Shown here piece after piece: positions 1-64,000 of a stretch of DNA of 64,000 bases. The translations under genes were made by a program, and so were the position numbers. The stretch comes from an uncultured Roseburia sp. (GTDB lineage: Bacteria; Bacillota; Clostridia; Lachnospirales; Lachnospiraceae). The DNA is taken from NCBI GenBank assembly GCA_947567625.1, contig CANONN010000007.1:4803-68802 (forward strand). Reading direction: 5' to 3'. The notes under the pieces are model-generated. The model did no database searches. It was not told where the DNA came from and worked only from the letters and a program-made list of their open reading frames with translations. The first letter of the stretch is position 1. The number at the start of each line of letters is the position of its first letter.

Positions 1-902
1 TGACTGCGCACAGCACCGACGGGACCTATAAAATCATCTTTGACCCCAACGGCGGGGAAGGGCACATAGACGATATTTACCCGGCGCTTTTGACCGGGCC
101 TGTGACGCTGCCGTCTGTAAGCGCCGACGGGCCGTACACCCACCGCAATGAAAATGGGCCGAGCACCTTTATCGGCTGGGATACGGATGCAAGACATTAC
201 CCGGCGGACTGCGCTTACGCAAACGGCGCCACGGTGGAGGCGTTGACAGGCGAGCACTACCAGGGAGAGGAGCACGAGCCGCAGGGCGTCGTAGTCCTCT
301 ATGCCGTCTGGGATTATTGTCCGGGGATTGAGGCGGAGGATTTATTTTACACGCTGGCAGAGGCCAAAAACGGCGTGATCACAGAGGAAGAATTGATGCG
401 CCACGCTGCTGCGTCTGACCGGGAGGATGGAGACATTGCGCCGGGCGGCAGTCCGGGGCATGAGAATAACTTTTTCATACCCGGATTTCTGGCGGAGCAA
501 TTTACCTCCATGGACCAAAGCGCAGAGGCGGATATCAGCTATCGGGTCGTGGATTCCGCGGGAAATACGTTCCAAACGTCCGTCACGGTTCGGGTGGTGG
601 ACACTACAGGCGTTTTGGCCGCACCGGAACAGACGACGCGCTTTATCGACGAAAAGTATTACGGTAAGGACTACGAGCATGGCGGACTGCGGGACGGTTC
701 TCTGTGGAAAACAAATGCGGCTTACAGAGACGCGCTATTGACGGCGTTTGAAAATCTAAACCGCCAGACGCCGCAGATAAGCTATCACTTTTCCCATGAA
801 ACCATATTGCAGATGAAACAGTTTATAGCGGAGCACGGGGTTGCGGATGCCAAAGAAGCAGGGGCTTCCATGGAATTTTACAATCGTTTTATGAGATATT
901 GA
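1..902 (+). CDS. C-terminal part of a large repeat-containing (Listeria-Bacteroides / Flg_new-type repeat) surface or secreted protein; 5' end lies outside the window
   Basis: Frame 3 is open from nt 3 to the stop at 900-902, so the ORF-track start at 90 is only an internal TTG. 'GTYKIIFDPNGGEGHIDD' and 'FIGWDTD...VVLYAVWD' look like the Y.v.FdpNGG...GW...Y.A.W repeat signature. No LPXTG at the C-terminus. Confidence 0.5.
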   Translation, partial: TAHSTDGTYKIIFDPNGGEGHIDDIYPALLTGPVTLPSVSADGPYTHRNENGPSTFIGWDTDARHYPADCAYANGATVEALTGEHYQGEEHEPQGVVVLYAVWDYCPGIEAEDLFYTLAEAKNGVITEEELMRHAAASDREDGDIAPGGSPGHENNFFIPGFLAEQFTSMDQSAEADISYRVVDSAGNTFQTSVTVRVVDTTGVLAAPEQTTRFIDEKYYGKDYEHGGLRDGSLWKTNAAYRDALLTAFENLNRQTPQISYHFSHETILQMKQFIAEHGVADAKEAGASMEFYNRFMRY

Positions 903-913
903 CATGTCCCGAT

Positions 914-1005
914 GAAATAGAATAAAATTTATGTGACATTGGTTCAGCCTGCAACTGCTGAAATAGAATAAAATTTATGTGGCATTGGTTCAGCCTGCGA
1001 CTGCG
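914..1005 (+). repeat. 46-bp tandem duplication (2 units) of the 5' arm of family-1 element copy A
   Basis: 'gaaatagaataaaatttatgtgRcattggttcagcctgcRactgc' occurs at 914-959 and 960-1005 with 3 mismatches. Confidence 0.9.
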
Positions 1006-1125
1006 CACCTGCTGCGCAGTTAGCAGCCAGGAATGCCAAATGGCCAAAGAATCCGCCCCTTTGCCGCAGGCAAACTATAAATGGGGCGGATTCCGTAACA
1101 GTGAAGCGGCAGTCTGGACGGTTAC
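983..1125 (+). repeat. Family-1 structured intergenic element, copy A
   Basis: Shares hairpins and invariant blocks ('ACTWTAAAT', 'GATTCCGTAAC') with 36232-36375 and 62663-62808. Hairpins: ACTGCGCA-cctgc-TGCGCAGT (1000-1020) and CCGCCCC[TTTGCC-gca-GGCAAA]ctataaatGGGGCGG (1053-1089). Confidence 0.8.
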
Positions 1126-1160
1126 AAATTGATCTGTATCATGTGAGATTGGAGATGATT

Positions 1161-1943
1161 ATGGGACTTACCAGTGAACAGACAAAGCGTTACGCCCGCC
1201 AGTTGATACTGGAAGAGATGGGCATAGAGGGACAGGAAACATTGTCAAAAGCACGCATACTGATTATCGGCGCCGGCGGCCTTGGCTCACCGGCAGCGCT
1301 TTATCTCGCCGCGGCGGGCGTGGGCACGATCGGCCTTGCGGACGCCGATACCGTCGAATTGTCCAATTTGCAGAGGCAGATTTTGCACACGACCAATGAT
1401 CTTGGAAGAGCGAAGGTCGTCTCGGCAAAGGAGACGCTTGACGCGGTCAATCCCGAGGTGACGGTGACGGTGTATCAAACGTTTGTGGGTTCTGAAAATA
1501 TGGAAGAGCTGGTGAAGGCTTATGATTTTGTCCTTGACGCGACGGACAATTTTGCGTCCAAGTTTTTGATCAATGACGCCTGTGTCAGAGCGAAAAAGCC
1601 GTTTACACACGCCGGAATCGGCGGGTTTGGCGGTCAGCTTATGACCTATGTGCCGGGGGAAGGGCCCTGTTACCGCTGTGTATTTGGAAATCCGCCGCCA
1701 GAGGACGTCCCCAAAACAGGTGTGATCGGCGCCGTGTGCGGCGTGATCGGCAGTTTACAGGCGATGGAGGCCGTCAAGTATGTGTTGGGAATCGGCGATC
1801 TGCTGGTGGGGAAATTACTTACATATGATGCCCTGAAAGCAGAATTTCGCACCATACGTCTGCCGAAGGGGGCAGGCGGCTGTGAAGTTTGCGGGGAATC
1901 GGCGAACGGACAAACGGGGAAGGAACGGCGAAAACCGGATTGA
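1161..1943 (+). CDS. ThiF/MoeB/HesA-family E1-like adenylyltransferase
   Basis: ORF track gives 1101..1943. Likely start is ATG 1161 (GGAGATGATT upstream); earlier codons overlap the repeat element. 'YARQLILEEMGIEGQETLSKARILIIGAGGLGSPAALYLAAAGVG' and 'SNLQRQILH' are the Rossmann/E1 signature. CxxC pairs 'CYRC' and 'CEVC' are present. Confidence 0.85.
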   Translation: MGLTSEQTKRYARQLILEEMGIEGQETLSKARILIIGAGGLGSPAALYLAAAGVGTIGLADADTVELSNLQRQILHTTNDLGRAKVVSAKETLDAVNPEVTVTVYQTFVGSENMEELVKAYDFVLDATDNFASKFLINDACVRAKKPFTHAGIGGFGGQLMTYVPGEGPCYRCVFGNPPPEDVPKTGVIGAVCGVIGSLQAMEAVKYVLGIGDLLVGKLLTYDALKAEFRTIRLPKGAGGCEVCGESANGQTGKERRKPD

Positions 1944-2069
1944 TAAACATATTTTTGCGCGCATATACTTTTATGCATACGTCTGCCTGTTTTTGCGTGC
2001 ATAAACACAGAAAAGACGACAGAATCATAAAATCCCGGAGTAAAGTTTTAACGGGCGTTTTTCATAACG

Positions 2070-2179
2070 ATTTGTGCTGGAGCGTTATAAATAGCACGGA
2101 TGGCGCACGAACTTGTTCGTGAGACGCAAGATTTGAGATTTGCGTCGCCCGTCGCGTAAACGCTCCAGAATGGAGATTA
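2070..2179 (+). repeat. Family-2 structured leader element, copy D (upstream of hemA)
   Basis: 'ATTTGTGCTGGAGCGTTAYAAATA...CGTAAACG.TC..GAATG.G.GATTA' is shared with 37542-37649. A long-range helix CTGGAGCGTT (2077-2086) / AACGCTCCAG (2159-2168) encloses two local hairpins (CACGAAC-ttg-TTCGTG; GACGCAA-n9-TTGCGTC). Confidence 0.7.
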
Positions 2180-2181
2180 AA

Positions 2182-3318
2182 ATGGATTGTATCAGTATCA
2201 ATTATAAAAAGGTTCCGCTCGATATCAGGGAAAAGTATGCGTTTTCTGCCAAGGAGCAGACGGCATTTGCAGGTTTATTAAAAGGAAAATACGGCATTGA
2301 CTGTGTCGTGATCGTATCTACCTGCAACCGCAGTGAGCTCTACTTTTGCAGTGACGGGGACACGAGTGGGCGGATGGAACATGCTCTCGCGGAGTACAAA
2401 AATATTCCGCGGGAGGACATTTTAAATCATATCTACAGTTACCAGGGCGACCGCGCGCTCCGTCATCTTTTTTTTGTTGCCAGCGGCCTGGATTCTATGG
2501 TTCTCGGGGAGGACGAGATTCTTCATCAGGTGAAAGAGAGTTACGGACAGGCTTTGCGTGAGGGAAGAAGCTGTAATGAGATGAATATTGCGTTTCAGGG
2601 GGCGCTCTGTTGTGCGAAAAGCATAAAAACAGAGACGCTTTTGTCAAAAACGCCGGTCTCGACCGGCACGCTGGCGGCAAATACCATCGAAGAATTTTTG
2701 CACAAAGACCGCAATAAAAAAGTTCTGATCGTGGGAATTACCGGAAAAATCGGCGGTATTTTGGCCAAAAATCTCTACGGCAAAAACATCAAAAACATAA
2801 CAGGTACCAGCAGGAAGCATGTGAGCGTGACAGAGAGTGTAGTCTGTCCCGGCATTGTCATGACGGATTTTGCCAAGCGCTATGAGATTCTCGACGAGAT
2901 GGATGTGATCGTCAGCGCTTCCACAAGCCCCCACTATACCTTTACGGCGGAGAAGGTGAGGGAGTATTTAAAGACAGAGAAGCCGCGTATGTTTTTGGAC
3001 ATGGCCGTTCCCCGCGATATGGACAGGGCGATCGCCGGGCTTTCGGACTGCCGGCTGGTGGATATGGATGATTTTGGGCGTATGCAAACGAGCAATCACG
3101 GAATCAAGCAAAAAGAAGTGGTCAAGGCGCAGGCGCTTTTGGAGGAAAAACTCGACGAAACATTAAAAGACATGGCGATGTCATCGTTTATGGAGCAAAA
3201 GAGGGAGCTGTTTGAGCAGATGAAAAAGAGAGAGTTTGGCAGTGTTTTTTATCAGATGAAAGAGCATCTTTCGAGTGAAAATTTTAGGGCGTTGGTTGAG
3301 GCCGTGGAACAATTGTAG
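2182..3318 (+). CDS. hemA: Glutamyl-tRNA reductase
   Basis: 'VIVSTCNRSELYF' catalytic-Cys motif and 'VLIVGITGKIGG' nucleotide-binding loop. ATG 2182 follows GGAG at 2172-2175; the ORF-track start 2140 runs into the repeat element. First gene of a hem operon. Confidence 0.9.
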   Translation: MDCISINYKKVPLDIREKYAFSAKEQTAFAGLLKGKYGIDCVVIVSTCNRSELYFCSDGDTSGRMEHALAEYKNIPREDILNHIYSYQGDRALRHLFFVASGLDSMVLGEDEILHQVKESYGQALREGRSCNEMNIAFQGALCCAKSIKTETLLSKTPVSTGTLAANTIEEFLHKDRNKKVLIVGITGKIGGILAKNLYGKNIKNITGTSRKHVSVTESVVCPGIVMTDFAKRYEILDEMDVIVSASTSPHYTFTAEKVREYLKTEKPRMFLDMAVPRDMDRAIAGLSDCRLVDMDDFGRMQTSNHGIKQKEVVKAQALLEEKLDETLKDMAMSSFMEQKRELFEQMKKREFGSVFYQMKEHLSSENFRALVEAVEQL

Positions 3319-3338
3319 AGTGGCAGTGAGGTTGGACG

Positions 3339-3968
3339 ATGGCATATTTTCCATTATTTATCGATATTGCGGGGCAGTTTTGCGCCGTTGTGGGCGGCGG
3401 CAGGGTGGCCGAGGGGAAAATCCGGCAGTTACTGGAATTTGGCGCCGATGTGGCGGTGACGGCATGCACTGTGACAAGCCAGATCGCCCTGTGGCAGGAG
3501 GAGGGGCGGATTGCGGTGCATCTGCGGGAGTACCGGCCTGCCGATATTGCCGGAGCCCTGCTGGTGGTGGCGGCGACGGACGATGTTTCTTTACAGCGGC
3601 AGGTGGCGGCGCAGTGCAGGGAGCAAAAGATACCGGTCAATGTGGTGGACGTGCGGGAGCTATGTACCTTTTATTTCCCGGCGATTGTAAGGCGGGAGGA
3701 TGTCGTGGCGGCCGTGTCCACCGGGGGCAGTTCCCCGGCGCTGGCGGCAAAGCTGCGGCGGGAACTGGAGTGTGTGATACCCGAAACCTGCGGGCAGGCA
3801 GCGGCAATCATGGGAGCCCACAGAGAGTATGTTTTGACGCATGTGGCAGGCGCGGAGAAGAGAAAGCAGGTGTTTGAACAGATGCTTGAGATTGTGCTGC
3901 GCGAGGGGCGCCTCTCCGGCGAGCAGGTGCGCAATCTGTGCGCGCATGGCGCTGATGTATATCCTTAG
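3339..3968 (+). CDS. sirC: Precorrin-2 dehydrogenase / sirohydrochlorin ferrochelatase (CysG N-terminal, SirC/Met8-like)
   Basis: 'FPLFIDIAGQFCAVVGGGRVAEGKIRQLLEFGADVAV' Rossmann signature of siroheme synthase N-domain proteins. 209 aa, in hem operon context. Confidence 0.8.
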   Translation: MAYFPLFIDIAGQFCAVVGGGRVAEGKIRQLLEFGADVAVTACTVTSQIALWQEEGRIAVHLREYRPADIAGALLVVAATDDVSLQRQVAAQCREQKIPVNVVDVRELCTFYFPAIVRREDVVAAVSTGGSSPALAAKLRRELECVIPETCGQAAAIMGAHREYVLTHVAGAEKRKQVFEQMLEIVLREGRLSGEQVRNLCAHGADVYP

Positions 3969-4059
3969 GGCGTGCGGTATTTGCATGTATTAGAACACAT
4001 ATAAAGCGGCAGGTGTAAGAACATGTACAAAGCGGCAAAGCAACCTTCAGCGTTTCTAC

Positions 4060-4157
4060 TTGAGATTGGTAATGTGCAAGATCGAGTAGAAGGCAGCAAA
4101 GTGGCATATTGAGATTAGTAATGTGCAAGATCAAGTAGAAGGCAGCAAAGTGGCATA
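4060..4157. repeat. 49-bp tandem repeat, 2 units
   Basis: 'ttgagattRgtaatgtgcaagatcRagtagaaggcagcaaagtggcata' at 4060-4108 and 4109-4157. Preceded by an imperfect 26-nt x2 repeat at 3992-4043. Confidence 0.9.
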
Positions 4158-4355
4158 TGAAAGATCACGGAGGGAGAGGCAAAGAGGCATGTGAAAGATC
4201 ACGGAGGGAGAGGCAAGAAGCATGTGAAAGATCACGGAGGGAGAGGCAAAGAAGCATGTGAAAGATCACGGATGAAGCGGCAAAGGGGCATGTGAAAGAT
4301 CACGGAGGAAGGAAGCGGCATGTGAAACTCACGGAGGAAGGAAGCAGCTAAGCGG
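4154..4355. repeat. About 30-37-bp tandem repeat, 6 units, directly upstream of hemC
   Basis: Units start at 4154, 4188, 4221, 4255, 4289 and 4319. Consensus is 'catgtgaaagatcacggagggagaggcaaagaRg', degenerating toward hemC. Confidence 0.9.
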
Positions 4356-4375
4356 CATGTCGATGGGAGGATAAC

Positions 4376-5353
4376 GTGGAAAAGACCGGAAATAAGAGGA
4401 TTTATGACAAGATCAGAGTTGGCACGCGCGGCAGCAGATTGGCGCGGCGGCAGACAGAGCTGTTGATATCGGCAGTCCAGAGGGCATACCCCGGCATACA
4501 GTGTGAAACAGTGATCATCCAGACTAAGGGAGATCAGATTTTAAACCGCCCGCTGCAAGAATTTGGCGGGAAGGGCGTTTTTGTCACAGAGCTGGAGCAG
4601 TTGATCGCGGCAGGTGAGCTCGACTGCGCCGTTCACTCAGCGAAGGATATGCCGATGGAGCTGGCAAGGGGACAGGACATTGTCTGTGTGCTGCCGCGGT
4701 CGGACGTGCGCGATGTGCTGATAACCAGGAAAGACAGGCTTGTCAGCCGTGAACATAAAGCGCTGATCGGAACGGGAAGTCTAAGACGCCGGGCACAGAT
4801 CGGCAGGCTGTATCCGCACGCGCAATTTTGCGGCATGCGGGGGAACATAGACACCCGTCTGGAAAAACTGCGCGGCGGCGCATGCGACGGTATCGTGCTT
4901 GCTGCCGCGGGGCTTGCGCGCGCAGGGCTTGACCGGGAAGCGGATTTGTCATATACATATTTCGAGCCGCAGGATGTGATACCGGCCGGCGGGCAGGCGT
5001 TTATCGCCGTCGAGGGATTGAGAGACCATCTTGACTTCTGGCGCCGCGTCGGCGACGGGCAGGCCGCACAGGAGCTGGCGGCCGAGCGGTATGTGATGCA
5101 AAAACTCGGGGCGGGCTGTCATGAGGCCGTCGGCGTATACGCGCAGATCGTTTCCTTACAGCCGACGGAGGGCATGGAAATGCCGGGCTGTCTGATGGAC
5201 AAAAATATCGTACTGCCGGAAAAGAGAATACGGCTGTCTGTCATGACGGAAAAAGACGGGCAGATATACCAAAACAGCGGGGAGACAAAGCTGCGCGACT
5301 GGGTTGTGCTGGCGGATGAATTGAGTGCGTCACTTAGAAAACTTCGTTTGTGA
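4376..5353 (+). CDS. hemC: Hydroxymethylbilane synthase (porphobilinogen deaminase)
   Basis: 'RVGTRGSRLARRQTE', 'GKGVFVTELE' and 'DCAVHSAKDMP' motifs. GTG start has GGGAGG 5 nt upstream. Confidence 0.9.
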   Translation: MEKTGNKRIYDKIRVGTRGSRLARRQTELLISAVQRAYPGIQCETVIIQTKGDQILNRPLQEFGGKGVFVTELEQLIAAGELDCAVHSAKDMPMELARGQDIVCVLPRSDVRDVLITRKDRLVSREHKALIGTGSLRRRAQIGRLYPHAQFCGMRGNIDTRLEKLRGGACDGIVLAAAGLARAGLDREADLSYTYFEPQDVIPAGGQAFIAVEGLRDHLDFWRRVGDGQAAQELAAERYVMQKLGAGCHEAVGVYAQIVSLQPTEGMEMPGCLMDKNIVLPEKRIRLSVMTEKDGQIYQNSGETKLRDWVVLADELSASLRKLRL

Positions 5354-6930
5354 CAGAAAGGCCGTTGGGAGGGATGGAGAGCATGGGAAAAGTGTCACTG
5401 ATCGGAGCCGGGCCCGGAGACGCAGGTCTCATTACGGTGAAAGGGATGGAATGTCTCAAAAGAGCCGACGTGATCGTTTACGACCGGCTGGCTTGTGATG
5501 CGCTGTTACAATACGCCAAAGCGGACGCCGTATTGATATATGTGGGCAAGAAGGCTGGCGCACATTCTGTGCGGCAGGAGGAAATCAACCGGATTTTAGT
5601 GGGGTGCGCGAAAAAATATACGCGTGTCGTGCGCTTAAAAGGCGGGGATTCGTTTGTGTTTGGCCGGGGTGGGGAAGAGATTGAAGCGCTGGAGCGGGAA
5701 AATCTGCCCTATGAGCTGATTCCGGGGGTGACGTCGGCTGTTGCAGCGCCGGAATCAGCCGGAATCCCGGTCACGCACCGGGGGGTCAGCCACAGCTTTC
5801 ACGTTGTCACCGGACACACGAAAGACGGGAGAGAGGCACTTGCCGAAGATTTTGAGATTTTGGCAAAGGCAAAGGGCACGCTTGTTTTTTTGATGGGGCT
5901 CGCCAATCTGGAATGGATTGCGGCGGGACTGACGGCGTGCGGGATGGCGGCCGATACGCCTGCGGCGGTGATTGCAGACGGTACGCTGCCGCAGGAAATC
6001 TGTGTAAAGGGTACGCTTGCCGACATTGCTAAGAGGGTGCGCCGGGCGGGGCTGCAATCACCTGCGGTGATCGTGGTCGGGAAGACGGCGGCTTTGTCGT
6101 TTCGCGACAGGCGAGAGCAGCGGGTCTTTGGAATGGTAGGAACACAGGAGATGATGGAGCGATTTGCGGACGGCCTGACGCGGCGTGCCGCCGATTTGCG
6201 TGCGGCGGCGCTTATGACCATGGAGCGGGTGCCTTTGCCGCAGGAGGGAGAGCTTGCCGGAATCATGAGGCAGATTGACGCTTACGGCTGGATTTTTTTT
6301 ACCAGCAGACAGGCCGTGCGGCAATTTTTTCAGACAGCGCGCACGGCGCGGCTTGATATGCGCAGACTGGCATCGTGCCGTTTTGCCGTGCTCGGCGAGG
6401 GCACGTATGATGCCCTGCGAGAATATGGGATTTATGCTGATTTTAAACCGGGGCAGGCGGACGGCGAGTCATTTGCGAAAGAATTTATAGACCGATGTCT
6501 GGGGGCCCGGAGCGCCGGCGTGCCGGAAACAGAGATACTGCTTCCCAGGGCCCGGCGGGGCGGCCGCAAGATGGTGGAACGGTTGCGTGACGCGGGAATT
6601 AAGGTCCGGGAGCTGTCGGTCTACGACGTGCAGGGCATGCCGACTGCGCGGTGGGACCTTGTGGAAACACTGCAAGATTATGTTTTTTTCTCGGCCTCGG
6701 GGGTGGAAGCATTTTTGGAACAGCTGAACAAGACGGGGATGCGATTGCGGGAGGGCAGCAGATGTTATGCAATCGGGGATTTGACCGCCAAGGCGCTGCG
6801 GCGCGCGTTCGGGGAGAGAGCGGCGATGGGGGAGAAGTGTGAAGTAAAGGCGGCGCCCGTCTCTTCGGTAGAGGGGCTTCTTGACCTGATCGCGGCGCAA
6901 GCGCCCGAATCCGGCGGGCAAATGAGCTAA
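5350..6930 (+). CDS. cobA: Bifunctional uroporphyrinogen-III C-methyltransferase / uroporphyrinogen-III synthase
   Basis: N-terminal 'VSLIGAGPGDAGLITVKGMECLKRADVIVYDRL' is the tetrapyrrole methylase signature. The C-terminal ~250 aa is HemD-like. The start could be 5350 (GTG overlapping the hemC stop), 5374 or 5383. Confidence 0.85.
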   Translation: MTERPLGGMESMGKVSLIGAGPGDAGLITVKGMECLKRADVIVYDRLACDALLQYAKADAVLIYVGKKAGAHSVRQEEINRILVGCAKKYTRVVRLKGGDSFVFGRGGEEIEALERENLPYELIPGVTSAVAAPESAGIPVTHRGVSHSFHVVTGHTKDGREALAEDFEILAKAKGTLVFLMGLANLEWIAAGLTACGMAADTPAAVIADGTLPQEICVKGTLADIAKRVRRAGLQSPAVIVVGKTAALSFRDRREQRVFGMVGTQEMMERFADGLTRRAADLRAAALMTMERVPLPQEGELAGIMRQIDAYGWIFFTSRQAVRQFFQTARTARLDMRRLASCRFAVLGEGTYDALREYGIYADFKPGQADGESFAKEFIDRCLGARSAGVPETEILLPRARRGGRKMVERLRDAGIKVRELSVYDVQGMPTARWDLVETLQDYVFFSASGVEAFLEQLNKTGMRLREGSRCYAIGDLTAKALRRAFGERAAMGEKCEVKAAPVSSVEGLLDLIAAQAPESGGQMS

Positions 6931-6969
6931 ATATTAAGAAGCAGATCAACAGAAAGGCAGGAAAATCAA

Positions 6970-7953
6970 GTGATAAACAGGATGAGGAGGCTGCGCGTCA
7001 ACGCGGCCATGCGTGCCCTGGTGCGCGAGACAAAAGTAGAGATCAGCGATCTGGTATACCCGGTGTTTGTCATCGAGGGAGAAAATATCAAAAATCCAAT
7101 CGATTCCATGCCGGGTATTTTTCAGTATTCGGTCGATCGTTTTGGCGAGGAGCTGGACAGAATAAAGGCGGCGAAAATCCCAGCGATATTGCTGTTTGGC
7201 ATTCCGGCGCATAAAGACGAGACGGGCAGCGAGGCTTACAACGACGAGGGGGTTACACAGCGGGCTATCCGCGCGATCAAGGCGAGCGCGCCCGATCTGC
7301 TTGTGATCGCCGATGTCTGTCTCTGCGAGTATACGTCTCACGGGCATTGCGGTGTTGTCTGCGGAGGAGAAATCTTAAACGATGAGACACTGCCGCTCTT
7401 GGCAAAGATGGCCGTAAGCTTAGCGAGGGCAGGCGCGGATATCATCGCGCCTTCGGATATGATGGACGGCAGAGTCGCGGCCATCCGCCGGGCGCTGGAC
7501 GAAAACGGTTTCCAAAACCGCGCCATAATGGCGTACAGCGCCAAGTTTGCCTCCGCGTACTATGCACCGTTTCGGGACGCGGCCCACTCGGCGCCTGGAT
7601 TTGGCGACCGCAAAACCTACCAGATGGACGGGGCCAACCGCAGGGAAGCGATGCGGGAATGTCTTATGGATATCGAGGAGGGGGCGGATATTATTATGAT
7701 AAAGCCCGCTTTGGCGTATCTGGATGTTTTGCGGGAGGCGGCGCAAAGAACCGATTATCCGCTGGCTGTGTATAATGTCAGCGGGGAATACGCTATGGTG
7801 AAGGCTGCGGCCGCAAACGGCTGGATTGACGAGCAAAAAATTGTGATGGAAAATCTGCTCGGCATGAAGCGGGCGGGGGCGAAGATCATCATTACCTATC
7901 ACGCGCTGGACGCGGCGGCCTGGCTCAAAGAAGAATGGGGGAATGAATGTTAG
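6970..7953 (+). CDS. hemB: Porphobilinogen synthase (delta-aminolevulinate dehydratase)
   Basis: '[12 protein letters not shown]', '[12 protein letters not shown]' (Schiff-base Lys region) and 'YNVSGEYAM'. Confidence 0.92.
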
Positions 7954-9236
7954 CTATGAATCATCAAAAATCGGAACAATTGTATGAGCGCGCGAAAGAG
8001 TACCTGCCGGGCGGCGTCAACAGTCCGGTGCGGGCGTATCTGGCGGTCGGCCGCACGCCGGTATTTATCGAGCGGGCGGCAGGGCCCTATCTTTATGATG
8101 TGGACGGCAATTCCTATCTGGATTACGTCGGCTCCTGGGGGCCGTGTATCCTGGGCCATGCCCACCCCGAAGTGACGGAGGCGGTACGGCGTGCGAGTGA
8201 GAACGGTTTGACTTACGGGGCGCCCACACAAAAGGAGATTGAGATTGCGGAGTTGATTCGCGCTTGTATGCCGTCGATGGAAATGTCGCGTCTGGTAAGC
8301 TCCGGCACGGAGGCGGTGATGAGTGCCGTGCGCGTGGCAAGGGGATTTACGGGTCGTGATAAAATCATCAAATTCCGCGGCTGCTACCACGGACATGCCG
8401 ACGGTCTGTTAGTGAAAGCGGGGTCCGGGGCGTTGACGCAGTCGGTGCCGGACAGCCTTGGCGTTCCGGCGGGCTGTACCCAAGATACCCTGATCGCAGA
8501 GTACAATGATGAGACTTCCGTTCAGAGGCTGTTTGAGGCAAACAGGGGACAGATTGCGGCTCTGATTGTGGAACCGGTGGCGGCGAACATGGGTGTCGTG
8601 CCTCCCGGGGACGGTTTTTTACCGTTTTTGCGCGAGATTACACGCCAAAACGGCGCGCTTTTGATCTTTGACGAGGTCATCACAGGCTTTCGGCTGGGAC
8701 TTGGCGGGGCGCAGCAGTACTATGGGGTGGTGCCGGACCTTTCGACGCTGGGCAAGATTGTCGGCGGCGGGATGCCGATGGGCGCCTATGGCGGCCGCCG
8801 GGAGATCATGCAGCTGGTGGCTCCGGTGGGAGGGGTCTATCAGGCGGGCACGCTCTCGGGCAATCCGATCGCCACGGCGGCTGGAATCACGACGTTGCGT
8901 CTGCTAAAAGAACAGCCCCAAATCTACGACAAAATCGCGGAGCACACGAGAGTGATTGCGGATACCGTCAAAGATGCGTTCGGCGATCAGGTGCAGGTCA
9001 ATCGCGTGGGTTCTCTGATGAGCGTATTTTTTACAGGGGAGCGGGTGAGAGATTATGTGACGGCGGCAACCTCCGACACGTCAAAATATGCCCGGTATTT
9101 CGGCTATCTGCTGGAACACGGCATCTACACGGCGCCGTCTCAGTTTGAGGCCATGTTTGTTTCTGCGGCGCATAAGGCGGAGGATATCGAGAGAACGTGT
9201 GATGTGATCCGGACTATTTCACACTTTTCCTATTGA
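7947..9236 (+). CDS. hemL: Glutamate-1-semialdehyde 2,1-aminomutase
   Basis: '[11 protein letters not shown]', 'GCYHGH', 'FDEVITGFR' and '[10 protein letters not shown]'. Overlaps the hemB stop by 7 nt. Confidence 0.92.
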
Positions 9237-9320
9237 CAAACTATGAAAACGGGTCTACAATAACGTTACTGGGCAGGGGACTGCACAGAAAATTGGAGTG
9301 CACGAAACAGGAGGTAACGT

Positions 9321-10505
9321 ATGGAAGATAACGTTATATATATGGACAATGCGGCCACCACGCCGCTCAGGAAGCAGGTGCTTGAGGCGATGCTTCCGTA
9401 TTTTACTGAAAAATTTGCGAATCCTTCCGGCATCTACCGCAAGGCGGCGGAGTGCAGACAGGATGTGGCGCGGGCGAGAGAGCTGCTGGCAGATTCTATC
9501 CACACTGCGGCTGAAAATATTTATTTTACCGCGGGAGGCTCAGAGTCGGACAACTGGGCGATCAAGGCGGCTGCGGAAGCCTACGGCAGTCAGGGCAGGC
9601 ACATTATCACGACAAAGATCGAACATCACGCCGTTTTGCATACCTGCGGCTATCTGGAGAAGCAGGGTTTTGAAGTCACTTATCTCGATGTGGATGAGAA
9701 CGGTCTGGTTGACGTCGGGCAGCTTGAGGCGGCCATTAGGCCGGACACGATACTCATCAGCGTCATGTTTGCCAACAACGAGATCGGGACGATCGAGCCT
9801 GTCGAAAAGATCGGTCAGATTGCCAGAAAACATGGCGTTCTCTTTCACACCGACGCGGTACAGGCTTACACGCAGGTGCCAATCGACGTGGAGGAAATGA
9901 ACATCGATATGATGAGCGTCAGCGGACATAAGATTTATGGACCGAAGGGCATCGGATTTTTGTATATCAGGAAAGGCGTGAAAATCAGATCGTTTCTTCA
10001 CGGCGGCGCGCAGGAGCGCCACAGAAGGGCCGGAACGGAAAACGTGGCGGGTATCATCGGACTGGCGCGGGCCGCACAGCTGGCGCTGTTGGACCGGGAG
10101 GAGCGGACCGCGCGGGAGTGCAAAATCCGCGACCATATCATAGAGCGGATTGAGCGAGAGATTCCGTTCGCTATATTAAACGGCGACCGCACGAAGCGTC
10201 TGCCGGGCAATGTCAACTTTAGTTTTCAGTATATCGAAGGCGAGTCGATGCTGATTCTGCTGGACGGCAGGGGAATTTGCGCATCGAGCGGTTCCGCCTG
10301 CACGTCCGGTTCTCTGGATCCGTCCCATGTGCTGCTGGCCATCGGGCTGGCGCACGAGACGGCGCACGGTTCGCTCCGCATCACGCTGGGGATGCACAAT
10401 ACCATGGAGGAGGCGGATTATCTGGTGGACAACCTCAAAGAGATCGTTGCGCGCCTGCGCGATATGTCGCCGCTCTATGCAGACATGGTGAAAAAGGTGA
10501 GTTAG
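9321..10505 (+). CDS. nifS: Cysteine desulfurase (NifS/IscS type)
   Basis: 'IYFTAGGSESDN', 'SVSGHKIYGPKGIGFLYIR' (PLP lysine) and 'SSGSACTSG' catalytic Cys loop. Confidence 0.92.
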   Translation: MEDNVIYMDNAATTPLRKQVLEAMLPYFTEKFANPSGIYRKAAECRQDVARARELLADSIHTAAENIYFTAGGSESDNWAIKAAAEAYGSQGRHIITTKIEHHAVLHTCGYLEKQGFEVTYLDVDENGLVDVGQLEAAIRPDTILISVMFANNEIGTIEPVEKIGQIARKHGVLFHTDAVQAYTQVPIDVEEMNIDMMSVSGHKIYGPKGIGFLYIRKGVKIRSFLHGGAQERHRRAGTENVAGIIGLARAAQLALLDREERTARECKIRDHIIERIEREIPFAILNGDRTKRLPGNVNFSFQYIEGESMLILLDGRGICASSGSACTSGSLDPSHVLLAIGLAHETAHGSLRITLGMHNTMEEADYLVDNLKEIVARLRDMSPLYADMVKKVS

Positions 10506-10547
10506 CATTGTGGTTGCAGATTGTCTTTTGACAGGGAGGGAAAATAG

Positions 10548-10985
10548 ATGTATAGTGAAAAGGTAATGGATCATTTTCAGAATCCAAGGAATGTGGGCGA
10601 GATTGAGCACGCCAGCGGCGTCGGCACCGTGGGCAATGCCAAGTGCGGCGATATTATGCGCATGTACCTGGATATCGACGAGAACCGGGTGATTAAGGAC
10701 TGTAAATTTAAAACGTTCGGCTGCGGCGCCGCGGTGGCGACGAGCAGCATGGCGACGGAGCTGGTGATGGGGAAGACGGTTGACGAGGCGCTTTTGGTCA
10801 CAAACAAGGCGGTGATGGAGGCGCTTGACGGACTTCCGCCGGTCAAAGTGCACTGCTCTCTTTTGGCGGAGGAGGCGATTCACGCGGCTCTCTGGGATTA
10901 TGCCGGCCGGCAGGGGATTACGATCGATGGATTGGAACGTCCCAAAAACGATATCGGTGAAGAGGAAGTAGAAGAAGAGTATTAG
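10548..10985 (+). CDS. nifU: Fe-S cluster scaffold protein (NifU/IscU)
   Basis: Three-Cys scaffold motifs 'GNAKCGD', 'FKTFGCGAAVA' and 'KVHCSLLAEEA'. Acidic C-terminal tail. Confidence 0.9.
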   Translation: MYSEKVMDHFQNPRNVGEIEHASGVGTVGNAKCGDIMRMYLDIDENRVIKDCKFKTFGCGAAVATSSMATELVMGKTVDEALLVTNKAVMEALDGLPPVKVHCSLLAEEAIHAALWDYAGRQGITIDGLERPKNDIGEEEVEEEY

Positions 10986-11020
10986 AGACAAACAGAAGGC
11001 AGCGTAAGGGAGGAAAAACA

Positions 11021-11464
11021 TTGAAGATTTCGACAAAGGGCAGATATGCACTGCGTCTGATGATGGAGCTTGCAATGGGGGAGGAAGGCAGGGCGATCAG
11101 TGTCAAAGAGATATCGGCCAGACAAAATATTTCGGTCAAATATCTGGAACAGATCATTGCCATTCTGGCGAAAGCCGGATATGTGCGCAGCGTAAGAGGC
11201 CCTCAGGGAGGCTATTCCTTAAAGCGAGCGCCCGGGGAATATACAGTGGGCGAGATCCTTCGTCTGACGGAGGGCTCTTTGGCGCCGGTTTCCTGTGTGG
11301 AGGAGGATGCAAATTACTGTGAGCGGGAAAAATACTGCGCTACGGTGGAACTCTGGCGCCGGGTGAATCAGGCGGTCAATGAGGTGGTGGACCATACCAC
11401 GCTGGCTGACCTCGTTTGCATACAAAAGGAAAAAAATGACGGTGCCGCTTGTGCGGCGGACTGA
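11021..11464 (+). CDS. Rrf2-family transcriptional regulator (IscR/CymR-like)
   Basis: TTG start. 'MKISTKGRYALRLMMELA' and 'ISVKYLEQIIAILAKAGYVRSVRGPQGGY' form the winged HTH. A C-terminal Cys trio 'CVEEDANYCEREKYC' is compatible with cluster ligation. Confidence 0.85.
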   Translation: MKISTKGRYALRLMMELAMGEEGRAISVKEISARQNISVKYLEQIIAILAKAGYVRSVRGPQGGYSLKRAPGEYTVGEILRLTEGSLAPVSCVEEDANYCEREKYCATVELWRRVNQAVNEVVDHTTLADLVCIQKEKNDGAACAAD

Positions 11465-11474
11465 GAGGAAGCAA

Positions 11475-13241
11475 ATGAAAATACAGCAATATTTGGCACA
11501 AAAAAAGATCGTTACAGACGGGTCATTTGGAACTTATTACGCGGAAAAATACGAGACACAAAAGATGCCGGAGCGGGCCAATCTCATGTATCCCGAGCGC
11601 GTCGCCCAAATCCACAGCGCCTACCTTGCGGCGGGCGCTGATTTTTTGCGTACCAACACCTTTGCCTCCAACACGGTTTTGCTGGGTACTGATTTAAACG
11701 GCGTAAAAGAAAACATTCGCCTTGCGGCGGCGATCGCCAGACAATCGGCCAGAGAGGCAGGGCGGCAGATCTTTGTGGCCGGCGATATCGGGCCGATACC
11801 AGATATCGGGCAAGCTGAGAGTACGGAGCAGTATATGGAGATTGCCAGGACGTTTCTCGCGGAGGGAATCGATATTCTGCTGTTTGAAACGTTTCCCGAT
11901 ATAGAGCGTCTGTATGCGGTGTTAGAGCAGATAAAAAAAGAGAGCAGCGTGTTTGTCATAGTGCAGTTTGCGGTCAATCAGTTTGGCTGCAGCAGCATAG
12001 GATTTCGCGCAAAGCGGCTGCTATGCGAGGCGGCCGCTTGCGAGTGGATTGACGCGGTCGGCTTAAACTGCGGCGTCGGGCCGGTACATATGCGGCAGCT
12101 CTTTGAGAAGAGCGGTTTGCCGGAGGGAAAATATCTGACCGCGCTGCCCAATGCCGGCTATCCGAGACGGGGAGTAAGACAGCTGGAGTTTGCAAATACA
12201 CCGCGCTATTTTGCCGATCAAATGACAGAGCTTGCGGCGTCGGGCATTGATATCGTGGGCGGCTGCTGCGGGACAAATCCGGCCTATATCGCAGAGCTTG
12301 CGGCGCGCCTTGACAAAAGACAGACCGGGCATGCGTTAGGTCTGCGCGCGGAAGAGATTCCGGTTAGGCCGGCGAAAAGAAGAGGATTTTTGTATGAGAG
12401 AGATGGTTCCGTCAAGTCCAAAAAGCTGATAGCGGTCGAGCTGTCGCCGCCCGCGGACGCCAATGAGGAGAACCTTTTGCGCGCGGCGCATCTATTGCAC
12501 GGGTTGCACGTGGACGTTTTGACGGTGCCGGACTCGCCGTCCGGCAGGACGAGGGCGGATTCTGTGCTGGTGGCGGCAAAGATCAAGCTGGAAACCGGGA
12601 TGGAGGTCATGCCGCATATCTGCTGCCGCGATAAAAATGCGATCGCCATGCGTTCTCTGTTTATGGGCGCCCACATCAACGACATACACAACTTTTTACT
12701 GATCACAGGCGATCCCGTCCCCACCGTGGCGCGCTCCGCCATAAAGGGGGTGTTCAATTTCGATTCCACCGGTCTGATGAAGATTGTCCGGGATATGAAT
12801 GAGGAGACATTTGCGGATTCACCGATGTGTTTCGGCGGCGCCATCAATCAGGGCAGAAGAAATCTGGATGTGGAGATCGGACGCATCAAAAAGAAAATGG
12901 CCTGCGGGGCCGCGTTCTTTTTGACGCAGCCCGTATTTTGCAGCGAAGAGGCAGACCGGCTGCGCCAAATCAAAGAGGAGACGGGCGCGCGGATACTCTG
13001 CGGCATTATGCCGTTAATCAGCAGGAAAAACGCGCTGTTTATGAAGAACGAGATTGCCGGCATCCATATACCGCAGGAGATTGTGGAGCGCTATCCCATA
13101 CAGGGGACGAGAGAACAGGGGGAGGCGGCAGGAATTGCCATCGCACGGGAAATCATGGAGCTTGTCAAAGATTTTGCGGACGGTTATTATTTTTCGTTTC
13201 CGTTTAACCGGGTAACCATGCTGAAAAAAATCTTGGAGTAA
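11475..13241 (+). CDS. yitJ: Bifunctional homocysteine S-methyltransferase / 5,10-methylenetetrahydrofolate reductase (YitJ type)
   Basis: ATG 11475 follows GAGAGGAAG; the ORF-track start 11379 overlaps the Rrf2 gene. The N-terminal half has 'DGSFGT', 'FLRTNTF' and 'GGCCGTNP' (Hcy-binding/zinc Cys). The C-terminal half is MetF-like ('LTVPDSPSG', 'PHICCRD', 'FFLTQPVF'). Confidence 0.85.
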   Translation: MKIQQYLAQKKIVTDGSFGTYYAEKYETQKMPERANLMYPERVAQIHSAYLAAGADFLRTNTFASNTVLLGTDLNGVKENIRLAAAIARQSAREAGRQIFVAGDIGPIPDIGQAESTEQYMEIARTFLAEGIDILLFETFPDIERLYAVLEQIKKESSVFVIVQFAVNQFGCSSIGFRAKRLLCEAAACEWIDAVGLNCGVGPVHMRQLFEKSGLPEGKYLTALPNAGYPRRGVRQLEFANTPRYFADQMTELAASGIDIVGGCCGTNPAYIAELAARLDKRQTGHALGLRAEEIPVRPAKRRGFLYERDGSVKSKKLIAVELSPPADANEENLLRAAHLLHGLHVDVLTVPDSPSGRTRADSVLVAAKIKLETGMEVMPHICCRDKNAIAMRSLFMGAHINDIHNFLLITGDPVPTVARSAIKGVFNFDSTGLMKIVRDMNEETFADSPMCFGGAINQGRRNLDVEIGRIKKKMACGAAFFLTQPVFCSEEADRLRQIKEETGARILCGIMPLISRKNALFMKNEIAGIHIPQEIVERYPIQGTREQGEAAGIAIAREIMELVKDFADGYYFSFPFNRVTMLKKILE

Positions 13242-13359
13242 ACTGCTGGCGGAGCTCAGTCATCGGCGAAATTGCGGGGAAAACTGTCGGGCCGCGGCAC
13301 GGGACATGGCTTTATTCACAAAAAAACGAGCGGAAAACAGGGTTTTTTTGAGAGTTTTG

Positions 13360-13388
13360 TTGAATTTTTGCGTGACCAAAGGTATACT
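13360..13388 (+). promoter_or_regulatory. Candidate sigma-A promoter for the MIP channel gene
   Basis: TTGAAT (13360-13365), 17-nt spacer, TATACT (13383-13388). It lies 54 nt upstream of ATG 13442. Confidence 0.45.
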
Positions 13389-13441
13389 TAAAAAGGTATC
13401 CTATTGTGTATGGCAGTTTTTGACTGAGGAGGAATTGTGAA

Positions 13442-14176
13442 ATGGCATATTTATCGGAGTTTGTCGGTTGTCTGATCTTTATTGGCGGCGGTTATGCATA
13501 TATGTGTAACGTTTCGCTCAAGTCGACCTTGATCGGCAAACTAAACTACATTGAGCTTTGCTGGGCGTGGTCTTTGGCCGTAGGGTTTGGCCTTGCCGTC
13601 TCGGTGATGATGGGCGGCCCCGGCTATCTGAACCCGGGCGTTGTGTTTGGCAATATGGTTTTGGGAAGCCTTGGCGTAGTCGAGGGATTAAAGTTTCTTG
13701 CCATAGAGTTTATCGCCGCAGGATGTGCGGTGGGGCTCAATCTCATCTTTTTCTGGGATTCTTTTAAAGACTCTGAGAACATGTCGAAAAGAGGAATTTT
13801 CGCAGCGTATCCCGTCAAGAAAAATATTCCGCTCAACTTTGTGCAGGAGATCATCGCTACCTTTGCATTTTTATTTATCGTTTTTATGGGAATCGGCGGT
13901 GTGAGCAATTTAAAGCTCGGCAACGATTCCGTGATTGTCGGTCTCGTAGGTTTCGCGGCGGTGTTCTTTCTCGCGCTCACGTTTAACGGCACCGGCTTTT
14001 CCATGAATCCGATGCGTTCGGTGTTTTCTTCGATCTGGTACGCGATCTTTTACATACCCGGCGGGAAAGACAGGGTAGACTGGGGCTACCAGTTTATCGT
14101 CAATTTCCTTGGCAGCAGTATCGGCGCGATACTCGCAGTGGCCGCGACCAGTGCGGTGAAAGCGGCGCTTTTGTAA
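13442..14176 (+). CDS. MIP/aquaporin-family channel with non-canonical NPA boxes
   Basis: Six hydrophobic segments. The half-helix motifs read 'YLNPGVVFG' and 'SMNPMRSVF' instead of NPA/NPAR. Confidence 0.7.
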   Translation: MAYLSEFVGCLIFIGGGYAYMCNVSLKSTLIGKLNYIELCWAWSLAVGFGLAVSVMMGGPGYLNPGVVFGNMVLGSLGVVEGLKFLAIEFIAAGCAVGLNLIFFWDSFKDSENMSKRGIFAAYPVKKNIPLNFVQEIIATFAFLFIVFMGIGGVSNLKLGNDSVIVGLVGFAAVFFLALTFNGTGFSMNPMRSVFSSIWYAIFYIPGGKDRVDWGYQFIVNFLGSSIGAILAVAATSAVKAALL

Positions 14177-14225
14177 GCGCGGCGGATGCTCGGTAGATTA
14201 TAAAGAGGAAAGGCATGGTATAGGT

Positions 14226-15299
14226 ATGAATTTTGTTTATGGGAGCAGCAGGAATGGAAATATTGCGGAGGCGGTGGAGGGGATCTCTGAGCCGTCTGCG
14301 CTGTTTTTTATCGTTGCGGGCGAGGAGATGCTAGAAAAAGCGGCGGAGGAGATTGAAAATCATTTCCCCGGTGTCGCCTCCATCGGCGCGGTCGGTTTTG
14401 CCTATGCACAGAGCCAGTCGTTTGATACCGGTGTCGTCGTGATCGCCCTGAAACAGGATATTTTGGTGGCTGCGGATGTTTTGGAGGAAGCTTCCGTTAT
14501 GCCCGTCAAATATATCAAGCGTCTGGTGACTGCTTTTGAGCGTGTGGAGGCGCAGGAGGGAAACACCGCGTGTTTTGACGTCTGTTCCGCGGGAGCAGAT
14601 CTGCGCGCCGTCACGACGCTGTCGTCTTTTCTGGAAAAAGGCGGTTACGATCTGGCCGGGGGCACGAGCAATTCGTCGTCGGTCGCCTGCAACGGCAAAG
14701 TCTATGAGGATGCCTGTGCATTTTTCGTCATCAAGAATCTAAACGGAAAGATCAAATCATACAAAGAAAATATTTATCTCAATTCCGGCGTCTACGGCGG
14801 TCAGATGATGGTCACGGAGGCCGACCCTGGGAGCTATACGATCTGTACGCTGGATGACAAGCCGGCGGATGAAGTCTATCGGTCGGCTTTGGGGATAGAC
14901 AGAGAGCAGATGAAGACGCAGACATTTAAAAATCCGTTCGGTCACATCTGCGGCTCGGATACCTATATTATTTCCATCAAGGAAGTGGATGATCAGGGAA
15001 ATATCGTCGCTTTTCGCTCCGCCAATAAGATGGATCTTCTGACAATCTTGCAGCTTGGAGATTACCGCGAAGTCGTCAGGGAGACGATTGAGCGGATGAA
15101 AAGTGAGCTTGGTAAGGTTTCGGCAGTGCTGTCCGTCAACTGCCTGTTTCGCTATATCATGTTTCACGATGACCGCTACTGGGACAAATACCTGGCCGAG
15201 ATGTGCGGTGATTTTGCCCACGCCGGGCTCGTCGGCGTCGGAGAGCATTATAACGCGCAGTTTGTCAATCAGACGATGTGTTGTCTGGCTTTTGAGTAG
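14226..15299 (+). CDS. FIST (FIST_N + FIST_C) sensory domain protein
   Basis: '[14 protein letters not shown]' (FIST_N) and C-terminal '[23 protein letters not shown]' (FIST_C GEh..hNQT signature). No TM segments. Confidence 0.75.
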
Positions 15300-15310
15300 G
15301 AGGTGGGAAC

Positions 15311-16285
15311 GTGTTTGGATTGTTTGCAAATAACTGGATTGAAGAGGAAGAAATCGTCGTTCCCGCGCCGCAGGAGGAAGCGGCAGAGCAGGAGAGTGAG
15401 CCGTTTGATAAGTATCCGCTCGACTACACGTTAAAAAATGCCAACGGTATCATCGAGGATTTGTCGAACGACGTCTTTGTCACCACGCAGAAGATGCGCT
15501 ATGCCAACGAACAGTTTACCTCCCTGCAGCAGGATATTGTGGAGCTTCAGGGAGAGATGGATGTGCTGGAGCATGGGTTTTCGAGTATCACGGAGGCGGC
15601 CGACAAATTTGACGGTGTTGAGGAAGAGATCGACCGTTCGGTCGCGGGGGCGCAGAACCAGATCAAGATTCTCAAAGAGGACTCCAATTCGGTGCAGGAA
15701 AGCTTTAAAAATATGGCGTCAACATTTGACGTGCTCAAAGAGGCGCTCGACCGCATCAAAAGCTGCACCGTCGGCATCAGTGAGGTGGCTGATCAGACCG
15801 ATCTTCTCTCCTTAAATGCCAGCATTGAGGCCGCCAGAGCCGGCGAACAGGGAAAAGGCTTTGCGGTTGTGGCCGAGGAGGTAAGCAAACTGGCCAAGAC
15901 CAGCAAGGATCTGGTGGACAGCATCAATGCCGGGATTCATGAGGTCGAATTGCGCAGCAACGAACTGAACCTGTCCATTCAGTCCTCGGACGAGGCGATT
16001 GCCCACAATATCAAAAGTCTGGATCAGACGCAGGAGTATTTTGCAAAAGTAAAAGAGAGCGCCTCGGGCACATCATATGTGAAGGGCGAGATCGCCGGCG
16101 CAGTGGAGAGAAATCGTCTCTGCGTCAAAAAATTTGAGCAGTCCTTAGCGCGGACGGCCGGTGTTTACAGCGATATCATGGAACAGATGGATATTGACAA
16201 CAGCAAAAAGGGAATGTTGTTTGAGGCGTTCCAAAATCTTATGGAACAGGCGATCGCCATGGTGGAGGAGCTGCCGGAGGTATAA
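15311..16285 (+). CDS. Soluble methyl-accepting chemotaxis protein (signalling domain only)
   Basis: GTG start with AGGAGGTG upstream. The highly conserved MCP hairpin tip is '[35 protein letters not shown]'. No TM or HAMP segment seen. Confidence 0.85.
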
Positions 16286-16461
16286 GATTTGTCCGGTAAA
16301 ACGATACCGTATACCAGGCGCAGGATTTATAAATAGAGCAGGCAGGGAGAGTGTAAATCCATTAATTGGTTTGCGCTCTTTTCGCAATCTTGAATGTGCA
16401 GTAAACAGACAGCCGTTATCAAAATATTGCGATGGAACTTTGAGAAAGGGAAGGTGCGACA

Positions 16462-17088
16462 ATGGATGATAAAGATTTACAAAAATACTTTGATTTTTTC
16501 CGGGAGATCGACAAGGAAAAATATATTGTCCGTCAGACTTATCTGGCGGACGGCGCAAGAAAGGAAAACGACGCGGAGCATGCATGGCATATGGCCGTGA
16601 TGGCCGTGCTGCTCGGCGGGTATGCCAACGAGAAGATCGACGTGCTTAAGACAGTGACGATGCTGTTGATTCACGATCTGGTGGAGATCGACGCCGGGGA
16701 TACGTTTGCCTACGACGAGGAGGCGAAGAAAACGCAGCGGGAGAGGGAGTTAAAAGGTGCGAAGCGAATCTTTTCTCTGCTGCCGGAGGAGGAGGCCTTG
16801 CGGATGCGTGGCTTGTGGGACGAATTTGAGGAGGGAACGACGCCGGAGGCGCGTTTCGCCCACGCCATGGACAATATTCAGCCTGCAATGTTAAATGCGG
16901 CTTCCGGGGGCCGCAGCTGGCGGGAGCGGGGAATCCGCTTAAGCCAGATATTGGAGCGGAATAAAGACACTGCCGGCGGTTCAGAGGTTTTGTGGGATTA
17001 CGCCCTTGAAAACATGATTCTGCCGCATGTGGCAAGCGGGGACATTGTGGACGATAGACAGGAAGTTTCTGGAAATGAGAAGAGCTGA
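16462..17088 (+). CDS. HD-domain phosphohydrolase (YfbR-like 5'-deoxynucleotidase family)
   Basis: 'ENDAEHAWHMAVMA' (H..H) and 'LIHDLVEIDAGDT' (HD...D) metal-binding motifs. Confidence 0.7.
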   Translation: MDDKDLQKYFDFFREIDKEKYIVRQTYLADGARKENDAEHAWHMAVMAVLLGGYANEKIDVLKTVTMLLIHDLVEIDAGDTFAYDEEAKKTQRERELKGAKRIFSLLPEEEALRMRGLWDEFEEGTTPEARFAHAMDNIQPAMLNAASGGRSWRERGIRLSQILERNKDTAGGSEVLWDYALENMILPHVASGDIVDDRQEVSGNEKS

Positions 17089-17119
17089 AAAGGAAAAACA
17101 GCCGGAAAACGGAGTTTCC

Positions 17120-17161
17120 ATCTACCGTCCAGTTATTACAATCTACCGTCCAGTCACTACA
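17120..17161 (+). repeat. 21-bp tandem direct repeat x2 upstream of the LytTR gene
   Basis: 'atctaccgtccagtYaYtaca' at 17120-17140 and 17141-17161. Confidence 0.9.
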
Positions 17162-17196
17162 TTTGCAAAGTTTTTGTCAGATTTATGCCGATATAA

Positions 17197-17232
17197 TGTG
17201 AGAAGAATTTAAAGTGTGAGAAGAATTCAAAT
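17197..17232 (+). promoter_or_regulatory. 18-bp tandem direct repeat x2 overlapping a TATAAT box; candidate LytTR operator
   Basis: 'tgtgagaagaattYaaaK' at 17197-17214 and 17215-17232. TATAAT at 17192-17197. It lies 48 nt upstream of the LytTR ORF start. Confidence 0.5.
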
Positions 17233-17279
17233 TGCGGCGATGTCGCTGCACGTGAGAAATTAATCTGACAAGTTATGAG

Positions 17280-17660
17280 GTGATACTATTGCATATCACG
17301 GCAAGTGGTGAGGAAGAAAAAAGACGAAAAACGATATGCGTCAAAAGTGGAAATAATAAGAGGGAGGTTTTATCGGAGGAAGTACATTATATCGAGAGCA
17401 ACGGGAGAAAGGTTGTCCTGCATTTGCAGCAGGAGAATTTAGAATATTACGACAAGATCGGTCAGTTGGAGCAGGTGTTGAAGCCGGATTTTTTTCGTAT
17501 TCATAAAGGCTATCTAGTCAATATGAGATACGTCAGCGATTACGACCGAACGGAAGTTTTCATGAAAAATAAAGATAATCTTCTGATATCCAAATACCGG
17601 TATCAGGATTTTGTAAAAGCATACCAGGATTATAAAGAGTTTCATGCAAACAATTTGTAA
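17280..17660 (+). CDS. Stand-alone LytTR DNA-binding domain protein (no receiver domain)
   Basis: 'VHYIESNGRKVVLHL...FFRIHKGYLVNMRYV' is the LytTR signature. 126 aa from a GTG start; the exact start is uncertain. Confidence 0.8.
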   Translation: MILLHITASGEEEKRRKTICVKSGNNKREVLSEEVHYIESNGRKVVLHLQQENLEYYDKIGQLEQVLKPDFFRIHKGYLVNMRYVSDYDRTEVFMKNKDNLLISKYRYQDFVKAYQDYKEFHANNL

Positions 17661-17685
17661 TAATTTTGAAACAGCAAAAGGAGTA

Positions 17686-17715
17686 CAAGATTGAAAATTA
17701 AAATTTTCAATCTTG
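17686..17715. promoter_or_regulatory. Perfect 14-bp inverted repeat (2-nt spacer) between the LytTR gene and the next ORF
   Basis: CAAGATTGAAAATT-aa-AATTTTCAATCTTG. No T tract follows, so it is operator-like rather than a classical terminator. Confidence 0.5.
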
Positions 17716-17769
17716 GCGAAAAGAGCAAATGCGAACGTTGTTCGCAAAGCAGAAATGAGGAGGAGAATT

Positions 17770-18438
17770 ATGCGAATTACCAATCAAATGTTAAGTGCGT
17801 CTGCGAGAAAGGCGGGGATTCCGCTCGAGGGCAATTCACTCTTGGATTACCTCAATAAAGACGACGGGGGCAACCTGCTCGACAGTTTAAATGGCAGCAA
17901 CAACTTAAATCAGTCGGTGTCCTCGGTCTACAAAAACAACTATGACAAGATTCAAAAGGCGGCGGAAGCATATGAGAAGCAGGCCAAAAGCTTAGCGGAG
18001 TCGGGAGAGGGGTCGATCTGGGCAAAGGCCAATGAGACGGGAGATCTGTCTGCGGTTTATGACAATATCAAAAGCCTGGTGGACAAATATAACAGCACGC
18101 TTGAGGCGGTGAGAAAGACGCCGGATTCGTTAAACACCTATTACATGCAGATGTTTACGCAGGGGGCTGCCGACCGCAAAGAGGTGCTTGAGGCGGCGGG
18201 CGTTACCGTCCAGAAGGACGGCACGTTAAAGCTGGATGAGGACAAGATGAAAGCCGCTGATCTGAAAGCGCTCGAGAAAGCTTTTGGCAGTGGCAGCGAT
18301 TTTCTGGCGCGGACCGGTTTTGTGGCTGCGCGGGCGGCAGATCACGCAAAGACAAGCGCCGAGAGCGTTACCAGCCAATACACAGCAAAGGGCAGCTTAA
18401 TCACTGCCGAGACCAGCAGGTACGATTTTCTTGGATAA
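17770..18438 (+). CDS. Hypothetical protein (222 aa)
   Basis: ATG 17770 is preceded by GGAGGAG with a 6-nt spacer; the ORF-track start 17713 is less likely. Hydrophilic, Ala/Lys/Ser-rich, with no recognisable domain. Confidence 0.55.
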   Translation: MRITNQMLSASARKAGIPLEGNSLLDYLNKDDGGNLLDSLNGSNNLNQSVSSVYKNNYDKIQKAAEAYEKQAKSLAESGEGSIWAKANETGDLSAVYDNIKSLVDKYNSTLEAVRKTPDSLNTYYMQMFTQGAADRKEVLEAAGVTVQKDGTLKLDEDKMKAADLKALEKAFGSGSDFLARTGFVAARAADHAKTSAESVTSQYTAKGSLITAETSRYDFLG

Positions 18439-18516
18439 AATCGCGACAATTCAGGCTGTCTTGTCCGAACCGTTACATAAAATCAAACGAAGATGAGTAA
18501 AATTATGAAAAGACGC

Positions 18517-18545
18517 TTTTCAGAATACCGATACCGTGTTATAAT
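18517..18545 (+). promoter_or_regulatory. Candidate extended -10 promoter
   Basis: TTTTCA (18517-18522), 17-nt spacer, TGtTATAAT (TG 18537-18538, TATAAT 18540-18545). It lies 80 nt upstream of TTG 18625. Confidence 0.45.
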
Positions 18546-18624
18546 AGATTAAATTATTTCTGCATAATAATGGTGAGTGGCATCAAGATTCACGAAAAAT
18601 AGGCAGATAAAGGAGGAAATCATC

Positions 18625-19545
18625 TTGAGATTAGTAACACGATCGGATTTCGACGGCCTCGTTTGCGGCGCATTGCTTTTGGAGGCAGGCATCATTGATC
18701 ATTGGAAGTTTGCGCATCCAAAAGATCTGCAGGATGGTCTGGTAGAGATAGATGAGAACGACTGTCTGGCCAATGTGCCTTATGTGGAGGGCTGCGGTTT
18801 ATGGTTTGACCATCATTCCAGCGAACATGAGCGTCTGGCATTGCAGGGCCGATATAAAGGGGAGAGCCGTATCACACCGTCCTGTGCACGCATAATCTAC
18901 GAGTACTACGGCGGAGAGGAGCGTTTTCCACAATTTGGTGAGATGATGGAGGCTGTGGATAAAGTGGATTCCGGCAATCTCACCATCGACGAGGTCATGA
19001 ATCCCAGCGGATGGATTCTCGTGGGTTTTCTGATGGATCCGCGGACCGGCCTGGGCAGATGGAGGCAGTTTTCCATTTCCAATTACCAGCTGATGGAGAA
19101 GCTCATGGAAGCGTGCCGCACGATGACGACGGATGAGATTTTGGCGCTGCCCGACGTGCAGGAGCGCATCGAAGTCTATCATGAGCAGACCGAGAAGTTC
19201 AAGCAGATGGTAAAAGAGCACACGCGTGTGGAAGGCAATGTGATTATTTCCGATCTGCGCGGCGTCGACCCGATTTACACCGGCAATCGTTTTATGATTT
19301 ACAGCATGTATCCCGAGCAGAACATCTCCGCCTGGATTGTCAGCGGGCGCGGGGGACTGGGCTGTTCGGCGGCGGTCGGTTACAGTATCCTCAACCGGAC
19401 CTGTGAGGTCAATGTCGGAAGCCTGATGCTCAAATACAACGGCGGCGGACATAAGAAGGTAGGAACCTGTCAGTTTAATAACGAAAATATGGAGACAGAA
19501 CTTCCTAAGATGTTACATGAACTCTGTGAAATGGCAAATAAATAA
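18625..19545 (+). CDS. Conserved phosphoesterase-like protein (family often annotated exopolyphosphatase/DHH-like); function uncertain
   Basis: TTG 18625 is preceded by AGGAGG. 'RLVTRSDFDGLVCGALLLEAG...ANVPYVEGCGLWFDHHSSE' is a recognisable conserved N-terminal signature (DxD...DHH-like). Confidence 0.45.
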   Translation: MRLVTRSDFDGLVCGALLLEAGIIDHWKFAHPKDLQDGLVEIDENDCLANVPYVEGCGLWFDHHSSEHERLALQGRYKGESRITPSCARIIYEYYGGEERFPQFGEMMEAVDKVDSGNLTIDEVMNPSGWILVGFLMDPRTGLGRWRQFSISNYQLMEKLMEACRTMTTDEILALPDVQERIEVYHEQTEKFKQMVKEHTRVEGNVIISDLRGVDPIYTGNRFMIYSMYPEQNISAWIVSGRGGLGCSAAVGYSILNRTCEVNVGSLMLKYNGGGHKKVGTCQFNNENMETELPKMLHELCEMANK

Positions 19546-19551
19546 GCAATA

Positions 19552-19580
19552 TGGCATCTGTCGCAAGGCAGATGTCTTTT
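19552..19580 (+). terminator. Rho-independent terminator
   Basis: GGCATCTG-n8-CAGATGTC (one G-U pair) followed by TTTTT (19576-19580). Confidence 0.7.
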
Positions 19581-19625
19581 TCGTGTAGAGGATTGCACAG
19601 ACCTGTGAAAAGGAGAGAATGAGAG

Positions 19626-20789
19626 ATGCAATATGATTTTGATACGCCGGTGGAACGCCGCCGTACGGGTTCGCTAAAGTGGGATGTAGGAGAGAATGAG
19701 CTTCCGATGTGGGTAGCGGACATGGATTTTAAGACGGCGCCGGAGATTGTGGACGCGCTGCGGCGGCGCACGGAGATTGGCGCATACGGTTACAGCATCG
19801 TGCCAAACGAGTGGTACGAGGCGATCGGGGACTGGTGGGAGAAGCGCCATCATTTTCGGTTGGAAAAGGACTGGCTGTTATTTTCGACGGGGGTGGTGCC
19901 GACGCTGTCCTCGGCGGTGCGCAAATTGACGACACCGGCCGAACATGTGGTGATTCAGACGCCGGTGTACAATATTTTTTATAATTGTATTCAAAACAAC
20001 GGCAGAACGGTATTGGAGAACCCATTGAAATACGAGAACGGCAGATATGAGATGGATTTTTCGGATTTGGAGGAAAAGTTAAAAGATCCGCAGACAACTT
20101 TGATGATTCTGTGCAATCCGCAGAATCCGGCGGGAAAGATCTGGGAGCGGGATACTTTGGCGCGCGTGGGCGAACTCTGCGCCAGATATCATGTGACAGT
20201 CATCGCGGATGAGATACACTGTGACCTCACCGCGCCGGGCAAAGAATATATTCCGTTTGCTTCCGTGTCAGAGCTTTGCCGGGATAACAGCGTGACCTGC
20301 ATCGCGCCGACTAAGACATTTAACCTGGCGGGGCTGCAGACGTCCGCTATATCGGTGCCAAATCCGAACCTGCGTCACAAAGTAAACAGGGGCATCAACA
20401 CCGATGAGGTGGCGGAGCCCAATTTCTTCGCGGTGACTGCGGCGGTTGCGGCGTTTAGGGAAGGCGCACCGTGGCTGGACGCGCTCAGGGACTATCTGCA
20501 AAAAAACAGAGAGATTGTGGTGGATTTTATCGGCAGAGAGCTGCCGGGGATTCATCTGGTTTGGTCCGATGCAACCTATCTGCTCTGGCTGGACTGCGGC
20601 GCCATCACCAAAGACTCTAAGGAGCTGGCGGGATTTATCCGGCAAAAGACGGGACTGTATCTGTCGGACGGCGCTCAGTACGGCGGAAACGGTGCGCAGT
20701 TTTTGCGGCTGAATATCGCCTGTCCCGCGATTGTATTGAAAGAAGGACTTGCCAGATTAAAGCAAGGTGTCGTACAATATCAGATGTGA
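19626..20789 (+). CDS. patB: MalY/PatB-family cystathionine beta-lyase (class I/II aminotransferase fold)
   Basis: N-terminal 'YDFDTPVERRRTGSLKWD' hallmark and 'LCNPQNPAGK'. The PLP-Lys region is 'APTKTFNLAGL'. Confidence 0.85.
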   Translation: MQYDFDTPVERRRTGSLKWDVGENELPMWVADMDFKTAPEIVDALRRRTEIGAYGYSIVPNEWYEAIGDWWEKRHHFRLEKDWLLFSTGVVPTLSSAVRKLTTPAEHVVIQTPVYNIFYNCIQNNGRTVLENPLKYENGRYEMDFSDLEEKLKDPQTTLMILCNPQNPAGKIWERDTLARVGELCARYHVTVIADEIHCDLTAPGKEYIPFASVSELCRDNSVTCIAPTKTFNLAGLQTSAISVPNPNLRHKVNRGINTDEVAEPNFFAVTAAVAAFREGAPWLDALRDYLQKNREIVVDFIGRELPGIHLVWSDATYLLWLDCGAITKDSKELAGFIRQKTGLYLSDGAQYGGNGAQFLRLNIACPAIVLKEGLARLKQGVVQYQM

Positions 20790-20867
20790 TGAGCGGACGG
20801 AGGAATAAAAGACCGATCACGGAGGATAGCGCAAAAAGCGAATAAAAACGCAGTCTACAACGCAGAA

Positions 20868-21608
20868 ATGAGGAAAACAATGCTTGAATTGAGGAATATA
20901 GGTTTTCATACCGATGATGGAAAGGATATTTTAACGGAAGTCAATCTTGTTTTGGATGAAAAGATTGTTGTGATCACAGGGCCAAACGGCGGCGGCAAAT
21001 CTACGCTTGCAAAGATTATTGCGGGTATCATACAGCCTACGGAGGGAACCATATGGCTCGATGGCATGGATATCACGCACATGTCGGTGACGGAGAGAGC
21101 GCGCGTGGGCGTCAGTCTCGCATTTCAGCAGCCGGTGCGCTTTAAAGGACTTACGGTCAAAGATTTGATCACGATTGCCGCGGGGCGCGATCTGACGTTA
21201 AACGAGGCGTGCAAATATCTGTCCGAGGTGGGGCTGTGCGCCAAAGATTATATTGAGCGCGAATTAAATCAAAGCCTTTCCGGCGGCGAGATGAAGCGCA
21301 TTGAGATCGCGATGATTTTGGCCAGAGATTCCAAGTTTTCCGTTTTTGACGAGCCGGAGGCCGGTATCGATCTCTGGAGCTTTGGCAATTTAATTCATGT
21401 CTTTGAAAAGATGCACAGAGAAACGAAGGGCACGATTCTGATTATCAGCCATCAGGAGCGTATTTTAAATATTGCCGACAAGATCATCTATTTAAAAAAC
21501 GGCAGCGTGGAGCGGTATGGTTCCAGAGAAGAGATTCTGCCGGACTTGCTGCATGACACGGCAAAGGCGGCGGGCTGTAATATATTAATGGACAAACTGG
21601 AGGGCTAA
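20868..21608 (+). CDS. sufC: Fe-S cluster assembly ATPase SufC-like
   Basis: Walker A 'GPNGGGKST', signature 'LSGGEMKR' and Walker B 'FSVFDEPEAGID'. 246 aa with no TM partner. Alternative start ATG 20880. Confidence 0.8.
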   Translation: MRKTMLELRNIGFHTDDGKDILTEVNLVLDEKIVVITGPNGGGKSTLAKIIAGIIQPTEGTIWLDGMDITHMSVTERARVGVSLAFQQPVRFKGLTVKDLITIAAGRDLTLNEACKYLSEVGLCAKDYIERELNQSLSGGEMKRIEIAMILARDSKFSVFDEPEAGIDLWSFGNLIHVFEKMHRETKGTILIISHQERILNIADKIIYLKNGSVERYGSREEILPDLLHDTAKAAGCNILMDKLEG

Positions 21609-21612
21609 TCAT

Positions 21613-22530
21613 ATGGATGCAATACAAAAGAATCTATTACATGAGGTGGCAGAGCTTGACGCGCTTCCGGTTGGAGCTTACAATATCCGCGTCAACGGTG
21701 AGAGCAGCGCCCGCAATACTACTGCCAATATTGATATTGTAAGCAAGACGGATAAGTCCGGTATTGATATCATTATTAAGCCGAACACGGTAAACGAGAG
21801 CGTGCATATTCCGGTCGTGCTCTCGCAGAGTGGTCTCAAAGAAATGGTCTACAATGATTTTTATATCGGGGAGAACAGTGATGTGACGATCGTTGCCGGC
21901 TGCGGTATCCACAACTGCGGCGCGGGGGACAGCAGCCATGAGGGCTTGCACCGGTTTTTTGTGGGAAAAAATGCCAGAGTGCGCTATGTGGAAAAGCATT
22001 ACGGAGAAGGCTCGGGAGAGGGAAAACGCGTCATGAACCCTATGACGGAGATTCATCTGGAGGAGGGCGCGTATGCCAAAATGGAGATGACGCAGATCTC
22101 CGGCATCGACGATACGATACGCAAAACGACCGCCGTTTTGGCCGCAGGCGCCACCCTGGAGGTGCAGGAAAAGGTTCTCACCGACGGAGAGCAGAACGCG
22201 GTTTCCGATTTTACGGCGGATTTGAACGGGGAGGGATGCAGCTGCAATATCGTCAGCCGCACGGTGGCGAAGGAAAACAGCACCCAGCATTTTGCCAGCA
22301 CCCTAAACGGCAACGCCGCCTGCTCGGGCCATACGGAGTGCGATTCGATCATTATGGATTCGGCCCGGGTTTCGGCGAGCCCGAACCTCACCGCGGCCAA
22401 CATCGACGCCAGCCTGATTCACGAGGCCGCCATCGGCAAAATTGCCGGCGAGCAGCTGTTAAAGCTGATGACGCTGGGGCTGACCGAGGAGGAAGCGGAA
22501 GAGCAGATTGTCAACGGATTTTTGAAATAG
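21613..22530 (+). CDS. SufB/SufD-family Fe-S assembly protein
   Basis: Beta-helix-type sequence with the C-terminal 'LIHEAAIGKIAGEQLLKLMTLGLTEEEAEEQIVNGFL' SufB/D hallmark. It follows sufC by 4 nt. Confidence 0.8.
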   Translation: MDAIQKNLLHEVAELDALPVGAYNIRVNGESSARNTTANIDIVSKTDKSGIDIIIKPNTVNESVHIPVVLSQSGLKEMVYNDFYIGENSDVTIVAGCGIHNCGAGDSSHEGLHRFFVGKNARVRYVEKHYGEGSGEGKRVMNPMTEIHLEEGAYAKMEMTQISGIDDTIRKTTAVLAAGATLEVQEKVLTDGEQNAVSDFTADLNGEGCSCNIVSRTVAKENSTQHFASTLNGNAACSGHTECDSIIMDSARVSASPNLTAANIDASLIHEAAIGKIAGEQLLKLMTLGLTEEEAEEQIVNGFLK

Positions 22531-22571
22531 CAGGTTAAAAATCGTAACCGTTCAATTGTTTACCTGTTACT

Positions 22572-22623
22572 AAAAATCGGATGAAACATATGGTTTGTCA
22601 CCGTATGTTTCATCCGATTTTTT
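22572..22623 (+). terminator. Strong rho-independent (potentially bidirectional) terminator
   Basis: AAAAATCGGATGAAACATA-n13-TATGTTTCATCCGATTTTTT. The 16-bp perfect stem is flanked by A and T tracts. Confidence 0.9.
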
Positions 22624-22653
22624 ACGCTGGAAGAAAAGCATTATCTGCGGTTT

Positions 22654-23640
22654 GTGATGAAACAGAGCCAATGCTTTGAAGCTGTTTTGACTGGAAAAGG
22701 GATGATTCTGGAGAAAGAATGGGAAGAAAGATACCAAGAGGCGGCCGTCGGTGTGGATACCGCCAGATTAAACCGTTATCTCTGCAAACAGGTGCGCAGG
22801 CATTTGGATAAGTTGTCTGCGGAGAAAGCAACCGGTTTTTCCGTCGCCGAACGGGCATACCGTTACGGAGATCACGGTATTTATCTTTCCACAAAAGAAA
22901 AACGGAAAAGAATTTTTATCCTCCTGACGGATAACAATCAATATAAGAGGCAGATTTATATTGATTTAAAGCCCGACGAGCGAAATCTCGTTATACATGT
23001 TCCGGTAGAAACTGCGGTCAGGCGGCATGAGGATTATCACGCCAGGATAGGGCTGGCATCGGGTATGCGGCATATGCTTGTCACGGACAAGGGACATGTC
23101 TATGGCGAACGGTACGGTGAATATCAATTTGCCCTGGCGGAATATGTGCGCAAAGGGCGGTCGGTTTATCAGAAAAACCGACGCAATAATCCCGGACGCA
23201 AAAAGTACTATGCCGGGAAAGCGAGACTGGAGGCGGCGCTGCACAGCTATATCAACGGCGAAATCAATCGGCTGCTGGAAACGGAGATGCCGGAGGAAAT
23301 CTTTTTGCCGAAGCTGCCGCAAAACACCAGGGCGGGCGTTTATAAGGTATATAACAATGCTGCCCATATGTGGCAGAGGGGCTATATCAAAAAGCGGCTT
23401 ACGCAGAAGTGTCAGGAGAATTCGATTCGGCTGGTCGAGGTGTTCGCAAAGAACATCGGCAAAGAATGTAGTGTGTGTGGAGCGACCGGCAAAAAGGAAA
23501 AAGAGTTTTTTGTCTGCCAGGCATGCGGTGCGCAGTTGCCCGAGAGGGAGAATGTCGCAAGAAACGCGTTACTGCGTGGAAGAGCACAGAGAGTATCTGT
23601 GTCTGCAAATGTTACAGACACAGAAATCAAAATCGAATAA
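22654..23640 (+). CDS. TnpB-like (IS200/IS605 OrfB family) protein with substituted RuvC catalytic triad; candidate nuclease-dead derivative
   Basis: The order of blocks matches TnpB. The RuvC-I block is 'RIGLASGMRHMLVTDKG' versus the usual GIDLG. The RuvC-II block is 'EEIFLPKL' versus IVxEDL. The zinc ribbon is 'CSVCG...CQACG'. The RuvC-III block is 'PERENVARNALLRG' versus (D/H)xDxNAAxNI. 328 aa, intact ORF, no tnpA nearby. Confidence 0.7.
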   Translation: MMKQSQCFEAVLTGKGMILEKEWEERYQEAAVGVDTARLNRYLCKQVRRHLDKLSAEKATGFSVAERAYRYGDHGIYLSTKEKRKRIFILLTDNNQYKRQIYIDLKPDERNLVIHVPVETAVRRHEDYHARIGLASGMRHMLVTDKGHVYGERYGEYQFALAEYVRKGRSVYQKNRRNNPGRKKYYAGKARLEAALHSYINGEINRLLETEMPEEIFLPKLPQNTRAGVYKVYNNAAHMWQRGYIKKRLTQKCQENSIRLVEVFAKNIGKECSVCGATGKKEKEFFVCQACGAQLPERENVARNALLRGRAQRVSVSANVTDTEIKIE

Positions 23641-23959
23641 GTTCATTCAGAAAGTTTGTGCAGATGGATGGAAAAGCCGTCAAGTAGATACTCTATCATA
23701 AGGTATTCTGTTCTACCGGGGAAGAACCGGACTGCAAAACGTTTCTTTTGATAAAAAGGCGGGAGTTATTTTTCTGCCAGACGGCATTAGAAGCCGGCCA
23801 TGCCGGGTATTGGGTATGCCAGGACCTGTGGGAACTTGAAACGGAAGTAGTTTATCGTTTGAAGAAGTACCGGGAGCGAAGCGGGTAATAATGTTATTCC
23901 GCAGCATCAACGGAGAGCTTGATGTCCAATATTCCATATTATAAGATTGGAAAACAAAT

Positions 23960-24253
23960 ATGAAACGATACAGAAAGAAAGAGATGCAAGAGACAGTGGA
24001 AACACTGTTGAAAGCAAATGACACAATCGGTACGGCCAGAAAAACGAATTCTGCGGAATATCTGGTGGAGCTGCTTACCCAGTGCCAGGAGTCAGCGATT
24101 CTACTTGGAACGTACCTTGATACGTTAGGGGACAAGTATCATTATCTTGTAGAAGTACTGGAAGATTACTGCGAGGCGGTTTATCAGATCAGTGTCAGCC
24201 TTGCGGATGAGAGCCAATGCAGGAAAATAGTAAAAAAATACAAAAGCAGTTGA
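23960..24253 (+). CDS. Small helical hypothetical protein (97 aa), possibly the N-terminal part of the next gene via a -1 shift
   Basis: ATG 23960. It overlaps ORF 24217..26352 by 37 nt, and an A7 run (24232-24238) lies in the overlap. Confidence 0.5.
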   Translation: MKRYRKKEMQETVETLLKANDTIGTARKTNSAEYLVELLTQCQESAILLGTYLDTLGDKYHYLVEVLEDYCEAVYQISVSLADESQCRKIVKKYKSS

Positions 24254-26352
24254 CAGGACTGATCAATCATATACGTTATGATTTGCCGGGGGACAGAACG
24301 GAGGTCGTATTTCTCCCTTATAAAGCTTCTATGTGGGATTCTCTGGAAAGTGTGTGGAAAGCGGCGGTCTCTGACGAACAGACGGACGCTTATGTCATTC
24401 CGATTCCGTATTACGATAAAAATCCAGATGGGAGTTTTCGGGAAATGCATTATGAGGGGAATTTATATCCCGCGTATGTGCCTGTGACGCATTATGATGA
24501 TTATAATTTTGTGGAAAGAACCCCGGACGTAATTTTTATACATAATCCGTATGATAATACAAATTATGTGACGAGCGTACATCCTTTTTTTTATTCCGAT
24601 CATTTGAAACAGTATACGGATAAGTTAGTGTATATACCTTATTTTATATTGCGGGAGTTAAATCCACAAAACCGGGTAGAAATAGAGAATATCAAACATT
24701 TTATTACGACGCCCGCTGTGATTCATGCCGACAGAGTCATCGTGCAATCGGAGAACATGCGGCAGATCTATATTGGCGTTATGATGGAATACACCGGAAA
24801 TGACACTGCCAGCAGGCGTTATTGGGAAGAAAAGATCTTGGGGCTTGGCTCCCCGAAAGTGGACAAGGTCTTAAATACCGGAAAAGAGGATATCGAGATA
24901 CCAGGGGAATGGCTGACCGTGATACAGAAGCCGGATGGGAGCAGCAAGAAAATTGTTTTATATAATACAAGTATCACGGCTTTACTCGAGCACAATGAGC
25001 TGATGCTGGTAAAAATGCAGGACGTGTTTCGTATCTTTCAAAAAAACAGAGACGAGATTGCACTGCTGTGGCGGCCTCATCCGCTGATTGAGAGTACATT
25101 GCGGTCTATGCGGCCGCAATTGTGGGAGGAGTATCAAAGAATCCGAGACCAGTATCTTGCGGATGGATGGGGAATCTATGACGACTCGGCAGAGCTTGAC
25201 CGGGCGGTAATCTTGAGTGACGCCTATTATGGAGACAAAAGCAGCGTAGTAGAACTATACAGAAAAACGGCAAAGGGAATCGTTATACAAAAAGTGTATC
25301 AATCTAAGATACAGGAAAATTTTATTATGGCTTCCCAGGTGAACGATCATGAGAACAGATATATTTTGTCGAAACAGGGAGTTTTGTACCAGTTTGATGA
25401 AAACACCAGGGGTTTTACGGCGCTAAAGGTATTTTGTGAAGATACAGGCGAAGAGGGAACTTATAAATATATGGAATTATACGGAGAAAAGATCGTACTT
25501 TTTCCGTACAGGACGTCCCGTATTTTATTTTATGATTTGGCAAACGATTTATTGACGGATGCTATCATTGCGGAGCGACAGAGTGTTTATCGCGCGTATT
25601 ACAGATATGAAAATACGGTCTATCTGATTGGGTGTAAGGACAAGCAGACAGCGGATAGGAAAGTTGACTTGCAAACGTTGCAGACGCAGGCTATGCCCCA
25701 ATGGCTGGACCGCATACACGCGCAGCTTGGATTAGAAGCAGACTACAATTTGACCATGATGGGAATCGGGAAACTGCAAATCATAGATTTTAAGGGCTAC
25801 CTTCCGCTTACCGTTCCCGATCATATTGCTGTAATTGATTTTAGGACAGAAGAGATCAAAGTAATCAAAGTTGGAGACCGCGGGATTCGATATAATACGG
25901 TGTGCTATGACGGCAATGCGTTTTGGCTCACCGGGGATAAAACGTGTATTGTGCGTTGGTGCGATAAGAAATCTGCGATCACTACCTTTGAAAATTTTCA
26001 GCCAACATTGCCGGACTCCAAAAGATCAAAGTTTATGGATGCACTTTTTGCCAAGTCAGTATATTGGGACGGGTATGTGTATTTTGCTCCGCTGTTAGCG
26101 CAGGAAATCGTTTGTATTCATACAGAGAGTGGCGCGCTGCGCGTGCTCGATCAGACCGAACCGTTGGGAGCCTGTTTTGAAATCGGTCTGTTTGAGGGGG
26201 CAGTTGTCGCTTTTGAAGAAGTTTGGAACGATAGCTGCTGCGAAAAAGTAATCTGCCATTCTTTTGGCACGGACATAGAATTTAAGAGTTTAAACGAGGA
26301 ATATCAAAAGGTAAGAGCCATGATTGGTGAAAAATGCGCAAGTGCAATATAA
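24217..26352 (+). CDS. TagB/TagF-like (CDP-glycerol glycerophosphotransferase family) protein with a long C-terminal beta-rich domain; tentative
   Basis: 'VVFLPYKASMWDSLESVWKAA...AYVIPIPYYDKNPDG...DVIFIHNPYDNTNYVTSV...LVYIPYF...VIVQSENM' resembles Clostridial proteins annotated in this family. Recognised by eye only. Confidence 0.45.
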   Translation: MQENSKKIQKQLTGLINHIRYDLPGDRTEVVFLPYKASMWDSLESVWKAAVSDEQTDAYVIPIPYYDKNPDGSFREMHYEGNLYPAYVPVTHYDDYNFVERTPDVIFIHNPYDNTNYVTSVHPFFYSDHLKQYTDKLVYIPYFILRELNPQNRVEIENIKHFITTPAVIHADRVIVQSENMRQIYIGVMMEYTGNDTASRRYWEEKILGLGSPKVDKVLNTGKEDIEIPGEWLTVIQKPDGSSKKIVLYNTSITALLEHNELMLVKMQDVFRIFQKNRDEIALLWRPHPLIESTLRSMRPQLWEEYQRIRDQYLADGWGIYDDSAELDRAVILSDAYYGDKSSVVELYRKTAKGIVIQKVYQSKIQENFIMASQVNDHENRYILSKQGVLYQFDENTRGFTALKVFCEDTGEEGTYKYMELYGEKIVLFPYRTSRILFYDLANDLLTDAIIAERQSVYRAYYRYENTVYLIGCKDKQTADRKVDLQTLQTQAMPQWLDRIHAQLGLEADYNLTMMGIGKLQIIDFKGYLPLTVPDHIAVIDFRTEEIKVIKVGDRGIRYNTVCYDGNAFWLTGDKTCIVRWCDKKSAITTFENFQPTLPDSKRSKFMDALFAKSVYWDGYVYFAPLLAQEIVCIHTESGALRVLDQTEPLGACFEIGLFEGAVVAFEEVWNDSCCEKVICHSFGTDIEFKSLNEEYQKVRAMIGEKCASAI

Positions 26353-26373
26353 AGGATGGAGGGAGAAGCCGCT

Positions 26374-26805
26374 ATGATAGAGGAAGTAAGAAAAAAGAGC
26401 AAATTGTTGGCGCTCATTATCAGAAATCACCACGAATGTGAGGGTGTGGATTTTTTGACCCCAAACGAGTATTCACAGCAGGTGGCTTATATGCATCACC
26501 CGCAAGGGAAGGTGATTGATGCGCATGTACATAATCTTGTGCACAGAAATGTGGTTTTGACACAGGAAGTACTGGTGATAAAAAAGGGCAAATTGCGTGT
26601 CGATTTTTATGATGAATATGAAGATTATCTGGAAAGCAGAATAATCGGTGCGGGAGATGTCATTTTACTTGTCTCAGGAGGACATGGGTTTAAGGTATTG
26701 GAAGAGCTGGAAATGATCGAGGTCAAGCAGGGGCCGTATGCCGGGGGAGATGATAAGAAGAGGTTTGCGGGAATATCAGATGAGGAGCTTATATTAAAGG
26801 ACTGA
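26374..26805 (+). CDS. Cupin-fold protein (WbuC / sugar-ketoisomerase-like)
   Basis: ATG 26374 follows GGAGGGAG. 'KVIDAHVHN...EVLVIKKGKLRVDFYD...GDVILLVSGGHGF' is a cupin beta-barrel pattern typical of glycan loci. Confidence 0.5.
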   Translation: MIEEVRKKSKLLALIIRNHHECEGVDFLTPNEYSQQVAYMHHPQGKVIDAHVHNLVHRNVVLTQEVLVIKKGKLRVDFYDEYEDYLESRIIGAGDVILLVSGGHGFKVLEELEMIEVKQGPYAGGDDKKRFAGISDEELILKD

Positions 26806-26852
26806 CAAGAGAGAATCAGCGAAGTTTGAATTCATGATTTGGAGAGGGCGCT

Positions 26853-28064
26853 ATGAGAGTATCGATCATAGATGAAACATTAAAAATATATAGAGAAAAC
26901 AGGGTTATTATATTTGGAGCTTCCGCTTCGGGGAAAGGTGTATACAGCATCTTCGAGTCGTTTCAGATCAAAACAGCATTTTTTGTTGATAACGACAGGG
27001 AGAAGTGGGGCAGCCAATGCTGTGGTTTGCCTGTATGCGCCCCGGATGATTTGTCAAAGCAAAAAGACAGCTTTGTGGTATAGATTGCAAGTACGGCGGA
27101 AGACGAGATAGCCGCCCAATTGAGGGAAATGGGAATCGATTGCTATATCATGTATTCGGAAGCGATACACAGATTGATCAACCTGAACCGGTATCAATAT
27201 TTTAAACAGGACGGCAGTAATTATGCATATTATATGCAGCATGTATACGAGTCTTTGGCTGTGCCTAAGATTCAGTATTTGTGGGGGGATGTCATTACCA
27301 ACAATATGTATTCCCCGGAAGAAAGCATATGGCTTTGTATGCCGCCTAAAACGGGTGATTATACGGTGATGAACTCATTGACCCGCGCCGGCAAACGATA
27401 TGTGAATTTTATACATTCCGAATATGCAATGACAAAGAAGTTACAAAAGGCTGTCGGCGGGCGTAAGATCAAAGTGATCTGTGGAGTGAGGGAGCCGATT
27501 GCACAGAATTTGTCATTGATCTATCAGTTGGAGCAGGATGGGCTGCTGTGGAATATGAAGGAAGATTGGCAGGACGGCGGAGATGTTGCAGCGATATTGC
27601 GCCGGCTGTTGGAAAATGAAATTCATTATATAAAAAAAGAACATTATGACTCAGATTTACTCGAAATGAAAGACATGCAATATTATCCGCATACCTACTT
27701 CATTCAAAACTTTTTACAACAGGAATTTAAAAGAAATCTTGGCATAGATATTCTGGCGCATCCATTTGACGTGGAAGAAGGCTATGGGATTGTGAAAGAG
27801 GGAAATATTGAGATCTTTTTGTATCAATTGGAAAGATTAAATGTGGTTTATGAAAAATTATTTGAATTTTTAGGCATTGCGGGAAGCAGATTAGTCACTG
27901 GAAACAGCGCCGAAGACAAATGGTACAACAGATATTACAGAGAGGCAAAAAAGAATATCTCTCTTCCGGCGGATTATATTGACTGGAGCTATGAATGTGA
28001 ATTTACGAAGCATTTTTACAGCGGGCGCCAGATAGAAGAATATATGGCAGCATGGAAAAAATAG
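26853..28064 (+). pseudogene. Rossmann-like module + sulfotransferase-like domain gene interrupted by one in-frame TAG (27081-27083)
   Basis: ORFs 26853..27083 and 27120..28064 are in the same frame. Translation across the stop reads '...QKDSFVV*IASTAEDEIAAQLREMGIDCYIM', a continuous domain. Downstream, 'MPPKTGDYTVMNSL' and 'GVREPIAQNLS' resemble the sulfotransferase PAPS-binding 5'-PSB/3'-PB motifs. Confidence 0.6.
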
Positions 28065-28099
28065 AGATGGATAAGTGAAGAGGAATAAAGGAGAACGAG

Positions 28100-29221
28100 A
28101 TGGGGTTTATACCGGTAAACGAACCATTATTGAATGGCAATGAAAAGAAATATTTATGCGAATGTATTGACAGCGGCTGGATATCTTCGGAAGGGCCGTT
28201 TGTCAAAGAATTTGAAAAAAAGATGAGCGCTGTTGTGGATCGGAAATATGGCATCGCTGTTTCTAACGGCACGGCGGCTTTGGAAGTTGCGGTACAGGCG
28301 CTGGGAATCGGCGAAGGGGATGAAGTGATTATGCCCACATTTACCATTATATCATGTGCGATGGCGGTGACAAAGACGGGGGCCACTCCCGTCTTAGTGG
28401 ACAGTGACCGGTTTACCTGGAATATGAATGTCGATGAGATAGAGGCGAAAATCACTTCCCGGACGAAGGCAATTATGGTGGTACATCTGTACGGGCTGCC
28501 GGTTGACATGGATAAGGTATTGGAGCTTGCAGAAAAATACCATTTAAAAGTGATCGAGGATGCGGCGGAAATGCACGGGCAGACCTATAAAGGCAGAATG
28601 TGCGGCAGCTTTGGAGATATCAGCACTTTTAGCTTTTATCCCAATAAGCATATCACAACGGGCGAAGGCGGTATGATTGTCACGGATGATGAGGAGCTTG
28701 CAGAAAAATGCCGTATGTATCGCAATCTCTGTTTTCAAAAAGACGTCAGGTATGTGCACAACGAGATTGGCGATAATTATCGTTTTACAAATTTGCAGGC
28801 GGCGGTAGGGCTGGCACAGCTGGAGAGACTGGATGAGTTTGTAGCCAAAAAGCGGGAAATCGGCGCTTATTATACGAGCCATCTGAGAGAACTCGAGGGT
28901 TTGATACTGCCTGTAGAGGAGACGGACAGCGCAAAAAATATCTATTGGGTATACGCAATCGTACTGGGAGAAAATATAAAATTATCCAATCGGGAAATGA
29001 CAAAGCGGTTGGGGGAGCGTGGAATTGGCACGCGGACATTCTTCTGGTGTATGCATGAGCAGCCGGTCTATCAAAAAATGGGGCTGTTTCAGGGAGAACA
29101 TTATAAAAACGCGGAGTATTTGGCAAGAAAAGGTTTTTATATTCCAAGCGGCCTCGCATTGACGCGGGAGCAGATGGATGTGGTGGTGGAAGAGCTGACA
29201 GCAATCGTAAAAGGACAGTGA
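28100..29221 (+). CDS. DegT/DnrJ/EryC1/StrS-family PLP-dependent sugar aminotransferase
   Basis: 'EKKYLCECIDSGWISSEGPFVKEFE', 'AVSNGTAALEVAV' and 'FSFYPNKHITTGEGGMIVT' (PLP lysine). Confidence 0.92.
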   Translation: MGFIPVNEPLLNGNEKKYLCECIDSGWISSEGPFVKEFEKKMSAVVDRKYGIAVSNGTAALEVAVQALGIGEGDEVIMPTFTIISCAMAVTKTGATPVLVDSDRFTWNMNVDEIEAKITSRTKAIMVVHLYGLPVDMDKVLELAEKYHLKVIEDAAEMHGQTYKGRMCGSFGDISTFSFYPNKHITTGEGGMIVTDDEELAEKCRMYRNLCFQKDVRYVHNEIGDNYRFTNLQAAVGLAQLERLDEFVAKKREIGAYYTSHLRELEGLILPVEETDSAKNIYWVYAIVLGENIKLSNREMTKRLGERGIGTRTFFWCMHEQPVYQKMGLFQGEHYKNAEYLARKGFYIPSGLALTREQMDVVVEELTAIVKGQ

Positions 29222-29232
29222 GGAGGCCGTTT

Positions 29233-29991
29233 ATGGAAGTTTTTCAGGATTATGCCTATTATTACAATGCATTTTATCAGGATAAAGATTACAAAGGGGA
29301 AGCGGCACAGATCGATTTGCTGTTAAAAAAATACGGTGAAAATGTAAAATCGGTCATCAGTTTCGGGTGCGGTACGGGCAGACATGAGTGCGAATTATAT
29401 AACATGGGATATCAGTGCAGCGGGATTGACATGAGTGAGCTGATGATAGAGATTGCCAGGAAGCATGTATATGAAGAGGGGAAAAATATAGATTTTTTTG
29501 TCTCTGACATCAGAGAGCACAAGTCGCAGGTAAAGTTTGACGCGGTTATTTCACTATTTCATGTCATGAGTTACCAGATTGGCAACCGGGATATTCTGGA
29601 CGCATTTTCCGCGGCGAAAAACTGCCTAAGGCGCGGCGGTTTATTCTTATTTGATGTCTGGTATGGCCCGGGTGTGCTGAGTGATAAACCGGCAGTCCGG
29701 GTGCGCGAGATAGACAATGAGGAAAATAAGCTGGTGCGGATTGCGAGGCCCGTCATGCATGACAAGGAAAATATGGTGGATGTGTGCTATGAGGTACTTG
29801 TGATCAATCAAAAAACGAATATTGTAAAAAAAATTGAGGAAACCCATCATATGCGCTACTTTTTTAGGCCGGAATTGGAATATTTTTTGCAGCAGGCCGG
29901 TTTTGAACTGATCTGTAATTTGGATTGTAATACCTTGGAAGAAACCGATTATGGCTCATGGACGAGTTATTTTATTGCGCGGGCGGTATAA
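29233..29991 (+). CDS. Class I SAM-dependent methyltransferase, TylM1/DesVI-like (aminosugar N-methyltransferase type)
   Basis: ATG 29233 follows AGGAGG. 'YYYNAFYQDKDYKGEAAQIDLLLKKYG' N-terminal signature and 'ISFGCGTGRH' SAM loop. It follows the aminotransferase directly. Confidence 0.65.
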   Translation: MEVFQDYAYYYNAFYQDKDYKGEAAQIDLLLKKYGENVKSVISFGCGTGRHECELYNMGYQCSGIDMSELMIEIARKHVYEEGKNIDFFVSDIREHKSQVKFDAVISLFHVMSYQIGNRDILDAFSAAKNCLRRGGLFLFDVWYGPGVLSDKPAVRVREIDNEENKLVRIARPVMHDKENMVDVCYEVLVINQKTNIVKKIEETHHMRYFFRPELEYFLQQAGFELICNLDCNTLEETDYGSWTSYFIARAV

Positions 29992-30012
29992 GAACGGAAA
30001 GAGGAGATACAA

Positions 30013-31110
30013 GTGAAGAAAATAGTTTTATTATGTCAGCAAATCGGCTGTCCGTTTGAATTGTCACCGGCAAGATACCAGCTTTTAGATGAATTACTGG
30101 AACGAAATTATGAGGTTTATGTATTATTTCCCGGATATATTCCCAACAAAACAATGCGGGATAAAATCGATTGCTTTGTAAATACAGAAGAAATGTCAGA
30201 ACGTGAGATACGAAACAGAATCAGGCAAATCAGCCCGGCGTCTGTGATTGCCTTTACATACGAGGATGCAAGAATACTATATCAGCTGCCGTTGCTGATG
30301 AAAAATACCAACTTTTATTATTACAACTTGGAAATATATACCTGGGCATATGAAAAAAGAGCGCACCGTGCAGGTATCTGTGGTTTTTTGGAAGGCATGC
30401 TCACTTATATCGCGAACAAAACAAAAGAAATCCGCTATGTAAAAAATACGAAGTTGTTTGTAATTCAGGACGAGCTGCGAAAGAAGGTTTCCCAAAAACA
30501 TTTTATCAGGCATAAACATACCATGTTAATCCCAAATTCCTATGTATTTGACAAGGATAACTTATGCGGGGAAGAGGCGAACGGGGTGTGCTATTCCGGC
30601 GGTTTATACAGTGTATGGACGGGCATGTTGTCAGACGGGATTGAGAAAGTGTCAAGAACCCCGATTACCTTTGCGGGGTGGGGAAGCGTATCGTTCAGTA
30701 AAAAAATAAGCAAGATGCCAAATATGAAAGTAGTTTTTCAGCAATTATTGCCGGACGAGTATGACGCATTTTTAAAACAGTACGCGGTAGGGCTTATATG
30801 CTATTCGGAAATTGAGGATGATAATGTTAATTTTATTGGCATGGCATCGGGGAAGTATTTTAAATATTTAAGCCTGGGGCAGCCGGTGATAGCCATGCAT
30901 TGCCTGGGAATGGAGAAAGATATAAAAAGGTACGGGCTAGGGATTGTCATAGATGATGTCTCAAAACTGGATGAGGCGTATGAGCAGATTATTTCTAATT
31001 ACCGGTATTATCGTGATAATGTCAGAAGGGTATACCGTGAGAAATACGATTACAAGAAAGTAATCCGTCCATTTCTGGAGTATTTGGAAAAACAGGAGAA
31101 CGATAAATGA
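30013..31110 (+). CDS. Hypothetical, GT-B-fold glycosyltransferase-like
   Basis: GTG start. The C-terminal 'YFKYLSLGQPVIAMHCLGMEKDIKRYGLGIVIDDVSKLDEAYEQI' resembles the GT-B C-domain. Weak call. Confidence 0.35.
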   Translation: MKKIVLLCQQIGCPFELSPARYQLLDELLERNYEVYVLFPGYIPNKTMRDKIDCFVNTEEMSEREIRNRIRQISPASVIAFTYEDARILYQLPLLMKNTNFYYYNLEIYTWAYEKRAHRAGICGFLEGMLTYIANKTKEIRYVKNTKLFVIQDELRKKVSQKHFIRHKHTMLIPNSYVFDKDNLCGEEANGVCYSGGLYSVWTGMLSDGIEKVSRTPITFAGWGSVSFSKKISKMPNMKVVFQQLLPDEYDAFLKQYAVGLICYSEIEDDNVNFIGMASGKYFKYLSLGQPVIAMHCLGMEKDIKRYGLGIVIDDVSKLDEAYEQIISNYRYYRDNVRRVYREKYDYKKVIRPFLEYLEKQENDK

Positions 31111-31595
31111 AAAAAAGGCTATTTTCAGTGATAAGGCAGCTCTTAATCGTGACAGCCAGTGTGATCGGCGGCAATATTCTGGCTGTGAGAATGAACGAAA
31201 AAAAGTATAAGGAGCTGCAGGCGCTTTTAAAAAAGAATGTGGTTTTATGCCGCCTGTTCCATCAATGGCTCACAATGAAGCAGGAAAAGAAATCAATCAG
31301 CGCTTATCTGGAAAAAAATAATTTTCTGAATGTAGCCATTTATGGAATGGGTGATGCCGGGCAGGCACTGAAAAATGAATTGGCAGGAAGCCGAATATGT
31401 GTCCGCTATGGAATCGACAAACGTGCAGACGAAATTTATTCCGATCTTGAAATTATGACATTAGAAGGGGAACTTCCTGACGTAGACGCTGTGATTGTGA
31501 CATCCGTCTACTTTATTTATGAGGTTGAAAGAGAATTAAACAAAAAGATGAGCTGCCCTGTTTTATCCCTGCAGGATATTTTAGATGAACTATAA
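31107..31595 (+). CDS. Small membrane-anchored protein carrying the recurrent Rossmann-like module
   Basis: N-terminal hydrophobic 'LFSVIRQLLIVTASVIGGNILAV', then 'LNVAIYGMGDAGQALKNEL...GIDKRADE...DAVIVTSVY'. Confidence 0.55.
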   Translation: MKKRLFSVIRQLLIVTASVIGGNILAVRMNEKKYKELQALLKKNVVLCRLFHQWLTMKQEKKSISAYLEKNNFLNVAIYGMGDAGQALKNELAGSRICVRYGIDKRADEIYSDLEIMTLEGELPDVDAVIVTSVYFIYEVERELNKKMSCPVLSLQDILDEL

Positions 31596-31608
31596 GAAGG
31601 AGAAGGCG

Positions 31609-32646
31609 ATGAAAAAAGTCTTGGTTTATGGCGTGGGATGTTTTTTTGAAAACCATGAGGAGCAATTGAAAGAGGAATATGACATTGTAGGTTATGTAGA
31701 TCGTTCCGGCAGCTTACGGGGACAGGAAATTCCTGTTCATGTCAGTGATTTTCAGGGAGAGTATGATCAGATCGTCGTCATGGTGACGAAAATTTCCAGT
31801 TGCTTTGAAATTACGGCGGAGCTATTAAATGCGCCTATTCCATGTGAGCAAATTTTATTGGGATGCTCTTTGTGGGGGGAGTATGCTCTTTATGATGCAA
31901 TCAAGGTGATGCCAAATGGTAAGTATCTTTTAGTGAAAGATGATCTAAACATACAGGTCGGCACGGAAGACGAATTTATGAATGTGACAGAGGTTTTACT
32001 GATGCACTGTTATCACTATGAATTGAGCGGCGGCGGAAAGGAAGTCATTTTTGATGTAGGGATGAATATTGGCGACGCGACATTATATTTTCTGAAGCGC
32101 CCGAATGTCGAAAAAGTGTATGCGTATGAGCCGTTTAAAAAAACATACGGCGATGCGCTGGAAAATCTCAACGAGTATTTGGATTCGCCGCGTTTGGCTG
32201 TATATCAATTTGGCCTTAGCGATCATAACGAAGATAAGGAGATCGTGTTTCACCAAAATATGAGCTGCGGTCAAAGTACCATTCCCTCGGTCAATGAACA
32301 GGCAAGGCAAAATTATGGTGATTGGGGGCTTTTGCAGGGGGGCGATGCCCGGACAGAGTGGATTCAGATCAGGAAGAGTTCAGAGGTTTTTGCGGAGATA
32401 TTGGAAAAACATGCAAATTGCAAATTTATTCTTAAAGTGGATTGTGAGGGCGAGGAGTATGCAATTTTTCAGGACTTGGACCGCAGCGGACTTCTGAAAA
32501 GATTTCATTTTGTCATGGCGGAATGGCACTACAAAGGAGCCGGTCTTTTGTTGGAATGTCTGCGGAACAATGGTTTTTCTCTTTTTACCATGCAAAAGAG
32601 CTTACAGCCTCAGTTGGGGCTGGTGTATGCGTGGAAAGACGAATAA
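31609..32646 (+). CDS. Rossmann-like module + FkbM-family methyltransferase
   Basis: ATG 31609 follows AAGGAGAAGG. 'KVLVYGVGCFF...VGYVDRSG' module, then 'VIFDVGMNIGDATLYF' and 'ILKVDCEGEEYAIF' (FkbM). Confidence 0.75.
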   Translation: MKKVLVYGVGCFFENHEEQLKEEYDIVGYVDRSGSLRGQEIPVHVSDFQGEYDQIVVMVTKISSCFEITAELLNAPIPCEQILLGCSLWGEYALYDAIKVMPNGKYLLVKDDLNIQVGTEDEFMNVTEVLLMHCYHYELSGGGKEVIFDVGMNIGDATLYFLKRPNVEKVYAYEPFKKTYGDALENLNEYLDSPRLAVYQFGLSDHNEDKEIVFHQNMSCGQSTIPSVNEQARQNYGDWGLLQGGDARTEWIQIRKSSEVFAEILEKHANCKFILKVDCEGEEYAIFQDLDRSGLLKRFHFVMAEWHYKGAGLLLECLRNNGFSLFTMQKSLQPQLGLVYAWKDE

Positions 32647-32698
32647 AGGGTATGCATAGACCGCGTCACGGCAAAAGATATCATTTTAAGGAGTAAAA

Positions 32699-35014
32699 AT
32701 GAGAGCTGTCATTTTTGGAACAGGGGATACATATCAGCGATATAAGGATGCTTTCCGCAATATGGAAATCGTAGGTTTTATCGACAATAATGAGACGAAG
32801 TGGGGAACGATGCTGGACGGTTATCCCATTTTTTCACCCGTCAAATTATCAGAGGCAGAGTTTGATTATGTTTTTTTGGTCAGTGCTTCTTATGTGGAAA
32901 TGCGCAAACAACTGAGGGGACTGGGCATACCGGAACAAAAGATGATCGATAAAGATCATTTGCAGTTTTTTGATCATCTCGTTGAGACCGAAAATTTCAT
33001 GTTTCCCGCCAATACAGAGCAGAAGAGGGCGGGAAAAAGGATTCTGTTACTATCACACTCCCTGGATTTGACGGGGGCGCCGGTGGCGCTTTGCCAGTTG
33101 GCCGGTGTGCTAAAGCACAATGGCTGCGGGGTAACGGTCTATGCCGAAAAAAATGCGAAAGTCAAACACGGAGAGTTATTATATAAGCTTTTGGAAGAGG
33201 GAATTTCTGTTTCATTTTTTACTGATTTGAACGCGTTAAGAATTGCCGATTTGGAGAATGCATTTGACCTGTTCTGGGTGAATACCATTACGCTGTGTCA
33301 TGTCGTGGAGAAATTGCTGCCGACTGGCAAAAGAGTATATTGGTGGTTACACGAGGCAGATGATTTCTATCGCGGTATGGGTGCGTTGCAAAGATATCCG
33401 CACGCTGAAAATTTATATGTATATTCGGCCGGCTGGATAGCGGGCGGGGCATATGAGAGGTTTTCGGGAAATAAAGTTACGGGAAATCTGTTGTATGGAA
33501 TTTCGGATGGTTCGATGAAAGGGGGCGGCGAATCCAGAGAAACAGGTAAGGTTAAATTTGGGCTGGTGGGAGCATACAGCGAACGCAAGGGACAGGACAT
33601 TTTTTATTCGGTGATATCGGCGCATGCTCAAGAATGGATGGATGGCGCGGAATTTTTGTTTATTGGAGCGATACCGCAAGAGGTAAAAGACAAGTACGAA
33701 AAAATTCCCGCGATCCACTGCATGGGAGAGGTATCCCCGGACAGACTGGCCAGGCTGTATGATGATTTGGATGTTTTGGTCTGTCCATCGAAATATGATC
33801 CGATGCCGGTGGTTGTTTCGGAGGCTATGCAGCATAAACGGTTATGTCTTGTGACAAACAGAGTCGGGCAGTCGCGGTATATGACAGACGGTGTGAACGG
33901 TTTGATTTGCGAGGCTGAGAATGAGGAGGCCCTTGCAGGTAAAATTGCCTGGATTTTACAACACAGAGAAGAGATCGGGCGGATTGGCGAAAGAGGATAC
34001 GCAATTTATAAAGACCATTTTTCTATGGATATATTTGAAAAAAATGTTCTTGCCATTTTAAAAGAAATAGATAAAGGGCATGGCGGACATTCGAGTTCAG
34101 AAAATATCAGAGAGCAGCGTGTAACATGCAAGATTGTGTTATGGGGAACGGGGGCTGCCTATAATCGTGTCAGAAACGCGCTTCGCTATTTGGAACTGAC
34201 AGGGCAGATTGAAATTGTCGGAATCACCGCAAAGCAGCTGCCGCCGGCGAAACACTTGGACGGCTATCGCTTGCTGCGTCCCGGGGAATTAAGCGATACC
34301 GTGTATGACTATATCTTTGTATTGTCAGACCGGTATTATAGTGAGATTGTCCATGACGCAGTGACGTTATATGGAATTGCGCGCAACAGACTATTGCGTT
34401 ACGAGGTGTTGTTGATTCCTGAGTTAAGTTTACAACGGTATTTTATGTTGTATGAAAGCCAAATGACTATTTTATCAAATAATTGCTGGGGAGGGATGTT
34501 GTGTAAAGCCTTGGGCATGGAGTGCAGATCTCCGCTGAAAAATTTATTTTTGACGGATGAGGATTATTTGAAATTATTGTCAGATCTTAAATTTTATTTT
34601 TCCCAAGTGCCCTGTTATAAGAGAGATGACATGGATGCACATTCCAAGAAAAAATATCCTGTTTTAGGGCTGTGCGATATCGAAATACATTGTAATCACG
34701 CGAGCGGACCGGATGAAGCAATCCGGGATTGGATGAGGCGGGTAAAGAAAGTAAATTATAACAATCTCTTTTGCGAAATGTATACAGAGAATCGCGAAAG
34801 CGCGGTTAGATTCCGCGCATATAAGCAATACGAAAAGAGGATATGTTTTGTGCCTTGGAAAACAGAGGAACCGCATCTGATGCAGTTAAAACTCGGAGCC
34901 GGACAAAAGGAGTTCTGGGAAGCTGTCAATAGCAGTGCGGCTTTTGGCAGCAACGGCGTAACGTTTCATTTAATCGATTTGTTATTAGGGGAAGTGAAAT
35001 GGCGGCTATCGTAA
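32699..35014 (+). CDS. Multidomain: module + GT4 glycosyltransferase + second module + DUF1919-like domain
   Basis: 'MRAVIFGTGDTY...GFIDNNETKWG'. GT4 motifs 'ILLLSHSLDLTGAPVAL' and 'VLVCPSKYDPMPVVVSEAMQH...DGVNGLI'. Second module 'CKIVLWGTGAAYNRV'. C-terminal 'ILSNNCWGGMLCKALGMECRSPLKNLFL' is the DUF1919 signature. Confidence 0.8.
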   Translation: MRAVIFGTGDTYQRYKDAFRNMEIVGFIDNNETKWGTMLDGYPIFSPVKLSEAEFDYVFLVSASYVEMRKQLRGLGIPEQKMIDKDHLQFFDHLVETENFMFPANTEQKRAGKRILLLSHSLDLTGAPVALCQLAGVLKHNGCGVTVYAEKNAKVKHGELLYKLLEEGISVSFFTDLNALRIADLENAFDLFWVNTITLCHVVEKLLPTGKRVYWWLHEADDFYRGMGALQRYPHAENLYVYSAGWIAGGAYERFSGNKVTGNLLYGISDGSMKGGGESRETGKVKFGLVGAYSERKGQDIFYSVISAHAQEWMDGAEFLFIGAIPQEVKDKYEKIPAIHCMGEVSPDRLARLYDDLDVLVCPSKYDPMPVVVSEAMQHKRLCLVTNRVGQSRYMTDGVNGLICEAENEEALAGKIAWILQHREEIGRIGERGYAIYKDHFSMDIFEKNVLAILKEIDKGHGGHSSSENIREQRVTCKIVLWGTGAAYNRVRNALRYLELTGQIEIVGITAKQLPPAKHLDGYRLLRPGELSDTVYDYIFVLSDRYYSEIVHDAVTLYGIARNRLLRYEVLLIPELSLQRYFMLYESQMTILSNNCWGGMLCKALGMECRSPLKNLFLTDEDYLKLLSDLKFYFSQVPCYKRDDMDAHSKKKYPVLGLCDIEIHCNHASGPDEAIRDWMRRVKKVNYNNLFCEMYTENRESAVRFRAYKQYEKRICFVPWKTEEPHLMQLKLGAGQKEFWEAVNSSAAFGSNGVTFHLIDLLLGEVKWRLS

Positions 35015-35090
35015 TAAGGCAGACAGCCCCGATCAGGGTAATGTTACAAAACTAGATTGAGAGAACACAGGATAACAGGAGGTTTTATTT

Positions 35091-36221
35091 ATGGAAGTTT
35101 ATATCTGGGGAACGGGTGAGCTGGCGCAGACATGTATGGAAGATCTCGTGCCTGGCGTGCATGTATTGGGTTTTGTGGAAAGCGCACCTGGCAAAAAGGA
35201 GTTTTGCGGGAAGAAAGTGATTGCGGGGAGCGCCGTTGCAGATACGTCCTATGATTATATGATACTGGCAAATTCGCATGAGGATGAAATTATAAAAAAT
35301 TTTTTACTGGATGAAAAGAGAACCGTATGTTATAGGATGGAGCTTGAAAATGGTGAGGATGGAGCAATCACATTTAGAAGAAATAATCCCGGATTATCAG
35401 ACGAGTTATTTCAAAGCCAAAGGAAATTGGAGGTCACGGAACTGGCACGGGATGTGATGCCCTGCATTTCTTTACAGTTGGAACATGTAAAATTTATATT
35501 TGACCATAATGATAATTTGATACCAAATGAAATGATCGGATATGGAAAAGTCTATAGCAAGGATGAGATGTGCTTTTTCTATGAGATGGCGCCTAAAATG
35601 GAGGGAGGTTTTTTCCTGGATATCGGTGCAAATGTCGGGACAACATCCATCTACTTTAAAAAGAATATTTGCGGTTCTTTGAAATATATTGCTTTTGAGC
35701 CGTTAAAGGATAATTACAAATATTTAAAAATGAACTGTATTTTAAATGATTGTGAAGATATCAAGGCAGAAAATATAGGAATGTCAAATACGGAAGGGCA
35801 GAAAAAAATGTTTGTTTTTGACGGGGCATTTGGCTCTTCTATGGTTTCCGATGGGAAAGAGGCATCGGATTTGTGCGAATTTATGTCGCTGGATCAATAT
35901 ATCCAGCGCAATCAATTATCTGCGGACGATATTGGCTATCTGTGGGTTGATGTGCAGTGTCATGAATTAGAAGTGCTCGAGGGTGCGAAAAAGACATTGA
36001 CAGATTCCAGAGCGAGCCTGTTTATCGAGTTCAATGTCGGAGTGTACCGGGAAGAGGGAAAATGCGAAAAATTCCTGGGAATCCTGAAAGATATCTATTC
36101 AAAATTTATATGTTATGAGCAGTATGCGAACGGAAGAAAAGAGGTTCGCGCTATTGAGGAATTGTTTGAACTGCCAAAAGAAATAAATGCGCCATTTTGC
36201 AATATTTTACTCATGAAATAG
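35091..36221 (+). CDS. Rossmann-like module + FkbM-family methyltransferase
   Basis: 'MEVYIWGTGELAQ...LGFVESAPGKKEF', then 'FFLDIGANVGTTSIYF' and 'LWVDVQCHELEVLEGA'. Confidence 0.75.
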   Translation: MEVYIWGTGELAQTCMEDLVPGVHVLGFVESAPGKKEFCGKKVIAGSAVADTSYDYMILANSHEDEIIKNFLLDEKRTVCYRMELENGEDGAITFRRNNPGLSDELFQSQRKLEVTELARDVMPCISLQLEHVKFIFDHNDNLIPNEMIGYGKVYSKDEMCFFYEMAPKMEGGFFLDIGANVGTTSIYFKKNICGSLKYIAFEPLKDNYKYLKMNCILNDCEDIKAENIGMSNTEGQKKMFVFDGAFGSSMVSDGKEASDLCEFMSLDQYIQRNQLSADDIGYLWVDVQCHELEVLEGAKKTLTDSRASLFIEFNVGVYREEGKCEKFLGILKDIYSKFICYEQYANGRKEVRAIEELFELPKEINAPFCNILLMK

Positions 36222-36231
36222 CAGCTGAAAA

Positions 36232-36375
36232 GTAACAGTTCAGCCTGCAACTGCGCACTTGCTGCGCAGTTAGCAGCCAGTAGTGCCGAACAGTAAAAAA
36301 AGCCGCTCCTTTGCCGCAGGCAAACTTTAAATGGAGCAGATTCCGTAACAGGGAAGCCGAAGGCTGAACTGTTAC
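36232..36375 (+). repeat. Family-1 structured intergenic element, copy B
   Basis: Perfect 14-nt terminal inverted repeats GTAACAGTTCAGCC (36232-36245) / GGCTGAACTGTTAC (36362-36375). Internal hairpins AACTGCGCA-cttgc-TGCGCAGTT and GCTCC[TTTGCC-gca-GGCAAA]ctttaaatGGAGC. Confidence 0.85.
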
Positions 36376-36393
36376 GCTGAAAAGGAAATATAT

Positions 36394-37500
36394 ATGAAAA
36401 GAGTTATAATCTTCGGTTTTGGTGAGATGGGGAAAAAATTGACAGAGGAATGTCTCAGATATGACGCCGGGGTAGAGGTGCTTGCGATTGCCGACAATAA
36501 GGCGGAGGCTGCACCATATCATGGCATACCTGTCATCTTGCCGTCAGAAATAGGAAAATTCCTTTTTGATGAAATATGGGTTTGTACCGTTTATTTCAAA
36601 GAAATTATGCGGCAGCTTGTCGACGAATATGGTGTGGAACGGGAAAAAATACATTTTACGGAACCGGTTATGCCTGTTTTGGAAAAGAGACTGCGCAAAA
36701 AGTATGAGAAACAGCTCCGTAAAGGGGAAGCTGTTTCAGGAGAACTTGGTGAGGTACTGCAATATTTGAATCATAATCCGCTGCGCATGTATTGCTATGC
36801 GTTTTATGACGAATATCTGTACCGCGATACGCCTGTTTTTTATGACGAGAGGGCAGGCTTATATTTTGGGCTGTATGAGAATAAAAAAATGTATCTGGCC
36901 AAAAGATTTGATACGGAACAAAAGGCGAGGGCATATTTGAATGGGGTTCTGATGGAGCAGGATGAGCGCTCCCCCCATTGTTATTGGAATGACAGGAACA
37001 TGAAGCAGCTGAAAGGGGTAGGAGTGGACGTAGGGGCTGCCGAAGGCATATTTGCGTTGAAAATCATCAATCAGGCAGAACATATCTATCTTGCCGAGGT
37101 AGATTCCGAGTGGATAGAGGCATTGCACTATACGTTTGAGCCGTTTGAGCAAAAGGTGACGATTGTTCCGAAATTTATAGCGGATAAAGATGATGGACAA
37201 TCGGTAAGGCTGGATACACTGCTGAAGGAAGAGCGCGTTGATTTTTTGAAAATGGATATTGAAGGTGTAGAATATCAGGCGTTACAGGGGGCAGAAAATT
37301 TATTGGCGCATCATAATGTGCAATTGGCGCTGTGCGTGTACCACAATCAGGATGATAACCAAAAGATAGCACAGTGGCTGGGGGAACGCGGATACCGTAC
37401 CCGTAATTCACCGGGTTTTGTTGTCTGTCAGGGTGATTGGGAGCTTGAGGCGGATGCCGCTGACTTTAGGAGAGGTTTACTATTTGCCTGCAAAGAATAG
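36394..37500 (+). CDS. Rossmann-like module + FkbM-like methyltransferase
   Basis: 'KRVIIFGFGEMGKKL...LAIADNKAEAAPYHGIPV', then 'GVDVGAAEGIFALKI' and 'FLKMDIEGVEYQALQGA'. Confidence 0.7.
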   Translation: MKRVIIFGFGEMGKKLTEECLRYDAGVEVLAIADNKAEAAPYHGIPVILPSEIGKFLFDEIWVCTVYFKEIMRQLVDEYGVEREKIHFTEPVMPVLEKRLRKKYEKQLRKGEAVSGELGEVLQYLNHNPLRMYCYAFYDEYLYRDTPVFYDERAGLYFGLYENKKMYLAKRFDTEQKARAYLNGVLMEQDERSPHCYWNDRNMKQLKGVGVDVGAAEGIFALKIINQAEHIYLAEVDSEWIEALHYTFEPFEQKVTIVPKFIADKDDGQSVRLDTLLKEERVDFLKMDIEGVEYQALQGAENLLAHHNVQLALCVYHNQDDNQKIAQWLGERGYRTRNSPGFVVCQGDWELEADAADFRRGLLFACKE

Positions 37501-37537
37501 TGTGAAAAATCAGCTTGATAGCTGATTTTATCACACG
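37501..37537 (+). terminator. Rho-independent terminator
   Basis: GTGTGA-AAAATCAGCT-tgat-AGCTGATTTT-ATCACAC. The nested perfect palindrome ending in TTTT starts right after the stop codon. Confidence 0.75.
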
Positions 37538-37541
37538 GCTA

Positions 37542-37649
37542 TTTGTGCTGGAGCGTTACAAATAAGCCCTGATCCGACAAGAGAAACTGCATTCGCAGAT
37601 TTCTCTTGCGGTTCCTCGAACGTAAACGTTCTCGGAATGAGGGATTAGT
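37542..37649 (+). repeat. Family-2 structured leader element, copy E (upstream of the GT2 gene)
   Basis: Same 5' block 'ATTTGTGCTGGAGCGTTACAAATA' and 3' block 'CGTAAACGTTCTCGGAATGAGGGATTAG' as copy D. The long-range helix is kept through G-U pairs. The internal hairpin CAAGAGAAA[CTGC-attc-GCAG]aTTTCTCTTG replaces those of copy D. Confidence 0.7.
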
Positions 37650-37690
37650 GTGAAACACCATATAAAATGAATCGGGAGAAGAGGGCATAG

Positions 37691-38920
37691 ATGAAATATT
37701 TGGCAATCTGTATACCAAATTATAACCGGATTGATAAATTAAGGCGATTGTTGGAGGAAACGGTCACACAGATTCTAAGGGATTCCCTGGAAGATGAGGT
37801 CGAATTATGTGTCAGCGATGATCATTCGGCAGAGGACCCCTCTGATCTGATCAGGGAACTAAAAGAAGTATATCCGCAGATATTCTTTCGCTATGCAAGA
37901 AATGAAGAGAATCGGGGGATGGATTACAATTTCTTAAAGAGCGTCATATTGGCGGAAAGCGAATACTGCTGGATTATTGGCAATGATGATCTGCCAACGG
38001 AATATGGGATACAGAAAGTAGTAGCGCAATTGAAAAATTGCCATAGCAAACCCGATCTTTTGGTTACACCGTTTGATATTTATACGGATGAGGAAATGGT
38101 GCGCGGTACGATATGGCCGCTGGGCGATACGCGCGGCCAGGCATTGCAGTTTGACACGTCAGACCAGGAGGAATACAAAAAACTTCTTCTGTCCGTACAG
38201 CATAACAGTGGCTTATTCGGGTTTTTGTCGAATACGGTTTTCCGCAGAGAAAAGTGGTTGGAATATCAGGGCAGATTTCAGGACAAGTTAAATACTATTT
38301 TCATCCAAATGTATATGAATATCCAGACGTTAGGGGATGGCGCAGTATATTTCTATGCTCCTGAAAAAGTGATTAAAAATTATGCCGATGACGCAACCAA
38401 TGAGTCGGTAAAAAGAATCTGCAAAATTCTTTTTGGCTTAAACGGAGTGGTGGAATACTTTTTTTCCGGGACCGTGGGGGAGAGACTCAAAAAAGTAATA
38501 GTGGATGCTTATATCAGCGGGAGTGTGTGGGAGCTGCCGGAATGTGATCCTGATAAGGAAAGGGTTAGGAAAATAGAAACAGATAAAAATAAGCTGTATA
38601 AAAAATATTTTATCAGCCCGGATAATAGAAAACATTTTTTTGCAGGCAAAGAGATTGTCATATTTGGTGCAGGCGACTATGGCAGGAAAGTTTTTCGTGA
38701 GCTGCAAGATTATAATGTTACCGTGGCCGGAATTATGGACTCCGATCATGCAAAAAGGGGGCAGACGTTTTACGGCCATATCATCAATTTACCGGAACAG
38801 ATGCTTGGTACATGCCGGGAAAAGGGATGGACGATCGTAGTGGCAAATCATTTTCATCTGCCGGACATGGTGGATTTGCTTTTAAAAAATGAGGTGGAAT
38901 ATATTGCGTTGATTTGTTAA
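37691..38920 (+). CDS. GT2-family glycosyltransferase + C-terminal Rossmann-like module
   Basis: 'LAICIPNYNRIDKLRRLL...CVSDDHSAED' GT2 signature. C-terminal 'GKEIVIFGAGDYGRKVFREL...GIMDSDHAKRGQ'. Confidence 0.75.
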   Translation: MKYLAICIPNYNRIDKLRRLLEETVTQILRDSLEDEVELCVSDDHSAEDPSDLIRELKEVYPQIFFRYARNEENRGMDYNFLKSVILAESEYCWIIGNDDLPTEYGIQKVVAQLKNCHSKPDLLVTPFDIYTDEEMVRGTIWPLGDTRGQALQFDTSDQEEYKKLLLSVQHNSGLFGFLSNTVFRREKWLEYQGRFQDKLNTIFIQMYMNIQTLGDGAVYFYAPEKVIKNYADDATNESVKRICKILFGLNGVVEYFFSGTVGERLKKVIVDAYISGSVWELPECDPDKERVRKIETDKNKLYKKYFISPDNRKHFFAGKEIVIFGAGDYGRKVFRELQDYNVTVAGIMDSDHAKRGQTFYGHIINLPEQMLGTCREKGWTIVVANHFHLPDMVDLLLKNEVEYIALIC

Positions 38921-38990
38921 GCGCCGGGGAGGACGGCCGGTGACAAAGTTGCGGTGCACAGTAAGGCCGATGTGGTTGTAGTTTAACATT

Positions 38991-40118
38991 GTGGGAATGG
39001 AGAAATCAATGATATTTAAAAATAGTACCTATGAAAGTTTGAAAGAGAAGATAGGAAACAGAAAGATCATTCAATTCGGGGCATCCTCTGCGTGGCATTA
39101 TTACAGCAAGGTTTTCCCTGATATCGTGGAGACGGTTGTAGACCATACGGCATTTATTGTAGATAATGACGCGGCAAAGCAGGGAACGGAGCTTGTGATT
39201 GCCGATCGCAGGCTGTCGGTAGTGCCGGTAGAGCGTATCGCAGAGGCAAATGATTTTGTCATCTTGATTACGGTCAGCCTGGCTTACCAAAAAAGCATAT
39301 GCGAGCAGTTAATCGAAATGCGTCTGCCGGAACATACAGAGTGCTATTCCCTGCCGCTTATGACATTCCGCACACAAAATGCGGATAATACCTGTGTAGC
39401 GGAATACTTTAGCAGGCATACGGTTCCGGTGAATGTGCCAAAAATCCACAGCTTTTGGTTCAGCGGGGAGGAAAAGCCGGATTTATTTAAGCGCTGTTTG
39501 GAGAGTTGGCATAAGTATTGCCCTGAATTTGAGATTATAGAGTGGAGTACAAAAAACTATGACGTGACAAAGAATCCGTATATGCGAGAAGCGTTTGAGC
39601 ATAAAAAGTGGGCATTTGTATCAGATTATGTGAGATTGGATGTTTTGTATCAATATGGCGGCATTTACATGGACATGGATGTCGAGTTAGTGGCGTCTCT
39701 TGCGCCATTGCTGAACGCGGACAGTTTTTTCTGTCGGCAGGAGGACGGCCTTCTCGAACTGGGTTCCGGCTTTGGTGTGCGCGCAAAAGACCCGCTGATC
39801 GGGGAAATGCTGGCTACTTATAAAAACCGCAGGTTGATTATGGAGAACGGTGCAACGGATATGACGCCGCAGCCGGAATGGCTGAGCAGTATTTTAACAA
39901 AATACGGCTTTAGGAAATGCCATGATTCGCAGATTATCAATGACAGGCTGATATTATCAAACGATTATATTACTTGTTCGACGGACGGCAATCCAAAGGA
40001 GACGGCAAAATTAGGAGTACACTGGCATAACGGGAGCTGGCTCGGGGAAAAGGACAGAAAATTGATTAAGGATTCTCTTTCCGTCAGAGAGAAATTGCTG
40101 GAGGATTACTTTAAGTAA
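38991..40118 (+). CDS. Rossmann-like module + GT32-type (DXD, Gly_transf_sug) glycosyltransferase
   Basis: 'RKIIQFGASSAW...FIVDNDAAKQG', then 'PKIHSFWFSGEEKP' and 'SDYVRLDVLYQYGGIYMDMDVE'. The start could be GTG 38991, ATG 38997 or ATG 39009. Confidence 0.75.
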   Translation: MGMEKSMIFKNSTYESLKEKIGNRKIIQFGASSAWHYYSKVFPDIVETVVDHTAFIVDNDAAKQGTELVIADRRLSVVPVERIAEANDFVILITVSLAYQKSICEQLIEMRLPEHTECYSLPLMTFRTQNADNTCVAEYFSRHTVPVNVPKIHSFWFSGEEKPDLFKRCLESWHKYCPEFEIIEWSTKNYDVTKNPYMREAFEHKKWAFVSDYVRLDVLYQYGGIYMDMDVELVASLAPLLNADSFFCRQEDGLLELGSGFGVRAKDPLIGEMLATYKNRRLIMENGATDMTPQPEWLSSILTKYGFRKCHDSQIINDRLILSNDYITCSTDGNPKETAKLGVHWHNGSWLGEKDRKLIKDSLSVREKLLEDYFK

Positions 40119-40123
40119 GGGGC

Positions 40124-41542
40124 ATGGAGGGACACGCGGTGAAATTTCTCCTTTTTGGTACAGGCGATTATTATGAGCGCTATAAGAAATGGTTTCATAA
40201 AAATGACATTGTGGCGCTTATCGACAATTCATTACAAAAACAACATACCACACTGGATGGTATTGACATATTGCCGCCGGAGGAGGGAATAGCCCTGCCG
40301 TTCGATGTGGTCGTCATTCTCAGTTTTTATGTGAAAGAGATGCGGTTACAGTTGATAAAACTGAGCGTTGCGGAAGATGTGATTTATCACTTTTATGATT
40401 TACACCGTTTCTTTGATCGGGAAGAGTTAAAACAGCCGCTGCAATGTTTTGGAGGGGCCAAGGAGCTGATCGGTCCAGGAAATCAATCGGAAAAACAGAT
40501 ACTTCTGCTCTCACAGGACTTGACGTTGGGGGGCCCGGCGATCGCTCTGTTCCATGCAGCGGAAATTTTGATGAGACACGGTTTTAAGGTAGTGTATGCC
40601 TCCATGTTGGACGGGCCGTTGAGAGAAAGGCTGCTTTCGGCAAAGATACCCGTAGTTGTCGATGCCAATTTGCAGTTGGCGACAATGCAGGAGGCCGAAT
40701 GGACCAATTGTTTTTCGTTGCTTATCTGTAATACGATTAATTTTCATGTGTTTTTGCAAAGAAGAAATAACCGGATACCGGTTGTTTGGTGGCTGCACGA
40801 TTGTGAGTTTTTTTATGACGGTATTGACAAGGAATCCTTAAAAAGGATAGACAGGAAAAACTTAAAAATAGTTTCGGTAGGGCCTGTTCCGCAAAAGGCG
40901 TTTCAAAAATTTGTGCCGGATGTGCCTGTGGATAGATTATTGTATGGCGTGGCGGACATTGACAAAAGCGCTGCATATGAGCAGTGGGAACAGAATAAGC
41001 TGCATTTTGTCACGATCGGTTTTCTGGAAGATATCAAAGGACAAGATCTGCTTGTGCAGGCGCTGCGCCGATTGCCGCAAAATATGAGATGTAAGGCAGA
41101 GTTTTGGCTGATAGGGCATGATAAAACGCTATTTGCGCAGAAGGTGAAAGAGATGAGCGGATGGATGCCGGAAGTCAAGTTTGCGGGCAGTGTAAACCGT
41201 GAGACGATACACCGGATGTTACATAGTGCAGATGTATTGGTGTGTCCGTCGAGACAAGACTCGATGCCGACAGTGGCAGCCGAAGCGATGATGCATTCCG
41301 TTCCATGCATCATGTCTGATGCGGCCGGGACGGCGGCATATATTCGGGACGGCGTGAATGGATTTGTTTTTCAAAGTGAAAATGTGGAAGAATTATCGGT
41401 CAAAATAAATTGGTGTTTGAAACATCATGACGGATTATATGAGATCGGTATTCAGGCAAGGAAAATTTATGAGCAATATTTTTCTATGAACGTGTTTGAA
41501 AAGAATTTGCTCCATATTGTAAACGGGATGTTCACCGGATGA
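40124..41542 (+). CDS. Rossmann-like module + GT4 glycosyltransferase
   Basis: 'VKFLLFGTGDYYERY...ALIDNSLQKQH', then 'ILLLSQDLTLGGPAIAL' and 'VLVCPSRQDSMPTVAAEAMMHSVPCIMSDAAG...DGVNGFVF'. Confidence 0.8.
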   Translation: MEGHAVKFLLFGTGDYYERYKKWFHKNDIVALIDNSLQKQHTTLDGIDILPPEEGIALPFDVVVILSFYVKEMRLQLIKLSVAEDVIYHFYDLHRFFDREELKQPLQCFGGAKELIGPGNQSEKQILLLSQDLTLGGPAIALFHAAEILMRHGFKVVYASMLDGPLRERLLSAKIPVVVDANLQLATMQEAEWTNCFSLLICNTINFHVFLQRRNNRIPVVWWLHDCEFFYDGIDKESLKRIDRKNLKIVSVGPVPQKAFQKFVPDVPVDRLLYGVADIDKSAAYEQWEQNKLHFVTIGFLEDIKGQDLLVQALRRLPQNMRCKAEFWLIGHDKTLFAQKVKEMSGWMPEVKFAGSVNRETIHRMLHSADVLVCPSRQDSMPTVAAEAMMHSVPCIMSDAAGTAAYIRDGVNGFVFQSENVEELSVKINWCLKHHDGLYEIGIQARKIYEQYFSMNVFEKNLLHIVNGMFTG

Positions 41543-41586
41543 GATAGAGAAGCGGAAACGCCGCAACCAGGGAAAGAGAGTGTAAC

Positions 41587-43638
41587 GTGTCAGAATTATC
41601 GCAGATACTTCGGAAATTCAAAAACAGTAAAATTGCCATTTATGGGCTTGGCACAGAGACGGAAAAGGTGTTGGCCGAAATGGGGCAGGCGTTTCAAATA
41701 ATCGGTTTGCTGGATGGTTATCGCGAAGACGGCATGCTGTATGGGAAGAAGATTATTTCAATGGCAGAGGCAGTCACAGATCAGGTGGAACTGATTCTTG
41801 TGGTGGCAAGGCCGGGTTCCTGTAAAGCGATTACAAAACGAATTGGACAGACCTGTATCCAGCATGGTATTGTTTTGATGGATGTGCGAGGAAAAAATCT
41901 CTGCGATGCGAAAAGAATTTCTTATGATTTCGGAGGAGTTAGTGGAATCACAGAGGATGCACTAAAGCAGCGGGCTGCCGGGAAAGACGTGGTGAGTGTA
42001 GATCTGTTTGACACGCTTGTCATGCGACAGACGCTGTTTCCGGAAGATGTACTGGACATGCTTGACTTTAGGTTGAGAGAAAAGGGCATCAGGATTGAGG
42101 ATTTCTGTGCGAGACGTTTAGAGAGTGAAAAATGTTTGTCCAAGGTTACGGCGCCATCACTTGTGGATATTTACAGCCATATGTTAAAGCAGTACCCTAC
42201 CGTAGATATTGCACCGGAAACATTGGCCGAGATGGAATGGCAGATTGACTATGGGCTACTTGTCCCAAGAGAGAGGATGTGTGAACTCATATCCGGGATT
42301 TATGACATGGGAAAGGCAGTCTATATCGTCTCTGATACATATTACAGTAAGGCACAGCTTAAGGCAGTGCTGGAGAAAATCCAATTCAGCGCTTATGAAG
42401 ATATCTTTGCATCCTGCGAATATGGTACAGGCAAGCGGCAGCAGCTGTTTCAGAAATTACAGGAGAGAACAGGGGAAAAACCGTGTCTGCATATCGGGGA
42501 TGATACGGTTGCGGACGGGGAGTGCGCAGAAGAACATGGGATTGAGGCGTGCCACATATGCAGCGGTATTGAATTGCTGGAGATGCTTGGATACCTGGGG
42601 TTGTGGGATAGGATAGAACGATTGTCTGACAGGATTAAAGCAGGGATGTTTGTGGCAAATCTTTTTAACAGCCCGTTTCAGTTTGAACCGGGAGCACAGG
42701 AAATCCGCGTCAGGAAAGCATTTGATATCGGGTATTTATTTTTTGCACCGGTTATCACGGATTTTGTCTTTTGGTTCCGGAAGCAGGTAAAACGATACCG
42801 TCTGGAAAACATCTGTTTTTGTGCGCGGGACGGATACCTGATTAAAAAATTGTATGATGCGCTGGCCGGGGATGAGACGTCTCTTTATTTTCTGACTTCG
42901 CGAACGGCTGCGATTCGCGCGGGGATAGAAAACGAAGCGGATATCCGCTACGTCGAAGAAATGAAATTCAGCGGTACATTAAAAGAGCAGCTAAAGGAGC
43001 GATTTGGAATTTTGGCAGAACCCGATGAGGAGAGGGGGCTGCTTGATTATGCGGAAAAGATCTTAGACAAGGCTGCCATGGACCGTAAAGGTTATCAGGC
43101 ATATATTGGGCGGCTGGGGATGAAAAAAGGAGACACAGCTTTTTTTGATTTTGTCGCCAAGGGAACTTGTCAGATGTTTATGGGGCGTCTGTTGGACAAT
43201 CATTTGAAAGGACTCTATTTTTTACAGCTGGAAGAGGAGCATATGAGGGGAAACGGGCTTGATATCGTGCCGTTTTATAAAGCCGAAGAGATGGAAAACA
43301 GCGCTATTTTTGAGAATTATTATATCCTGGAAACCGTCCTGACGGCGCCGTGGCCTTCTGTAAAAGGATTTGGTGAAGATGGAGAACCCCAATATGCCAG
43401 GGAAACGCGGGGAGCGGAAGCTCTTGCGTGCATTCAGGCAGTACAAGATGGGATTGCCGCTTATTTCCGTACATATTTGAAGTTGTGCCCGAAGGAGGCA
43501 CGGTCAGAGAATAAGCTGTTGGATGAGGTTTTCTTATCTATGTTACATGGCGTTTCTGTTTTGGAGGAAGCTTTTTTGAAATTAAAGACGGAGGACCCGT
43601 TTTTCAACAGAATGACGGATATGACAAATCTGCTGTAA
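41587..43638 (+). CDS. Rossmann-like module + HAD-superfamily hydrolase (COG5610-like) + large uncharacterised C-terminal region
   Basis: 'SKIAIYGLGTETEKV...GLLDGYREDG', then HAD motif I 'VVSVDLFDTLVMRQ' and motif IV-like 'LHIGDDTVADGE'. GTG start. Confidence 0.65.
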   Translation: MSELSQILRKFKNSKIAIYGLGTETEKVLAEMGQAFQIIGLLDGYREDGMLYGKKIISMAEAVTDQVELILVVARPGSCKAITKRIGQTCIQHGIVLMDVRGKNLCDAKRISYDFGGVSGITEDALKQRAAGKDVVSVDLFDTLVMRQTLFPEDVLDMLDFRLREKGIRIEDFCARRLESEKCLSKVTAPSLVDIYSHMLKQYPTVDIAPETLAEMEWQIDYGLLVPRERMCELISGIYDMGKAVYIVSDTYYSKAQLKAVLEKIQFSAYEDIFASCEYGTGKRQQLFQKLQERTGEKPCLHIGDDTVADGECAEEHGIEACHICSGIELLEMLGYLGLWDRIERLSDRIKAGMFVANLFNSPFQFEPGAQEIRVRKAFDIGYLFFAPVITDFVFWFRKQVKRYRLENICFCARDGYLIKKLYDALAGDETSLYFLTSRTAAIRAGIENEADIRYVEEMKFSGTLKEQLKERFGILAEPDEERGLLDYAEKILDKAAMDRKGYQAYIGRLGMKKGDTAFFDFVAKGTCQMFMGRLLDNHLKGLYFLQLEEEHMRGNGLDIVPFYKAEEMENSAIFENYYILETVLTAPWPSVKGFGEDGEPQYARETRGAEALACIQAVQDGIAAYFRTYLKLCPKEARSENKLLDEVFLSMLHGVSVLEEAFLKLKTEDPFFNRMTDMTNLL

Positions 43639-43666
43639 AAAATACAAGAGAACAGGAAGAGGGCTA

Positions 43667-44335
43667 ATGGTGATGGAGTTTGAATTGACAGCATCTATGA
43701 TGTGCGCCAATTATGGCAATCTGGAAAAAGAGGTAAAGGCACTGGAAGCGGGCGGGATTGACTCGTTCCATATCGATATTATGGACGGCCGCTATGTGCC
43801 CAATTTTGCCATGTCCCTTAACGATATGGCATATATCGCGTCGGCGGCGACAAAGCCGCTTGACGTACATTTAATGATTGAGCACCCGAACAATAACATA
43901 CATATTTTTCTGGAAAAGCTGCGCGAGGGCGATACGGTCTATATTCACCCGGAGGCAGAGTATCATCCTTCGACGACGCTGCAAAAGATCATCAATGCCG
44001 GCATGACGCCGGGCATCGCGATCAATCCGGGGACGAGTATCGAGACGGTCATGGAGATGCTTCGGATTGTAAAAAAGGTGCTTGTGATGTCGGTCAACCC
44101 GGGCAATGCCGGGCAGATGTACCTGCCCTATGTAGGGAAAAAATATACCAAGCTGTTGGCGCTAAAAGATGAGATGCATTTTGAGATCTACTGGGACGGG
44201 GCCTGTGGCGCAGATAAGATCATAGAGTACGCGCCCAAAGGCGTCAGGGGCTTTGTGCTCGGCACGACACTGTTGTTCGGAAAAGACGCGTCGTATGGGG
44301 AGACAATCAAGAATATAAGGGATTTGAAGTTTTAG
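43667..44335 (+). CDS. Ribulose-phosphate 3-epimerase family protein (AlsE / allulose-6-phosphate 3-epimerase-like)
   Basis: 'SMMCANYGNLEKEVKALEAGGIDSFHIDIMDGRYVPNF', 'DVHLMI', 'VMSVNPG' and 'DG' TIM-barrel motifs. Confidence 0.8.
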   Translation: MVMEFELTASMMCANYGNLEKEVKALEAGGIDSFHIDIMDGRYVPNFAMSLNDMAYIASAATKPLDVHLMIEHPNNNIHIFLEKLREGDTVYIHPEAEYHPSTTLQKIINAGMTPGIAINPGTSIETVMEMLRIVKKVLVMSVNPGNAGQMYLPYVGKKYTKLLALKDEMHFEIYWDGACGADKIIEYAPKGVRGFVLGTTLLFGKDASYGETIKNIRDLKF

Positions 44336-44368
44336 GAAGAACTGTCATCAAGACAAAACGAGGATGCT

Positions 44369-44404
44369 ATGGGCGATTATTACAAAATCGCCCATTTAAT
44401 TTTG
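44369..44404 (+). terminator. Rho-independent terminator at the end of the glycan island
   Basis: ATGGGCGAT-n9-ATCGCCCAT followed by TTAATTTTG. Confidence 0.6.
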
Positions 44405-44676
44405 TGAATATTTGCCAAAATTTGTGATAGGTATTTATTTTTCTGTCATAACAGAAGATTTTTTGCTAGTATAGAAATGCAGACAAGAGATGATAATTCG
44501 TTTGTTTATCATATAACGTTTCTAATAACGTTACGAATTTGCCTCATGAAAGATGAATCTAAGAAAGCTGTGAAAAGCAGTTTTCGTCAAACAGCGCAGG
44601 CATTCATTTTATTTCGCGCACGATTTCAATCATAAACTAAGAAGAAAGCAAAATAATGTTGCAGTAACAAAAGAAA

Positions 44677-45552
44677 GTGAGGTATACTATTTTTAAAGAA
44701 CAAGAGAAAAAAATATATACAGATGGGAAATTTATATTTCCAGTCTATGATTTTGGGGCGAAAGCAGTGTTTCGCATAGAAACTGTGCGCAAATACTTTA
44801 TCAGCGATGTACTGGGTGTTCCGGCAGAACAGATACGGTCAGTCCGGTTGCTCAGCCCGTATCTAAGACGCAGGAGAGAGCGGGAGAAACAGGGCATCCT
44901 TGATGTGTTGATGGAGATGAATGACAATGGCAAGATCAATATGGAGATACAGACGAAGCCCTATAAATATTGGGATAAAAGAAATCTTTTTTATCTGTCC
45001 AAAATATATACGGATGACCTGGATGTAGGGCAGCATTATGAAAAATTAAAGAGAACCGTCTGTATCAGCCTGTTAGGTTTTAATTTGACAGAAAGGGAGG
45101 AGTATCATAGCAGATATCTTTTACGGGATGATCAGGGCAACATTTTTTCTGATATCTTGGAATTACATATCATTGAGCTAAAGAAGAAGTTAAACGGGAA
45201 AGAGCCGGTCGATGACTGGATCAGATTTTTCAATGCCAAAAGTGAGGAGGAGATCGATATGATAGAGACAAAAAACCCGGGAATACAAGAAGCCATCAGG
45301 GAATTAAAAAGAATCAGCCTTCCGCGTCTGGTGCGATCTTATTATGAGGACGCATTGAAAATGCGCCGTGACAGGTGGGCGAGGGAAGAGTATGTCAGAG
45401 ACGAAGGCATCAGTATCGGAAAGGAACAGGGTATCAGTTTGGCGAAAGTGGAGGCCGTAGAACAGGTTATGGCGGAGTTTCATGTACCGTTAGAGAAAGC
45501 CTGTGAGGTGGTTCAAATCTCCATAGAGAAATACCGTGAGGCAAAAAAATAG
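44677..45552 (+). mobile_element. Rpn-family / PD-(D/E)xK nuclease 'putative transposase' (PDDEXK_2)
   Basis: 'FPVYDFGAKAVF', 'ILDVLMEMNDNGKINMEIQTKPYKYWDKRNLFYLSKIY' (D...E.Q catalytic core) and 'ELHIIEL'. It is preceded by 340 nt of AT-rich non-coding DNA. Confidence 0.75.
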
Positions 45553-45641
45553 TTTTTTTTTGGATGTGGGACAAACCACAAGATAAAGGGAAACGTTTAG
45601 AAAATGATAAGAGAAAAGGCTGTCGCTCAACGATTGGAAAA

Positions 45642-45678
45642 TTGATATGCCCCTATCCGCTTGACAGGGGGCATATCA
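45642..45678 (-). terminator. Terminator for htpG
   Basis: TTGATATGCCCC-n13-GGGGCATATCAA, a 12-bp perfect stem. On the minus strand it is followed by AATTTTCC. It lies 97 nt past the htpG stop. Confidence 0.6.
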
Positions 45679-45774
45679 AATCGCGAGCGGCAGCCTCTTT
45701 TTATTTTATAGGAAACAGCGTCGTCAGACGCATTCATTCCCAAGTTTTGCACGGATGAAACATAAAATATGCGT

Positions 45775-47910
45775 TTATTTGGCCAACAGCATCATAATCT
45801 TGTTACTTCTCTCTACAAATTTGGTCATGGCGTCCACGGACAGCGGCTGATTGGAAATCATGGCCAGATCGTAGAGCTGTTCGCAGAACATCGGCGCATG
45901 CTCGGAATCCTTGTGCTCAAAAATATATTTTACCAGCGGATGGTTGGCGTTTAGGGTCAGCGTCTGGTCGGCGGCAAACATATTCGCGTCCATGCCGCCC
46001 ATGCCGCCCATGGAGTACATCTTCATCATATCCTGCATGCGGCGCCCTTCCTCGGAAAGCGTAATGATCGAGGAGATATTCTCATTTTTCAGCTTTTCAA
46101 CCTTTACGGTCAATTTCTCGTTGTTTAACGCTTTCTTGAACACGTCTGTCAGGGTGTCGGTCTCATCCTTCAAGTCCGTGTCATCGGTTTCGTCTTTTAA
46201 GGACTCCGTCAGATCGGCGTCGATGCGCATAAATTTATACTGCTCGTTGCGCTGCTCTAACTGGGAGATGAACGAGGTATCAATGTTGTGGTCTAAAATC
46301 ACGGCCTGCATATTCTGCTCTTTAAATAATTTGATATACTGGCCCTGCTGATTGCGGTCGGTCACATAGTAGATGATCTTGCGCGCATCCTTATCCTCTG
46401 CGGCATCGTCCCCTTCGTCGATGGGATTGCCGTTTTCGTCCATGACTTCTGCGTCCACTTTGTCTGCGTCCGCGGAATTTTCTTTCGCATCGGCTGTGTC
46501 TGTCCCCTCTGCGTCCTCTGCGGCTTTCTCTTCCTTTACCAGAAGCTCCGGCAGTGTCAGATAAGCGTCCTCAAGATTCTTAAAGAGGATATAGTCGTTC
46601 ATCTTATCGCAGAATTTGGTATCCTTTAAGCAGCCAAATTTGATAAACGGGCTGATATCGTCCCAGTACTTCTCGTAACTTTCTTTCTCCGTCTTGCACA
46701 TGCCGATTAACTTGTCGGCAACCTTCTTGGTGATATACTCGGAGATTTTCTTTACAAAGCCGTCGTTTTGCAGCGCGCTTCTGGAAACGTTAAGCGGCAG
46801 GTCCGGGCAGTCGATGACACCCTTTAACAGCATCAAAAATTCGGGAATGACCTCTTTGATATTGTCGGCGATAAACACCTGATTGTTGTAAAGCTTGATC
46901 GTTCCTTCGATGGAGTCGTACTCGGTGTTGATCTTCGGGAAATAGAGGATGCCCTTTAGGTGAAACGGATAATCCATGTTCAGGTGAATCCAAAACAGCG
47001 GTTCCTTATAGTCCAAAAATACTTTGCGGTAAAAAGCCTTGTAATCTTCGTCGGTGCAGTCGTTGGGATTCTTGTTCCAGAGCGGGTTGACATCGTTTAG
47101 CGGAACCGGGCGTTTGACAATTTTTAATTTGTCCTTGGCCGGGGAGACTTCCACGATCTCTTTCTCACCGTTCTCGTTTTCTTTTTCTTCGGTTTTGGCC
47201 TCTTCGTGGATGGTCTCTACGACCGTGTCGGTGTCCAGCTTGTCTGCGGCGTCGATCGTCTCATACTGTGTCTCGGCGTTTGCCTTGCTAAGAAAGATCG
47301 GTGTCGGCATAAAGGAACAGTATTTTTCAATTACTTCTCTGGCGCGGTACTCGTTTGCAAATTCGAGGCAGTCCTCGTTTAAATACAAAGTGATTTCCGT
47401 GCCGACCGTGTCTTTTGTGCCGTCGGTGATCTCGTAATCGGTACCGCCGTCGCAGCTCCAGTGGACCGCCGTCGCGCCCTCCTGGTAGGAGAGAGAGTCG
47501 ATGGCAACTTCGTCGGCTACCATAAACGCCGAGTAGAACCCGAGACCAAAGTGGCCGATAATCTGATCATCCGTAGATTTGTCCTTATACTTTTCAATGA
47601 AATCGGTAGCGCCGGAAAACGCGATCTGGCAGATATATTCTTCGATTTCGTCGGCGGTCATGCCCAGTCCGTTGTCGATAAATTTAAGCGTCTTGTCCTC
47701 GGGGCTAACGATCACCTGAATCTGCGGCTTAAAATCTGCCGGCAGAGTATACTCGCCGATCATGTCGAGTTTTTTTAACTTGGTGATGGCATCACAGCCG
47801 TTGCTGATTAATTCGCGATAGAAAATGTCATGGTCGGAATATAACCATTTTTTGATGATCGGAAACAGATTTTCGCTGTCGATCGAAAGACTTCCCTGTT
47901 TGTTTGCCAT
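45775..47910 (-). CDS. htpG: Molecular chaperone HtpG (Hsp90)
   Basis: 'FPIIKKWLYSDHDIFYRELISNGCDAITK' and 'IGHFGLGFYSAFMVAD' form the GHKL ATPase. Long acidic linker. ATG 47910 ('MANKQGSL') follows AGGAGTG; the ORF-track start 47943 is less likely. Confidence 0.92.
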   Translation of the reverse strand: MANKQGSLSIDSENLFPIIKKWLYSDHDIFYRELISNGCDAITKLKKLDMIGEYTLPADFKPQIQVIVSPEDKTLKFIDNGLGMTADEIEEYICQIAFSGATDFIEKYKDKSTDDQIIGHFGLGFYSAFMVADEVAIDSLSYQEGATAVHWSCDGGTDYEITDGTKDTVGTEITLYLNEDCLEFANEYRAREVIEKYCSFMPTPIFLSKANAETQYETIDAADKLDTDTVVETIHEEAKTEEKENENGEKEIVEVSPAKDKLKIVKRPVPLNDVNPLWNKNPNDCTDEDYKAFYRKVFLDYKEPLFWIHLNMDYPFHLKGILYFPKINTEYDSIEGTIKLYNNQVFIADNIKEVIPEFLMLLKGVIDCPDLPLNVSRSALQNDGFVKKISEYITKKVADKLIGMCKTEKESYEKYWDDISPFIKFGCLKDTKFCDKMNDYILFKNLEDAYLTLPELLVKEEKAAEDAEGTDTADAKENSADADKVDAEVMDENGNPIDEGDDAAEDKDARKIIYYVTDRNQQGQYIKLFKEQNMQAVILDHNIDTSFISQLEQRNEQYKFMRIDADLTESLKDETDDTDLKDETDTLTDVFKKALNNEKLTVKVEKLKNENISSIITLSEEGRRMQDMMKMYSMGGMGGMDANMFAADQTLTLNANHPLVKYIFEHKDSEHAPMFCEQLYDLAMISNQPLSVDAMTKFVERSNKIMMLLAK

Positions 47911-47964
47911 AATAAAACACTCCTTTTTTGTAGATAGTTGCATCGTTGATTATCTCTGTTATAA

Positions 47965-47993
47965 ATATTAAAACCGAACCGAAAAAAAGTCAA
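47965..47993 (-). promoter_or_regulatory. Candidate sigma-A promoter of htpG
   Basis: On the minus strand: TTGACT (47993-47988), 17-nt spacer, TAATAT (47970-47965). Confidence 0.55.
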
Positions 47994-48000
47994 GAGAGAA

Positions 48001-48027
48001 TTAGCACTCTTTTGAGATGAGTGCTAA
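48001..48027. promoter_or_regulatory. CIRCE element (HrcA operator), perfect consensus
   Basis: TTAGCACTC-ttttgagat-GAGTGCTAA equals TTAGCACTC-N9-GAGTGCTAA. It lies 7 nt upstream of the htpG -35 box. Confidence 0.9.
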
Positions 48028-48202
48028 CAATAAAAGTAAAAATACTGCAAACAAGCCGTTTTCCGGTATTTATTAAAAGTTTCTAAACTGCGGGCGGCAG
48101 ACCTTGCGGGACGAGAAACGGGGCCAAAGGAAGCATTTCATGCGCGGTCCCTACATATACTGCGTAGTAAAGGGGTTGTTATTGACAATAAGGAGAACGG
48201 AT

Positions 48203-49360
48203 TTGAGAAATCTATATTATGGTGACAGAGGACTTCGGGTCATGTATCTACAGCTGGCGTTGAGCCGCGCGGGATATCCGTTGAACTTGGACGGTATTTT
48301 TGGCAATCAGACCTGTGCGGCTGTGGAGGAATTTTATGGCACTTTTGGGTCGTGCGGCATAGAGGGGCAGGCCGGGGAGCGGCTGCTTCCCTATTTGAGA
48401 GGATATCGCAGCAACGAAGCGGGAAATACGGTCTTTTACCCGTTTCCGGTGGTTTCCGGGAGAGTGCCGTACTCTTCTTTTTTGACAAAGCTGGCAGTGG
48501 ACGGTCTGGTGAAACGTTATCCTGCGATCGAAACCGGGAGTATTGGCACGAGCGTGACGGGCAAGGAGATTCCTTATCTGAAAATAGGGCGCGGTCCCAA
48601 AGAAGTGTTTTACAACGCGTCGTTTCACGGAAACGAGAGTATCACAACGCCCGTGCTGCTTAGATTTGCGGAAGAATACGCCGGCGCCTACGCCGCGGGG
48701 GGAGAAGTGGGCGGGGTGTCGGCGGCGCTGCTGTATGATAATTATACATTGTATCTGGCGCCGCTTGTCAATCCTGACGGTGTGGACTTAGCAAACGGCT
48801 GGCTGGACCGCGGAGCCAGCTTTCGCGGGGCGCAAGCGATCGCGGCGGACTATCCGGCGATTCCGTTTCCGTCGGGTTGGAAAGCCAACATTGAGGGCAT
48901 TGATTTGAATTTGCAGTTTCCCGCCGGCTGGGAAGAGGCGCGGGCCGTGAAATTTGCCGCGGGCTATACCTCCCCGGCTCCCAGAGATTATGTCGGGGAG
49001 GCGCCGCTTACCGCACCGGAGAGTGTGGCAGTCTATGAATTCACAAGACAACATGATTTTTCCCTGATTCTTGCCTATCACACGCAGGGGGAAGTGATTT
49101 ACTGGAAATATTTAGACTATAACCCGGTCAATTCTTATCAGATCGCCCGCTATTTTGGCAGCGTCAGCGGGTATACCGTTGAGGAGACGCCGGCCGCCAG
49201 CGGTTATGCGGGTTATAAGGACTGGTTTATTCAGGAATATAACCGCCCGGGCTACACGATCGAGGTAGGGCGCGGTATCAATCCGCTGCCCATGTCGCAG
49301 TTTTCCTCGATCTATGAAAAAAATATCGGTATCCTGGTGGGGGGAATGACAGAAATTTGA
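48203..49360 (+). CDS. Peptidoglycan-binding domain + M14 metallocarboxypeptidase (gamma-D-glutamyl-meso-DAP peptidase-like)
   Basis: TTG 48203 follows AAGGAGAA. 'VMYLQLALSRAGYPLNLDGIFGNQTCAAV' is PG_binding_1. 'ASFHGNESIT' is the HxxE zinc motif. 'LAYHTQGEVIYW' carries the second His. Confidence 0.75.
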   Translation: MRNLYYGDRGLRVMYLQLALSRAGYPLNLDGIFGNQTCAAVEEFYGTFGSCGIEGQAGERLLPYLRGYRSNEAGNTVFYPFPVVSGRVPYSSFLTKLAVDGLVKRYPAIETGSIGTSVTGKEIPYLKIGRGPKEVFYNASFHGNESITTPVLLRFAEEYAGAYAAGGEVGGVSAALLYDNYTLYLAPLVNPDGVDLANGWLDRGASFRGAQAIAADYPAIPFPSGWKANIEGIDLNLQFPAGWEEARAVKFAAGYTSPAPRDYVGEAPLTAPESVAVYEFTRQHDFSLILAYHTQGEVIYWKYLDYNPVNSYQIARYFGSVSGYTVEETPAASGYAGYKDWFIQEYNRPGYTIEVGRGINPLPMSQFSSIYEKNIGILVGGMTEI

Positions 49361-49410
49361 CAAAGGGGCCTGACGGCCCCTGCAAAAGATAACGGGCGGT
49401 GAGGCGGCTG

Positions 49411-49701
49411 TTATTTCGGAATAAAACTGCGGTTGGCGGCGGCGAGCATCTTTTCCATTTCGCCGTTTAAATCGGTTTTGTATGTCTTTTGTTTTTCCTC
49501 TTTGCCCTGCCCGTCTTTTTCTGTGCGTTCGACTTCTTTTTGCGCCTGCTGCTGTTCCTTATCCAGTGTTTTCGTACACTCGCTTTCCACCATAACATGC
49601 ATCTGGTAGATACCTTTTTTGATGCGTTCCGCCTCTTTTTTGCATCGTTCTACTTTGTTAAGCTGTCCCTGTCGAAATTCTTTGTAGTCTCCGATCAGCA
49701 T
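49411..49701 (-). CDS. Small charged coiled-coil hypothetical protein (96 aa)
   Basis: Intact ORF convergent with the peptidase gene. Lys/Glu/Gln-rich. The hairpin AGGGGCC-tgac-GGCCCCT (49364-49381) lies between the two genes. Confidence 0.4.
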   Translation of the reverse strand: MLIGDYKEFRQGQLNKVERCKKEAERIKKGIYQMHVMVESECTKTLDKEQQQAQKEVERTEKDGQGKEEKQKTYKTDLNGEMEKMLAAANRSFIPK

Positions 49702-50006
49702 GGTAAACCTCCTATATGGTTGTCTCCGATCTGCCCTGTGGTGTCAAGAGGCAGATCGGGTTTGTCGCTATTTTTATTATCGACCAGAGTGCTGCGCTTG
49801 ATAATGGGGTTTGGTCTGTAAAGTGTGGTGTTGTAGTAACTGGATGCCCTTTTGCGGCCGTACAAAATCAAAACAGCGCCGCTGTGCAGATCGTTTCACG
49901 GGCGGTATCAATCATTGCTGACGCAAATCCTGCATAGGAGACATAATCTGTGCATAAGAGATAATAATAAGGGTAGAACGATTGAAATCAGATAGGAGAG
50001 AGTGAA

Positions 50007-50981
50007 ATGTGTACTGCTGCAACTTATACGACGAAAGACTGCTATTTTGGACGCACCTTGGACTATAATATTTCTTATGGCGACGAGGTTGTGATCACGC
50101 CGCGCAATTATTGTTTCTGTTTTCATCAGGTGGGCATCATGCGCAGCCACTATGCCATGATTGGCATGGCCCATGTGGAGGAGGGCTGTCCGCTTTATTA
50201 TGAAGCGGTAAATGAAAAAGGGCTGGGCATGGCCGGCTTAAATTTTGAGGGGAACGCACATTACGGCAAGGTTGAGGAGGGAAAGTATAATGTGGCGCCC
50301 TATGAATTTATTCCCTGGATTTTGGGACAATGCGACACGGTAAAGGACGCGCGTTATCTGCTGGAAAAATTGAATCTTGTGGATATCCCGTTCTGTGACA
50401 GGCTGCCGCAGGCCCAGCTCCACTGGATCATTGCCGACTGTAAGGAAGCGATTACGGTGGAAGAGACCGAGAGCGGCGTTCATATTTACGATAATCCGGT
50501 CGGTGTGCTGACCAATAATCCCAATTTCGGCGAGCAGATGTTTCAATTGAACAATTATATGTATCTGTCGACCGGGGAACCGCAGAATAATTTTTGCAGT
50601 AAACTTCCGTTAAAGCCGTACAGTCACGGGATGGGGGCGATGGGGCTTCCGGGGGACTGGTCTTCCCAGTCGCGTTTTGTAAAGGCGGCGTTTGCCAAGC
50701 TAAATTCGGTTTCCGGCGATTCTGAGACCGAGAGCGTCAACCAGTTTTTCCATATTCTCGGCACGGTGGAACAGCTGCGGGGCTGCTGTAGTATGGGGGA
50801 CGGGAAATTTGATATTACTTTTTATACTTCCTGCTGTAATGTAAGCAAGGGTATCTATTACTATACCACCTACGAGAATCATCAGATTACCGCCGTGCAT
50901 ATGCACAATGTCAATCTCGGCGGCTGCTCGCTGGTTTGTTATCCGCCTGTGAGAAAAGAGCAGATTTGGCTGCAAAATTAA
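50007..50981 (+). CDS. Choloylglycine hydrolase family (bile salt hydrolase / linear amide C-N hydrolase, Ntn)
   Basis: 'MCTAATYTTKDCYFGRTLDY' with the nucleophile Cys2. 'GMAGLNF', 'VLTNNPNF' and 'SRFV' motifs. Confidence 0.85.
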   Translation: MCTAATYTTKDCYFGRTLDYNISYGDEVVITPRNYCFCFHQVGIMRSHYAMIGMAHVEEGCPLYYEAVNEKGLGMAGLNFEGNAHYGKVEEGKYNVAPYEFIPWILGQCDTVKDARYLLEKLNLVDIPFCDRLPQAQLHWIIADCKEAITVEETESGVHIYDNPVGVLTNNPNFGEQMFQLNNYMYLSTGEPQNNFCSKLPLKPYSHGMGAMGLPGDWSSQSRFVKAAFAKLNSVSGDSETESVNQFFHILGTVEQLRGCCSMGDGKFDITFYTSCCNVSKGIYYYTTYENHQITAVHMHNVNLGGCSLVCYPPVRKEQIWLQN

Positions 50982-51023
50982 TGTTGTTCGCAATCGTAAA
51001 ATGCGTTATACTATTTCATACAA

Positions 51024-52061
51024 GTGAATGAGATAGGTATGGTTAGTTGCATGGACTTTTATCAATATGATTGGGAAATCGTTCCTGATAAGGGGGCAAG
51101 GCTTTTGCGCGTGAGAGGGCAGCACCCGTCTCCGGTGCTGCCGGAGCAGATAGAGGGAGTCCCGTTGCGAGAGCTGGGAGATTACTGCTTTGCGCCGCAG
51201 GGGCGGCTGCCAGAGCGCTACCGCACGACGGAGGCGGGCAGGGATACGGGCGGTTTGGCCCGGCCTGCCGTGGATTCGGCAGAGACAAGTCTGCGGGAGC
51301 TTGGCGGCAGTTATCTGGAGCGTCTGGTATTGCCGGATTCCCTGCGGCGCATTGGAACATATGCATTTTATAATTGCAAGCGGCTGACGTCGCTTGCGGT
51401 CGGCAAGCGGCTGACAGACATCGGCAGTGACGCTTTTATGAATTGCCATCGGCTGAAAGAGATTTATCTGAGAGCGGCGCCAAAGGAAAAGACGGGAGTG
51501 CGTTTCATGTTAGCGCAGATTTCGCAGGATTTGGAAGTGTTTTTTGAGGCGGAGGGAACCCTTCTGGCGGCGCTCTTTTTCCCGGAGTATCATGAGACTT
51601 ATGATGAGATCGCGCCGGCGCATCTCTTTGGGCGTCATATCGTGGGGGAGGGATTTCGCGCCAGACAGTGTTTTGAAGACGGCGTGGCAGATTTTAGACA
51701 GTACGATAGGATTTTCCCCAAGGCGTGTGCCGGGGAGGAAGAAGGGACGCTCTGTGCGATCGCGTGGGACAGGCTGCGCTGTCCGATCGAATTGGAAGAG
51801 CAGCCCGGGAGGAGGTATGCGGATTATTTGCGGGCGCATAGCGCAGCATTGCAGGAGAGGTTTTTGCGGGAGCGCGACAGCGGCCAGCTCGTGCTGTTAG
51901 GTGATATGGGATTTCTCTCGAAAGAAGAGGTCTGGCATTGTATCCGGCGGGCATCCGCCGCAGGCTGGGCAAAGGGAGCGGCCGAGCTGATGCGTATGAA
52001 AAACCGCCGGTTTCCGGAACAAAAGGCTGCGGCGCGCTACACATTTGACGACGAGATCTGA
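51024..52061 (+). CDS. Cytoplasmic BspA-type leucine-rich-repeat protein
   Basis: 'LPDSLRRIGTYAFYNCKRLTSLAVGKRLTDIGSDAFMNCHRLKEIYL' is LRR_5-type. No signal peptide. The start is uncertain (GTG 51024, ATG 51039 or ATG 51051). Confidence 0.65.
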   Translation: MNEIGMVSCMDFYQYDWEIVPDKGARLLRVRGQHPSPVLPEQIEGVPLRELGDYCFAPQGRLPERYRTTEAGRDTGGLARPAVDSAETSLRELGGSYLERLVLPDSLRRIGTYAFYNCKRLTSLAVGKRLTDIGSDAFMNCHRLKEIYLRAAPKEKTGVRFMLAQISQDLEVFFEAEGTLLAALFFPEYHETYDEIAPAHLFGRHIVGEGFRARQCFEDGVADFRQYDRIFPKACAGEEEGTLCAIAWDRLRCPIELEEQPGRRYADYLRAHSAALQERFLRERDSGQLVLLGDMGFLSKEEVWHCIRRASAAGWAKGAAELMRMKNRRFPEQKAAARYTFDDEI

Positions 52062-52137
52062 GTGACACAAAATCCCAAAGAAATGACAGGATGGATGCTG
52101 ACACGACGGGGAAACATGTGAGGAGTTTGGAACGAAT

Positions 52138-53478
52138 ATGGCACATACGAAAACGCAGGATGAGTGGGAAAACGAGATGGCGGAAAAAATACTTTCCCAT
52201 ATCCGAACGGAACTTTATCTGGAACTTCGTTTTTTGCAACTGGCCTTCGCGGCGCTGCCAGTACGCGCGGATGCCGCCATCCGAACCTTTGCCACGGACG
52301 GAGGAGTGCTTTGTTTCTCATCGGAGCAGGTCTTACGCTTATTTGAAAAGAATCCGCTTTTTTTAAACCGCGCTTATCTGCACAGCGTGCTGCACTGCCT
52401 GTTCTCGCATCTGTGGATTGCGCCGCCCGAAGTGGCGGGATGCGAAATCAGAGAGGACGGGGCGAACCTTTCCGATTGGCAGCTCTGGCATGTGGCGTGT
52501 GATATCATGGTGGAACATGCGATCGACGGCATGGATAAGAGCTGTACCAGACGTGTGTTGAGCTGGAGCAGGCAGAAGATGTATGAGACGATGGGGCGGC
52601 GAAAAGAGCCGCATTCCGCGCTCACAATCTATCAAAGCCTGAAAAAAATGACTGCGGGGGAGACAGCGGCTTTACAGAAAGAATTTTATACGGATGATCA
52701 CCGCTATTGGCCCAAGCGAGATGAGCGCACAGCGAATATGCAGCAGGCAGCCTTAAACCGTCAAAAATGGGACAGGTTATTAAGGCAGATGAGTCTGGAA
52801 CAGGAGCGGCGGGGAGAGACGCCGGATGAGGGGGAAGCGCTCTGTTATGCACAGCTGAAGGCCGCGAGGGCAAGGCGAAGCTATCGCGATTTTCTGCGGG
52901 AGTTTGCGAGACGCCGGGAGGAACTGCACGCAGATGAGGACGAGTTTGATCTGGCCTCTTACACATACGGCCTGCGTCTGTATGGGAATCTGCCTCTGAT
53001 TGAGCCGTTAGAGACCAGAGAGGTCAAAAAGATCAGGGAATTTTTGATCGCGATTGATACCAGTTATTCCACAAGCGGGGAGCTGATTAAGAAATTTTTG
53101 CGGGAAACGGCGCAGATTTTGCGGGAGAGCGACAGCTATTTTGCAGATGCCGTGATTCGAATTTTACAGTGTGACGATGCGGTGCGCAGCGATACCACGC
53201 TGGTAGGGCGACGGGAGTTGGAACAGTTTTTGGACAGATTCGAGGTGGCGGGCGGCGGCGGAACCGATTTTCGGCCGGTGTTTGTCTATGTCGATCAGCT
53301 GTTGGCGGCAGGAGAGTTAAAAAATCTGGGCGGCCTGATCTATTTTACGGACGGGCTGGGGACTTACCCCGCCAGACGGCCCGCTTATAAGACCGCGTTC
53401 TTATTTTTGAAGGAGTACGACGAGACAAAAGTGCCGCCGTGGGCCATAAGACGGCGCATAGAGCCGGAGGAGTTTTAA
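52138..53478 (+). CDS. DUF2201-type protein: metallopeptidase-like N-domain + VWA-like C-domain
   Basis: 'YLHSVLHCLFSHLW' occupies the HExxH-like position but reads HSxxH. 'FLIAIDTSYSTSGE' (MIDAS-like DxSxS) and 'GGGGTDFRPVF'. Confidence 0.65.
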   Translation: MAHTKTQDEWENEMAEKILSHIRTELYLELRFLQLAFAALPVRADAAIRTFATDGGVLCFSSEQVLRLFEKNPLFLNRAYLHSVLHCLFSHLWIAPPEVAGCEIREDGANLSDWQLWHVACDIMVEHAIDGMDKSCTRRVLSWSRQKMYETMGRRKEPHSALTIYQSLKKMTAGETAALQKEFYTDDHRYWPKRDERTANMQQAALNRQKWDRLLRQMSLEQERRGETPDEGEALCYAQLKAARARRSYRDFLREFARRREELHADEDEFDLASYTYGLRLYGNLPLIEPLETREVKKIREFLIAIDTSYSTSGELIKKFLRETAQILRESDSYFADAVIRILQCDDAVRSDTTLVGRRELEQFLDRFEVAGGGGTDFRPVFVYVDQLLAAGELKNLGGLIYFTDGLGTYPARRPAYKTAFLFLKEYDETKVPPWAIRRRIEPEEF

Positions 53479-53494
53479 GAGGCGAAGTGAGAGG

Positions 53495-55006
53495 ATGAGA
53501 CTTATGAATATCAGAGAGGCAAAGGAAGAGATCATAAATACGGTGCGCGCCTATCTCAGCAAGGATGAAACGGGGGCATACCGGATTCCTTCGGTCAGGC
53601 AGCGCCCCGTTTTGTTGATGGGTCCTCCGGGTATCGGCAAGACACAGATCATGGAGCAGGCAGCCAGGGAGCTTCGCATCGGCCTGGTGGCGTACACGAT
53701 CACCCACCATACGAGGCAGAGCGCCGTGGGCCTTCCATTTATCCGGGAAGAGACATTTGAGGGAGCCGTCTATTCCGTGACGGAGTACACCATGAGTGAG
53801 ATCATCGCCAGCGTGTACCGAAAAATACGCGACAACGGACAGCGGGAGGGGATTTTGTTTATCGACGAGATCAACTGTGTCTCGGAGACTTTGGCTCCTA
53901 CGATGTTGCAATTTTTACAGTGCAAGACGTTTGGCAATCAAAAGATACCGGATGGCTGGGTGATTGTAGCGGCGGGCAACCCGCCGGAGTATAATCAATC
54001 TGTGCGCGAGTTCGATATGGTGACTTTGGACCGCGTGCGCTATCTCACCGTCGAGGCAGATCTTGGTGTCTGGAGGGAGTATGCTGCCCGCCAGCAGATA
54101 CACGGCGCGATTTTAAGCTATCTGGAGCTTCGCCCGGCACATTTTTATCAGGTCAAGACGGATGTGGACGGGATGCAGTTTGTGACGGCGCGCGGCTGGG
54201 AGGATTTGAGCAGCCTGATGAGGGTTTACGAGGAGCTGGATATTGCGGTGGATGAAAGCGTGGTGCGGGAGTTTTTGCACCACGAGGAGATTGCAGCGGA
54301 TGCGGCGGCGTATTTTGCATTATACCGCAAATATCAGGAGGCTTATGGCATCGCAGATATATTGGCGGGAAATGTCAGACAGACGGTGTATGCGAGGTTG
54401 GATGCGGCCGCTTTTGACGAGCGCGTCAGTGTGGTGAATTTGCTGCTTGACGCGCTGTATCTATGTTTTCGTGAGGCGGCGGACCAGAAGCTGCTCACGG
54501 ACGGTTGGTATGCGTTTTTAAAGGAGCTTCGTTTGGCCCTTAGGGGTCAGGATAACCCAGGCGATTGTTACCAGAATTTGCTGCGGCAGAAGACGGCGGA
54601 GGTTGCGCAGATGAAAAAAGCCGGATGCTTAAGCCGCCGCGAGGAAAAAAGAGCGCGTCTTTTCTGTGATATTCTGGCAAAAGAAGCGCCGGCGTATGTG
54701 CCGGGGGATGACGAGAATGTCTATTTTGCCGGATGCAGGGAAAAGTTTGCGGTGCAGACGGCCCGTTTGGAGCGTTTGGAGCATGAGTTGGAGGAACAAC
54801 TACAGCACGCCTTCGATTTCGTCGAGACGGCGTTTTTAAACGGGCAGGAGCTTGTGATGTTTGTGACCGGGCTGACGCTCTTTGAGGACGCGGCGCTGTT
54901 TTTGTCCGAGCACTCCAACGAGCGCTACCAAAGCTACAGCGATCAGTTGCTGCTGGGGACAAAACGGGCGGAGCTCTTGCAGGAGCTAAGGCGCGACGAA
55001 TCATAA
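53495..55006 (+). CDS. MoxR-like AAA+ ATPase (AAA_5)
   Basis: Walker A 'LLMGPPGIGKTQ', Walker B 'ILFIDEINC' and 'VIVAAGNPPEYN'. Alternative start ATG 53504. Confidence 0.8.
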   Translation: MRLMNIREAKEEIINTVRAYLSKDETGAYRIPSVRQRPVLLMGPPGIGKTQIMEQAARELRIGLVAYTITHHTRQSAVGLPFIREETFEGAVYSVTEYTMSEIIASVYRKIRDNGQREGILFIDEINCVSETLAPTMLQFLQCKTFGNQKIPDGWVIVAAGNPPEYNQSVREFDMVTLDRVRYLTVEADLGVWREYAARQQIHGAILSYLELRPAHFYQVKTDVDGMQFVTARGWEDLSSLMRVYEELDIAVDESVVREFLHHEEIAADAAAYFALYRKYQEAYGIADILAGNVRQTVYARLDAAAFDERVSVVNLLLDALYLCFREAADQKLLTDGWYAFLKELRLALRGQDNPGDCYQNLLRQKTAEVAQMKKAGCLSRREEKRARLFCDILAKEAPAYVPGDDENVYFAGCREKFAVQTARLERLEHELEEQLQHAFDFVETAFLNGQELVMFVTGLTLFEDAALFLSEHSNERYQSYSDQLLLGTKRAELLQELRRDES

Positions 55007-55057
55007 AAATCCCCATTTCTGCGCGCAGAAGAAAGGGAACTTAAATTTGGAGGTGGA

Positions 55058-56782
55058 ATGATTATTATGTTATCAGCAACGGAATTGCAGAGCTTGCTTA
55101 GAAGAATTGACCGCAAGGGTTATCCGGCCTACAAGGATACCAGGGGAAGCTATGATTTTCGGGGTTTTGTGCTCTCAATCGACCATGTGCAGGGAGACCC
55201 CTTTGCCTCCCCGTCGAAGGTCAGTGTACATATCAAGGGAGCAAAGGCAGGGTTCCCAGCAGAATACTATGCAAAAAGGCATGTAAGGATTGCCCTGCAG
55301 GATTTGCTCCTGCGCCATTTTGCGAGGGAGATCGAAAAAGTTTCCCACAAGGCGGGCGGTTCCGGCAAAAGCGGCCTGATGGCGGTCAGCCGCCCCGGAC
55401 AGGAGGTCTTAGAGCGCAGCGCCTGCCAGATTACGCCGGATAACGGCAATCTTACCGTGCGCTTTGAGGTGGGCTTCCCGGCGAACGGGCGGACCATAAA
55501 CGCCAGGGAGCTGGAAAAAATATTGTTCGATTTTTTGCCCAAATGCGTCGCGTCCAGTCTCTTTTATAAGGCGCTGGATGAAAAAGAGGTGCAGCGGTGC
55601 GTGCGGCTGGCAGAGGACCAGCAGTATATCAGAGATCAGCTTGCGGCCAGGGGTCTTACGGCCTTTGTGGCCAACGGCGCCATCCTGCCCAGGGAATCGG
55701 GCGTCTCCGGCCGGCCGATGAAAGGGGCGGTGGCGTTTGCATCGCCCGCTTCTATGGAGGTGGAGCTTGCGCTCCCGCATCACGGGCCGCTTAAGGGCAT
55801 GGGAATCAAAAAGGGCGTGACGCTGATTGTGGGCGGCGGCTACCACGGAAAATCAACGTTGCTCAAAGCGCTGGAGACAGGCGTTTACAATCACATTGCA
55901 GGGGACGGCAGGGAGTATGTGATCACGGACGGGACCGCCGTCAAGCTTCGCGCCGAGGATGGCAGAAGCATCAAGAAAACGGATATCTCCATGTTCATTA
56001 ACCACCTGCCGAATAAAAAAGATACCGTGCATTTTTATACGGAGGATGCCAGCGGCAGCACGTCCCAGGCGGCAGCCGTGGTGGAGGCCATGGAAGCGGG
56101 GGCAAAGGCTTTTTTGATTGACGAGGACACTTCGGCGACGAATTTTATGATTCGCGACGAGCTGATGCAGCGCGTGGTAAACCGCGAGAGTGAACCGATC
56201 ACGCCGTTTACGCACCGGATTCGGCAATTGTATCAGGAGGATGGAATCTCTACCATTTTGGTGGCGGGCAGCTGCGGCTCCTATTTTGAGAAAGCCGACT
56301 GTGTGCTGCAAATGAAGCAGTACACGCCGTACGAGATCACGGAGTTTGCCAAAGCGGAAGCGCGGGCATTTGCCGGTGAGCAGGGCGGCTCTTCTATGGA
56401 AGAGGCTTTGGCGGCGGCCAAACCGGATGTGAAGCGCGTGATTAAGCCGGACAGAAGTTTTGCGGATGCCAGATTCAAGATCAAAACGGGCGGCCTCGAT
56501 ACGATTACGCTGGGGAGGGAGCCGCTTGACGTGCGTTATCTCGAGCAGCTTTGCGATACGGAGCAGTTAAATTATCTGGGCTCGCTCATCAAATATATGC
56601 AGTGCCATATCTTTGACGGCAAAAAAACGCTGCAGCAGGCGGTGGAAGCGGTGGAGCGTCTGATTGCGGAGAAAGGAATCGGCGCAGTCTGCGAGGGCAG
56701 CTATCTGCCCTGCCATCTGGCCGAGGTGAGGGCGCAGGAGCTTTTTGCGGCGATCAACCGTTATAGAAAACTGGCGTTATAG
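55058..56782 (+). CDS. ABC-class ATPase of unknown function (COG3044 / ABC_ATPase family)
   Basis: 'YPAYKDTRGSYDFRGFVLSIDHVQGDPFASPSKVSV' N-terminal hallmark. Walker A 'GGGYHGKSTLLKAL' and 'FLIDEDTSATNF'. Confidence 0.75.
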   Translation: MIIMLSATELQSLLRRIDRKGYPAYKDTRGSYDFRGFVLSIDHVQGDPFASPSKVSVHIKGAKAGFPAEYYAKRHVRIALQDLLLRHFAREIEKVSHKAGGSGKSGLMAVSRPGQEVLERSACQITPDNGNLTVRFEVGFPANGRTINARELEKILFDFLPKCVASSLFYKALDEKEVQRCVRLAEDQQYIRDQLAARGLTAFVANGAILPRESGVSGRPMKGAVAFASPASMEVELALPHHGPLKGMGIKKGVTLIVGGGYHGKSTLLKALETGVYNHIAGDGREYVITDGTAVKLRAEDGRSIKKTDISMFINHLPNKKDTVHFYTEDASGSTSQAAAVVEAMEAGAKAFLIDEDTSATNFMIRDELMQRVVNRESEPITPFTHRIRQLYQEDGISTILVAGSCGSYFEKADCVLQMKQYTPYEITEFAKAEARAFAGEQGGSSMEEALAAAKPDVKRVIKPDRSFADARFKIKTGGLDTITLGREPLDVRYLEQLCDTEQLNYLGSLIKYMQCHIFDGKKTLQQAVEAVERLIAEKGIGAVCEGSYLPCHLAEVRAQELFAAINRYRKLAL

Positions 56783-56828
56783 ATAGAAAAATCAATGTGA
56801 TAATTAATGACAGAGAGAGGCATCTTCC

Positions 56829-59570
56829 ATGGGCAATACATCAGAAATGAAAACGCAAAAACAGATCAATGTGGCCGTGCTCGCCCATGTCGATGCGGGG
56901 AAAACCACGCTCTCGGAGGCAATGCTGTATTTGACCGGCAGTATCAGAAAGGCGGGTCGGGTCGACAACCGGGATGCATTTTTTGACACCAATCATCTGG
57001 AGCGCGACCGGGGAATCACCATTTTCTCCAAGCAGGCCGAGCTGACGGTTGAGGATATGCGCGTGACTTTGCTTGATACGCCGGGACATGTGGATTTTTC
57101 GGCTGAGATGGAGCGCGTACTCACGGTGCTCGACTATGCGATACTCGTGGTGAGCGGTGCAAACGGCGTGCAGGGACACACGAGGACGCTTTGGAACCTG
57201 TTAAAGAAATATCGGATTCCCGTGTTTTTGTTTGTCAATAAGATGGATCAGCCCGGTGCGGACAAAGAAGAGCTTTTGGCAGAAATCCGGCAGAAGTTGT
57301 CCGCCGACTGCATGGATTTTACGGAGGATACGACGGAGGCGTTTTATGAAAATGCTGCCACCTGTGAGGAGGCGGTGCTAGAGCAGTACCTGGAAAACGG
57401 TTGGATAGCGGAGGAGGAGATCGCCAGATTAGTCGGCGAGCGCAAGCTGTTTCCCTGCTATTTTGGCTCCGCGTTAAAGATGGAAGGCGTGCAGGAGTTT
57501 TTGACGGGATTTTACCGCTATACCTTGCAAAAGGAATACCCATCTGACTTTGGGGCGAGAGTGTTTAAAATTGCACGGGACGAGCAGGGCAAGCGGCTCA
57601 CCTATCTGAAAGTGACCGGGGGCGCCCTGAAGGTGCGGCAGGTTTTATCCGGCGCAAAGAAGGGCGAAAACGGCCAGACAGAGGGCGGCTGGGAGGAAAA
57701 GGTAAACCAGATACGCATTTATTCCGGCGAGAAGTATGTCACGGCGGAACAGATGTGTGCGGGGGGAATCTGCGCGGTGACCGGATTAAGCGAGACATAT
57801 CCGGGCCAGGGGCTGGGAGGGGAAGCCGATGAAGAGACGCCGGTCTTAGAGCCCGTACTCACATATTGTATCGGCCTGCCGGAGGGGATGGACGCGGCGC
57901 GCGCCCTGCCGCTGTTAAGACAGCTGCAGGAGGAGGAACCGGAGCTTTCCATTGTCTGGAAGGAAGAGCTGCAGGAGCTTTCCGTCAGGCTTATGGGCGA
58001 CGTGCAGATGGAAATTCTAAAAAGCCTGATATGGGAGCGGTTTGGTTTTGAAGTGACGTTCGGGAACGGCAGTATCGTGTACAAAGAGACGATCGCCGAC
58101 CGCGTGGAGGGGGTCGGCCATTTTGAGCCGCTGCGCCACTATGCGGAGGTACACCTTTTGCTGGAACCGGCGGACCCGGGCAGCGGGATGCAGTTTGCCG
58201 CGGATTGCAGCGAGGATGTGCTGGATCGGAACTGGCAGCGGCTGATTTTGACGCATCTGGAGGAAAAGCAGCATGTGGGCGTGTTGACCGGGTCGGCGCT
58301 TGCGGATGTCAAGATTACATTAAAGTCCGGCCGGGCGCATCCGAAGCACACGGAGGGCGGCGATTTCAGAAAAGCCACTTACCGGGCGGTGCGCCAGGGG
58401 CTGATGCAGGCGGAGTCGGTGCTCTTGGAGCCATATTTTCATTTTGTCCTGGAAGTACCGGAGGATGCGGTGGGCAGGGCCATGACCGACGTGGAGCGCA
58501 TGCACGGCAAAGTGTACTATGATGCGGCGCAGGGGACAAAAGAGCTTCGGGTCCTGACTGGCCGGGCGCCGGTATCAGAAATACAGGATTATCAGAAAGA
58601 GGTCATCGCCTATACCAGGGGGCATGGAAGCCTGACCTTTGCACCGGGAGGCTATGAGCCGTGCCACAATGCAAAAGAGGTGATCGAGGCGATCGGCTAT
58701 GAGGCCGAGCGGGATGTCAGAAATACGGCGGATTCCGTATTCTGTGCACACGGGGCGGGTTTCATCGTGCCCTGGAATGAGGTTGCAGAACATATGCATC
58801 TCGAGAGTATTTTGACGGAACGTCTGCCAAACGAGGAGGCGTGGGAGCTGGCAAGAGCCTACAAAGAAGCCGCTTTCAGACAGAGAGCGCGCAAGGCAGG
58901 CGGGGAGGAAGCGTGGATTGGCACGGACGAGATCGACAAAATATTGGCGCAGACCTACGACGCCAACCGCCGTGGCCGCCAGGGAGCGGCTAAAAACCAT
59001 TATAAGTTAAAGAGAACAGGCGCGGGGCAGGCGGCCGTGACCAGAACGTATAAACCGCAGGCAAAATTGGAGGAATACCTGTTGGTGGACGGGTATAATG
59101 TGATATTTGCCTGGGAGGAGCTTGGCGCGCTGGCGGCGGAAAATATCGACGGGGCGCGGGGCAGGCTGTTGGATATTTTATGTAATTATCAGGGGATGCA
59201 GGGGTGTCAGGTGATCGCGGTGTTTGACGCTTACCGGGTGAAAGGGCATAAGACAGAAATTTTTGATTATCACAATATCCATGTGGTTTACACCAGGGAG
59301 GCGGAGACCGCAGATGCCTACATTGAAAAATTTGCCCATGAAAACAGCAATAAGTATCATATTACGGTTGCCACCTCAGACGGCCTGGAACAGATCATCA
59401 TTCGCGGGGCGGGCTGTGATCTGCTCTCTGCGAGGGAGCTGAAACAGAGAATCGAGCAGGGAGAGAAGTCACTCAAGGAGCAGTACCACGCTGTTTCAAA
59501 GACAGGCAGAAATTTCATGATGGACGGCATCGATTTAAGCAAACTGGAACTGGGGAAAGAAGAGGGATAA
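56829..59570 (+). CDS. TetM/TetO/EF-G-family translational GTPase fused to a C-terminal Rae1/YacP-type NYN ribonuclease domain
   Basis: G motifs 'AHVDAGKTT', 'DTPGH' and 'NKMD', with TetM-like domains II-V to about aa 650. After a ~95-aa basic linker come 'YLLVDGYNVIFAW', 'VIAVFDAY' and 'ITVATSDGLEQII' (from nt ~59076), the YacP NYN signature. Confidence 0.8.
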   Translation: MGNTSEMKTQKQINVAVLAHVDAGKTTLSEAMLYLTGSIRKAGRVDNRDAFFDTNHLERDRGITIFSKQAELTVEDMRVTLLDTPGHVDFSAEMERVLTVLDYAILVVSGANGVQGHTRTLWNLLKKYRIPVFLFVNKMDQPGADKEELLAEIRQKLSADCMDFTEDTTEAFYENAATCEEAVLEQYLENGWIAEEEIARLVGERKLFPCYFGSALKMEGVQEFLTGFYRYTLQKEYPSDFGARVFKIARDEQGKRLTYLKVTGGALKVRQVLSGAKKGENGQTEGGWEEKVNQIRIYSGEKYVTAEQMCAGGICAVTGLSETYPGQGLGGEADEETPVLEPVLTYCIGLPEGMDAARALPLLRQLQEEEPELSIVWKEELQELSVRLMGDVQMEILKSLIWERFGFEVTFGNGSIVYKETIADRVEGVGHFEPLRHYAEVHLLLEPADPGSGMQFAADCSEDVLDRNWQRLILTHLEEKQHVGVLTGSALADVKITLKSGRAHPKHTEGGDFRKATYRAVRQGLMQAESVLLEPYFHFVLEVPEDAVGRAMTDVERMHGKVYYDAAQGTKELRVLTGRAPVSEIQDYQKEVIAYTRGHGSLTFAPGGYEPCHNAKEVIEAIGYEAERDVRNTADSVFCAHGAGFIVPWNEVAEHMHLESILTERLPNEEAWELARAYKEAAFRQRARKAGGEEAWIGTDEIDKILAQTYDANRRGRQGAAKNHYKLKRTGAGQAAVTRTYKPQAKLEEYLLVDGYNVIFAWEELGALAAENIDGARGRLLDILCNYQGMQGCQVIAVFDAYRVKGHKTEIFDYHNIHVVYTREAETADAYIEKFAHENSNKYHITVATSDGLEQIIIRGAGCDLLSARELKQRIEQGEKSLKEQYHAVSKTGRNFMMDGIDLSKLELGKEEG

Positions 59571-59572
59571 TC

Positions 59573-61000
59573 ATGTTGCCACAGCAATTTTTAGAGCGCA
59601 TGCAAAAGTTTTTTGGCGAGGAGTATCATGCGTTTCTGGCGAGCTATGAGAGACCACGGGTTCATGCGCTGCGGCTGAATCCGCAAAAAACACAGACGGC
59701 GCATTTTTTGGAAAAGCCATTCTTTCATTTAGAGCCGGTGCCCTGGGCACGCGACGGATTTTTTTACGCGCCGGGGGAGGAGCCCGGGAAACACCCGTAC
59801 CATGCGGCAGGCGTTTATTATATCCAGGAGCCGAGCGCCATGGCGCCGGCGGAATACCTGTTTGGGGACGGGGAGGCCGATACCGCGCCTACGGAGCAGG
59901 AGCGCGTACTTGATCTGTGCGCGGCCCCAGGGGGGAAAAGTACGCAGATTGCGGCCAGGATGGCAGGAAAGGGTATTTTGCTTTGCAATGAGATACACCC
60001 GGCCAGGGCGAAGATTCTGTCCGAAAATATGGAGCGGCTCGGCGTCGCCAACGCTATGGTGACAAATGAGCCTCCCGAAAGGCTGGCGGAGATATTTGAC
60101 GGGTATTTTACCGGAATCCTGGTTGACGCGCCCTGCTCTGGGGAGGGAATGTTCAAAAAGAACGAGGAGGCAAAAGAAGAGTGGAGCATGGAGAATATCG
60201 CTCTCTGCGCCGACAGACAGGACGGCATTCTGGACTGCGCCGCATCAATGCTTTCGGCGGGCGGGAAGCTGGTCTATTCTACCTGTACGTTTGCCCCGGA
60301 GGAAAACGAGGGGACGATCACACGCTTTTTGCACCGCCACCCGGAGTTTGTAGTTGAAAAAGTGAAAAGGTATCCGGGTATGGAGGGCGGCAGGCCGGAG
60401 TGGTATGAGGGCGCCCTGCCAACGGTGAGGGATACGGTGCGCCTGTTTCCGCATCACATCGACGGAGAAGGTCATTTTCTTGCCGTCTTAAGAAAAGCGG
60501 GACAGAGGGGGGCATCGGAGGCTGGTTTCTTCCGCCGCTTCGGGCTCGAGCAGGGAATGTCGCAGAAGGATAGGCGGCAGCCGGGAGGGGGTGTTTTAGA
60601 ATGGGAAGCGTTTGCGCGTGAAACGCTGCAAAAATCGTTTGGCGGAAATTATCTCAGATTTGGGGATCAGCTCTATCTGGCGCCGGAAGGGATGCCGTCC
60701 ATCCGTCAGCTTAAAGTGCTGCGCCCGGGACTACATCTAGGCACTATAAAAAAGAACCGGCTGGAACCTTCCCACGCGCTGGCTCTCTATCTGCATCCCG
60801 GGCAGGTGAAACACTGTGTGGATTTGCCGGCGGACGGCGAAGAGATCAGGGCGTATTTAAGCGGGCAGGCGCTAAAGCGCGAAGGAGAAAAGGGCTGGTA
60901 TCTGGTGACGGTGGACGGATACAGTATCGGCTGGGCGAAACAGGCGGGGGGCGTCCTAAAAAATCATTATCCCAAAGGACTCAGGATTCATTATGTGTGA
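59573..61000 (+). CDS. rsmF: 16S rRNA m5C methyltransferase, RsmF/YebU-like (NOL1/NOP2/Sun family)
   Basis: 'VLDLCAAPGGKSTQIA' and 'ILVDAPCSGEGMF'; catalytic Cys in 'VYSTCTFAPEENE'; C-terminal PUA-like region. It starts 3 nt after the GTPase-NYN stop. Confidence 0.8.
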   Translation: MLPQQFLERMQKFFGEEYHAFLASYERPRVHALRLNPQKTQTAHFLEKPFFHLEPVPWARDGFFYAPGEEPGKHPYHAAGVYYIQEPSAMAPAEYLFGDGEADTAPTEQERVLDLCAAPGGKSTQIAARMAGKGILLCNEIHPARAKILSENMERLGVANAMVTNEPPERLAEIFDGYFTGILVDAPCSGEGMFKKNEEAKEEWSMENIALCADRQDGILDCAASMLSAGGKLVYSTCTFAPEENEGTITRFLHRHPEFVVEKVKRYPGMEGGRPEWYEGALPTVRDTVRLFPHHIDGEGHFLAVLRKAGQRGASEAGFFRRFGLEQGMSQKDRRQPGGGVLEWEAFARETLQKSFGGNYLRFGDQLYLAPEGMPSIRQLKVLRPGLHLGTIKKNRLEPSHALALYLHPGQVKHCVDLPADGEEIRAYLSGQALKREGEKGWYLVTVDGYSIGWAKQAGGVLKNHYPKGLRIHYV

Positions 61001-61598
61001 GAAGAATCAACTATTTGGCAGGCTTTCATTGTGGGAATGTCTGACCGACGCTTTTTTGCGCGGCGTAATCGAGAAATACCATTATGAAGAGAGAGACGCT
61101 GTTTTGCTTGGCCGGGTGGCTTCCGATATAAAAATCTGTATCAAAGATCAGGAAAGCTTTTGCGTGAGCTATGATGAAAGAAAGTGGCCGTTGGAGCGGG
61201 AGGCGCTTGTGACGCTGACGCTTGGCCCCGGTATTGATCTTTTGCAGGAGCGCTATCACAGCGGGGGACTTTTGATGGAAAGCTATATGCTGGAGAATTG
61301 CAGCAGTGAGCTCTTGCGTTTGGGGTATGAAAAGATACATCGTCTGATCGTGGAACAGACCGGTATGTATGCCGCGCGGGTGAGCTTCTTTGGCGGGGAG
61401 GAGGAGTATTCCCTCAACCGGATGGCGGAGGAGCTTAAAAAGCGGGATATTAAAAATATAGCCTGCACAGCCGATTATTGTCTGAGGCCGACGAAAAGTG
61501 CGGCCTATCTCGTGAAACTTTGCCCGGAGGAGACGGTTGTGAGAAGTATATGCAGCGACTGTGCCAACCGGGACAACTGTCATCAATGCGCAAGGTGA
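60993..61598 (+). CDS. Hypothetical; possibly methionine-synthase activation-domain-like protein
   Basis: Overlaps rsmF by 8 nt. 'TLTLGPGIDLLQERY...LMESYMLENCSSELL' loosely resembles stand-alone MetH activation-domain proteins of Clostridia. Cys-rich tail 'CSDCANRDNCHQC'. Weak call. Confidence 0.3.
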   Translation: MCEKNQLFGRLSLWECLTDAFLRGVIEKYHYEERDAVLLGRVASDIKICIKDQESFCVSYDERKWPLEREALVTLTLGPGIDLLQERYHSGGLLMESYMLENCSSELLRLGYEKIHRLIVEQTGMYAARVSFFGGEEEYSLNRMAEELKKRDIKNIACTADYCLRPTKSAAYLVKLCPEETVVRSICSDCANRDNCHQCAR

Positions 61599-61625
61599 CG
61601 GTAAAATATTATTCCGTCAAATTAT

Positions 61626-61704
61626 TTGTCGTAATCTGTCGAAATGTGGCGGATGCGCAACCCCTGTTTCTGTAAAAAGTGTCGTAATTTGTCGAAACAT
61701 GAGG
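61626..61704 (+). repeat. Two copies of a ~24-nt direct repeat upstream of the response-regulator gene
   Basis: 'tTGTCGTAATcTGTCGAAAtgTG' (61626-61649) and 'gTGTCGTAATtTGTCGAAAcaTG' (61679-61702), spaced 53 nt. The second copy abuts TATTAT (61705-61710). Confidence 0.8.
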
Positions 61705-61842
61705 TATTATGACAGTAAATGATGAGAAAATTGTCAGATCGACGTTTAGGGGTGTAAGTGCAGAGAAAAATGCGATATACTGTAATTCACGGGGAAAAGG
61801 TTTTATGAAAACATGGAAATATCTTATTGGAGGAAATCTGGT

Positions 61843-62634
61843 ATGAGAGAAAAATTAACCATGTTGATTGCAGAAGATAATGAGAGAGACCGAACCCGGT
61901 TTCGGAAAATATACGAGGGAGAATATCATGTGTTAATTGCGGCGGACGGCTGCGAGGCGTTGAATATTCTTCACAATAAAGATGTGGATATCATGATTCT
62001 TGCGTTGGATATGCCATGTGGGGAAGGGGAAAAGGTTTTACGGCAGATGAGAACAAATGAAAGGTGGAAAAATATTCCGGTTATCGTGAAAACCTTGGAA
62101 TATAAAACGGCACAAGCCAAACAGCTCGGTATGGGAGCAGATGATTGTCTGGTCGTATCGGAAGATATAGAGGAGGTTAAAAGCAGTGTGGAGCATGTGG
62201 TAAAGCACTGTGTCAACGAGCCCAAAGTCTTTCGTTACAGTGAGATGTCCCTGCTGATTATTGACGACGATGCGTTGGCTGTCGAGTTCACAAAATTACA
62301 TATTAAGCGTTTGGGTATGCGGTATCAGGTGGCTGACAGCACAGAGCTTGCCCTGCAAATGCTGGCGGATGCCGCGGAGGCGGGAAGTCCGTACGATATG
62401 TGTTTGATCAATGGGCAGATGCATCAGACCGATAGCGCTGCTGTGGCGAATCAGATCAGGGAGCGCTATGATCAAAACCGGCTCTTGATTTCGTGTGTCT
62501 GCCGTGATGGCGGCAGGAAACAGGAGCTTATGCAAAGTGGGGCCGACTACATTTTAGAATGGCCGATTTCACAGGAAAAACTTTACCGATTAATGACAAC
62601 GGTGCAGCGCGACTTAGAGCAAACCAATAGATAG
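61843..62634 (+). CDS. Orphan response regulator with two receiver domains and no output domain
   Basis: ATG 61843 follows GGAGGAAA. REC1 has 'MLIAEDNE...IMILALDMP...VIVKT'. REC2 has 'LLIIDDD...MCLINGQM', with N at the phospho-acceptor position. Confidence 0.75.
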   Translation: MREKLTMLIAEDNERDRTRFRKIYEGEYHVLIAADGCEALNILHNKDVDIMILALDMPCGEGEKVLRQMRTNERWKNIPVIVKTLEYKTAQAKQLGMGADDCLVVSEDIEEVKSSVEHVVKHCVNEPKVFRYSEMSLLIIDDDALAVEFTKLHIKRLGMRYQVADSTELALQMLADAAEAGSPYDMCLINGQMHQTDSAAVANQIRERYDQNRLLISCVCRDGGRKQELMQSGADYILEWPISQEKLYRLMTTVQRDLEQTNR

Positions 62635-62662
62635 AACAGAAAAAGCAACAGAAAAACGATAG

Positions 62663-62808
62663 GTAACAGTTTGGCTCAGGACTTTGCACTCGCTGTAAAG
62701 TCCGTAAGAACGCGTATATCTAGCCAAGCGGGAATTCGGCTCTTTGTCGAAGACAAACTTTAAATGAGCCGGATTCCGTAACTATGAAGCCGAAGGCTGA
62801 ATCGTTAC
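62663..62808 (+). repeat. Family-1 structured intergenic element, copy C (divergent)
   Basis: GGACTTTGCA-ctcgc-TGTAAAGTCC; CGGCTC[TTTGTC-gaa-GACAAA]ctttaaatGAGCCG; 'GATTCCGTAAC'; GTAAC..AGCC-gaa-GGCT..GTTAC. Confidence 0.8.
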
Positions 62809-62904
62809 AACGATAGAGAAAGTCACGAAAAATATACTTTACAAAAGATGCAAAAGGGTTTAAAATAAGTTTCATTAATAAGACAAAGCAGTGACAAGAA
62901 GAGT

Positions 62905-63203
62905 ACGTCATGGAATGCAGCAGAGAAGGATGCCCGGGGGAAAGTCATAATTTTCGCTGTGTGGTGAAAGCATCCGGCAGAAAGTGACCGAAGACCACCT
63001 TGGAGCGGCCCTAATCAGGCACGGTGATTCCGTTATCATCACAATGAGATTTTTGTGGAGGAGTGAAATGTTTGACAGAGAGCGATTTCATGAAAGTGAA
63101 TGTGGGTGGAACCACGGTGAAGTATTTCCGTACAGGAAGCGTTTATCGTCCCGGCAGTAAGCAATAATGGCAAGTGCGCTGTTATGCTTACCGCCGTTTT
63201 TTT
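62905..63203 (+). promoter_or_regulatory. T-box riboswitch leader (probable Thr specifier ACC) with terminator
   Basis: AGAGA (62922-62926) sits in the Stem I apex region. The candidate specifier is 'GAAG-ACC-A' (~62991-62998). The T-box core is 'TGGGTGGAACCACGG' (63103-63117). The terminator is GGCAGTAAGCA...TGCTTACCGCC plus T7 (63153-63203). thrS lies downstream. Confidence 0.65.
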
Positions 63204-63309
63204 ATGCACAGGGGTGCGTAAGGAAATTAGCAGCTTTGCTGGACGCATCCAATCCATTGCACACGGACACCCAAAAGAAATGTAATCAAGAGAGAGGAAG
63301 GGAATAACT

Positions 63310-64000
63310 ATGAAAATCACACTAAAGGACGGCTCCGTAAAGGAGTATGAAGCGGCAAAGTCTGTCTATGACATTGCAAAAGATATCAGTGAAGGTCTGG
63401 CGCGGGTGGCATGCGCCGGGGAGGTGAACGGGGTGATTGTCGATCTGCGCACCGAATTGCAGGAGGACTGCACTTTAAATATTATTACGGCCAGTGACCC
63501 GGAGGGGCTTCGCGTCATCCGCCACACCGCCTCGCATGTACTGGCGGAGGCCGTAAAGCGTCTGTATCCCAATGCAAAAGTGACGATTGGGCCAGCGATC
63601 GACGAGGGATTTTATTATGATTTTGAGGCCGACCCGTTTTCGAGGGAAGACCTTGACCAGATTGAAGCGGAGATGAAAAAGATCATCAAAGAGGGACACG
63701 CGATCACCAGATTTACACTGCCAAGGGCGGAGGCGGTAAAGCTGATGCGGGAAAAAGAGGAGCCGTTTAAGGTGGAATTGATCGAGGAGCTGCCGGAGGA
63801 TGCCGAGATTTCGTTTTATGACCAGGGAGGGTTTGTTGATCTGTGCGCAGGCCCTCATCTGATGAGTACCAAGGGGGTCAAGGCATTTAAGCTGACGTCC
63901 TCCTCCATGGCGTATTGGCGCGGGGATTCTGATAAAGCGCGGCTGCAGCGCATCTACGGTACCGCCTACAATAAAAAAGAAGATCTGGCGGCGCACTTAG
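63310..64000 (+). CDS. thrS: Threonine--tRNA ligase, N-terminal part (3' end outside window)
   Basis: ATG 63310 follows GAGAGGAAGGGAA. 'MKITLKDGSVKEYE' is the TGS domain. 'IRHTASHVLAEAVKRLYP', 'EGFYYDF' and 'CAGPHL' form the editing/second additional domain. The frame is open to the window end and is not in the ORF track for that reason. Confidence 0.9.
   Translation, partial: MKITLKDGSVKEYEAAKSVYDIAKDISEGLARVACAGEVNGVIVDLRTELQEDCTLNIITASDPEGLRVIRHTASHVLAEAVKRLYPNAKVTIGPAIDEGFYYDFEADPFSREDLDQIEAEMKKIIKEGHAITRFTLPRAEAVKLMREKEEPFKVELIEELPEDAEISFYDQGGFVDLCAGPHLMSTKGVKAFKLTSSSMAYWRGDSDKARLQRIYGTAYNKKEDLAAHL

Follow-up and report, generated by a model that had tools for sequence, protein, structure and literature searches.

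A Promoter-Phased MITE Family with Palindromic Modules in Gut Lachnospiraceae

Introduction

Insertion at a set distance upstream of a promoter is known from the TnGBS conjugative elements and the ISLre2 insertion sequences, both of which use Mutator-like DDE transposases, termed 'p-MULT 3', according to Guerillot et al. 2014 (PMC3942029). As described in that paper, and in Brochet et al. 2009 as cited there, these elements insert 15–17 bp upstream of the −35 hexamer of sigma-A promoters. Their target duplications are given there (PMC3942029) as 8 or 9 bp, their ends have a conserved terminal C, and the elements with nearly identical inverted repeats insert in both orientations. The same geometry is seen in ISLcr1 of a Lactobacillus plasmid, which has a 9-bp duplication and 16 nt from its right end to TTGCCG, and in a Lachnospiraceae element of the ISLre2 family in one of the metagenome loci collected here (L245; NF033529, 265 bits), where 16 nt are followed by TAGAAA-17-TATAAT.

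Bacterial MITEs such as Correia/NEMIS, RUP, ERIC, and Nezha are small, non-coding, multi-copy, and intergenic, and they have terminal inverted repeats, target-site duplications, and a strong hairpin potential (PMC10969869). In a 2024 review of prokaryotic MITEs (PMC10969869), no family with promoter-phased insertion is mentioned.

Here, we describe a MITE family that occurs at three sites of a 64,000-nt stretch of DNA from an uncultured Roseburia sp. (contig CANONN010000007.1, positions 4,803 to 68,802), which is referred to as the window. The element is 142–146 bp long and has no ORF. The label is based on its terminal inverted repeats, a flanking duplication of constant length, its small size, the lack of an ORF, and the large number of copies; these features, together with the derivatives and the promoter phasing, are direct observations. 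At a probability of about 0.82, we read the element at the three window sites as a MITE with 14-bp terminal inverted repeats, 8-bp target duplications, DNA palindromes, and promoter-phased targets, and this figure covers the reading as a whole, that is, a trans-mobilised, promoter-targeted MITE whose palindromes belong to the DNA and not to an RNA fold. Weighing against it are the lack of an autonomous partner and of a clean empty site in the material covered, the single window copy at the canonical promoter distance, the ~48% of insertions next to which the consensus scan recognises no promoter, and the constraint seen in Pa and Pb. It resembles the described bacterial MITEs in all of the properties listed above and is a variant of the promoter-upstream insertion known from ISLre2 and TnGBS, carried by a non-coding element.

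Copies of the Element in the Window

The first-pass annotation of the window had reported three copies of an element of ~145 nt, all on the + strand, and both an alignment and an independent repeat search bear this out. The copies (~144 nt) align at 79% mean column identity, the repeat search groups them as one family, and the sequence GATTCCGTAAC is found exactly three times in the window, once in each copy. The terminal inverted repeats of 14 bp and the 8-bp duplications that flank them were absent from that earlier description. The target-site duplications, which it had proposed to look for, are perfect at copies B and C and at both mini derivatives in the window, and they match at seven of eight positions at copy A.

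Copy A (979–1125, + strand; a start at 982 is the less likely alternative) is degenerate. Its left end has decayed to GTGGCATTGGTTCAGCC where the family has GTAACAGTTCAGCC, and its probable 8-bp duplication reads AAATTTAT (971–978) and AAATTGAT (1126–1133). The 46-bp tandem duplication that had been noted in its 5' arm is real; it lies at 913–958/959–1004 on the + strand with 96% identity, spans the flank and the first ~23 nt of the copy, and repeats the −10 region of a strong promoter-like site at 899–928. Because copy A sits between this promoter-like site and the ThiF start codon at 1161, which comes 35 nt past the copy, it is probably transcribed as part of the 5' UTR.

In copy B (36232–36375, or 36224–36383 with its duplications; + strand), both the 14-bp terminal inverted repeats and the 8-bp duplication, GCTGAAAA at 36224–36231 and 36376–36383, are perfect. 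The copy lies between two FkbM-type methyltransferase genes, the ATG at 36394 coming 18 nt later, and a promoter scan around the copy gave no promoter at the canonical distance. An ENA contig (L203, 1670–3150) encodes a protein identical to the FkbM-type product of window positions 36394–37500, and there the gene is followed by DUF951, S6, SSB, and S18 genes in place of glycosyltransferases, which points to a rearranged polysaccharide locus of a related strain.

Copy C (62663–62808, or 62655–62816 with its duplications; + strand) is flanked by the perfect 8-bp duplication AACGATAG at 62655–62662 and 62809–62816. A sigma-A-type promoter, TTTACA-17-TAAAAT, follows at 62838–62866 on the + strand with 10 of 12 consensus matches, and its −35 hexamer begins 30 nt past the end of the copy, which is the canonical spacing of the family. 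An independent promoter scan finds this promoter as the only one near copy C, and copy C is the only one of the three window copies at the canonical distance. The promoter is predicted to drive the T-box leader at 62882–63156 upstream of a presumed thrS. This leader scores 61 bits (E = 1e-12), below the Rfam gathering score of 93, and is therefore missed by a default Rfam scan of the window.

Two mini derivatives are also present, both on the + strand. The first (18443–18476, or 18435–18484 with duplications) consists of 34 nt with the decayed repeats GCGACAATTCAGGC and GTCCGAACCGTTAC and is flanked by the perfect 8-bp duplication ATAAAATC. The second (22544–22570, or 22536–22578 with duplications) is 27 nt long, reads GTAACCGTT...ACCTGTTAC, and is flanked by the perfect 8-bp duplication TAAAAATC; an intrinsic-terminator-like hairpin lies just downstream of it. 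A separate repeat array of ~8 tandem units of 33–34 nt (...GGCATGTGAAAGATCACGGAGGGAGAGGCAAAGA...) at 4003–4311 occupies the gap from a sirohaem-synthase-like gene (3339–3968) to hemC (4376–5353), and two 49-nt units at 4060–4157 precede the array.

Ends, Family Size, and Derivatives

Across the family, 14-bp terminal inverted repeats mark the two ends of the MITE, 5'-GTAACAGTTCAGCC...GGCTGAACTGTTAC-3'. In an alignment of 65 complete copies, similarity starts at the first of these sequences and stops at the second, and the flanks are unrelated. The outermost base of the repeats is constant, and both ends terminate in C (...GTTAC). The 8-bp duplication is perfect in 33 and carries one mismatch in 14 of the ~50 complete copies of the genome set, and it is perfect in 19 of the 47 copies of the metagenome set, for which the end calls are cruder.

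The two sets were collected through different parts of the element. The genome scan covered one genome per species, was keyed on two conserved blocks, and gave at least 79 loci; the metagenome scan used the Pa hairpin, in the opposite half of the element, as its key and gave at least 120. This amounts to ~200 or more further copies in Lachnospiraceae genomes and gut metagenomes, and the family is commonly carried by gut Lachnospiraceae, to which nearly all of the genome-scan matches listed belong. In the genome scan, Hominisplanchenecus murintestinalis DSM 111139 has at least ~20 loci. A Eubacterium sp. MAG has at least ~27, with several matches at a fixed distance from a contig end, as is typical of a repeat that breaks assemblies. 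At L012 of a Eubacterium sp. MAG (minus strand, ~2795–2938), an orthologue of the window gene at 20868–21608 has a MITE in its 5' UTR, directly behind a promoter that reads TTGAAC-17-TATAAT and is followed by 5 nt; the corresponding window site has no MITE.

Among the metagenome matches listed, 54 are full copies and others are truncated. The mini derivatives span 27–60 nt and include forms of 60 nt that consist of the terminal repeats and Pa only (L291, L240) and forms of 32 nt that consist of the 3' hairpin Pc alone (L220, L303), while extra modules are inserted in three other copies (L299, L309, L318). Tandem insertions with one copy of the same 8-mer between them (L220, L278, L303) indicate that the same target is used repeatedly. 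The terminal repeat and the 8-bp duplication are also common to other MITE families with unrelated interiors. In one locus (L010), at least four tandem units of 103 nt (6614–7090) each start with the terminal repeat GTAACAGTTCAGCC, and a full MITE at 3297–3441 interrupts a further copy of this unit. A clean empty site was not seen: the single paralogous 'empty' site, which is in that locus, has a blurred junction, and copies A and B are in place on all ENA contigs that encode the identical flanking proteins.

The constant duplications and terminal repeats bear directly on a further explanation, in which the element is a REP/BIME-like or attC-like unit whose spread on folded single strands is due to a tyrosine (RAYT) transposase or to an integron integrase, and not to a DDE transposase. 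Strong hairpins, the intergenic positions, and the free-standing occurrence of Pc alone (~32 nt) would suit such a unit. The spread of REP and attC units, however, makes no 8-bp duplications, which are the rule here, the terminal inverted repeats have a constant outermost base, and the window ORFs scanned include neither a RAYT nor an integrase gene. Both the attC/integron and the REP assignments are rejected on account of the target duplications and terminal inverted repeats, and we regard this explanation as scarcely credible.

Promoter-Phased Insertion

TTGACA-like boxes stood out at one position of the flanks, and the position of the MITE relative to promoters was then scored with a simple consensus, in which each hexamer matches at four or more of six positions, the spacer is 16–18 nt, and the overall match is at least 9 of 12. 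An insertion is counted as phased when a −35 hexamer starts 27–31 nt beyond an element end. Among the 46 insertions of the genome set, an outward-facing promoter is phased past the right end in 19 cases and past the left end in five; shuffled flanks average 0.57 such cases and reach 3 at most. The metagenome set of 47 insertions gives 11 past the right end and 14 past the left (shuffled flanks: mean 0.5, maximum 3). Combined, 48 of 93 independent insertions (52%) are phased to a sigma-A-type promoter, where chance would give ~1. The promoter lies to the right in 29 of these, to the left in 18, and on both sides in one, and thus either end of the MITE can face it.

The −35 hexamer of the combined set starts at position 27 (2 cases), 29 (13), 30 (28), or 31 (6). 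The mode of 30 corresponds to 29 nt between the element end and the −35 hexamer, and it places the 8-bp target 21 bp upstream of this hexamer, roughly −64 to −57 from the transcription start. No further sequence motif is conspicuous between the target and the −35 hexamer in the flanks of the insertions, and ~48% of the insertions have no promoter that the simple consensus scan recognises.

The targets of the MITE are thus non-random and promoter-phased. Selection against harmful insertions could explain the intergenic bias but not phasing to within ±1 nt or the reuse of the same 8-mer. Targeted insertion upstream of promoters, and not a leader function, would account for copies being found in non-coding DNA a short way ahead of genes or leaders. 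The earlier generalisation that the element always stands just upstream of a + strand gene therefore reflects this insertion rule in part, and in part a coincidence among three copies.

A mechanism can be proposed in which a trans-acting transposase mobilises the MITE; it must act in trans, as the MITE encodes nothing. Such an enzyme would make 8-bp staggered cuts, which are typical of a DDE transposase, and may recognise either a promoter-bound complex or the geometry of the promoter DNA. Insertion 29 bp upstream of the −35 hexamer would then spare both the core promoter and the genes.

Palindromic Modules and Covariation

The interior of the MITE consists of three palindromic modules, Pa, a two-tier Pb with an outer and an inner part, and Pc. 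Pa is a perfect palindrome of 10 + 10 bp with a 5-nt spacer, GGACTTTGCA-N5-TGCAAAGTCC, and in the subfamily of copies A and B both of its half-sites are altered together, ACTGCGCA-N5-TGCGCAGT. Pc is a local hairpin in which an internal near-copy of the left repeat (GTAACAGTGAAGCC) pairs with the right repeat, and it contains a conserved tandem G·A mismatch. One subfamily has ...GAATAGTTAC in its right repeat and GTAACTAT... in the internal copy, and its left repeat is still GTAACAG. Pc compensates in this way with 9–10 two-sided cells at columns 125/146 and 126/145, where an end-to-end helix breaks with 17 unpaired cells. The end-to-end helix P1 predicted by RNAalifold is accordingly rejected as a conserved structure, its positions 6–7 being broken in 17 copies at the point where Pc compensates.

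The first-pass annotation had argued that the helices are kept through compensatory changes, and in this it was right. RNAalifold predicts 43 pairs on the three window copies, seven of them with two-sided change, and for Pa, Pb, and Pc in 55 distinct copies the count is 15 of 38 pairs, with 95.8% of cells paired. None of 500 shuffles reaches the observed pairing values, and slid controls come nowhere near either. The covariation is thus genuine, and it shows only that the master copies keep palindromes.

The palindromes are symmetric between the strands. G·U (44 cells in 20 pair columns) and A·C (39 cells in 19 pair columns) occur at equal frequency. Both strands fold significantly better than shuffles; for copy B, z is −4.71 (+ strand) and −4.60 (− strand). 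The structure of the family has no strand preference, and the hairpins are therefore DNA palindromes inherited from master copies. The single G–T pair of copy C, which had been taken as an argument for a + strand RNA fold or possibly an ssDNA fold, is a private mutation, since related copies have G–C there.

It had been suggested that the element is a dispersed cis-regulatory or small-RNA family, in which a fold in the + strand transcript acts upstream of the downstream gene. Helices that stay paired through two-sided changes would suit this proposal, as would a + strand fold significantly more stable than shuffles (z −3.5 to −5.6), the position of copies A, B, and C on the strand of their downstream genes, and a copy A that lies downstream of a promoter-like site and is probably transcribed. 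Against it stand the terminal inverted repeats and 8-bp target duplications, a minus strand that folds about equally well, and the symmetric G·U and A·C mismatches. Moreover, roughly half of the copies precede a promoter, in both orientations, and are hence outside the transcript, the genes downstream are unrelated to each other, and minis and truncated derivatives that lack most of the 'fold' keep their target duplications. A match to a known RNA family is likewise lacking. Rfam 15 gave none over the whole window at gathering thresholds, and for copy A with relaxed filters the best score was 13.7 bits (E = 1.4); a known family is thus rejected both by gathering threshold for the window and by E-value for copy A, and the Rfam check that had been proposed for the element ends without a match. 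We find no evidence of selection on a + strand RNA fold and consider such a role very improbable. An intrinsic terminator, already dismissed in the first-pass annotation, is rejected here as well, as no terminator-like site (GC-rich hairpin and U tract) occurs within or beside copies A, B, or C. Of the two candidates left standing earlier, the MITE/PATE-like element is upheld by the repeats, duplications, copy number, derivatives, and tandem re-insertions, and the cis-regulatory or small-RNA family is set aside.

The unpaired blocks described as invariant are so among the window copies and the copies of the first scan; variants appear in the metagenome scan. There, the block ACTTTAAAT also takes the forms ACTTGGAAT, ATTTGGAAT, and ACTTATAAAA; its apparent invariance arose because the first scan had selected on the conserved blocks.

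As DNA features, the palindromes may serve as protein-binding sites; alternatively, selection or templated correction may maintain their pairing in the master copies. Templated correction of quasi-palindromes is a mechanism able to keep arms paired, and it would fit the covariation pattern as well as would selection on pairing or symmetric protein half-sites. Subfamilies differ by two-sided changes in Pa and Pb, which reveal some constraint, either on pairing or on the symmetry of the half-sites.

One explanation places this constraint in a protein. It holds that the palindromes of the MITE are operators to which a dimeric protein binds, be it the transposase or a regulator of the host, that half-site co-variation between subfamilies follows the specificity of this protein and not nucleic-acid folding, and that phased copies wire promoters into a common circuit. 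The perfect palindrome of Pa with the joint change of both half-sites in the A/B subfamily would suit a dimer, the strand-symmetric mismatch statistics suit a feature of double-stranded DNA, and phased insertion keeps the register to the −35 hexamer constant. However, no protein is known to bind the palindromes, and with both orientations occurring, Pa and Pb have more than one register to the promoter. In addition, Pa and Pb are dispensable for mobility, since the same ends are found on MITE families of unrelated interior, and minis lack both modules. We therefore take an operator function to be quite improbable, and the MITE reading with inherited DNA palindromes is retained.

Relation to Known Systems and the Search for a Transposase

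The MITE and the ISLre2/TnGBS elements are alike in that both occur in Firmicutes and lie at a fixed distance upstream of a sigma-A −35 box. The 8-bp duplication and terminal C of the MITE fit the 8–9 bp and terminal cytosine of those elements, and it inserts in both orientations like the members with near-perfect inverted repeats. The spacing to the −35 box, in contrast, is 29 nt for the MITE and 16 nt for ISLre2/TnGBS, and so falls outside the range of 15–17 bp. The duplication is 8 bp, compared with 9 bp in the ISLre2 rows of the part of Table S1 (PMC3942029) used for comparison. Relative to the ISLre2 ends given in that part (GTAAGTGTCAA..., GAACGTGTAAA...), the MITE repeats (GTAACAGTTCAGCC) are only loosely similar, as GTAAnnGT. 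No ISLre2-family gene bounded by MITE repeats was found among the loci, and the MITE itself is non-coding.

Ends that begin GTAA together with 8-bp duplications are also features of the IS66/ISBst12 family, and the MITE has both. No IS66-type gene was seen near any MITE copy, and promoter targeting is not, to our knowledge, an IS66 property.

An autonomous element with the same repeats was sought in ~1.5 Mb of loci, plasmids, phages, viral contigs, and ISLre2 relatives, and none was found. Searches of copies B and C against plasmids and phages with blastn gave no match, and the 14-mer repeat has single chance matches only in viral contigs. Pairs of repeats 0.4–6 kb apart with a target duplication gave no credible case in any of the loci. 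At the protein level, tblastn of an ISLre2 transposase against all loci returned only L245, whose ISLre2 element has ends (GCTAGGGTAAAG...) unrelated to those of the MITE. Searches with ISLcr1 and with the L245 protein returned close relatives of those elements only, an ISLre2 profile had no match in viral contigs, and a plasmid search by protein had no match from Clostridia. Within the part of Table S1 of Guerillot et al. (PMC3942029) that was compared, no ends match the MITE and none contains CTGAACTGTTAC. A literature search with the sequence of the MITE family gave no match.

Two genes require separate mention. An IS1634-like ORF beside a truncated copy (L283) was rejected as a helper, as it is a single degenerate gene whose ends do not match. 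The only transposase-like gene among the window ORFs scanned lies at 44677–45552; it encodes a PD-(D/E)XK 'transposase' domain (PF12784, E = 1.5e-38) and has no relation to the ends of the MITE.

In locus L245 (3440–5310, minus strand), a full MITE, a 53-nt mini-MITE, and a complete ISLre2 element with a 484-aa transposase form a head-to-tail stack ahead of a single promoter. No spacer separates the ISLre2 element from the mini, and no target duplications are visible at the junctions of the stack.

Significance

With the present reading, a plausible 'novel structured RNA' drops off the candidate list, and a mobile-element mechanism takes its place. Promoter-upstream targeting in Firmicutes has so far been that of ISLre2/TnGBS at 16 bp. 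The MITE provides a second targeting geometry, with 29 bp and an 8-bp duplication, and thereby a second data point on how transposases read promoters.

A more far-reaching proposal is that gut Lachnospiraceae harbour an undescribed promoter-sensing transposition system, in which the transposase, at the upstream edge of the RNA-polymerase–promoter complex, gauges a distance of ~29 bp to the −35 hexamer, and palindromes placed in fixed register at hundreds of promoters could act as shared operators. We rate this as rather unlikely in its entirety; if true, the MITE would serve at once as a natural annotator of promoters and as a device for building regulons. In practical terms, these MITEs break short-read assemblies, and they mark real promoters in poorly studied gut anaerobes, where their positions could alter the regulation of the adjoining genes.

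Follow-up and report, generated by a model that had tools for sequence, protein, structure and literature searches.

The locus and its TnpB-derived open reading frame

The window, by which we mean the whole 64-kb stretch of DNA that was analysed, carries a TnpB-derived open reading frame (ORF) of 328 aa on the forward strand (22654-23640), present in the ORF list and recognized in profile searches. It lies between a strong terminator on its 5' side and a glycan island on its 3' side, a placement given in the preliminary description and supported here by the fold energy of the terminator and the domain calls across the island. The features that frame the ORF are as follows.

22572-22625, forward strand: intrinsic terminator after a sufBD-like gene, a 23-bp perfect stem followed by a T-run (-35 kcal/mol)
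23467-23526, forward strand: CxxC...CxxC zinc finger of the TNB domain (C272, C275, C288, C291), from the PF07282 match and invariant columns
23641-23940, forward strand: structured RNA, a putative derived omega-RNA/guide-RNA scaffold, intact in the window (alignment A2, RNAalifold and covariance model R1)
24000-44400, forward strand: lower-GC (0.40-0.46), co-directional glycan-biosynthesis island, from domain content

The assignment to the TnpB/OrfB family made in the preliminary description holds. The ORF matches PF07282 with an E-value of 3e-7 (30.9 bits, above the cutoff of 26.3) and NF040570 with an E-value of 6e-10 over residues 68-307 (39 bits, below the cutoff of 100), and the profile of its family (A1) aligns with Cas12f/TnpB chains at an E-value of 5e-5. 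With both a TNB/zinc-finger domain and a TnpB profile match, it belongs by homology to the TnpB/Cas12 superfamily. The four cysteines of the zinc ribbon, already described as intact, are invariant across the family and correspond to C392, C395, C408 and C411 of the full-length orthologue P0001. No recombinase homologue was found anywhere in the 64-kb window or adjoining the ORF, whose neighbours are suf genes and glycan genes, in keeping with the earlier observation that neither a tnpA partner nor insertion sequence (IS) ends lie beside it. The ORF therefore lacks what defines an IS200/IS605/IS607 element, namely a Y1 or serine TnpA together with element ends.

Loss of the RuvC catalytic triad

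All three catalytic positions of RuvC had been proposed to be substituted, with A135 in place of the RuvC-I Asp, P219 in place of the RuvC-II Glu and either E or R in place of the RuvC-III Asp. A direct phmmer search of the RuvC-I/II segment against PDB sequences returned no TnpB match, and hhalign of the family profile against oppF-TldR was not significant (probability 0.14%); in place of the latter we used a bridging alignment of 54 sequences (A4) that includes distant relatives retaining the D/E/D residues. The column read-out of this alignment gives the following positions.

23056-23058, forward strand: codon A135, RuvC-I position (Asp in active relatives)
23308-23310, forward strand: codon P219, RuvC-II position (Glu in active relatives)
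23545-23547, forward strand: codon R298, between E297 and E299, RuvC-III position (Asp in active relatives)

In the distant relatives (<=30% identity) the D of IGIDKGY, the E of IVxEDLT and the second D of DADxNA occupy the columns of A135, P219 and R298, respectively, so that the two earlier placements are correct and the RuvC-III residue can be specified as R298. The profile alignment agrees, as R298 pairs with D401 of AsCas12f (motif NADYNAARN), and the register of P219 is the same in the hhalign comparison with oppF-TldR, an alignment that is not significant by itself. The window ORF thus lacks the Asp-Glu-Asp triad of an active nuclease, and alignment A4 places non-acidic residues at all three positions across the whole clade.

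The dead-TnpB family, its fold and its origin

Loci of this family number 421 in species-representative genomes and are essentially all from Lachnospiraceae, the wider superfamily comprising 1,390 clusters at 50% identity. Conservation is strong, with 74% mean column identity and 127 invariant columns. Intact loci are present in cultured strains such as Schaedlerella arabinosiphila DSM 106076, Acetatifactor muris DSM 23669 and Sporofaciens musculi. Source annotations call the family members "transposase."

Structure prediction for the full-length orthologue P0001 with AlphaFold gave a pLDDT of 61 with a shallow alignment and 91.8 with a deeper one. The latter model has the complete TnpB fold, WED-REC-RuvC-TNB, and superposes on ISDra2 TnpB (8h1j) with a TM score of 0.68, its top structural matches all being TnpB or Cas12. 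The structural check against ISDra2 TnpB suggested at the outset therefore supports the assignment for the full-length protein; the window copy lacks the N-terminal part of this fold.

The nearest relatives that retain D/E/D (P0170 and P0159) lie directly after a MerR-HTH+Resolvase TnpA, in IS607 units, and the family descends from such IS607-type TnpBs. The overall fold is the same as that of an IS607-family TnpB. In contrast, the dead family has lost the triad, is without tnpA and without ends, and holds a fixed genomic position. No tnpA was found in the family loci, IS607 TnpA being confined to the distant D/E/D-retaining relatives, and homologues routinely flanked by tnpA and IS ends, which would have marked an ordinary mobile element, are thus not seen in the family.

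Comparison of the window copy with its full-length orthologue

On a contig 98.4% identical to the window, the gene is full length and encodes 448 aa. The window ORF aligns with residues 121-448 of P0001 (448 aa, 97% identical), and blastn maps L001, the locus of the full-length orthologue, onto the window in two blocks, L001 50-137 on 22536-22623 and L001 663-7683 on 22620-29622. The two features that result are these.

22620-22623, forward strand: deletion junction with TTTT microhomology, 525 bp missing (L001 138-662), from blastn and the junction sequences
22624-23640, forward strand: what is left of the dead-TnpB gene, equivalent to codons ~111-448 in the 448-aa orthologue (tblastn aligns residues 110-448 with 22621-23637)

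Relative to L001, the deletion took ~200 bp of upstream control region, the ribosome-binding site (RBS), the ATG and ~110 codons. Upstream of the GTG at which the ORF appears to begin, DNA homology with L001 runs on to 22620-22624 and ends at the junction; the alignment identifies this GTG "start" as an internal Val codon of the longer gene. The ORF at 22654-23640 is simply the longest within the remnant, and public gene calls begin at the ATG at 22702 (312 aa, identical to P0271). The preliminary description of the ORF as intact and compact, with only ~130 aa before RuvC-I, is consequently not upheld: family members are 411-448 aa long, and the window copy begins only at residue 121 of its orthologue and does not have the complete WED-REC-RuvC-TNB fold. 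In the model of P0001 (pLDDT 91.8) the missing segment comprises WED strand 4-13 and REC helices 19-106, which amounts to the first WED strand and the larger part (about 60%) of REC, and this N-terminus is among the best-conserved parts of the family. A search for the missing domain elsewhere in the window gave only a weak, probably spurious antisense match.

The junction falls within the T-run of the terminator, which is common to the window and L001 (50-137) and folds with a z-score of -9.6 (-35 kcal/mol; 0 of 200 shuffles as good). The remnant ORF begins ~30 nt beyond this terminator, and no promoter-like site was found between the two. The first 37 nt of L001 are unlike the suf flank of the window, and leftward of the terminator the two strains are therefore no longer collinear. 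A single ancestral deletion of 525 bp between T-run microhomologies fused the terminator to approximately codon 110. Sequencing error was considered as a source of the truncation and rejected because independent assemblies have the same junction, which was identical in all nine of the truncated-allele contigs checked.

Damage extends into the head of the island, where two further genes are affected.

23960-26352, forward strand: first gene of the island, with a length of 797 aa in L001, L102 and L103 but split in the window
26853-28064, forward strand: third gene of the island (403 aa; in relatives, domains C2185-like_N + NKWYS), split in the window

The first is divided into ORFs of 97 and 711 aa by the shortening of a poly-A tract at 24232-24238 from A8 to A7, and the third into 76 and 314 aa by a CAG to TAG change at 27081-27083. 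Both the frameshift and the nonsense codon are present in the sublineage of the window, which indicates that the island head is decaying.

The window ORF is a 5'-truncated allele of a nuclease-dead TnpB gene that has been domesticated, and it very probably has no function. Could the 328-aa (or 312-aa) product nevertheless be a functional, naturally compact dead TnpB, a "mini-TldR" using the downstream RNA on the island, as the preliminary description read it? Nothing interrupts the reading frame; the truncated allele is common, and the 15 contigs that carry it all leave the frame open and encode three proteins that vary slightly. The remnant differs from its full-length orthologue (L001) by 16 synonymous and 8 non-synonymous changes, and the RNA element is intact in the window; described TldRs are shortened too, but at the C-terminus. 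We consider this reading improbable, as the product would have to be made without the original promoter region, RBS and start codon some 30 nt after a very strong terminator, and would have to work without two highly conserved parts, the first strand of WED and some 60% of REC. Across the 100 loci examined, the short form is not the norm in any further lineage, and the frameshift and nonsense codon in the adjoining island genes belong to the same sublineage. Given the open ORF variants, the mostly synonymous changes and the intact RNA, a residual role for the shortened product or for the RNA alone may still exist.

A structured RNA downstream of the gene

The RNA element of ~290 nt begins at the TnpB stop codon, ahead of the first glycan gene. 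Its covariance-model core spans 23781-23940, with a conserved 3' end ...CCAATATTCCATATT, and the structure (alignment A2, RNAalifold) contains 26 pairs, 14 of them with compensatory changes. Model R1 scores 111 bits in the window and finds the RNA in 60 of 62 independent loci, while an Rfam search of 21500-25500 at E<=1 gave no match for it. The best matches of R1 outside the family lie at the 3' ends of active IS607-type tnpB genes and are weak (20, 20 and 8.5 bits); the family RNA thus resembles the omega-RNA region of its active IS607-type relatives, to which it appears weakly homologous, and differs from IS607 omega-RNA in that the scaffold is longer and strongly conserved. A guide-RNA-like scaffold encoded adjacent to the gene, as in TldRs, is accordingly present both in the family and in the window. 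A guide would be expected in the 3' extension past the scaffold end ...GCCUUAUU, and in the window it would correspond to the following feature.

23941-23959, forward strand: candidate guide segment ATAAGATTGGAAAACAAAT, by its position after the scaffold; the same stretch forms the leader, with the RBS, for the first island gene, whose ATG is at 23960

Complementary targets were sought at several scales, spanning about +/-6 kb per locus. With up to 3 mismatches allowed over 16 nt, the window guide matches nowhere else in the window. Within each locus, 11-mer guide seeds gave 26 matches against 13.6 expected, which is chance level, and 16-nt guides with up to 3 mismatches likewise matched the sister loci of eight multi-copy genomes at chance level. 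An exact-match metagenome scan with the conserved guide AATGAGCCGTGCAGTC returned 104 stretches, the sole recurrent context lying inside an unrelated coding region. In all, own loci, sister loci, window and metagenomes yielded no guide-complementary target.

The position of the RNA raises the question of whether the dead TnpB-RNA pair acts on DNA at all, or rather in cis on the operon transcript, for instance through processive antitermination or by controlling translation initiation at the first glycan gene, in the manner of UpxY and its leader or of an EAR element in long polysaccharide operons. The RNA is inside the operon transcript, and in roughly half of the loci no more than 60 nt separate its 3' end from the following start codon, so that the would-be guide overlaps leader and RBS. 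Antitermination is a common requirement of long glycan operons (about 20 kb), and the negative target searches are also in line with such a mode of action, although they spanned only about +/-6 kb per locus. Set against this, we know of no TnpB-family protein with an action of this kind on RNA polymerase or translation, the predicted fold keeps the full DNA-binding architecture of TnpB, and the scaffold sits where an omega-RNA would and is weakly homologous to that region in active relatives. We therefore regard action in cis on the operon leader as the less likely mode, and a rather doubtful one; by analogy with TldR, the family protein most likely acts by binding DNA.

Glycan operons and invertible promoters

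The island downstream of the window copy encodes a DegT aminotransferase, GT1, GT2 and GT4 glycosyltransferases, FkbM and other methyltransferases, NKWYS and Caps_synth. Examination of synteny in relatives, as the preliminary description had advised, places the family gene at the head of glycan clusters in every lineage examined; of 20 downstream ORFs sampled, 14 are glycan-related and none is unrelated. The dead TnpB gene and its RNA are thus the first cistron of variable glycan-biosynthesis operons.

Upstream of the gene, relatives carry an invertible segment that is flanked by inverted repeats, often includes a tyrosine recombinase gene, and holds one consensus sigma-70 promoter. Direct comparison of L002 with L008 and of L010 with L012 reveals the segment flipped between exact repeats of 25-31 bp, which end 26-39 nt before the ATG. 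The repeat arms are common to loci and the spacers locus-specific, and several such loci with distinct repeats occur per genome. A perfect TTGACA-17-TATAAT promoter is found in 10 of 11 small invertible segments, four in the ON and six in the OFF orientation, and a second class of inverton in the family is also seen ON and OFF. Of 76 family loci, 42 have the recombinase gene, co-directional in 29 and opposite in 13. The window and L001 lack both the invertible site and the recombinase, and L001 retains only one palindrome. In the window the whole upstream region is deleted, and the 25-bp recombination core is absent in exact or degenerate form.

The coupling of the gene to invertible promoters bears on a further reading of the locus, that the ORF is the dying remnant of a selfish IS200/IS605/IS607 element that had a host function at no stage. 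Such an origin would account for the truncation of the window copy, the IS607 units in which the nearest D/E/D-retaining relatives sit and the name transposase given to family members by the sources. It leaves unexplained the promoter coupling, the position at glycan-cluster heads that is fixed in every lineage examined, the absence of adjoining tnpA or IS ends from family members, and the level of conservation reported above, which has been kept despite clade-wide loss of the triad; we accord it next to no probability. Instead, the explanation that best joins the observations, and in which we place considerable confidence, is that the window copy is a decapitated relic and that the intact family is a dead-TnpB/RNA module of phase-variable glycan operons.

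Relation to TldRs and other known systems

To our knowledge, TldRs are the only natural CRISPRi-like transcription factors outside CRISPR. Like them, the family has an inactivated RuvC, no longer carries tnpA or IS ends, and has entered a new and conserved association with other genes. The TldR-like exaptation put forward in the preliminary description is therefore well supported at the level of the family, as a nuclease-dead TnpB derivative recruited beside accessory glycan genes (triad loss, fold, linked RNA and glycan position), but does not extend to the window copy, which is truncated and sits at a decaying island head. Like the TldRs described by Wiegand et al. (bioRxiv 10.1101/2023.11.30.569447) and Xiao et al. 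(10.64898/2026.09.22.753285), the family is TnpB-derived with a lost RuvC triad, has a clade-specific link to non-transposon cell-surface genes, and encodes a guide-RNA-like scaffold directly 3' of the gene. It differs in lying outside the described clades (fliC, oppF, Clostridial csrA/flagellin), in retaining the C-terminal zinc finger and RuvC-III region that many TldRs have lost, in its origin from IS607-type TnpBs, and in heading, as first cistron, glycan operons that are switched by invertible promoters; a guide-matching promoter target was also not found for it within about +/-6 kb per locus. Signature peptides of the family are absent from the supplementary datasets of the described TldR clades. 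The Clostridial csrA/flagellin group was considered as its identity and rejected because gene context and origin differ.

A description that fits the family is found in Altae-Tran et al. (PNAS 2023, PMC10691335), who report fully inactivated TnpBs with an upstream phage-integrase-like recombinase in "seemingly random orientation," surrounded by inverted repeats and sometimes missing while the site remains. The match is one of description. A recombinase association of this kind is found in the relatives, and not in the window or L001. In that paper, as far as its main text goes, the association is filed as a transposon association and the repeats are read as attachment sites, with no link to glycan operons, to a promoter in the invertible segment or to ON/OFF phase variation. 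Relative to that main text, then, the glycan and phase-variation link appears to be new, whereas the recombinase association was already known.

The arrangement of the family loci also recalls two classical switches. Phase-variable polysaccharide loci of Bacteroides have invertible promoters, with the regulators UpxY and UpxZ as first genes, and Salmonella hin-fljBA has an invertible promoter with the hin recombinase gene inside the segment. As in both, a repeat-flanked promoter is flipped by a site-specific recombinase, and the first gene or genes of the operon would encode a regulator co-expressed with surface-structure genes, a role we infer for the family. As with hin, the recombinase gene is inside the invertible segment in many loci, and as in Bacteroides several loci with distinct repeats share a genome. 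Unlike either, the first gene is a dead RNA-guided-nuclease homologue with its RNA rather than a NusG-like factor or protein repressor, the host clade is Lachnospiraceae, and cross-locus repression, sought through guide matches in sister loci, was not found.

Proposed mechanism and implications

With the promoter ON, the dead TnpB would be made together with the glycan genes and would bind its omega-RNA-derived scaffold, giving a complex that may have an RNA-directed regulatory role linked to the phase-variable expression of surface glycans. In the window strain the module and its promoter are gone and the island head is in decay. As a tentative extension, which we hold possible but by no means probable, the intact family may be a large class of IS607-TnpB-derived RNA-directed regulators that, as first cistron of phase-variable surface-glycan operons in gut Lachnospiraceae, impose a hierarchy between the several glycan loci of a cell or feedback on their own operon. 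If this is true, they would do by RNA programming what UpxZ does in Bacteroides or FljA in Salmonella.

The window copy itself carries a caution, in that what looked like an intact compact ORF is a decapitated allele, recognizable only by comparing relatives. For the family, the analysis provides handles in the form of exact recombination sites, ON and OFF promoter orientations, an RNA covariance model and a high-confidence protein model. The family joins a relic of an RNA-guided nuclease to surface-glycan diversity and DNA-inversion phase variation in gut colonization, in a clade, the Lachnospiraceae, in which glycan regulation has been little described.

Identity of the Open Reading Frame and Loss of Its Catalytic Triad

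The 328-residue open reading frame at window 22654–23640 (+) matches PF07282 (Cas12f1-like TNB; Pfam) above the gathering cutoff (E 3e-7), and its residues 68–307 align with positions 129–388 of the NF040570 profile (guided_TnpB; NCBIfam) at E 6e-10 and 39 bits, the cutoff being 100. Sequence matches in the PDB cover only the zinc-finger/RuvC-III region of Cas12f. An exhaustive profile search returned 1,390 clusters at 50% identity, and a 54-sequence alignment was built from their spread. Relatives no more than 30% identical read IGI[D]KGY, IVx[E]DLT, and DA[D]xNA at the three RuvC columns, where the core family (the close relatives of the window reading frame) and the nearest sister clusters carry A/V/Y/S/H, P/A/T/L, and R/K/P/H. 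The corresponding positions in the window, none of them acidic, are as follows.

23056–23058 (+), RuvC position A135, from its column in the 54-sequence alignment
23308–23310 (+), RuvC position P219, from its column in the 54-sequence alignment
23545–23547 (+), RuvC position R298, from the 54-sequence alignment and a profile alignment to D401 of AsCas12f, the RuvC-III Asp of that enzyme

The CCCC zinc finger is retained in the core family and in the nearest sister clusters with a substituted triad. The preliminary description had read all three catalytic positions as lost, the zinc finger as kept, and tnpA as absent, and was right on each point. The aligned columns show that the nuclease triad is dead across the whole clade.

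Truncation of the Window Copy

The 1,478 homologues found are 411–448 residues long, and the closest, P0001 (448 residues, 97% identical, encoded on contig L001), contains the window reading frame as its residues 121–448. Because L001 and the window match on either side of a gap (L001 50–137 to window 22536–22623; L001 663–7683 to window 22620–29622, at 98.4% identity), the window lacks the 525 bp at L001 138–662, and with them an upstream region of ~200 bp, the RBS, the ATG, and ~110 codons. The deletion is bounded by two T-run microhomologies, ...GATTTTTT followed by GTGTGC... and ...CTAATTTT followed by ACGCC.... The GTG "start" of the window reading frame is an internal Val codon, and reading-frame homology runs 5' of it to 22621–22624. 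The reading frame, taken earlier to be intact and compact, is thus neither. About 30 nt before the remnant stands a terminator (23-bp stem, −35 kcal/mol, z = −9.6), and between the two we found no promoter-like site and no evident Shine-Dalgarno sequence.

The missing N-terminus is one of the best-conserved portions of the family protein and comprises, in a high-confidence model (pLDDT 91.8, pTM 0.80), the first WED strand (residues 4–13) and REC helices (residues 19–106). This model matches ISDra2 TnpB (8h1j) with a TM of 0.68 and an r.m.s.d. of 6.5 Å, its remaining top structural matches are all TnpB, Cas12f, or Fanzor, and it clearly predicts a complete TnpB fold for the family protein.

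A 380-residue family member from another lineage, P0122, carries an in-frame internal deletion of ~55 residues that joins ...YPGYTVQNE to ILRFVMKQSQ..., and its downstream end falls at about the same point as the window deletion endpoint; the nearly shared endpoints may mark a deletion hotspot. The missing N-terminal domain of P0001 has a weak tblastn match at window 38880–39251 (−) (26–28% identity, E ~0.01), antisense to a glycosyltransferase gene and probably spurious.

Spread of the Truncated Allele and Decay of the Island Head

Fifteen contigs, drawn from two or more sample series, carry the truncated allele, as P0271 (a 312-residue gene call identical to the window reading frame from Met17 on) and two further variants differing from it by 1–2 residues; aminotransferase-SufC-SufBD genes precede it every time. 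The deletion junction is the same in 9/9 contigs checked and therefore reflects a single ancestral event. To the left of the common terminator, L001 1–37 does not match the 3' end of window sufBD (22490–22530), so the left flank of the island differs between full-length and truncated-allele strains.

Further lesions lie 3' of the deletion. The first island gene has a poly-A tract of eight in L102, L103, L106, and L108, where it is in frame (797 residues), and of seven at 24232–24238 in the window, L101, L104, L105, and L107, where it is frameshifted (97 + 711 residues). In the third island gene (403 residues, C2185-like_N/NKWYS), a CAG to TAG change at 27081–27083 in the window, L101, and L105 splits the gene into 76 + 314 residues; the codon is unbroken in L102, L103, and L001. 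Such serial lesions downstream of a control-region deletion are expected of a silenced, decaying operon head. The A7 and A8 contigs are otherwise near-identical, and the tract could reflect simple decay or an on/off switch worked by strand slippage. Compared with L001 4846–4863, the window carries a 17-nt indel at 26802, at the end of a 149-residue reading frame (143 residues in relatives).

Between the remnant and L001 there are 16 synonymous but only 8 non-synonymous changes, and the frame of the remnant is still open, which speaks against a long neutral history; judged from these counts, the deletion is probably recent relative to strain divergence, and the remnant may retain residual function. 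The preliminary description had named decaying copies in close relatives as counting against its own reading; the truncation and further lesions are seen in the window lineage. The window copy is a relic, decapitated by the deletion, and the island head that it sits in is decaying.

Position and Distribution of the Family

In every lineage examined, the family gene immediately precedes a cluster for glycan biosynthesis (DegT aminotransferase, WbqC, glycosyltransferases, methyltransferases, and radical-SAM enzymes), a synteny that bears out the setting proposed from the window, whose glycan island spans about 24.0–44.4 kb. When one downstream reading frame was taken from each of 20 more diverse loci, 14/20 had sugar-pathway domains, 6/20 had no Pfam match, and 0/20 pointed to a non-glycan function. 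The family gene leads glycan operons as their first cistron. A scan of species-representative genomes found 421 loci, which with hardly any exception belong to Lachnospiraceae (Acetatifactor, Schaedlerella, Sporofaciens, Dorea, Blautia, Hungatella, and many mouse-gut MAGs), with two or three loci per genome in several.

A PDDEXK_2 "transposase" family gene (window 44677–45552, E 1.5e-38) ends the glycan island, and a PDDEXK_2-like gene is the first gene 3' of the RNA element in L010–L014. A 241-residue reading frame (window 17713–18438), lying some 4 kb before the locus, has a marginal match to FliD_C (flagellar cap; E 3e-6).

An Invertible Promoter

Among contigs encoding one and the same protein, an upstream segment occurs in inverted orientations (3.5 kb between L002 and L008; 2.2 kb between L010 and L012). 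The boundaries are exact repeats of 25–31 bp with the core TTCGCAGAA-TATCCAA-TTCTGCGAA, of which the 9-bp arms are common across loci and the 7-nt spacer differs by locus. The gene-proximal copy stops 26–39 nt 5' of the ATG, and in several cases the assembly breaks exactly there. Large segments (1.4–3.9 kb) carry a phage-integrase-type tyrosine recombinase, which is present in 42/76 loci with sufficient flank (29 co-directional with the gene, 13 opposite). Small segments measure about 190–450 bp, and 10/11 contain exactly one perfect TTGACA-17-TATAAT promoter, directed toward the gene (ON) in 4 assemblies and away from it (OFF) in 6. The large segments have the same arrangement, ON in L008 and L010 and OFF in L002, L012, and L015.

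A second class of inverton, from a more distant branch, has paired ...CATTACGAAAAAGTATACTTTTTCGTAATGG... repeats about 130–150 bp apart around a TTGAC[T/G]-17-TAGAAT promoter, again seen both ON and OFF. The promoter of family loci is invertible. L001 has one palindrome of the second class left, within the 525 bp absent from the window, and neither a recombination site nor a recombinase was found in the window.

One Blautia MAG contains near-identical 403-bp invertons (L048 3972–4374 and L061 5522–5924) with the perfect promoter oppositely oriented; they represent a pair of loci or else one locus whose two states were assembled separately. The same-genome pairs L068/L078 and L064/L088 have unlike inverted-repeat arms or spacers (e.g. 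TTTCGTAGAATTTAACTTTCTACGAAA versus ...CAGATTAAGGCAATCT...), as expected if each switch recombines only with itself.

A Conserved RNA Downstream of the Gene

In every lineage a conserved element begins right after the stop codon, with variable hairpins between its invariant blocks ACGGCATTAGAAG, GTATTGGGTATGCCAGGACC, GGGAGCGAAGC, and TGACCAATATGCCTTATT. RNAalifold gave 26 consensus pairs, 14 of them with compensatory double changes. A covariance model of the core, in which the window sequence was included, finds one window copy (23781–23940, 111 bits), and at loci outside its building set it finds one same-strand copy 3' of the gene in 60/62. The RNA has no match in Rfam, and its linkage to the family gene is obligatory. 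The nearest relatives that keep D/E/D, P0170 and P0159, lie directly after MerR-HTH+Resolvase genes, the IS607 arrangement. At D/E/D-type loci the best match to the model is on the tnpB strand, at or just past the 3' end of the gene, in 3/3 cases, with scores of 20, 20, and 8.5 bits and the blocks ACGG, CCAAGAC, GAGCGAA, and GCCUU in common. These low-scoring but positionally specific matches hint that the element is a derived omega-RNA.

In L002–L009 and L019 (e.g. L002 6620–6800), a 58-nt tandem repeat, GGAGCGAAAGCCCGCAGCGAGATGAGCGAAGCGAAATCGAGCGTCACGGCGGAGTAAA, separates the RNA element from the first glycan gene. Contigs encoding the identical protein P0104 have anywhere from 2 to at least 6 copies of it, and a hairpin with a 22-bp stem stands before the repeat. 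At L067 1786–2111 and L100 7442–7808 the gene is followed by two weaker copies of the RNA core in tandem, resembling the omega-RNA arrays of other inactivated TnpBs.

The dead TnpB protein would bind this downstream RNA and act as an RNA-directed regulator, expressed only when its own locus is ON. A target matching the guide, the segment after the scaffold end, is the hallmark of a TldR; such matches were at chance level inside each locus and absent between sister loci in eight multi-copy genomes and within the window, and when metagenomes were scanned with a guide shared by several species, only chance matches came up. In roughly half of the loci, 60 nt or fewer separate the scaffold end from the following start codon (19 nt in the window), so the RNA is part of the operon transcript. 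Since the would-be guide coincides with the leader and RBS of the first glycan gene, a cis-acting role on the operon leader instead of DNA targeting is a live alternative.

Relation to Known Systems

TldRs are nuclease-dead TnpBs that repress promoters via adjacent guide RNAs, in clades described with fliC, oppF, and Clostridial csrA/flagellin (10.1101/2023.11.30.569447; 10.64898/2026.09.22.753285). That logic recurs in the present family, whereas the clade, the origin, and a demonstrated target do not. Altae-Tran et al. 2023 (PMC10691335) described fully inactivated TnpBs associated with an upstream tyrosine recombinase that lies "in a seemingly random orientation" between inverted repeats and is sometimes missing. 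Their description fits the family, but it was filed under transposon associations, without a glycan-operon or invertible-promoter reading. In the literature available to the analysis, nothing relevant was found that links TnpB to phase variation or polysaccharide, or on invertible polysaccharide loci in Lachnospiraceae.

The closest functional analogues are the capsular loci of Bacteroides and hin-fljBA of Salmonella. RNA-guided repression is putative for the family. A TldR-like exaptation in a glycan-island context, as proposed from the window, is a good description of the family but not of the decapitated window copy, and the interest lies in the family architecture to which this relic points rather than in the window reading frame itself.

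Follow-up and report, generated by a model that had tools for sequence, protein, structure and literature searches.

Repeated Rossmann-type modules in a glycan island of an uncultured Roseburia sp.: a possible nucleotide-binding accessory domain of late-acting glycan enzymes

Pfam family PF22674 (C2185-like_N) is already catalogued and widespread, and in 2G6T, from Clostridium acetobutylicum, a domain of this kind is combined with DUF1919. The solved FkbM methyltransferase 2PY6 (Methylobacillus flagellatus) likewise has an N-terminal module, at residues 52-152; we know of no functional study of the N-domain of this structural-genomics entry. In Rex, a related NAD(H)-binding domain serves as a dinucleotide sensor and as a dimer. 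The PF13727 (CoA_binding_3) domain is an accessory part of glycan enzymes, namely WbaP and the WbpM/PglF/CapD-type dehydratases. When isolated, the WbaP domain gains stability from UMP, UDP and UTP, supplies most of the dimer interface and has been proposed to be allosteric (PMC10942596); EpsZ also forms dimers by means of this domain (PMC12802240). PglD-type proteins use their N-domain as a UDP/TDP platform; Asp40 and Ser11 touch the ribose hydroxyls and loop amides touch the phosphates (PMC8040287).

The window analysed here is a whole stretch of 64,000 nucleotides from a mouse-gut bacterium, and it contains a low-GC island of sugar-polymer genes (GC 0.40-0.46 versus 0.50-0.57 in the flanks) with gaps of -11 to 190 nt between genes. 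The initial annotation of this DNA had reported a module recurring 11 times in 10 open reading frames, and the recurrence was borne out as a single domain of about 90 residues, with re-derived positions agreeing to within a few codons. An independent profile drew on 195 foreign instances, each less than 50% identical to every window copy, and the searches with this profile and with leave-one-out profiles used Z = 23,821 genome ORFs. The features are as follows.

22654-23637: TnpB-like ORF flanking the island
24217..44335, + strand: low-GC glycan island; 16 closely packed genes in one direction, 10 of them with the module
26901..27185, + strand: m01, in gene 26853-28064 (module plus NKWYS PF10364); independent profile E 1e-22, leave-one-out E 7e-9
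27081..27083, + strand: in-frame TAG in m01, between strand 4 and the remainder of the module
31329..31592, + strand: m02, C-terminal part of the 162-aa protein 31107-31595; independent profile E 1.9e-4, leave-one-out E 0.096
31612..31881, + strand: m03, N-terminal in FkbM methyltransferase 31585-32646; independent profile E 1.1e-9
32699..32983, + strand: m04a, N-terminal in the 771-aa protein 32699-35014, ahead of its GT4 domain; independent profile E 1.5e-30
34130..34429, + strand: m04b, internal in the 32699-35014 protein, ahead of DUF1919; independent profile E 1e-10
35091..35360, + strand: m05, N-terminal in FkbM methyltransferase 35091-36221; independent profile E 6.6e-13
36397..36681, + strand: m06, N-terminal in FkbM-like methyltransferase 36394-37500; independent profile E 6.5e-21, leave-one-out E 2.9e-7
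38648..38917, + strand: m07, C-terminal in GT2 glycosyltransferase 37691-38920; independent profile E 1.2e-13
39060..39374, + strand: m08, N-terminal in GT32 (Gly_transf_sug) protein 38991-40118; independent profile E 5e-10, leave-one-out E 0.16
40139..40423, + strand: m09, N-terminal in GT4 glycosyltransferase 40124-41542; independent profile E 4.2e-26
41626..41910, + strand: m10, N-terminal in the 683-aa HAD-type protein 41587-43638; independent profile E 3.9e-7
44677-45549: PD-(D/E)XK transposase flanking the island

The foreign-only profile recovered all 11 copies genome-wide (E 1.5e-30 to 1.9e-4), and leave-one-out profiles gave E < 0.01 for nine of the 11, the exceptions being m02 and m08; the segments are thus homologous to each other and form one family. 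The partner labels of the initial annotation (NKWYS PF10364, three FkbM, GT4 with DUF1919, GT2, GT32, GT4 and HAD) were confirmed; the 31585-32646 protein matched FkbM PF05050 at residues 157-332, and the 41587-43638 protein scored over the cut-off for HAD-IA TIGR01549. A genome-wide scan returned 17 module matches, 11 in this 15 kb, five in a second glycan locus (contig C8) that includes an anchored copy similar to m02, and one in a CapD/PglF-like protein. The clustering of the 11 copies in the island is not due to chance. Pairwise identity among the island copies is only 9-37%; the copies are old, each island enzyme having brought its own long-diverged one, and they cluster loosely by fusion partner and hardly by locus.

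The module lineage is that of PF22674. At the curated gathering cut-off of 27 bits, two of the 11 window copies were recovered in the Pfam copy searched (m04b at 48.4 bits and m04a at 29.9 bits); m05 and m06 scored below it at 21.9 and 15.1 bits, and the remaining copies were not reported. PF22674 matched 32 of 95 foreign family members at E <= 1e-4. The module profile matched 2G6T at E 3.6e-6, and the 2G6T N-domain was the nearest structure to the m04a model (Z 14.4, rmsd 2.1 over 93 of 95 residues, Foldseek TM 0.82). The whole 2G6T architecture is reproduced by m04b plus DUF1919, while the other window copies differ from it in having seven other enzyme types as partners; three window genes share the FkbM arrangement of 2PY6. 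PF22674 has no assigned function, so membership says nothing about the role of the module. The initial annotation knew of no described role; this stands for PF22674 itself, for which no paper was found, but the related WbaP domain has published roles.

The first copy, placed by the initial annotation at the N-terminus of a sulfotransferase-like gene, is present but is split by the in-frame TAG. Homologues have Q at this position, at a conserved Gln codon; three mouse-gut metagenome runs, each from a different study, have C (CAG) in their contigs, and an isolate-type run has T. An intact homologue of the gene, P0151 (403 aa), has PF22674.3 plus PF10364, and the newer, precomputed PF22674.3 annotation covers the intact homologues. 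By these comparisons the TAG is a strain-specific nonsense mutation, CAG>TAG. The m02 protein consists by hydrophobicity analysis of an N-terminal hydrophobic helix (residues ~8-27), a helical linker and then the module, and is the only one of the 16 island proteins with a hydrophobic helix. Its module retains a complete GxGxxG motif and the Asp, and shares 47% identity with the one in an anchored congener protein of 212 aa.

By AF2 modelling (m04a pLDDT 94.4), the module is a truncated Rossmann-type fold with the element order b1-aA-b2-b3-aB-b4-aC-b5-aD and a sheet of five strands, not six. VIA-align Z scores of the module model, after the 14.4 for 2G6T, were 10.3 for 3NKL, 9.8 for 2PY6, 9.2 for both WbaP 8T53 and Rex, and 8.0 for Pcryo_0637. 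Across 221 instances, conservation was 99% at G7, 90% at G9, 96% at D29, 70% at K34, 81% at P47, 84% at D56, 78% at Q71 and 93% at L72. Among the 11 window copies, the first Gly is present in all and the second in nine, with Ser in two, and Asp or Glu follows strand 2 in 10, Ala replacing it in m04b. The third Gly of GxGxxG is found in ~39% of the 221 instances, with Tyr frequent instead. In the m09 module, F11, G12, G14, D34, N35, P52, Q76 and L77 are invariant across 36 homologues. Read as motifs, the G-x-G loop and the Asp after strand 2 coincide with what would be the canonical nucleotide site; D56, G41 and G76 lie outside that crevice and may have a structural role.

The PF13727 domain shares this truncated Rossmann fold, and the module profile matched 3NKL at E 2.8e-6. 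In hhalign, the module was aligned with the genome's own PF13727 plus Polysacc_synt_2 protein at a probability of 93%, and the genome's CapD-like protein scored 63.1 bits against the PF13727 HMM, which had no match in any window protein at E <= 0.1. WbaP-type proteins contain a four-helix membrane bundle, whereas the window proteins have none, and the window partners are soluble transferases and tailoring enzymes, unlike WbaP. The kinship with the N-terminal domain of NeuD/PglD proposed by the initial annotation proved real but distant, with structural matches to VioB, PerB and Pcryo_0637 at Z 7.2-8.0; the PF22674/2G6T and PF13727 domains are closer. The N-domains of PglD, NeuD, VioB and PerB (PF17836, TIGR03570; 7L7Y, 7TXP, 4EAA) have a similar motif layout, a G-x-G/S loop and then h-G-F-h-D-D/N, and the residue equivalence between the module and Pcryo_0637 was judged by motif position rather than by superposition. 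PglD_N HMM scores were 16.8 and 15.6 bits against a cut-off of 23.4, and TIGR03570 gave 33.8 against 160.8, both below threshold; m07 had weak matches to PglD_N, NeuD and Rex. An identity as NeuD/PglD/VioB-type acetyltransferases was rejected, as none of the ten proteins has a hexapeptide/LbH (left-handed beta-helix) domain. The NAD(H)-binding domain of Rex (1XCB, 2VT3, 3KEO) matched with a Foldseek E of 2e-4, at an rmsd of 4-5 Å because Rex carries additional elements, and the genome's own Rex (contig C15) matched the module at profile E 7e-5 and an hhalign probability of 70%. The window proteins have no Put_DNA-bind_N or winged-helix DNA-binding domain, and Rex identity was likewise rejected.

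From conserved residues and by analogy with WbaP, we infer that the module is a nucleotide-binding, dimerising accessory domain giving the enzymes shared control, with a probability of roughly 0.55. Each copy would bind a nucleotide in the canonical crevice, either an NMP, an NDP or a nucleotide-sugar by its nucleotide handle. There the G-x-G/S loop that follows strand 1 would hold the phosphates, and the near-invariant Asp that follows strand 2 the ribose hydroxyls. Copies would also associate in pairs, and the enzymes would share nucleotide-dependent control and a dimeric state, comparable to the published WbaP domain. Shared nucleotide binding, one suggestion of the initial annotation, is backed by the conserved-residue pattern. 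The missing Asp in m04b and the infrequent third Gly speak against this reading. No nucleotide by-product is common to FkbM, radical SAM, HAD and NKWYS proteins, and simple feedback by a product, as in WbaP, therefore cannot be the general rule.

Alternatively, the module could be part of the substrate site of each enzyme, holding the nucleotide handle of a sugar or acceptor as in PglD and VioB, and much tailoring (by methyltransferases, radical-SAM, HAD and transferases) would then occur at the nucleotide-sugar level. Consistent with this are the UDP platform of the PglD type, the structural resemblance to the TcaB9 C-domain and to the N-domains of VioB, PerB and Pcryo_0637, the rigid packing predicted on a GT4 domain, the same conserved crevice residues, and a weak tendency of modules to group with others of their partner family (16 changes versus 24.1 in shuffles, 0/1000). 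It is nevertheless unlikely: stand-alone, tandem-only and membrane-anchored copies exist without a catalytic partner, the module is N-terminal, C-terminal or internal on the same enzyme classes, GT-A/GT-B enzymes already hold the donor nucleotide, and the module is absent from the nucleotide-sugar-modifying enzymes of both loci checked (aminotransferase, dehydratase, epimerases). Quite unlikely is a docking handle, an idea that the initial annotation had also raised. In the version considered here, modules would pair across proteins, the anchored 31107-31595 protein would tether the soluble enzymes to the membrane as one assembly line, and any nucleotide binding would be a vestige or of secondary importance. 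Here the dimerisation of related domains, the single hydrophobic helix in the island, similar anchored copies both in the second locus and in other genomes' loci, and the many copies per locus (at most 11 in this island and 19 in congener G010) have to be set against the low identity of the island copies, among which no locus-specific surface signal was seen, and the weak grouping by genome (46 changes versus 50.3 in shuffles). Moreover, the best-conserved residues are of the ligand-site type, anchored copies keep the full GxGxxG and Asp, the GT4 model has a structured linker instead of a flexible tether, and some multi-copy loci have no anchored copy.

Doubtful to a similar degree is a scaffold-free assembly line, glued by modules pairing mutually and with the anchored protein and switched by one shared nucleotide ligand; up to 10-18 enzymes, a whole pathway, would then sit together at the membrane and be turned on or off jointly. 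A structural relic, in which the module comes down with each enzyme as an inert aid to folding or solubility and has neither ligand nor partner, is very improbable. PF22674 indeed has no demonstrated function, and the structural-genomics entries 2G6T and 2PY6 have no functional annotation, but polar residues are near-invariant in the 221 diverged instances (D29, D56, Q71 and K34), and unrelated enzyme folds have acquired the module repeatedly, while it also survives in stand-alone form.

Across the module family (12,429 representative clusters), the partners are late glycan enzymes, glycosyltransferases and methyltransferases among them, and the module is a promiscuous accessory domain of late-acting transferases and tailoring enzymes. 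Tandem copies (2-4 per protein) and proteins of only two or three modules are common. The full-length AF2 model of the m09 protein (pLDDT 94.1, pTM 0.91) has the module packed rigidly on the GT4 domain. The tandem and module-only proteins and this predicted packing may be signs of intrinsic pairing and of integration.

Eleven segments were cut out of the window by their start motifs, and the coordinates given in the initial annotation matched the extracted segments to within a few codons. The carriers, all on the forward strand in window coordinates, are as follows.

26853-28064 (+), NKWYS protein, copy m01
31107-31595 (+), anchored stand-alone protein, copy m02
(+), three FkbM-type proteins, copies m03, m05 and m06
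32699-35014 (+), GT4/DUF1919 protein, copies m04a and m04b
(+), GT2 protein, copy m07
(+), GT32 protein, copy m08
40124-41542 (+), GT4 protein, copy m09
(+), HAD protein, copy m10

The alignment of the 11 copies gave the shared pattern h-h-I-F/Y/W-G-x-G/S, about 20 residues, h-G-F-h-D-N/D and then G-x-x-V/I, followed by Y/F-D-x-h-h-h, a Q-L-containing helix and G-V/I. Leave-one-out profiles were searched against 23,821 six-frame genome ORFs, and nine copies were recovered at E < 0.01 (m02, 0.096; m08, 0.16). An independent profile was built from 195 instances in other organisms, none of them 50% or more identical to any window copy, and recovered 11/11 window copies with E from 1.5e-30 to 1.9e-4. 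The whole-genome profile scan matched 17 ORFs, with 11 hits in the window, five in another glycan locus (contig C8) and one in a CapD/PglF-like protein; the genome's Rex was a further weak match. By leave-one-out and independent profiles and the genome-wide scan, the claim that one module recurs 11 times holds, far from chance.

Both copies of the GT4/DUF1919 protein passed the Pfam cut-off for PF22674 (C2185-like_N), m05 scored under it, and the remaining copies gave only weak matches to PglD_N, CoA_binding, Methyltransf_14, NeuD and Rex. Against solved structures, the 11-copy profile matched 3NKL, the N-domain of a WbpM-type enzyme (E 2.8e-6), and 2G6T (N-domain plus DUF1919; E 3.6e-6), which is the structure behind PF22674. 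An AlphaFold2 model from a 27-sequence alignment (pLDDT 94.4) has five parallel strands and four helices, and the predicted fold is a truncated Rossmann fold. The results of the structure search are listed below.

Matches of the module model in the structure search
2G6T: Z 14.4, rmsd 2.1 over 93 residues, TM 0.82
3NKL: Z 10.3
FkbM 2PY6, residues 52-152: Z 9.8
WbaP accessory domain, 8T53: Z 9.2
Rex: Z 9.2
TcaB9 C-domain: Z 8.2
PglD-type N-domains 7L7Y and 7TXP: Z 8.0 and 7.2

Profile-profile comparison aligned the module with two proteins of this genome: the CapD-like protein, in its PF13727 region (probability 93%), and Rex (70%). On the Pfam, solved-structure, fold and profile-profile results, the module belongs to the PF22674 lineage within a broader group of small nucleotide-binding domains. 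The family is already catalogued with solved structures, and the window adds a rich example to a known kind; literature searches found no publications on the function of the PF22674/2G6T-type or DUF1919-associated domain.

Across 221 instances, the most conserved positions were G7 (99%), D29 (96%), L72 (93%) and G9 (90%), followed by D56 (84%), P47 (81%), Q71 (78%) and K34 (70%). G7-x-G9 sits after strand 1 and D29 at the end of strand 2, which, judged from sequence, are the positions of a classical nucleotide site. In the window, all 11 copies have the first Gly and either Gly or Ser as the second residue of the motif, and 10/11 have an Asp or Glu following strand 2; the anchored copies have a complete GxGxxG. 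That the module is an inert relic, with these positions retained, is improbable. The full-length GT4 model was confident overall (pTM 0.91) with a structured linker, suggesting that the module on this enzyme would be an integrated domain and not a floppy tag. In the PglD-type protein Pcryo_0637, whose N-domain is homologous to the module, that domain is a UDP platform, with the Asp pair after strand 2 and a first-loop Ser touching ribose and uracil and loop amides touching the phosphates (PMC8040287). Taken on its own, the WbaP domain gains stability with UMP, UDP and UTP; it makes up most of the dimer interface, and an allosteric role has been proposed for it (PMC10942596); EpsZ shows regulated dimerisation via the same domain (PMC12802240). 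WbaP and EpsZ are initiating enzymes, whereas the module partners here are late enzymes.

From the conserved residues, the PglD-type and WbaP precedents, the residues kept in the window copies and the packing in the GT4 model, the favoured reading, at a probability of roughly 0.55, is that of an accessory domain that would bind a nucleotide and pair with a second copy. A module that instead serves as a substrate platform, holding a nucleotide-linked substrate much as the Pcryo_0637 N-domain holds UDP, appears unlikely. A docking handle with the protein at 31107-31595 as membrane anchor is somewhat less likely again; this is the sole protein with a hydrophobic helix among the 16 island proteins. 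The initial annotation was right in its observation and right in part in its interpretation, which had offered shared nucleotide or carrier binding or a docking handle: nucleotide binding is retained in the favoured reading, and docking becomes a minor alternative. If the module is a common nucleotide sensor or assembly handle, it would provide a general rule for coordinating glycan pathways, and the WbaP and EpsZ findings would carry over from initiating to late enzymes.

Among the accessory domains that bacterial glycan enzymes carry, the module family is one of the commonest. When 1.84 billion representatives were searched with a profile, E <= 1e-3 gave 12,429 clusters and E <= 1e-10 gave 1,035. 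The best 150 proteins carry one to four copies each, placed N-terminally (109), internally (76), C-terminally (42) or stand-alone (13), and several consist of nothing but two or three modules. Partners in 95 of these 150 were GT4, GT2, FkbM, class-I methyltransferases, WbsX, GT-D, LicD, TylF and DUF1919; the overall partner list comprises GT2, GT4, GT32, GT61, WbsX, TagF-like, FkbM, radical-SAM, HAD, GDSL and DUF1919. The C8 locus (L001, G000:C8:36000-55000; about 4100-15460, minus strand) has five module-bearing genes, namely two GT2, one WbsX, one radical SAM and one anchored 171-aa protein. These are adjoined by nucleotide-sugar genes, and the NDP-sugar 4,6-dehydratase-type, DegT-type aminotransferase, nucleotidyltransferase, NAD-dependent epimerase/dehydratase-family and dTDP-4-dehydrorhamnose 3,5-epimerase-type enzymes of C8 are without the module. 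The module was found in 8/18 congeners. One of them, G010 (L002/L003, G010:C52:63100-92400), packs about 19 copies into a nearly unbroken run of 18 genes over about 29 kb, the densest module tagging among the loci examined, with partners including GT61, GT2, GT4, FkbM, a TagF-like glycerophosphotransferase, a cytidylyltransferase-like protein and a GDSL hydrolase. With 11 diverged copies in 15 kb, one of them an anchored stand-alone, the window locus is a test bed, as is the congener locus with its ~19. In a class-wide sample, 13/150 genomes had the module, mostly with one to three copies each. At one further locus (L008, G140:C93), adjacent proteins of 165 aa (6181-6675) and 174 aa (7929-8450) each have an N-terminal strongly hydrophobic helix and a C-terminal module; the locus recurs nearly unchanged in another genus of the same family (L009, G166:C8).

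Pairwise identity among the window copies was 9-37%. The pairs that lie closest have the same architecture (37% identity between m04a and m09, each ahead of a GT4 domain), and the anchored m02 shares 32% identity with the anchored C8 copy and 47% with that of a congener. For 74 modules from ten loci, a tree of poor resolution required 16 changes of partner-family label versus 24.1 in shuffles (as low in 0/1000) and 46 changes of genome label versus 50.3 (25/1000). Since related genomes have both labels in common, the tree shows only that module and partner pass down as units; it also shows that copies within a locus are not homogenised. Recent in-locus duplication or gene conversion is ruled out by the 9-37% identity and the weak grouping by genome.

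The island carrying the modules (24.2-44.3 kb; 16 tightly spaced genes in the same direction) has a GC content of 0.40-0.46 versus 0.50-0.57 in the flanks. It is bracketed by a TnpB/Cas12f-like ORF (22654-23637) and a PD-(D/E)XK transposase (44677-45549), and a search of 18 congeners did not find it, suggesting that it was acquired horizontally. With the GT4 protein as query, no related locus was found among the genome contigs searched; the island is present in mouse-gut metagenome runs from nine studies. The 711-aa protein (24217-26352) and the 365-aa protein (30013-31110) had no Pfam match and nothing useful in a PDB sequence search, the latter showing only a faint likeness to a glucosyltransferase (E 0.012). 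A flagellin-glycosylation context was ruled out, as flagellar genes are absent beside the island and there is just a weak FliD_C match about 6 kb upstream.

The first copy, which had been described as the N-terminal part of a sulfotransferase-like gene, needed correction: m01 is split by an in-frame TAG at 27081-27083. Homologues of the gene are intact module-NKWYS proteins of about 400 aa with Gln at the stop position. Position 27081 is C (CAG) in contigs of three mouse-gut metagenome runs from three studies and T (TAG) in an isolate-type run. Because wild populations read CAG, read-through or another genetic code is ruled out, and the TAG is a plain nonsense mutation, specific to the strain; the rest of the island is intact. 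Elsewhere in the window, a 913-aa ORF (56829-59570) encodes an EF-G-like GTPase (GTP_EFTU, EFG_IV, EFG_C) followed at the C-terminus by a NYN nuclease domain of the YacP/Rae1 type. Such a combination, in which a ribosome-binding GTPase is fused to a member of a ribosome-dependent RNase family, looks unusual.
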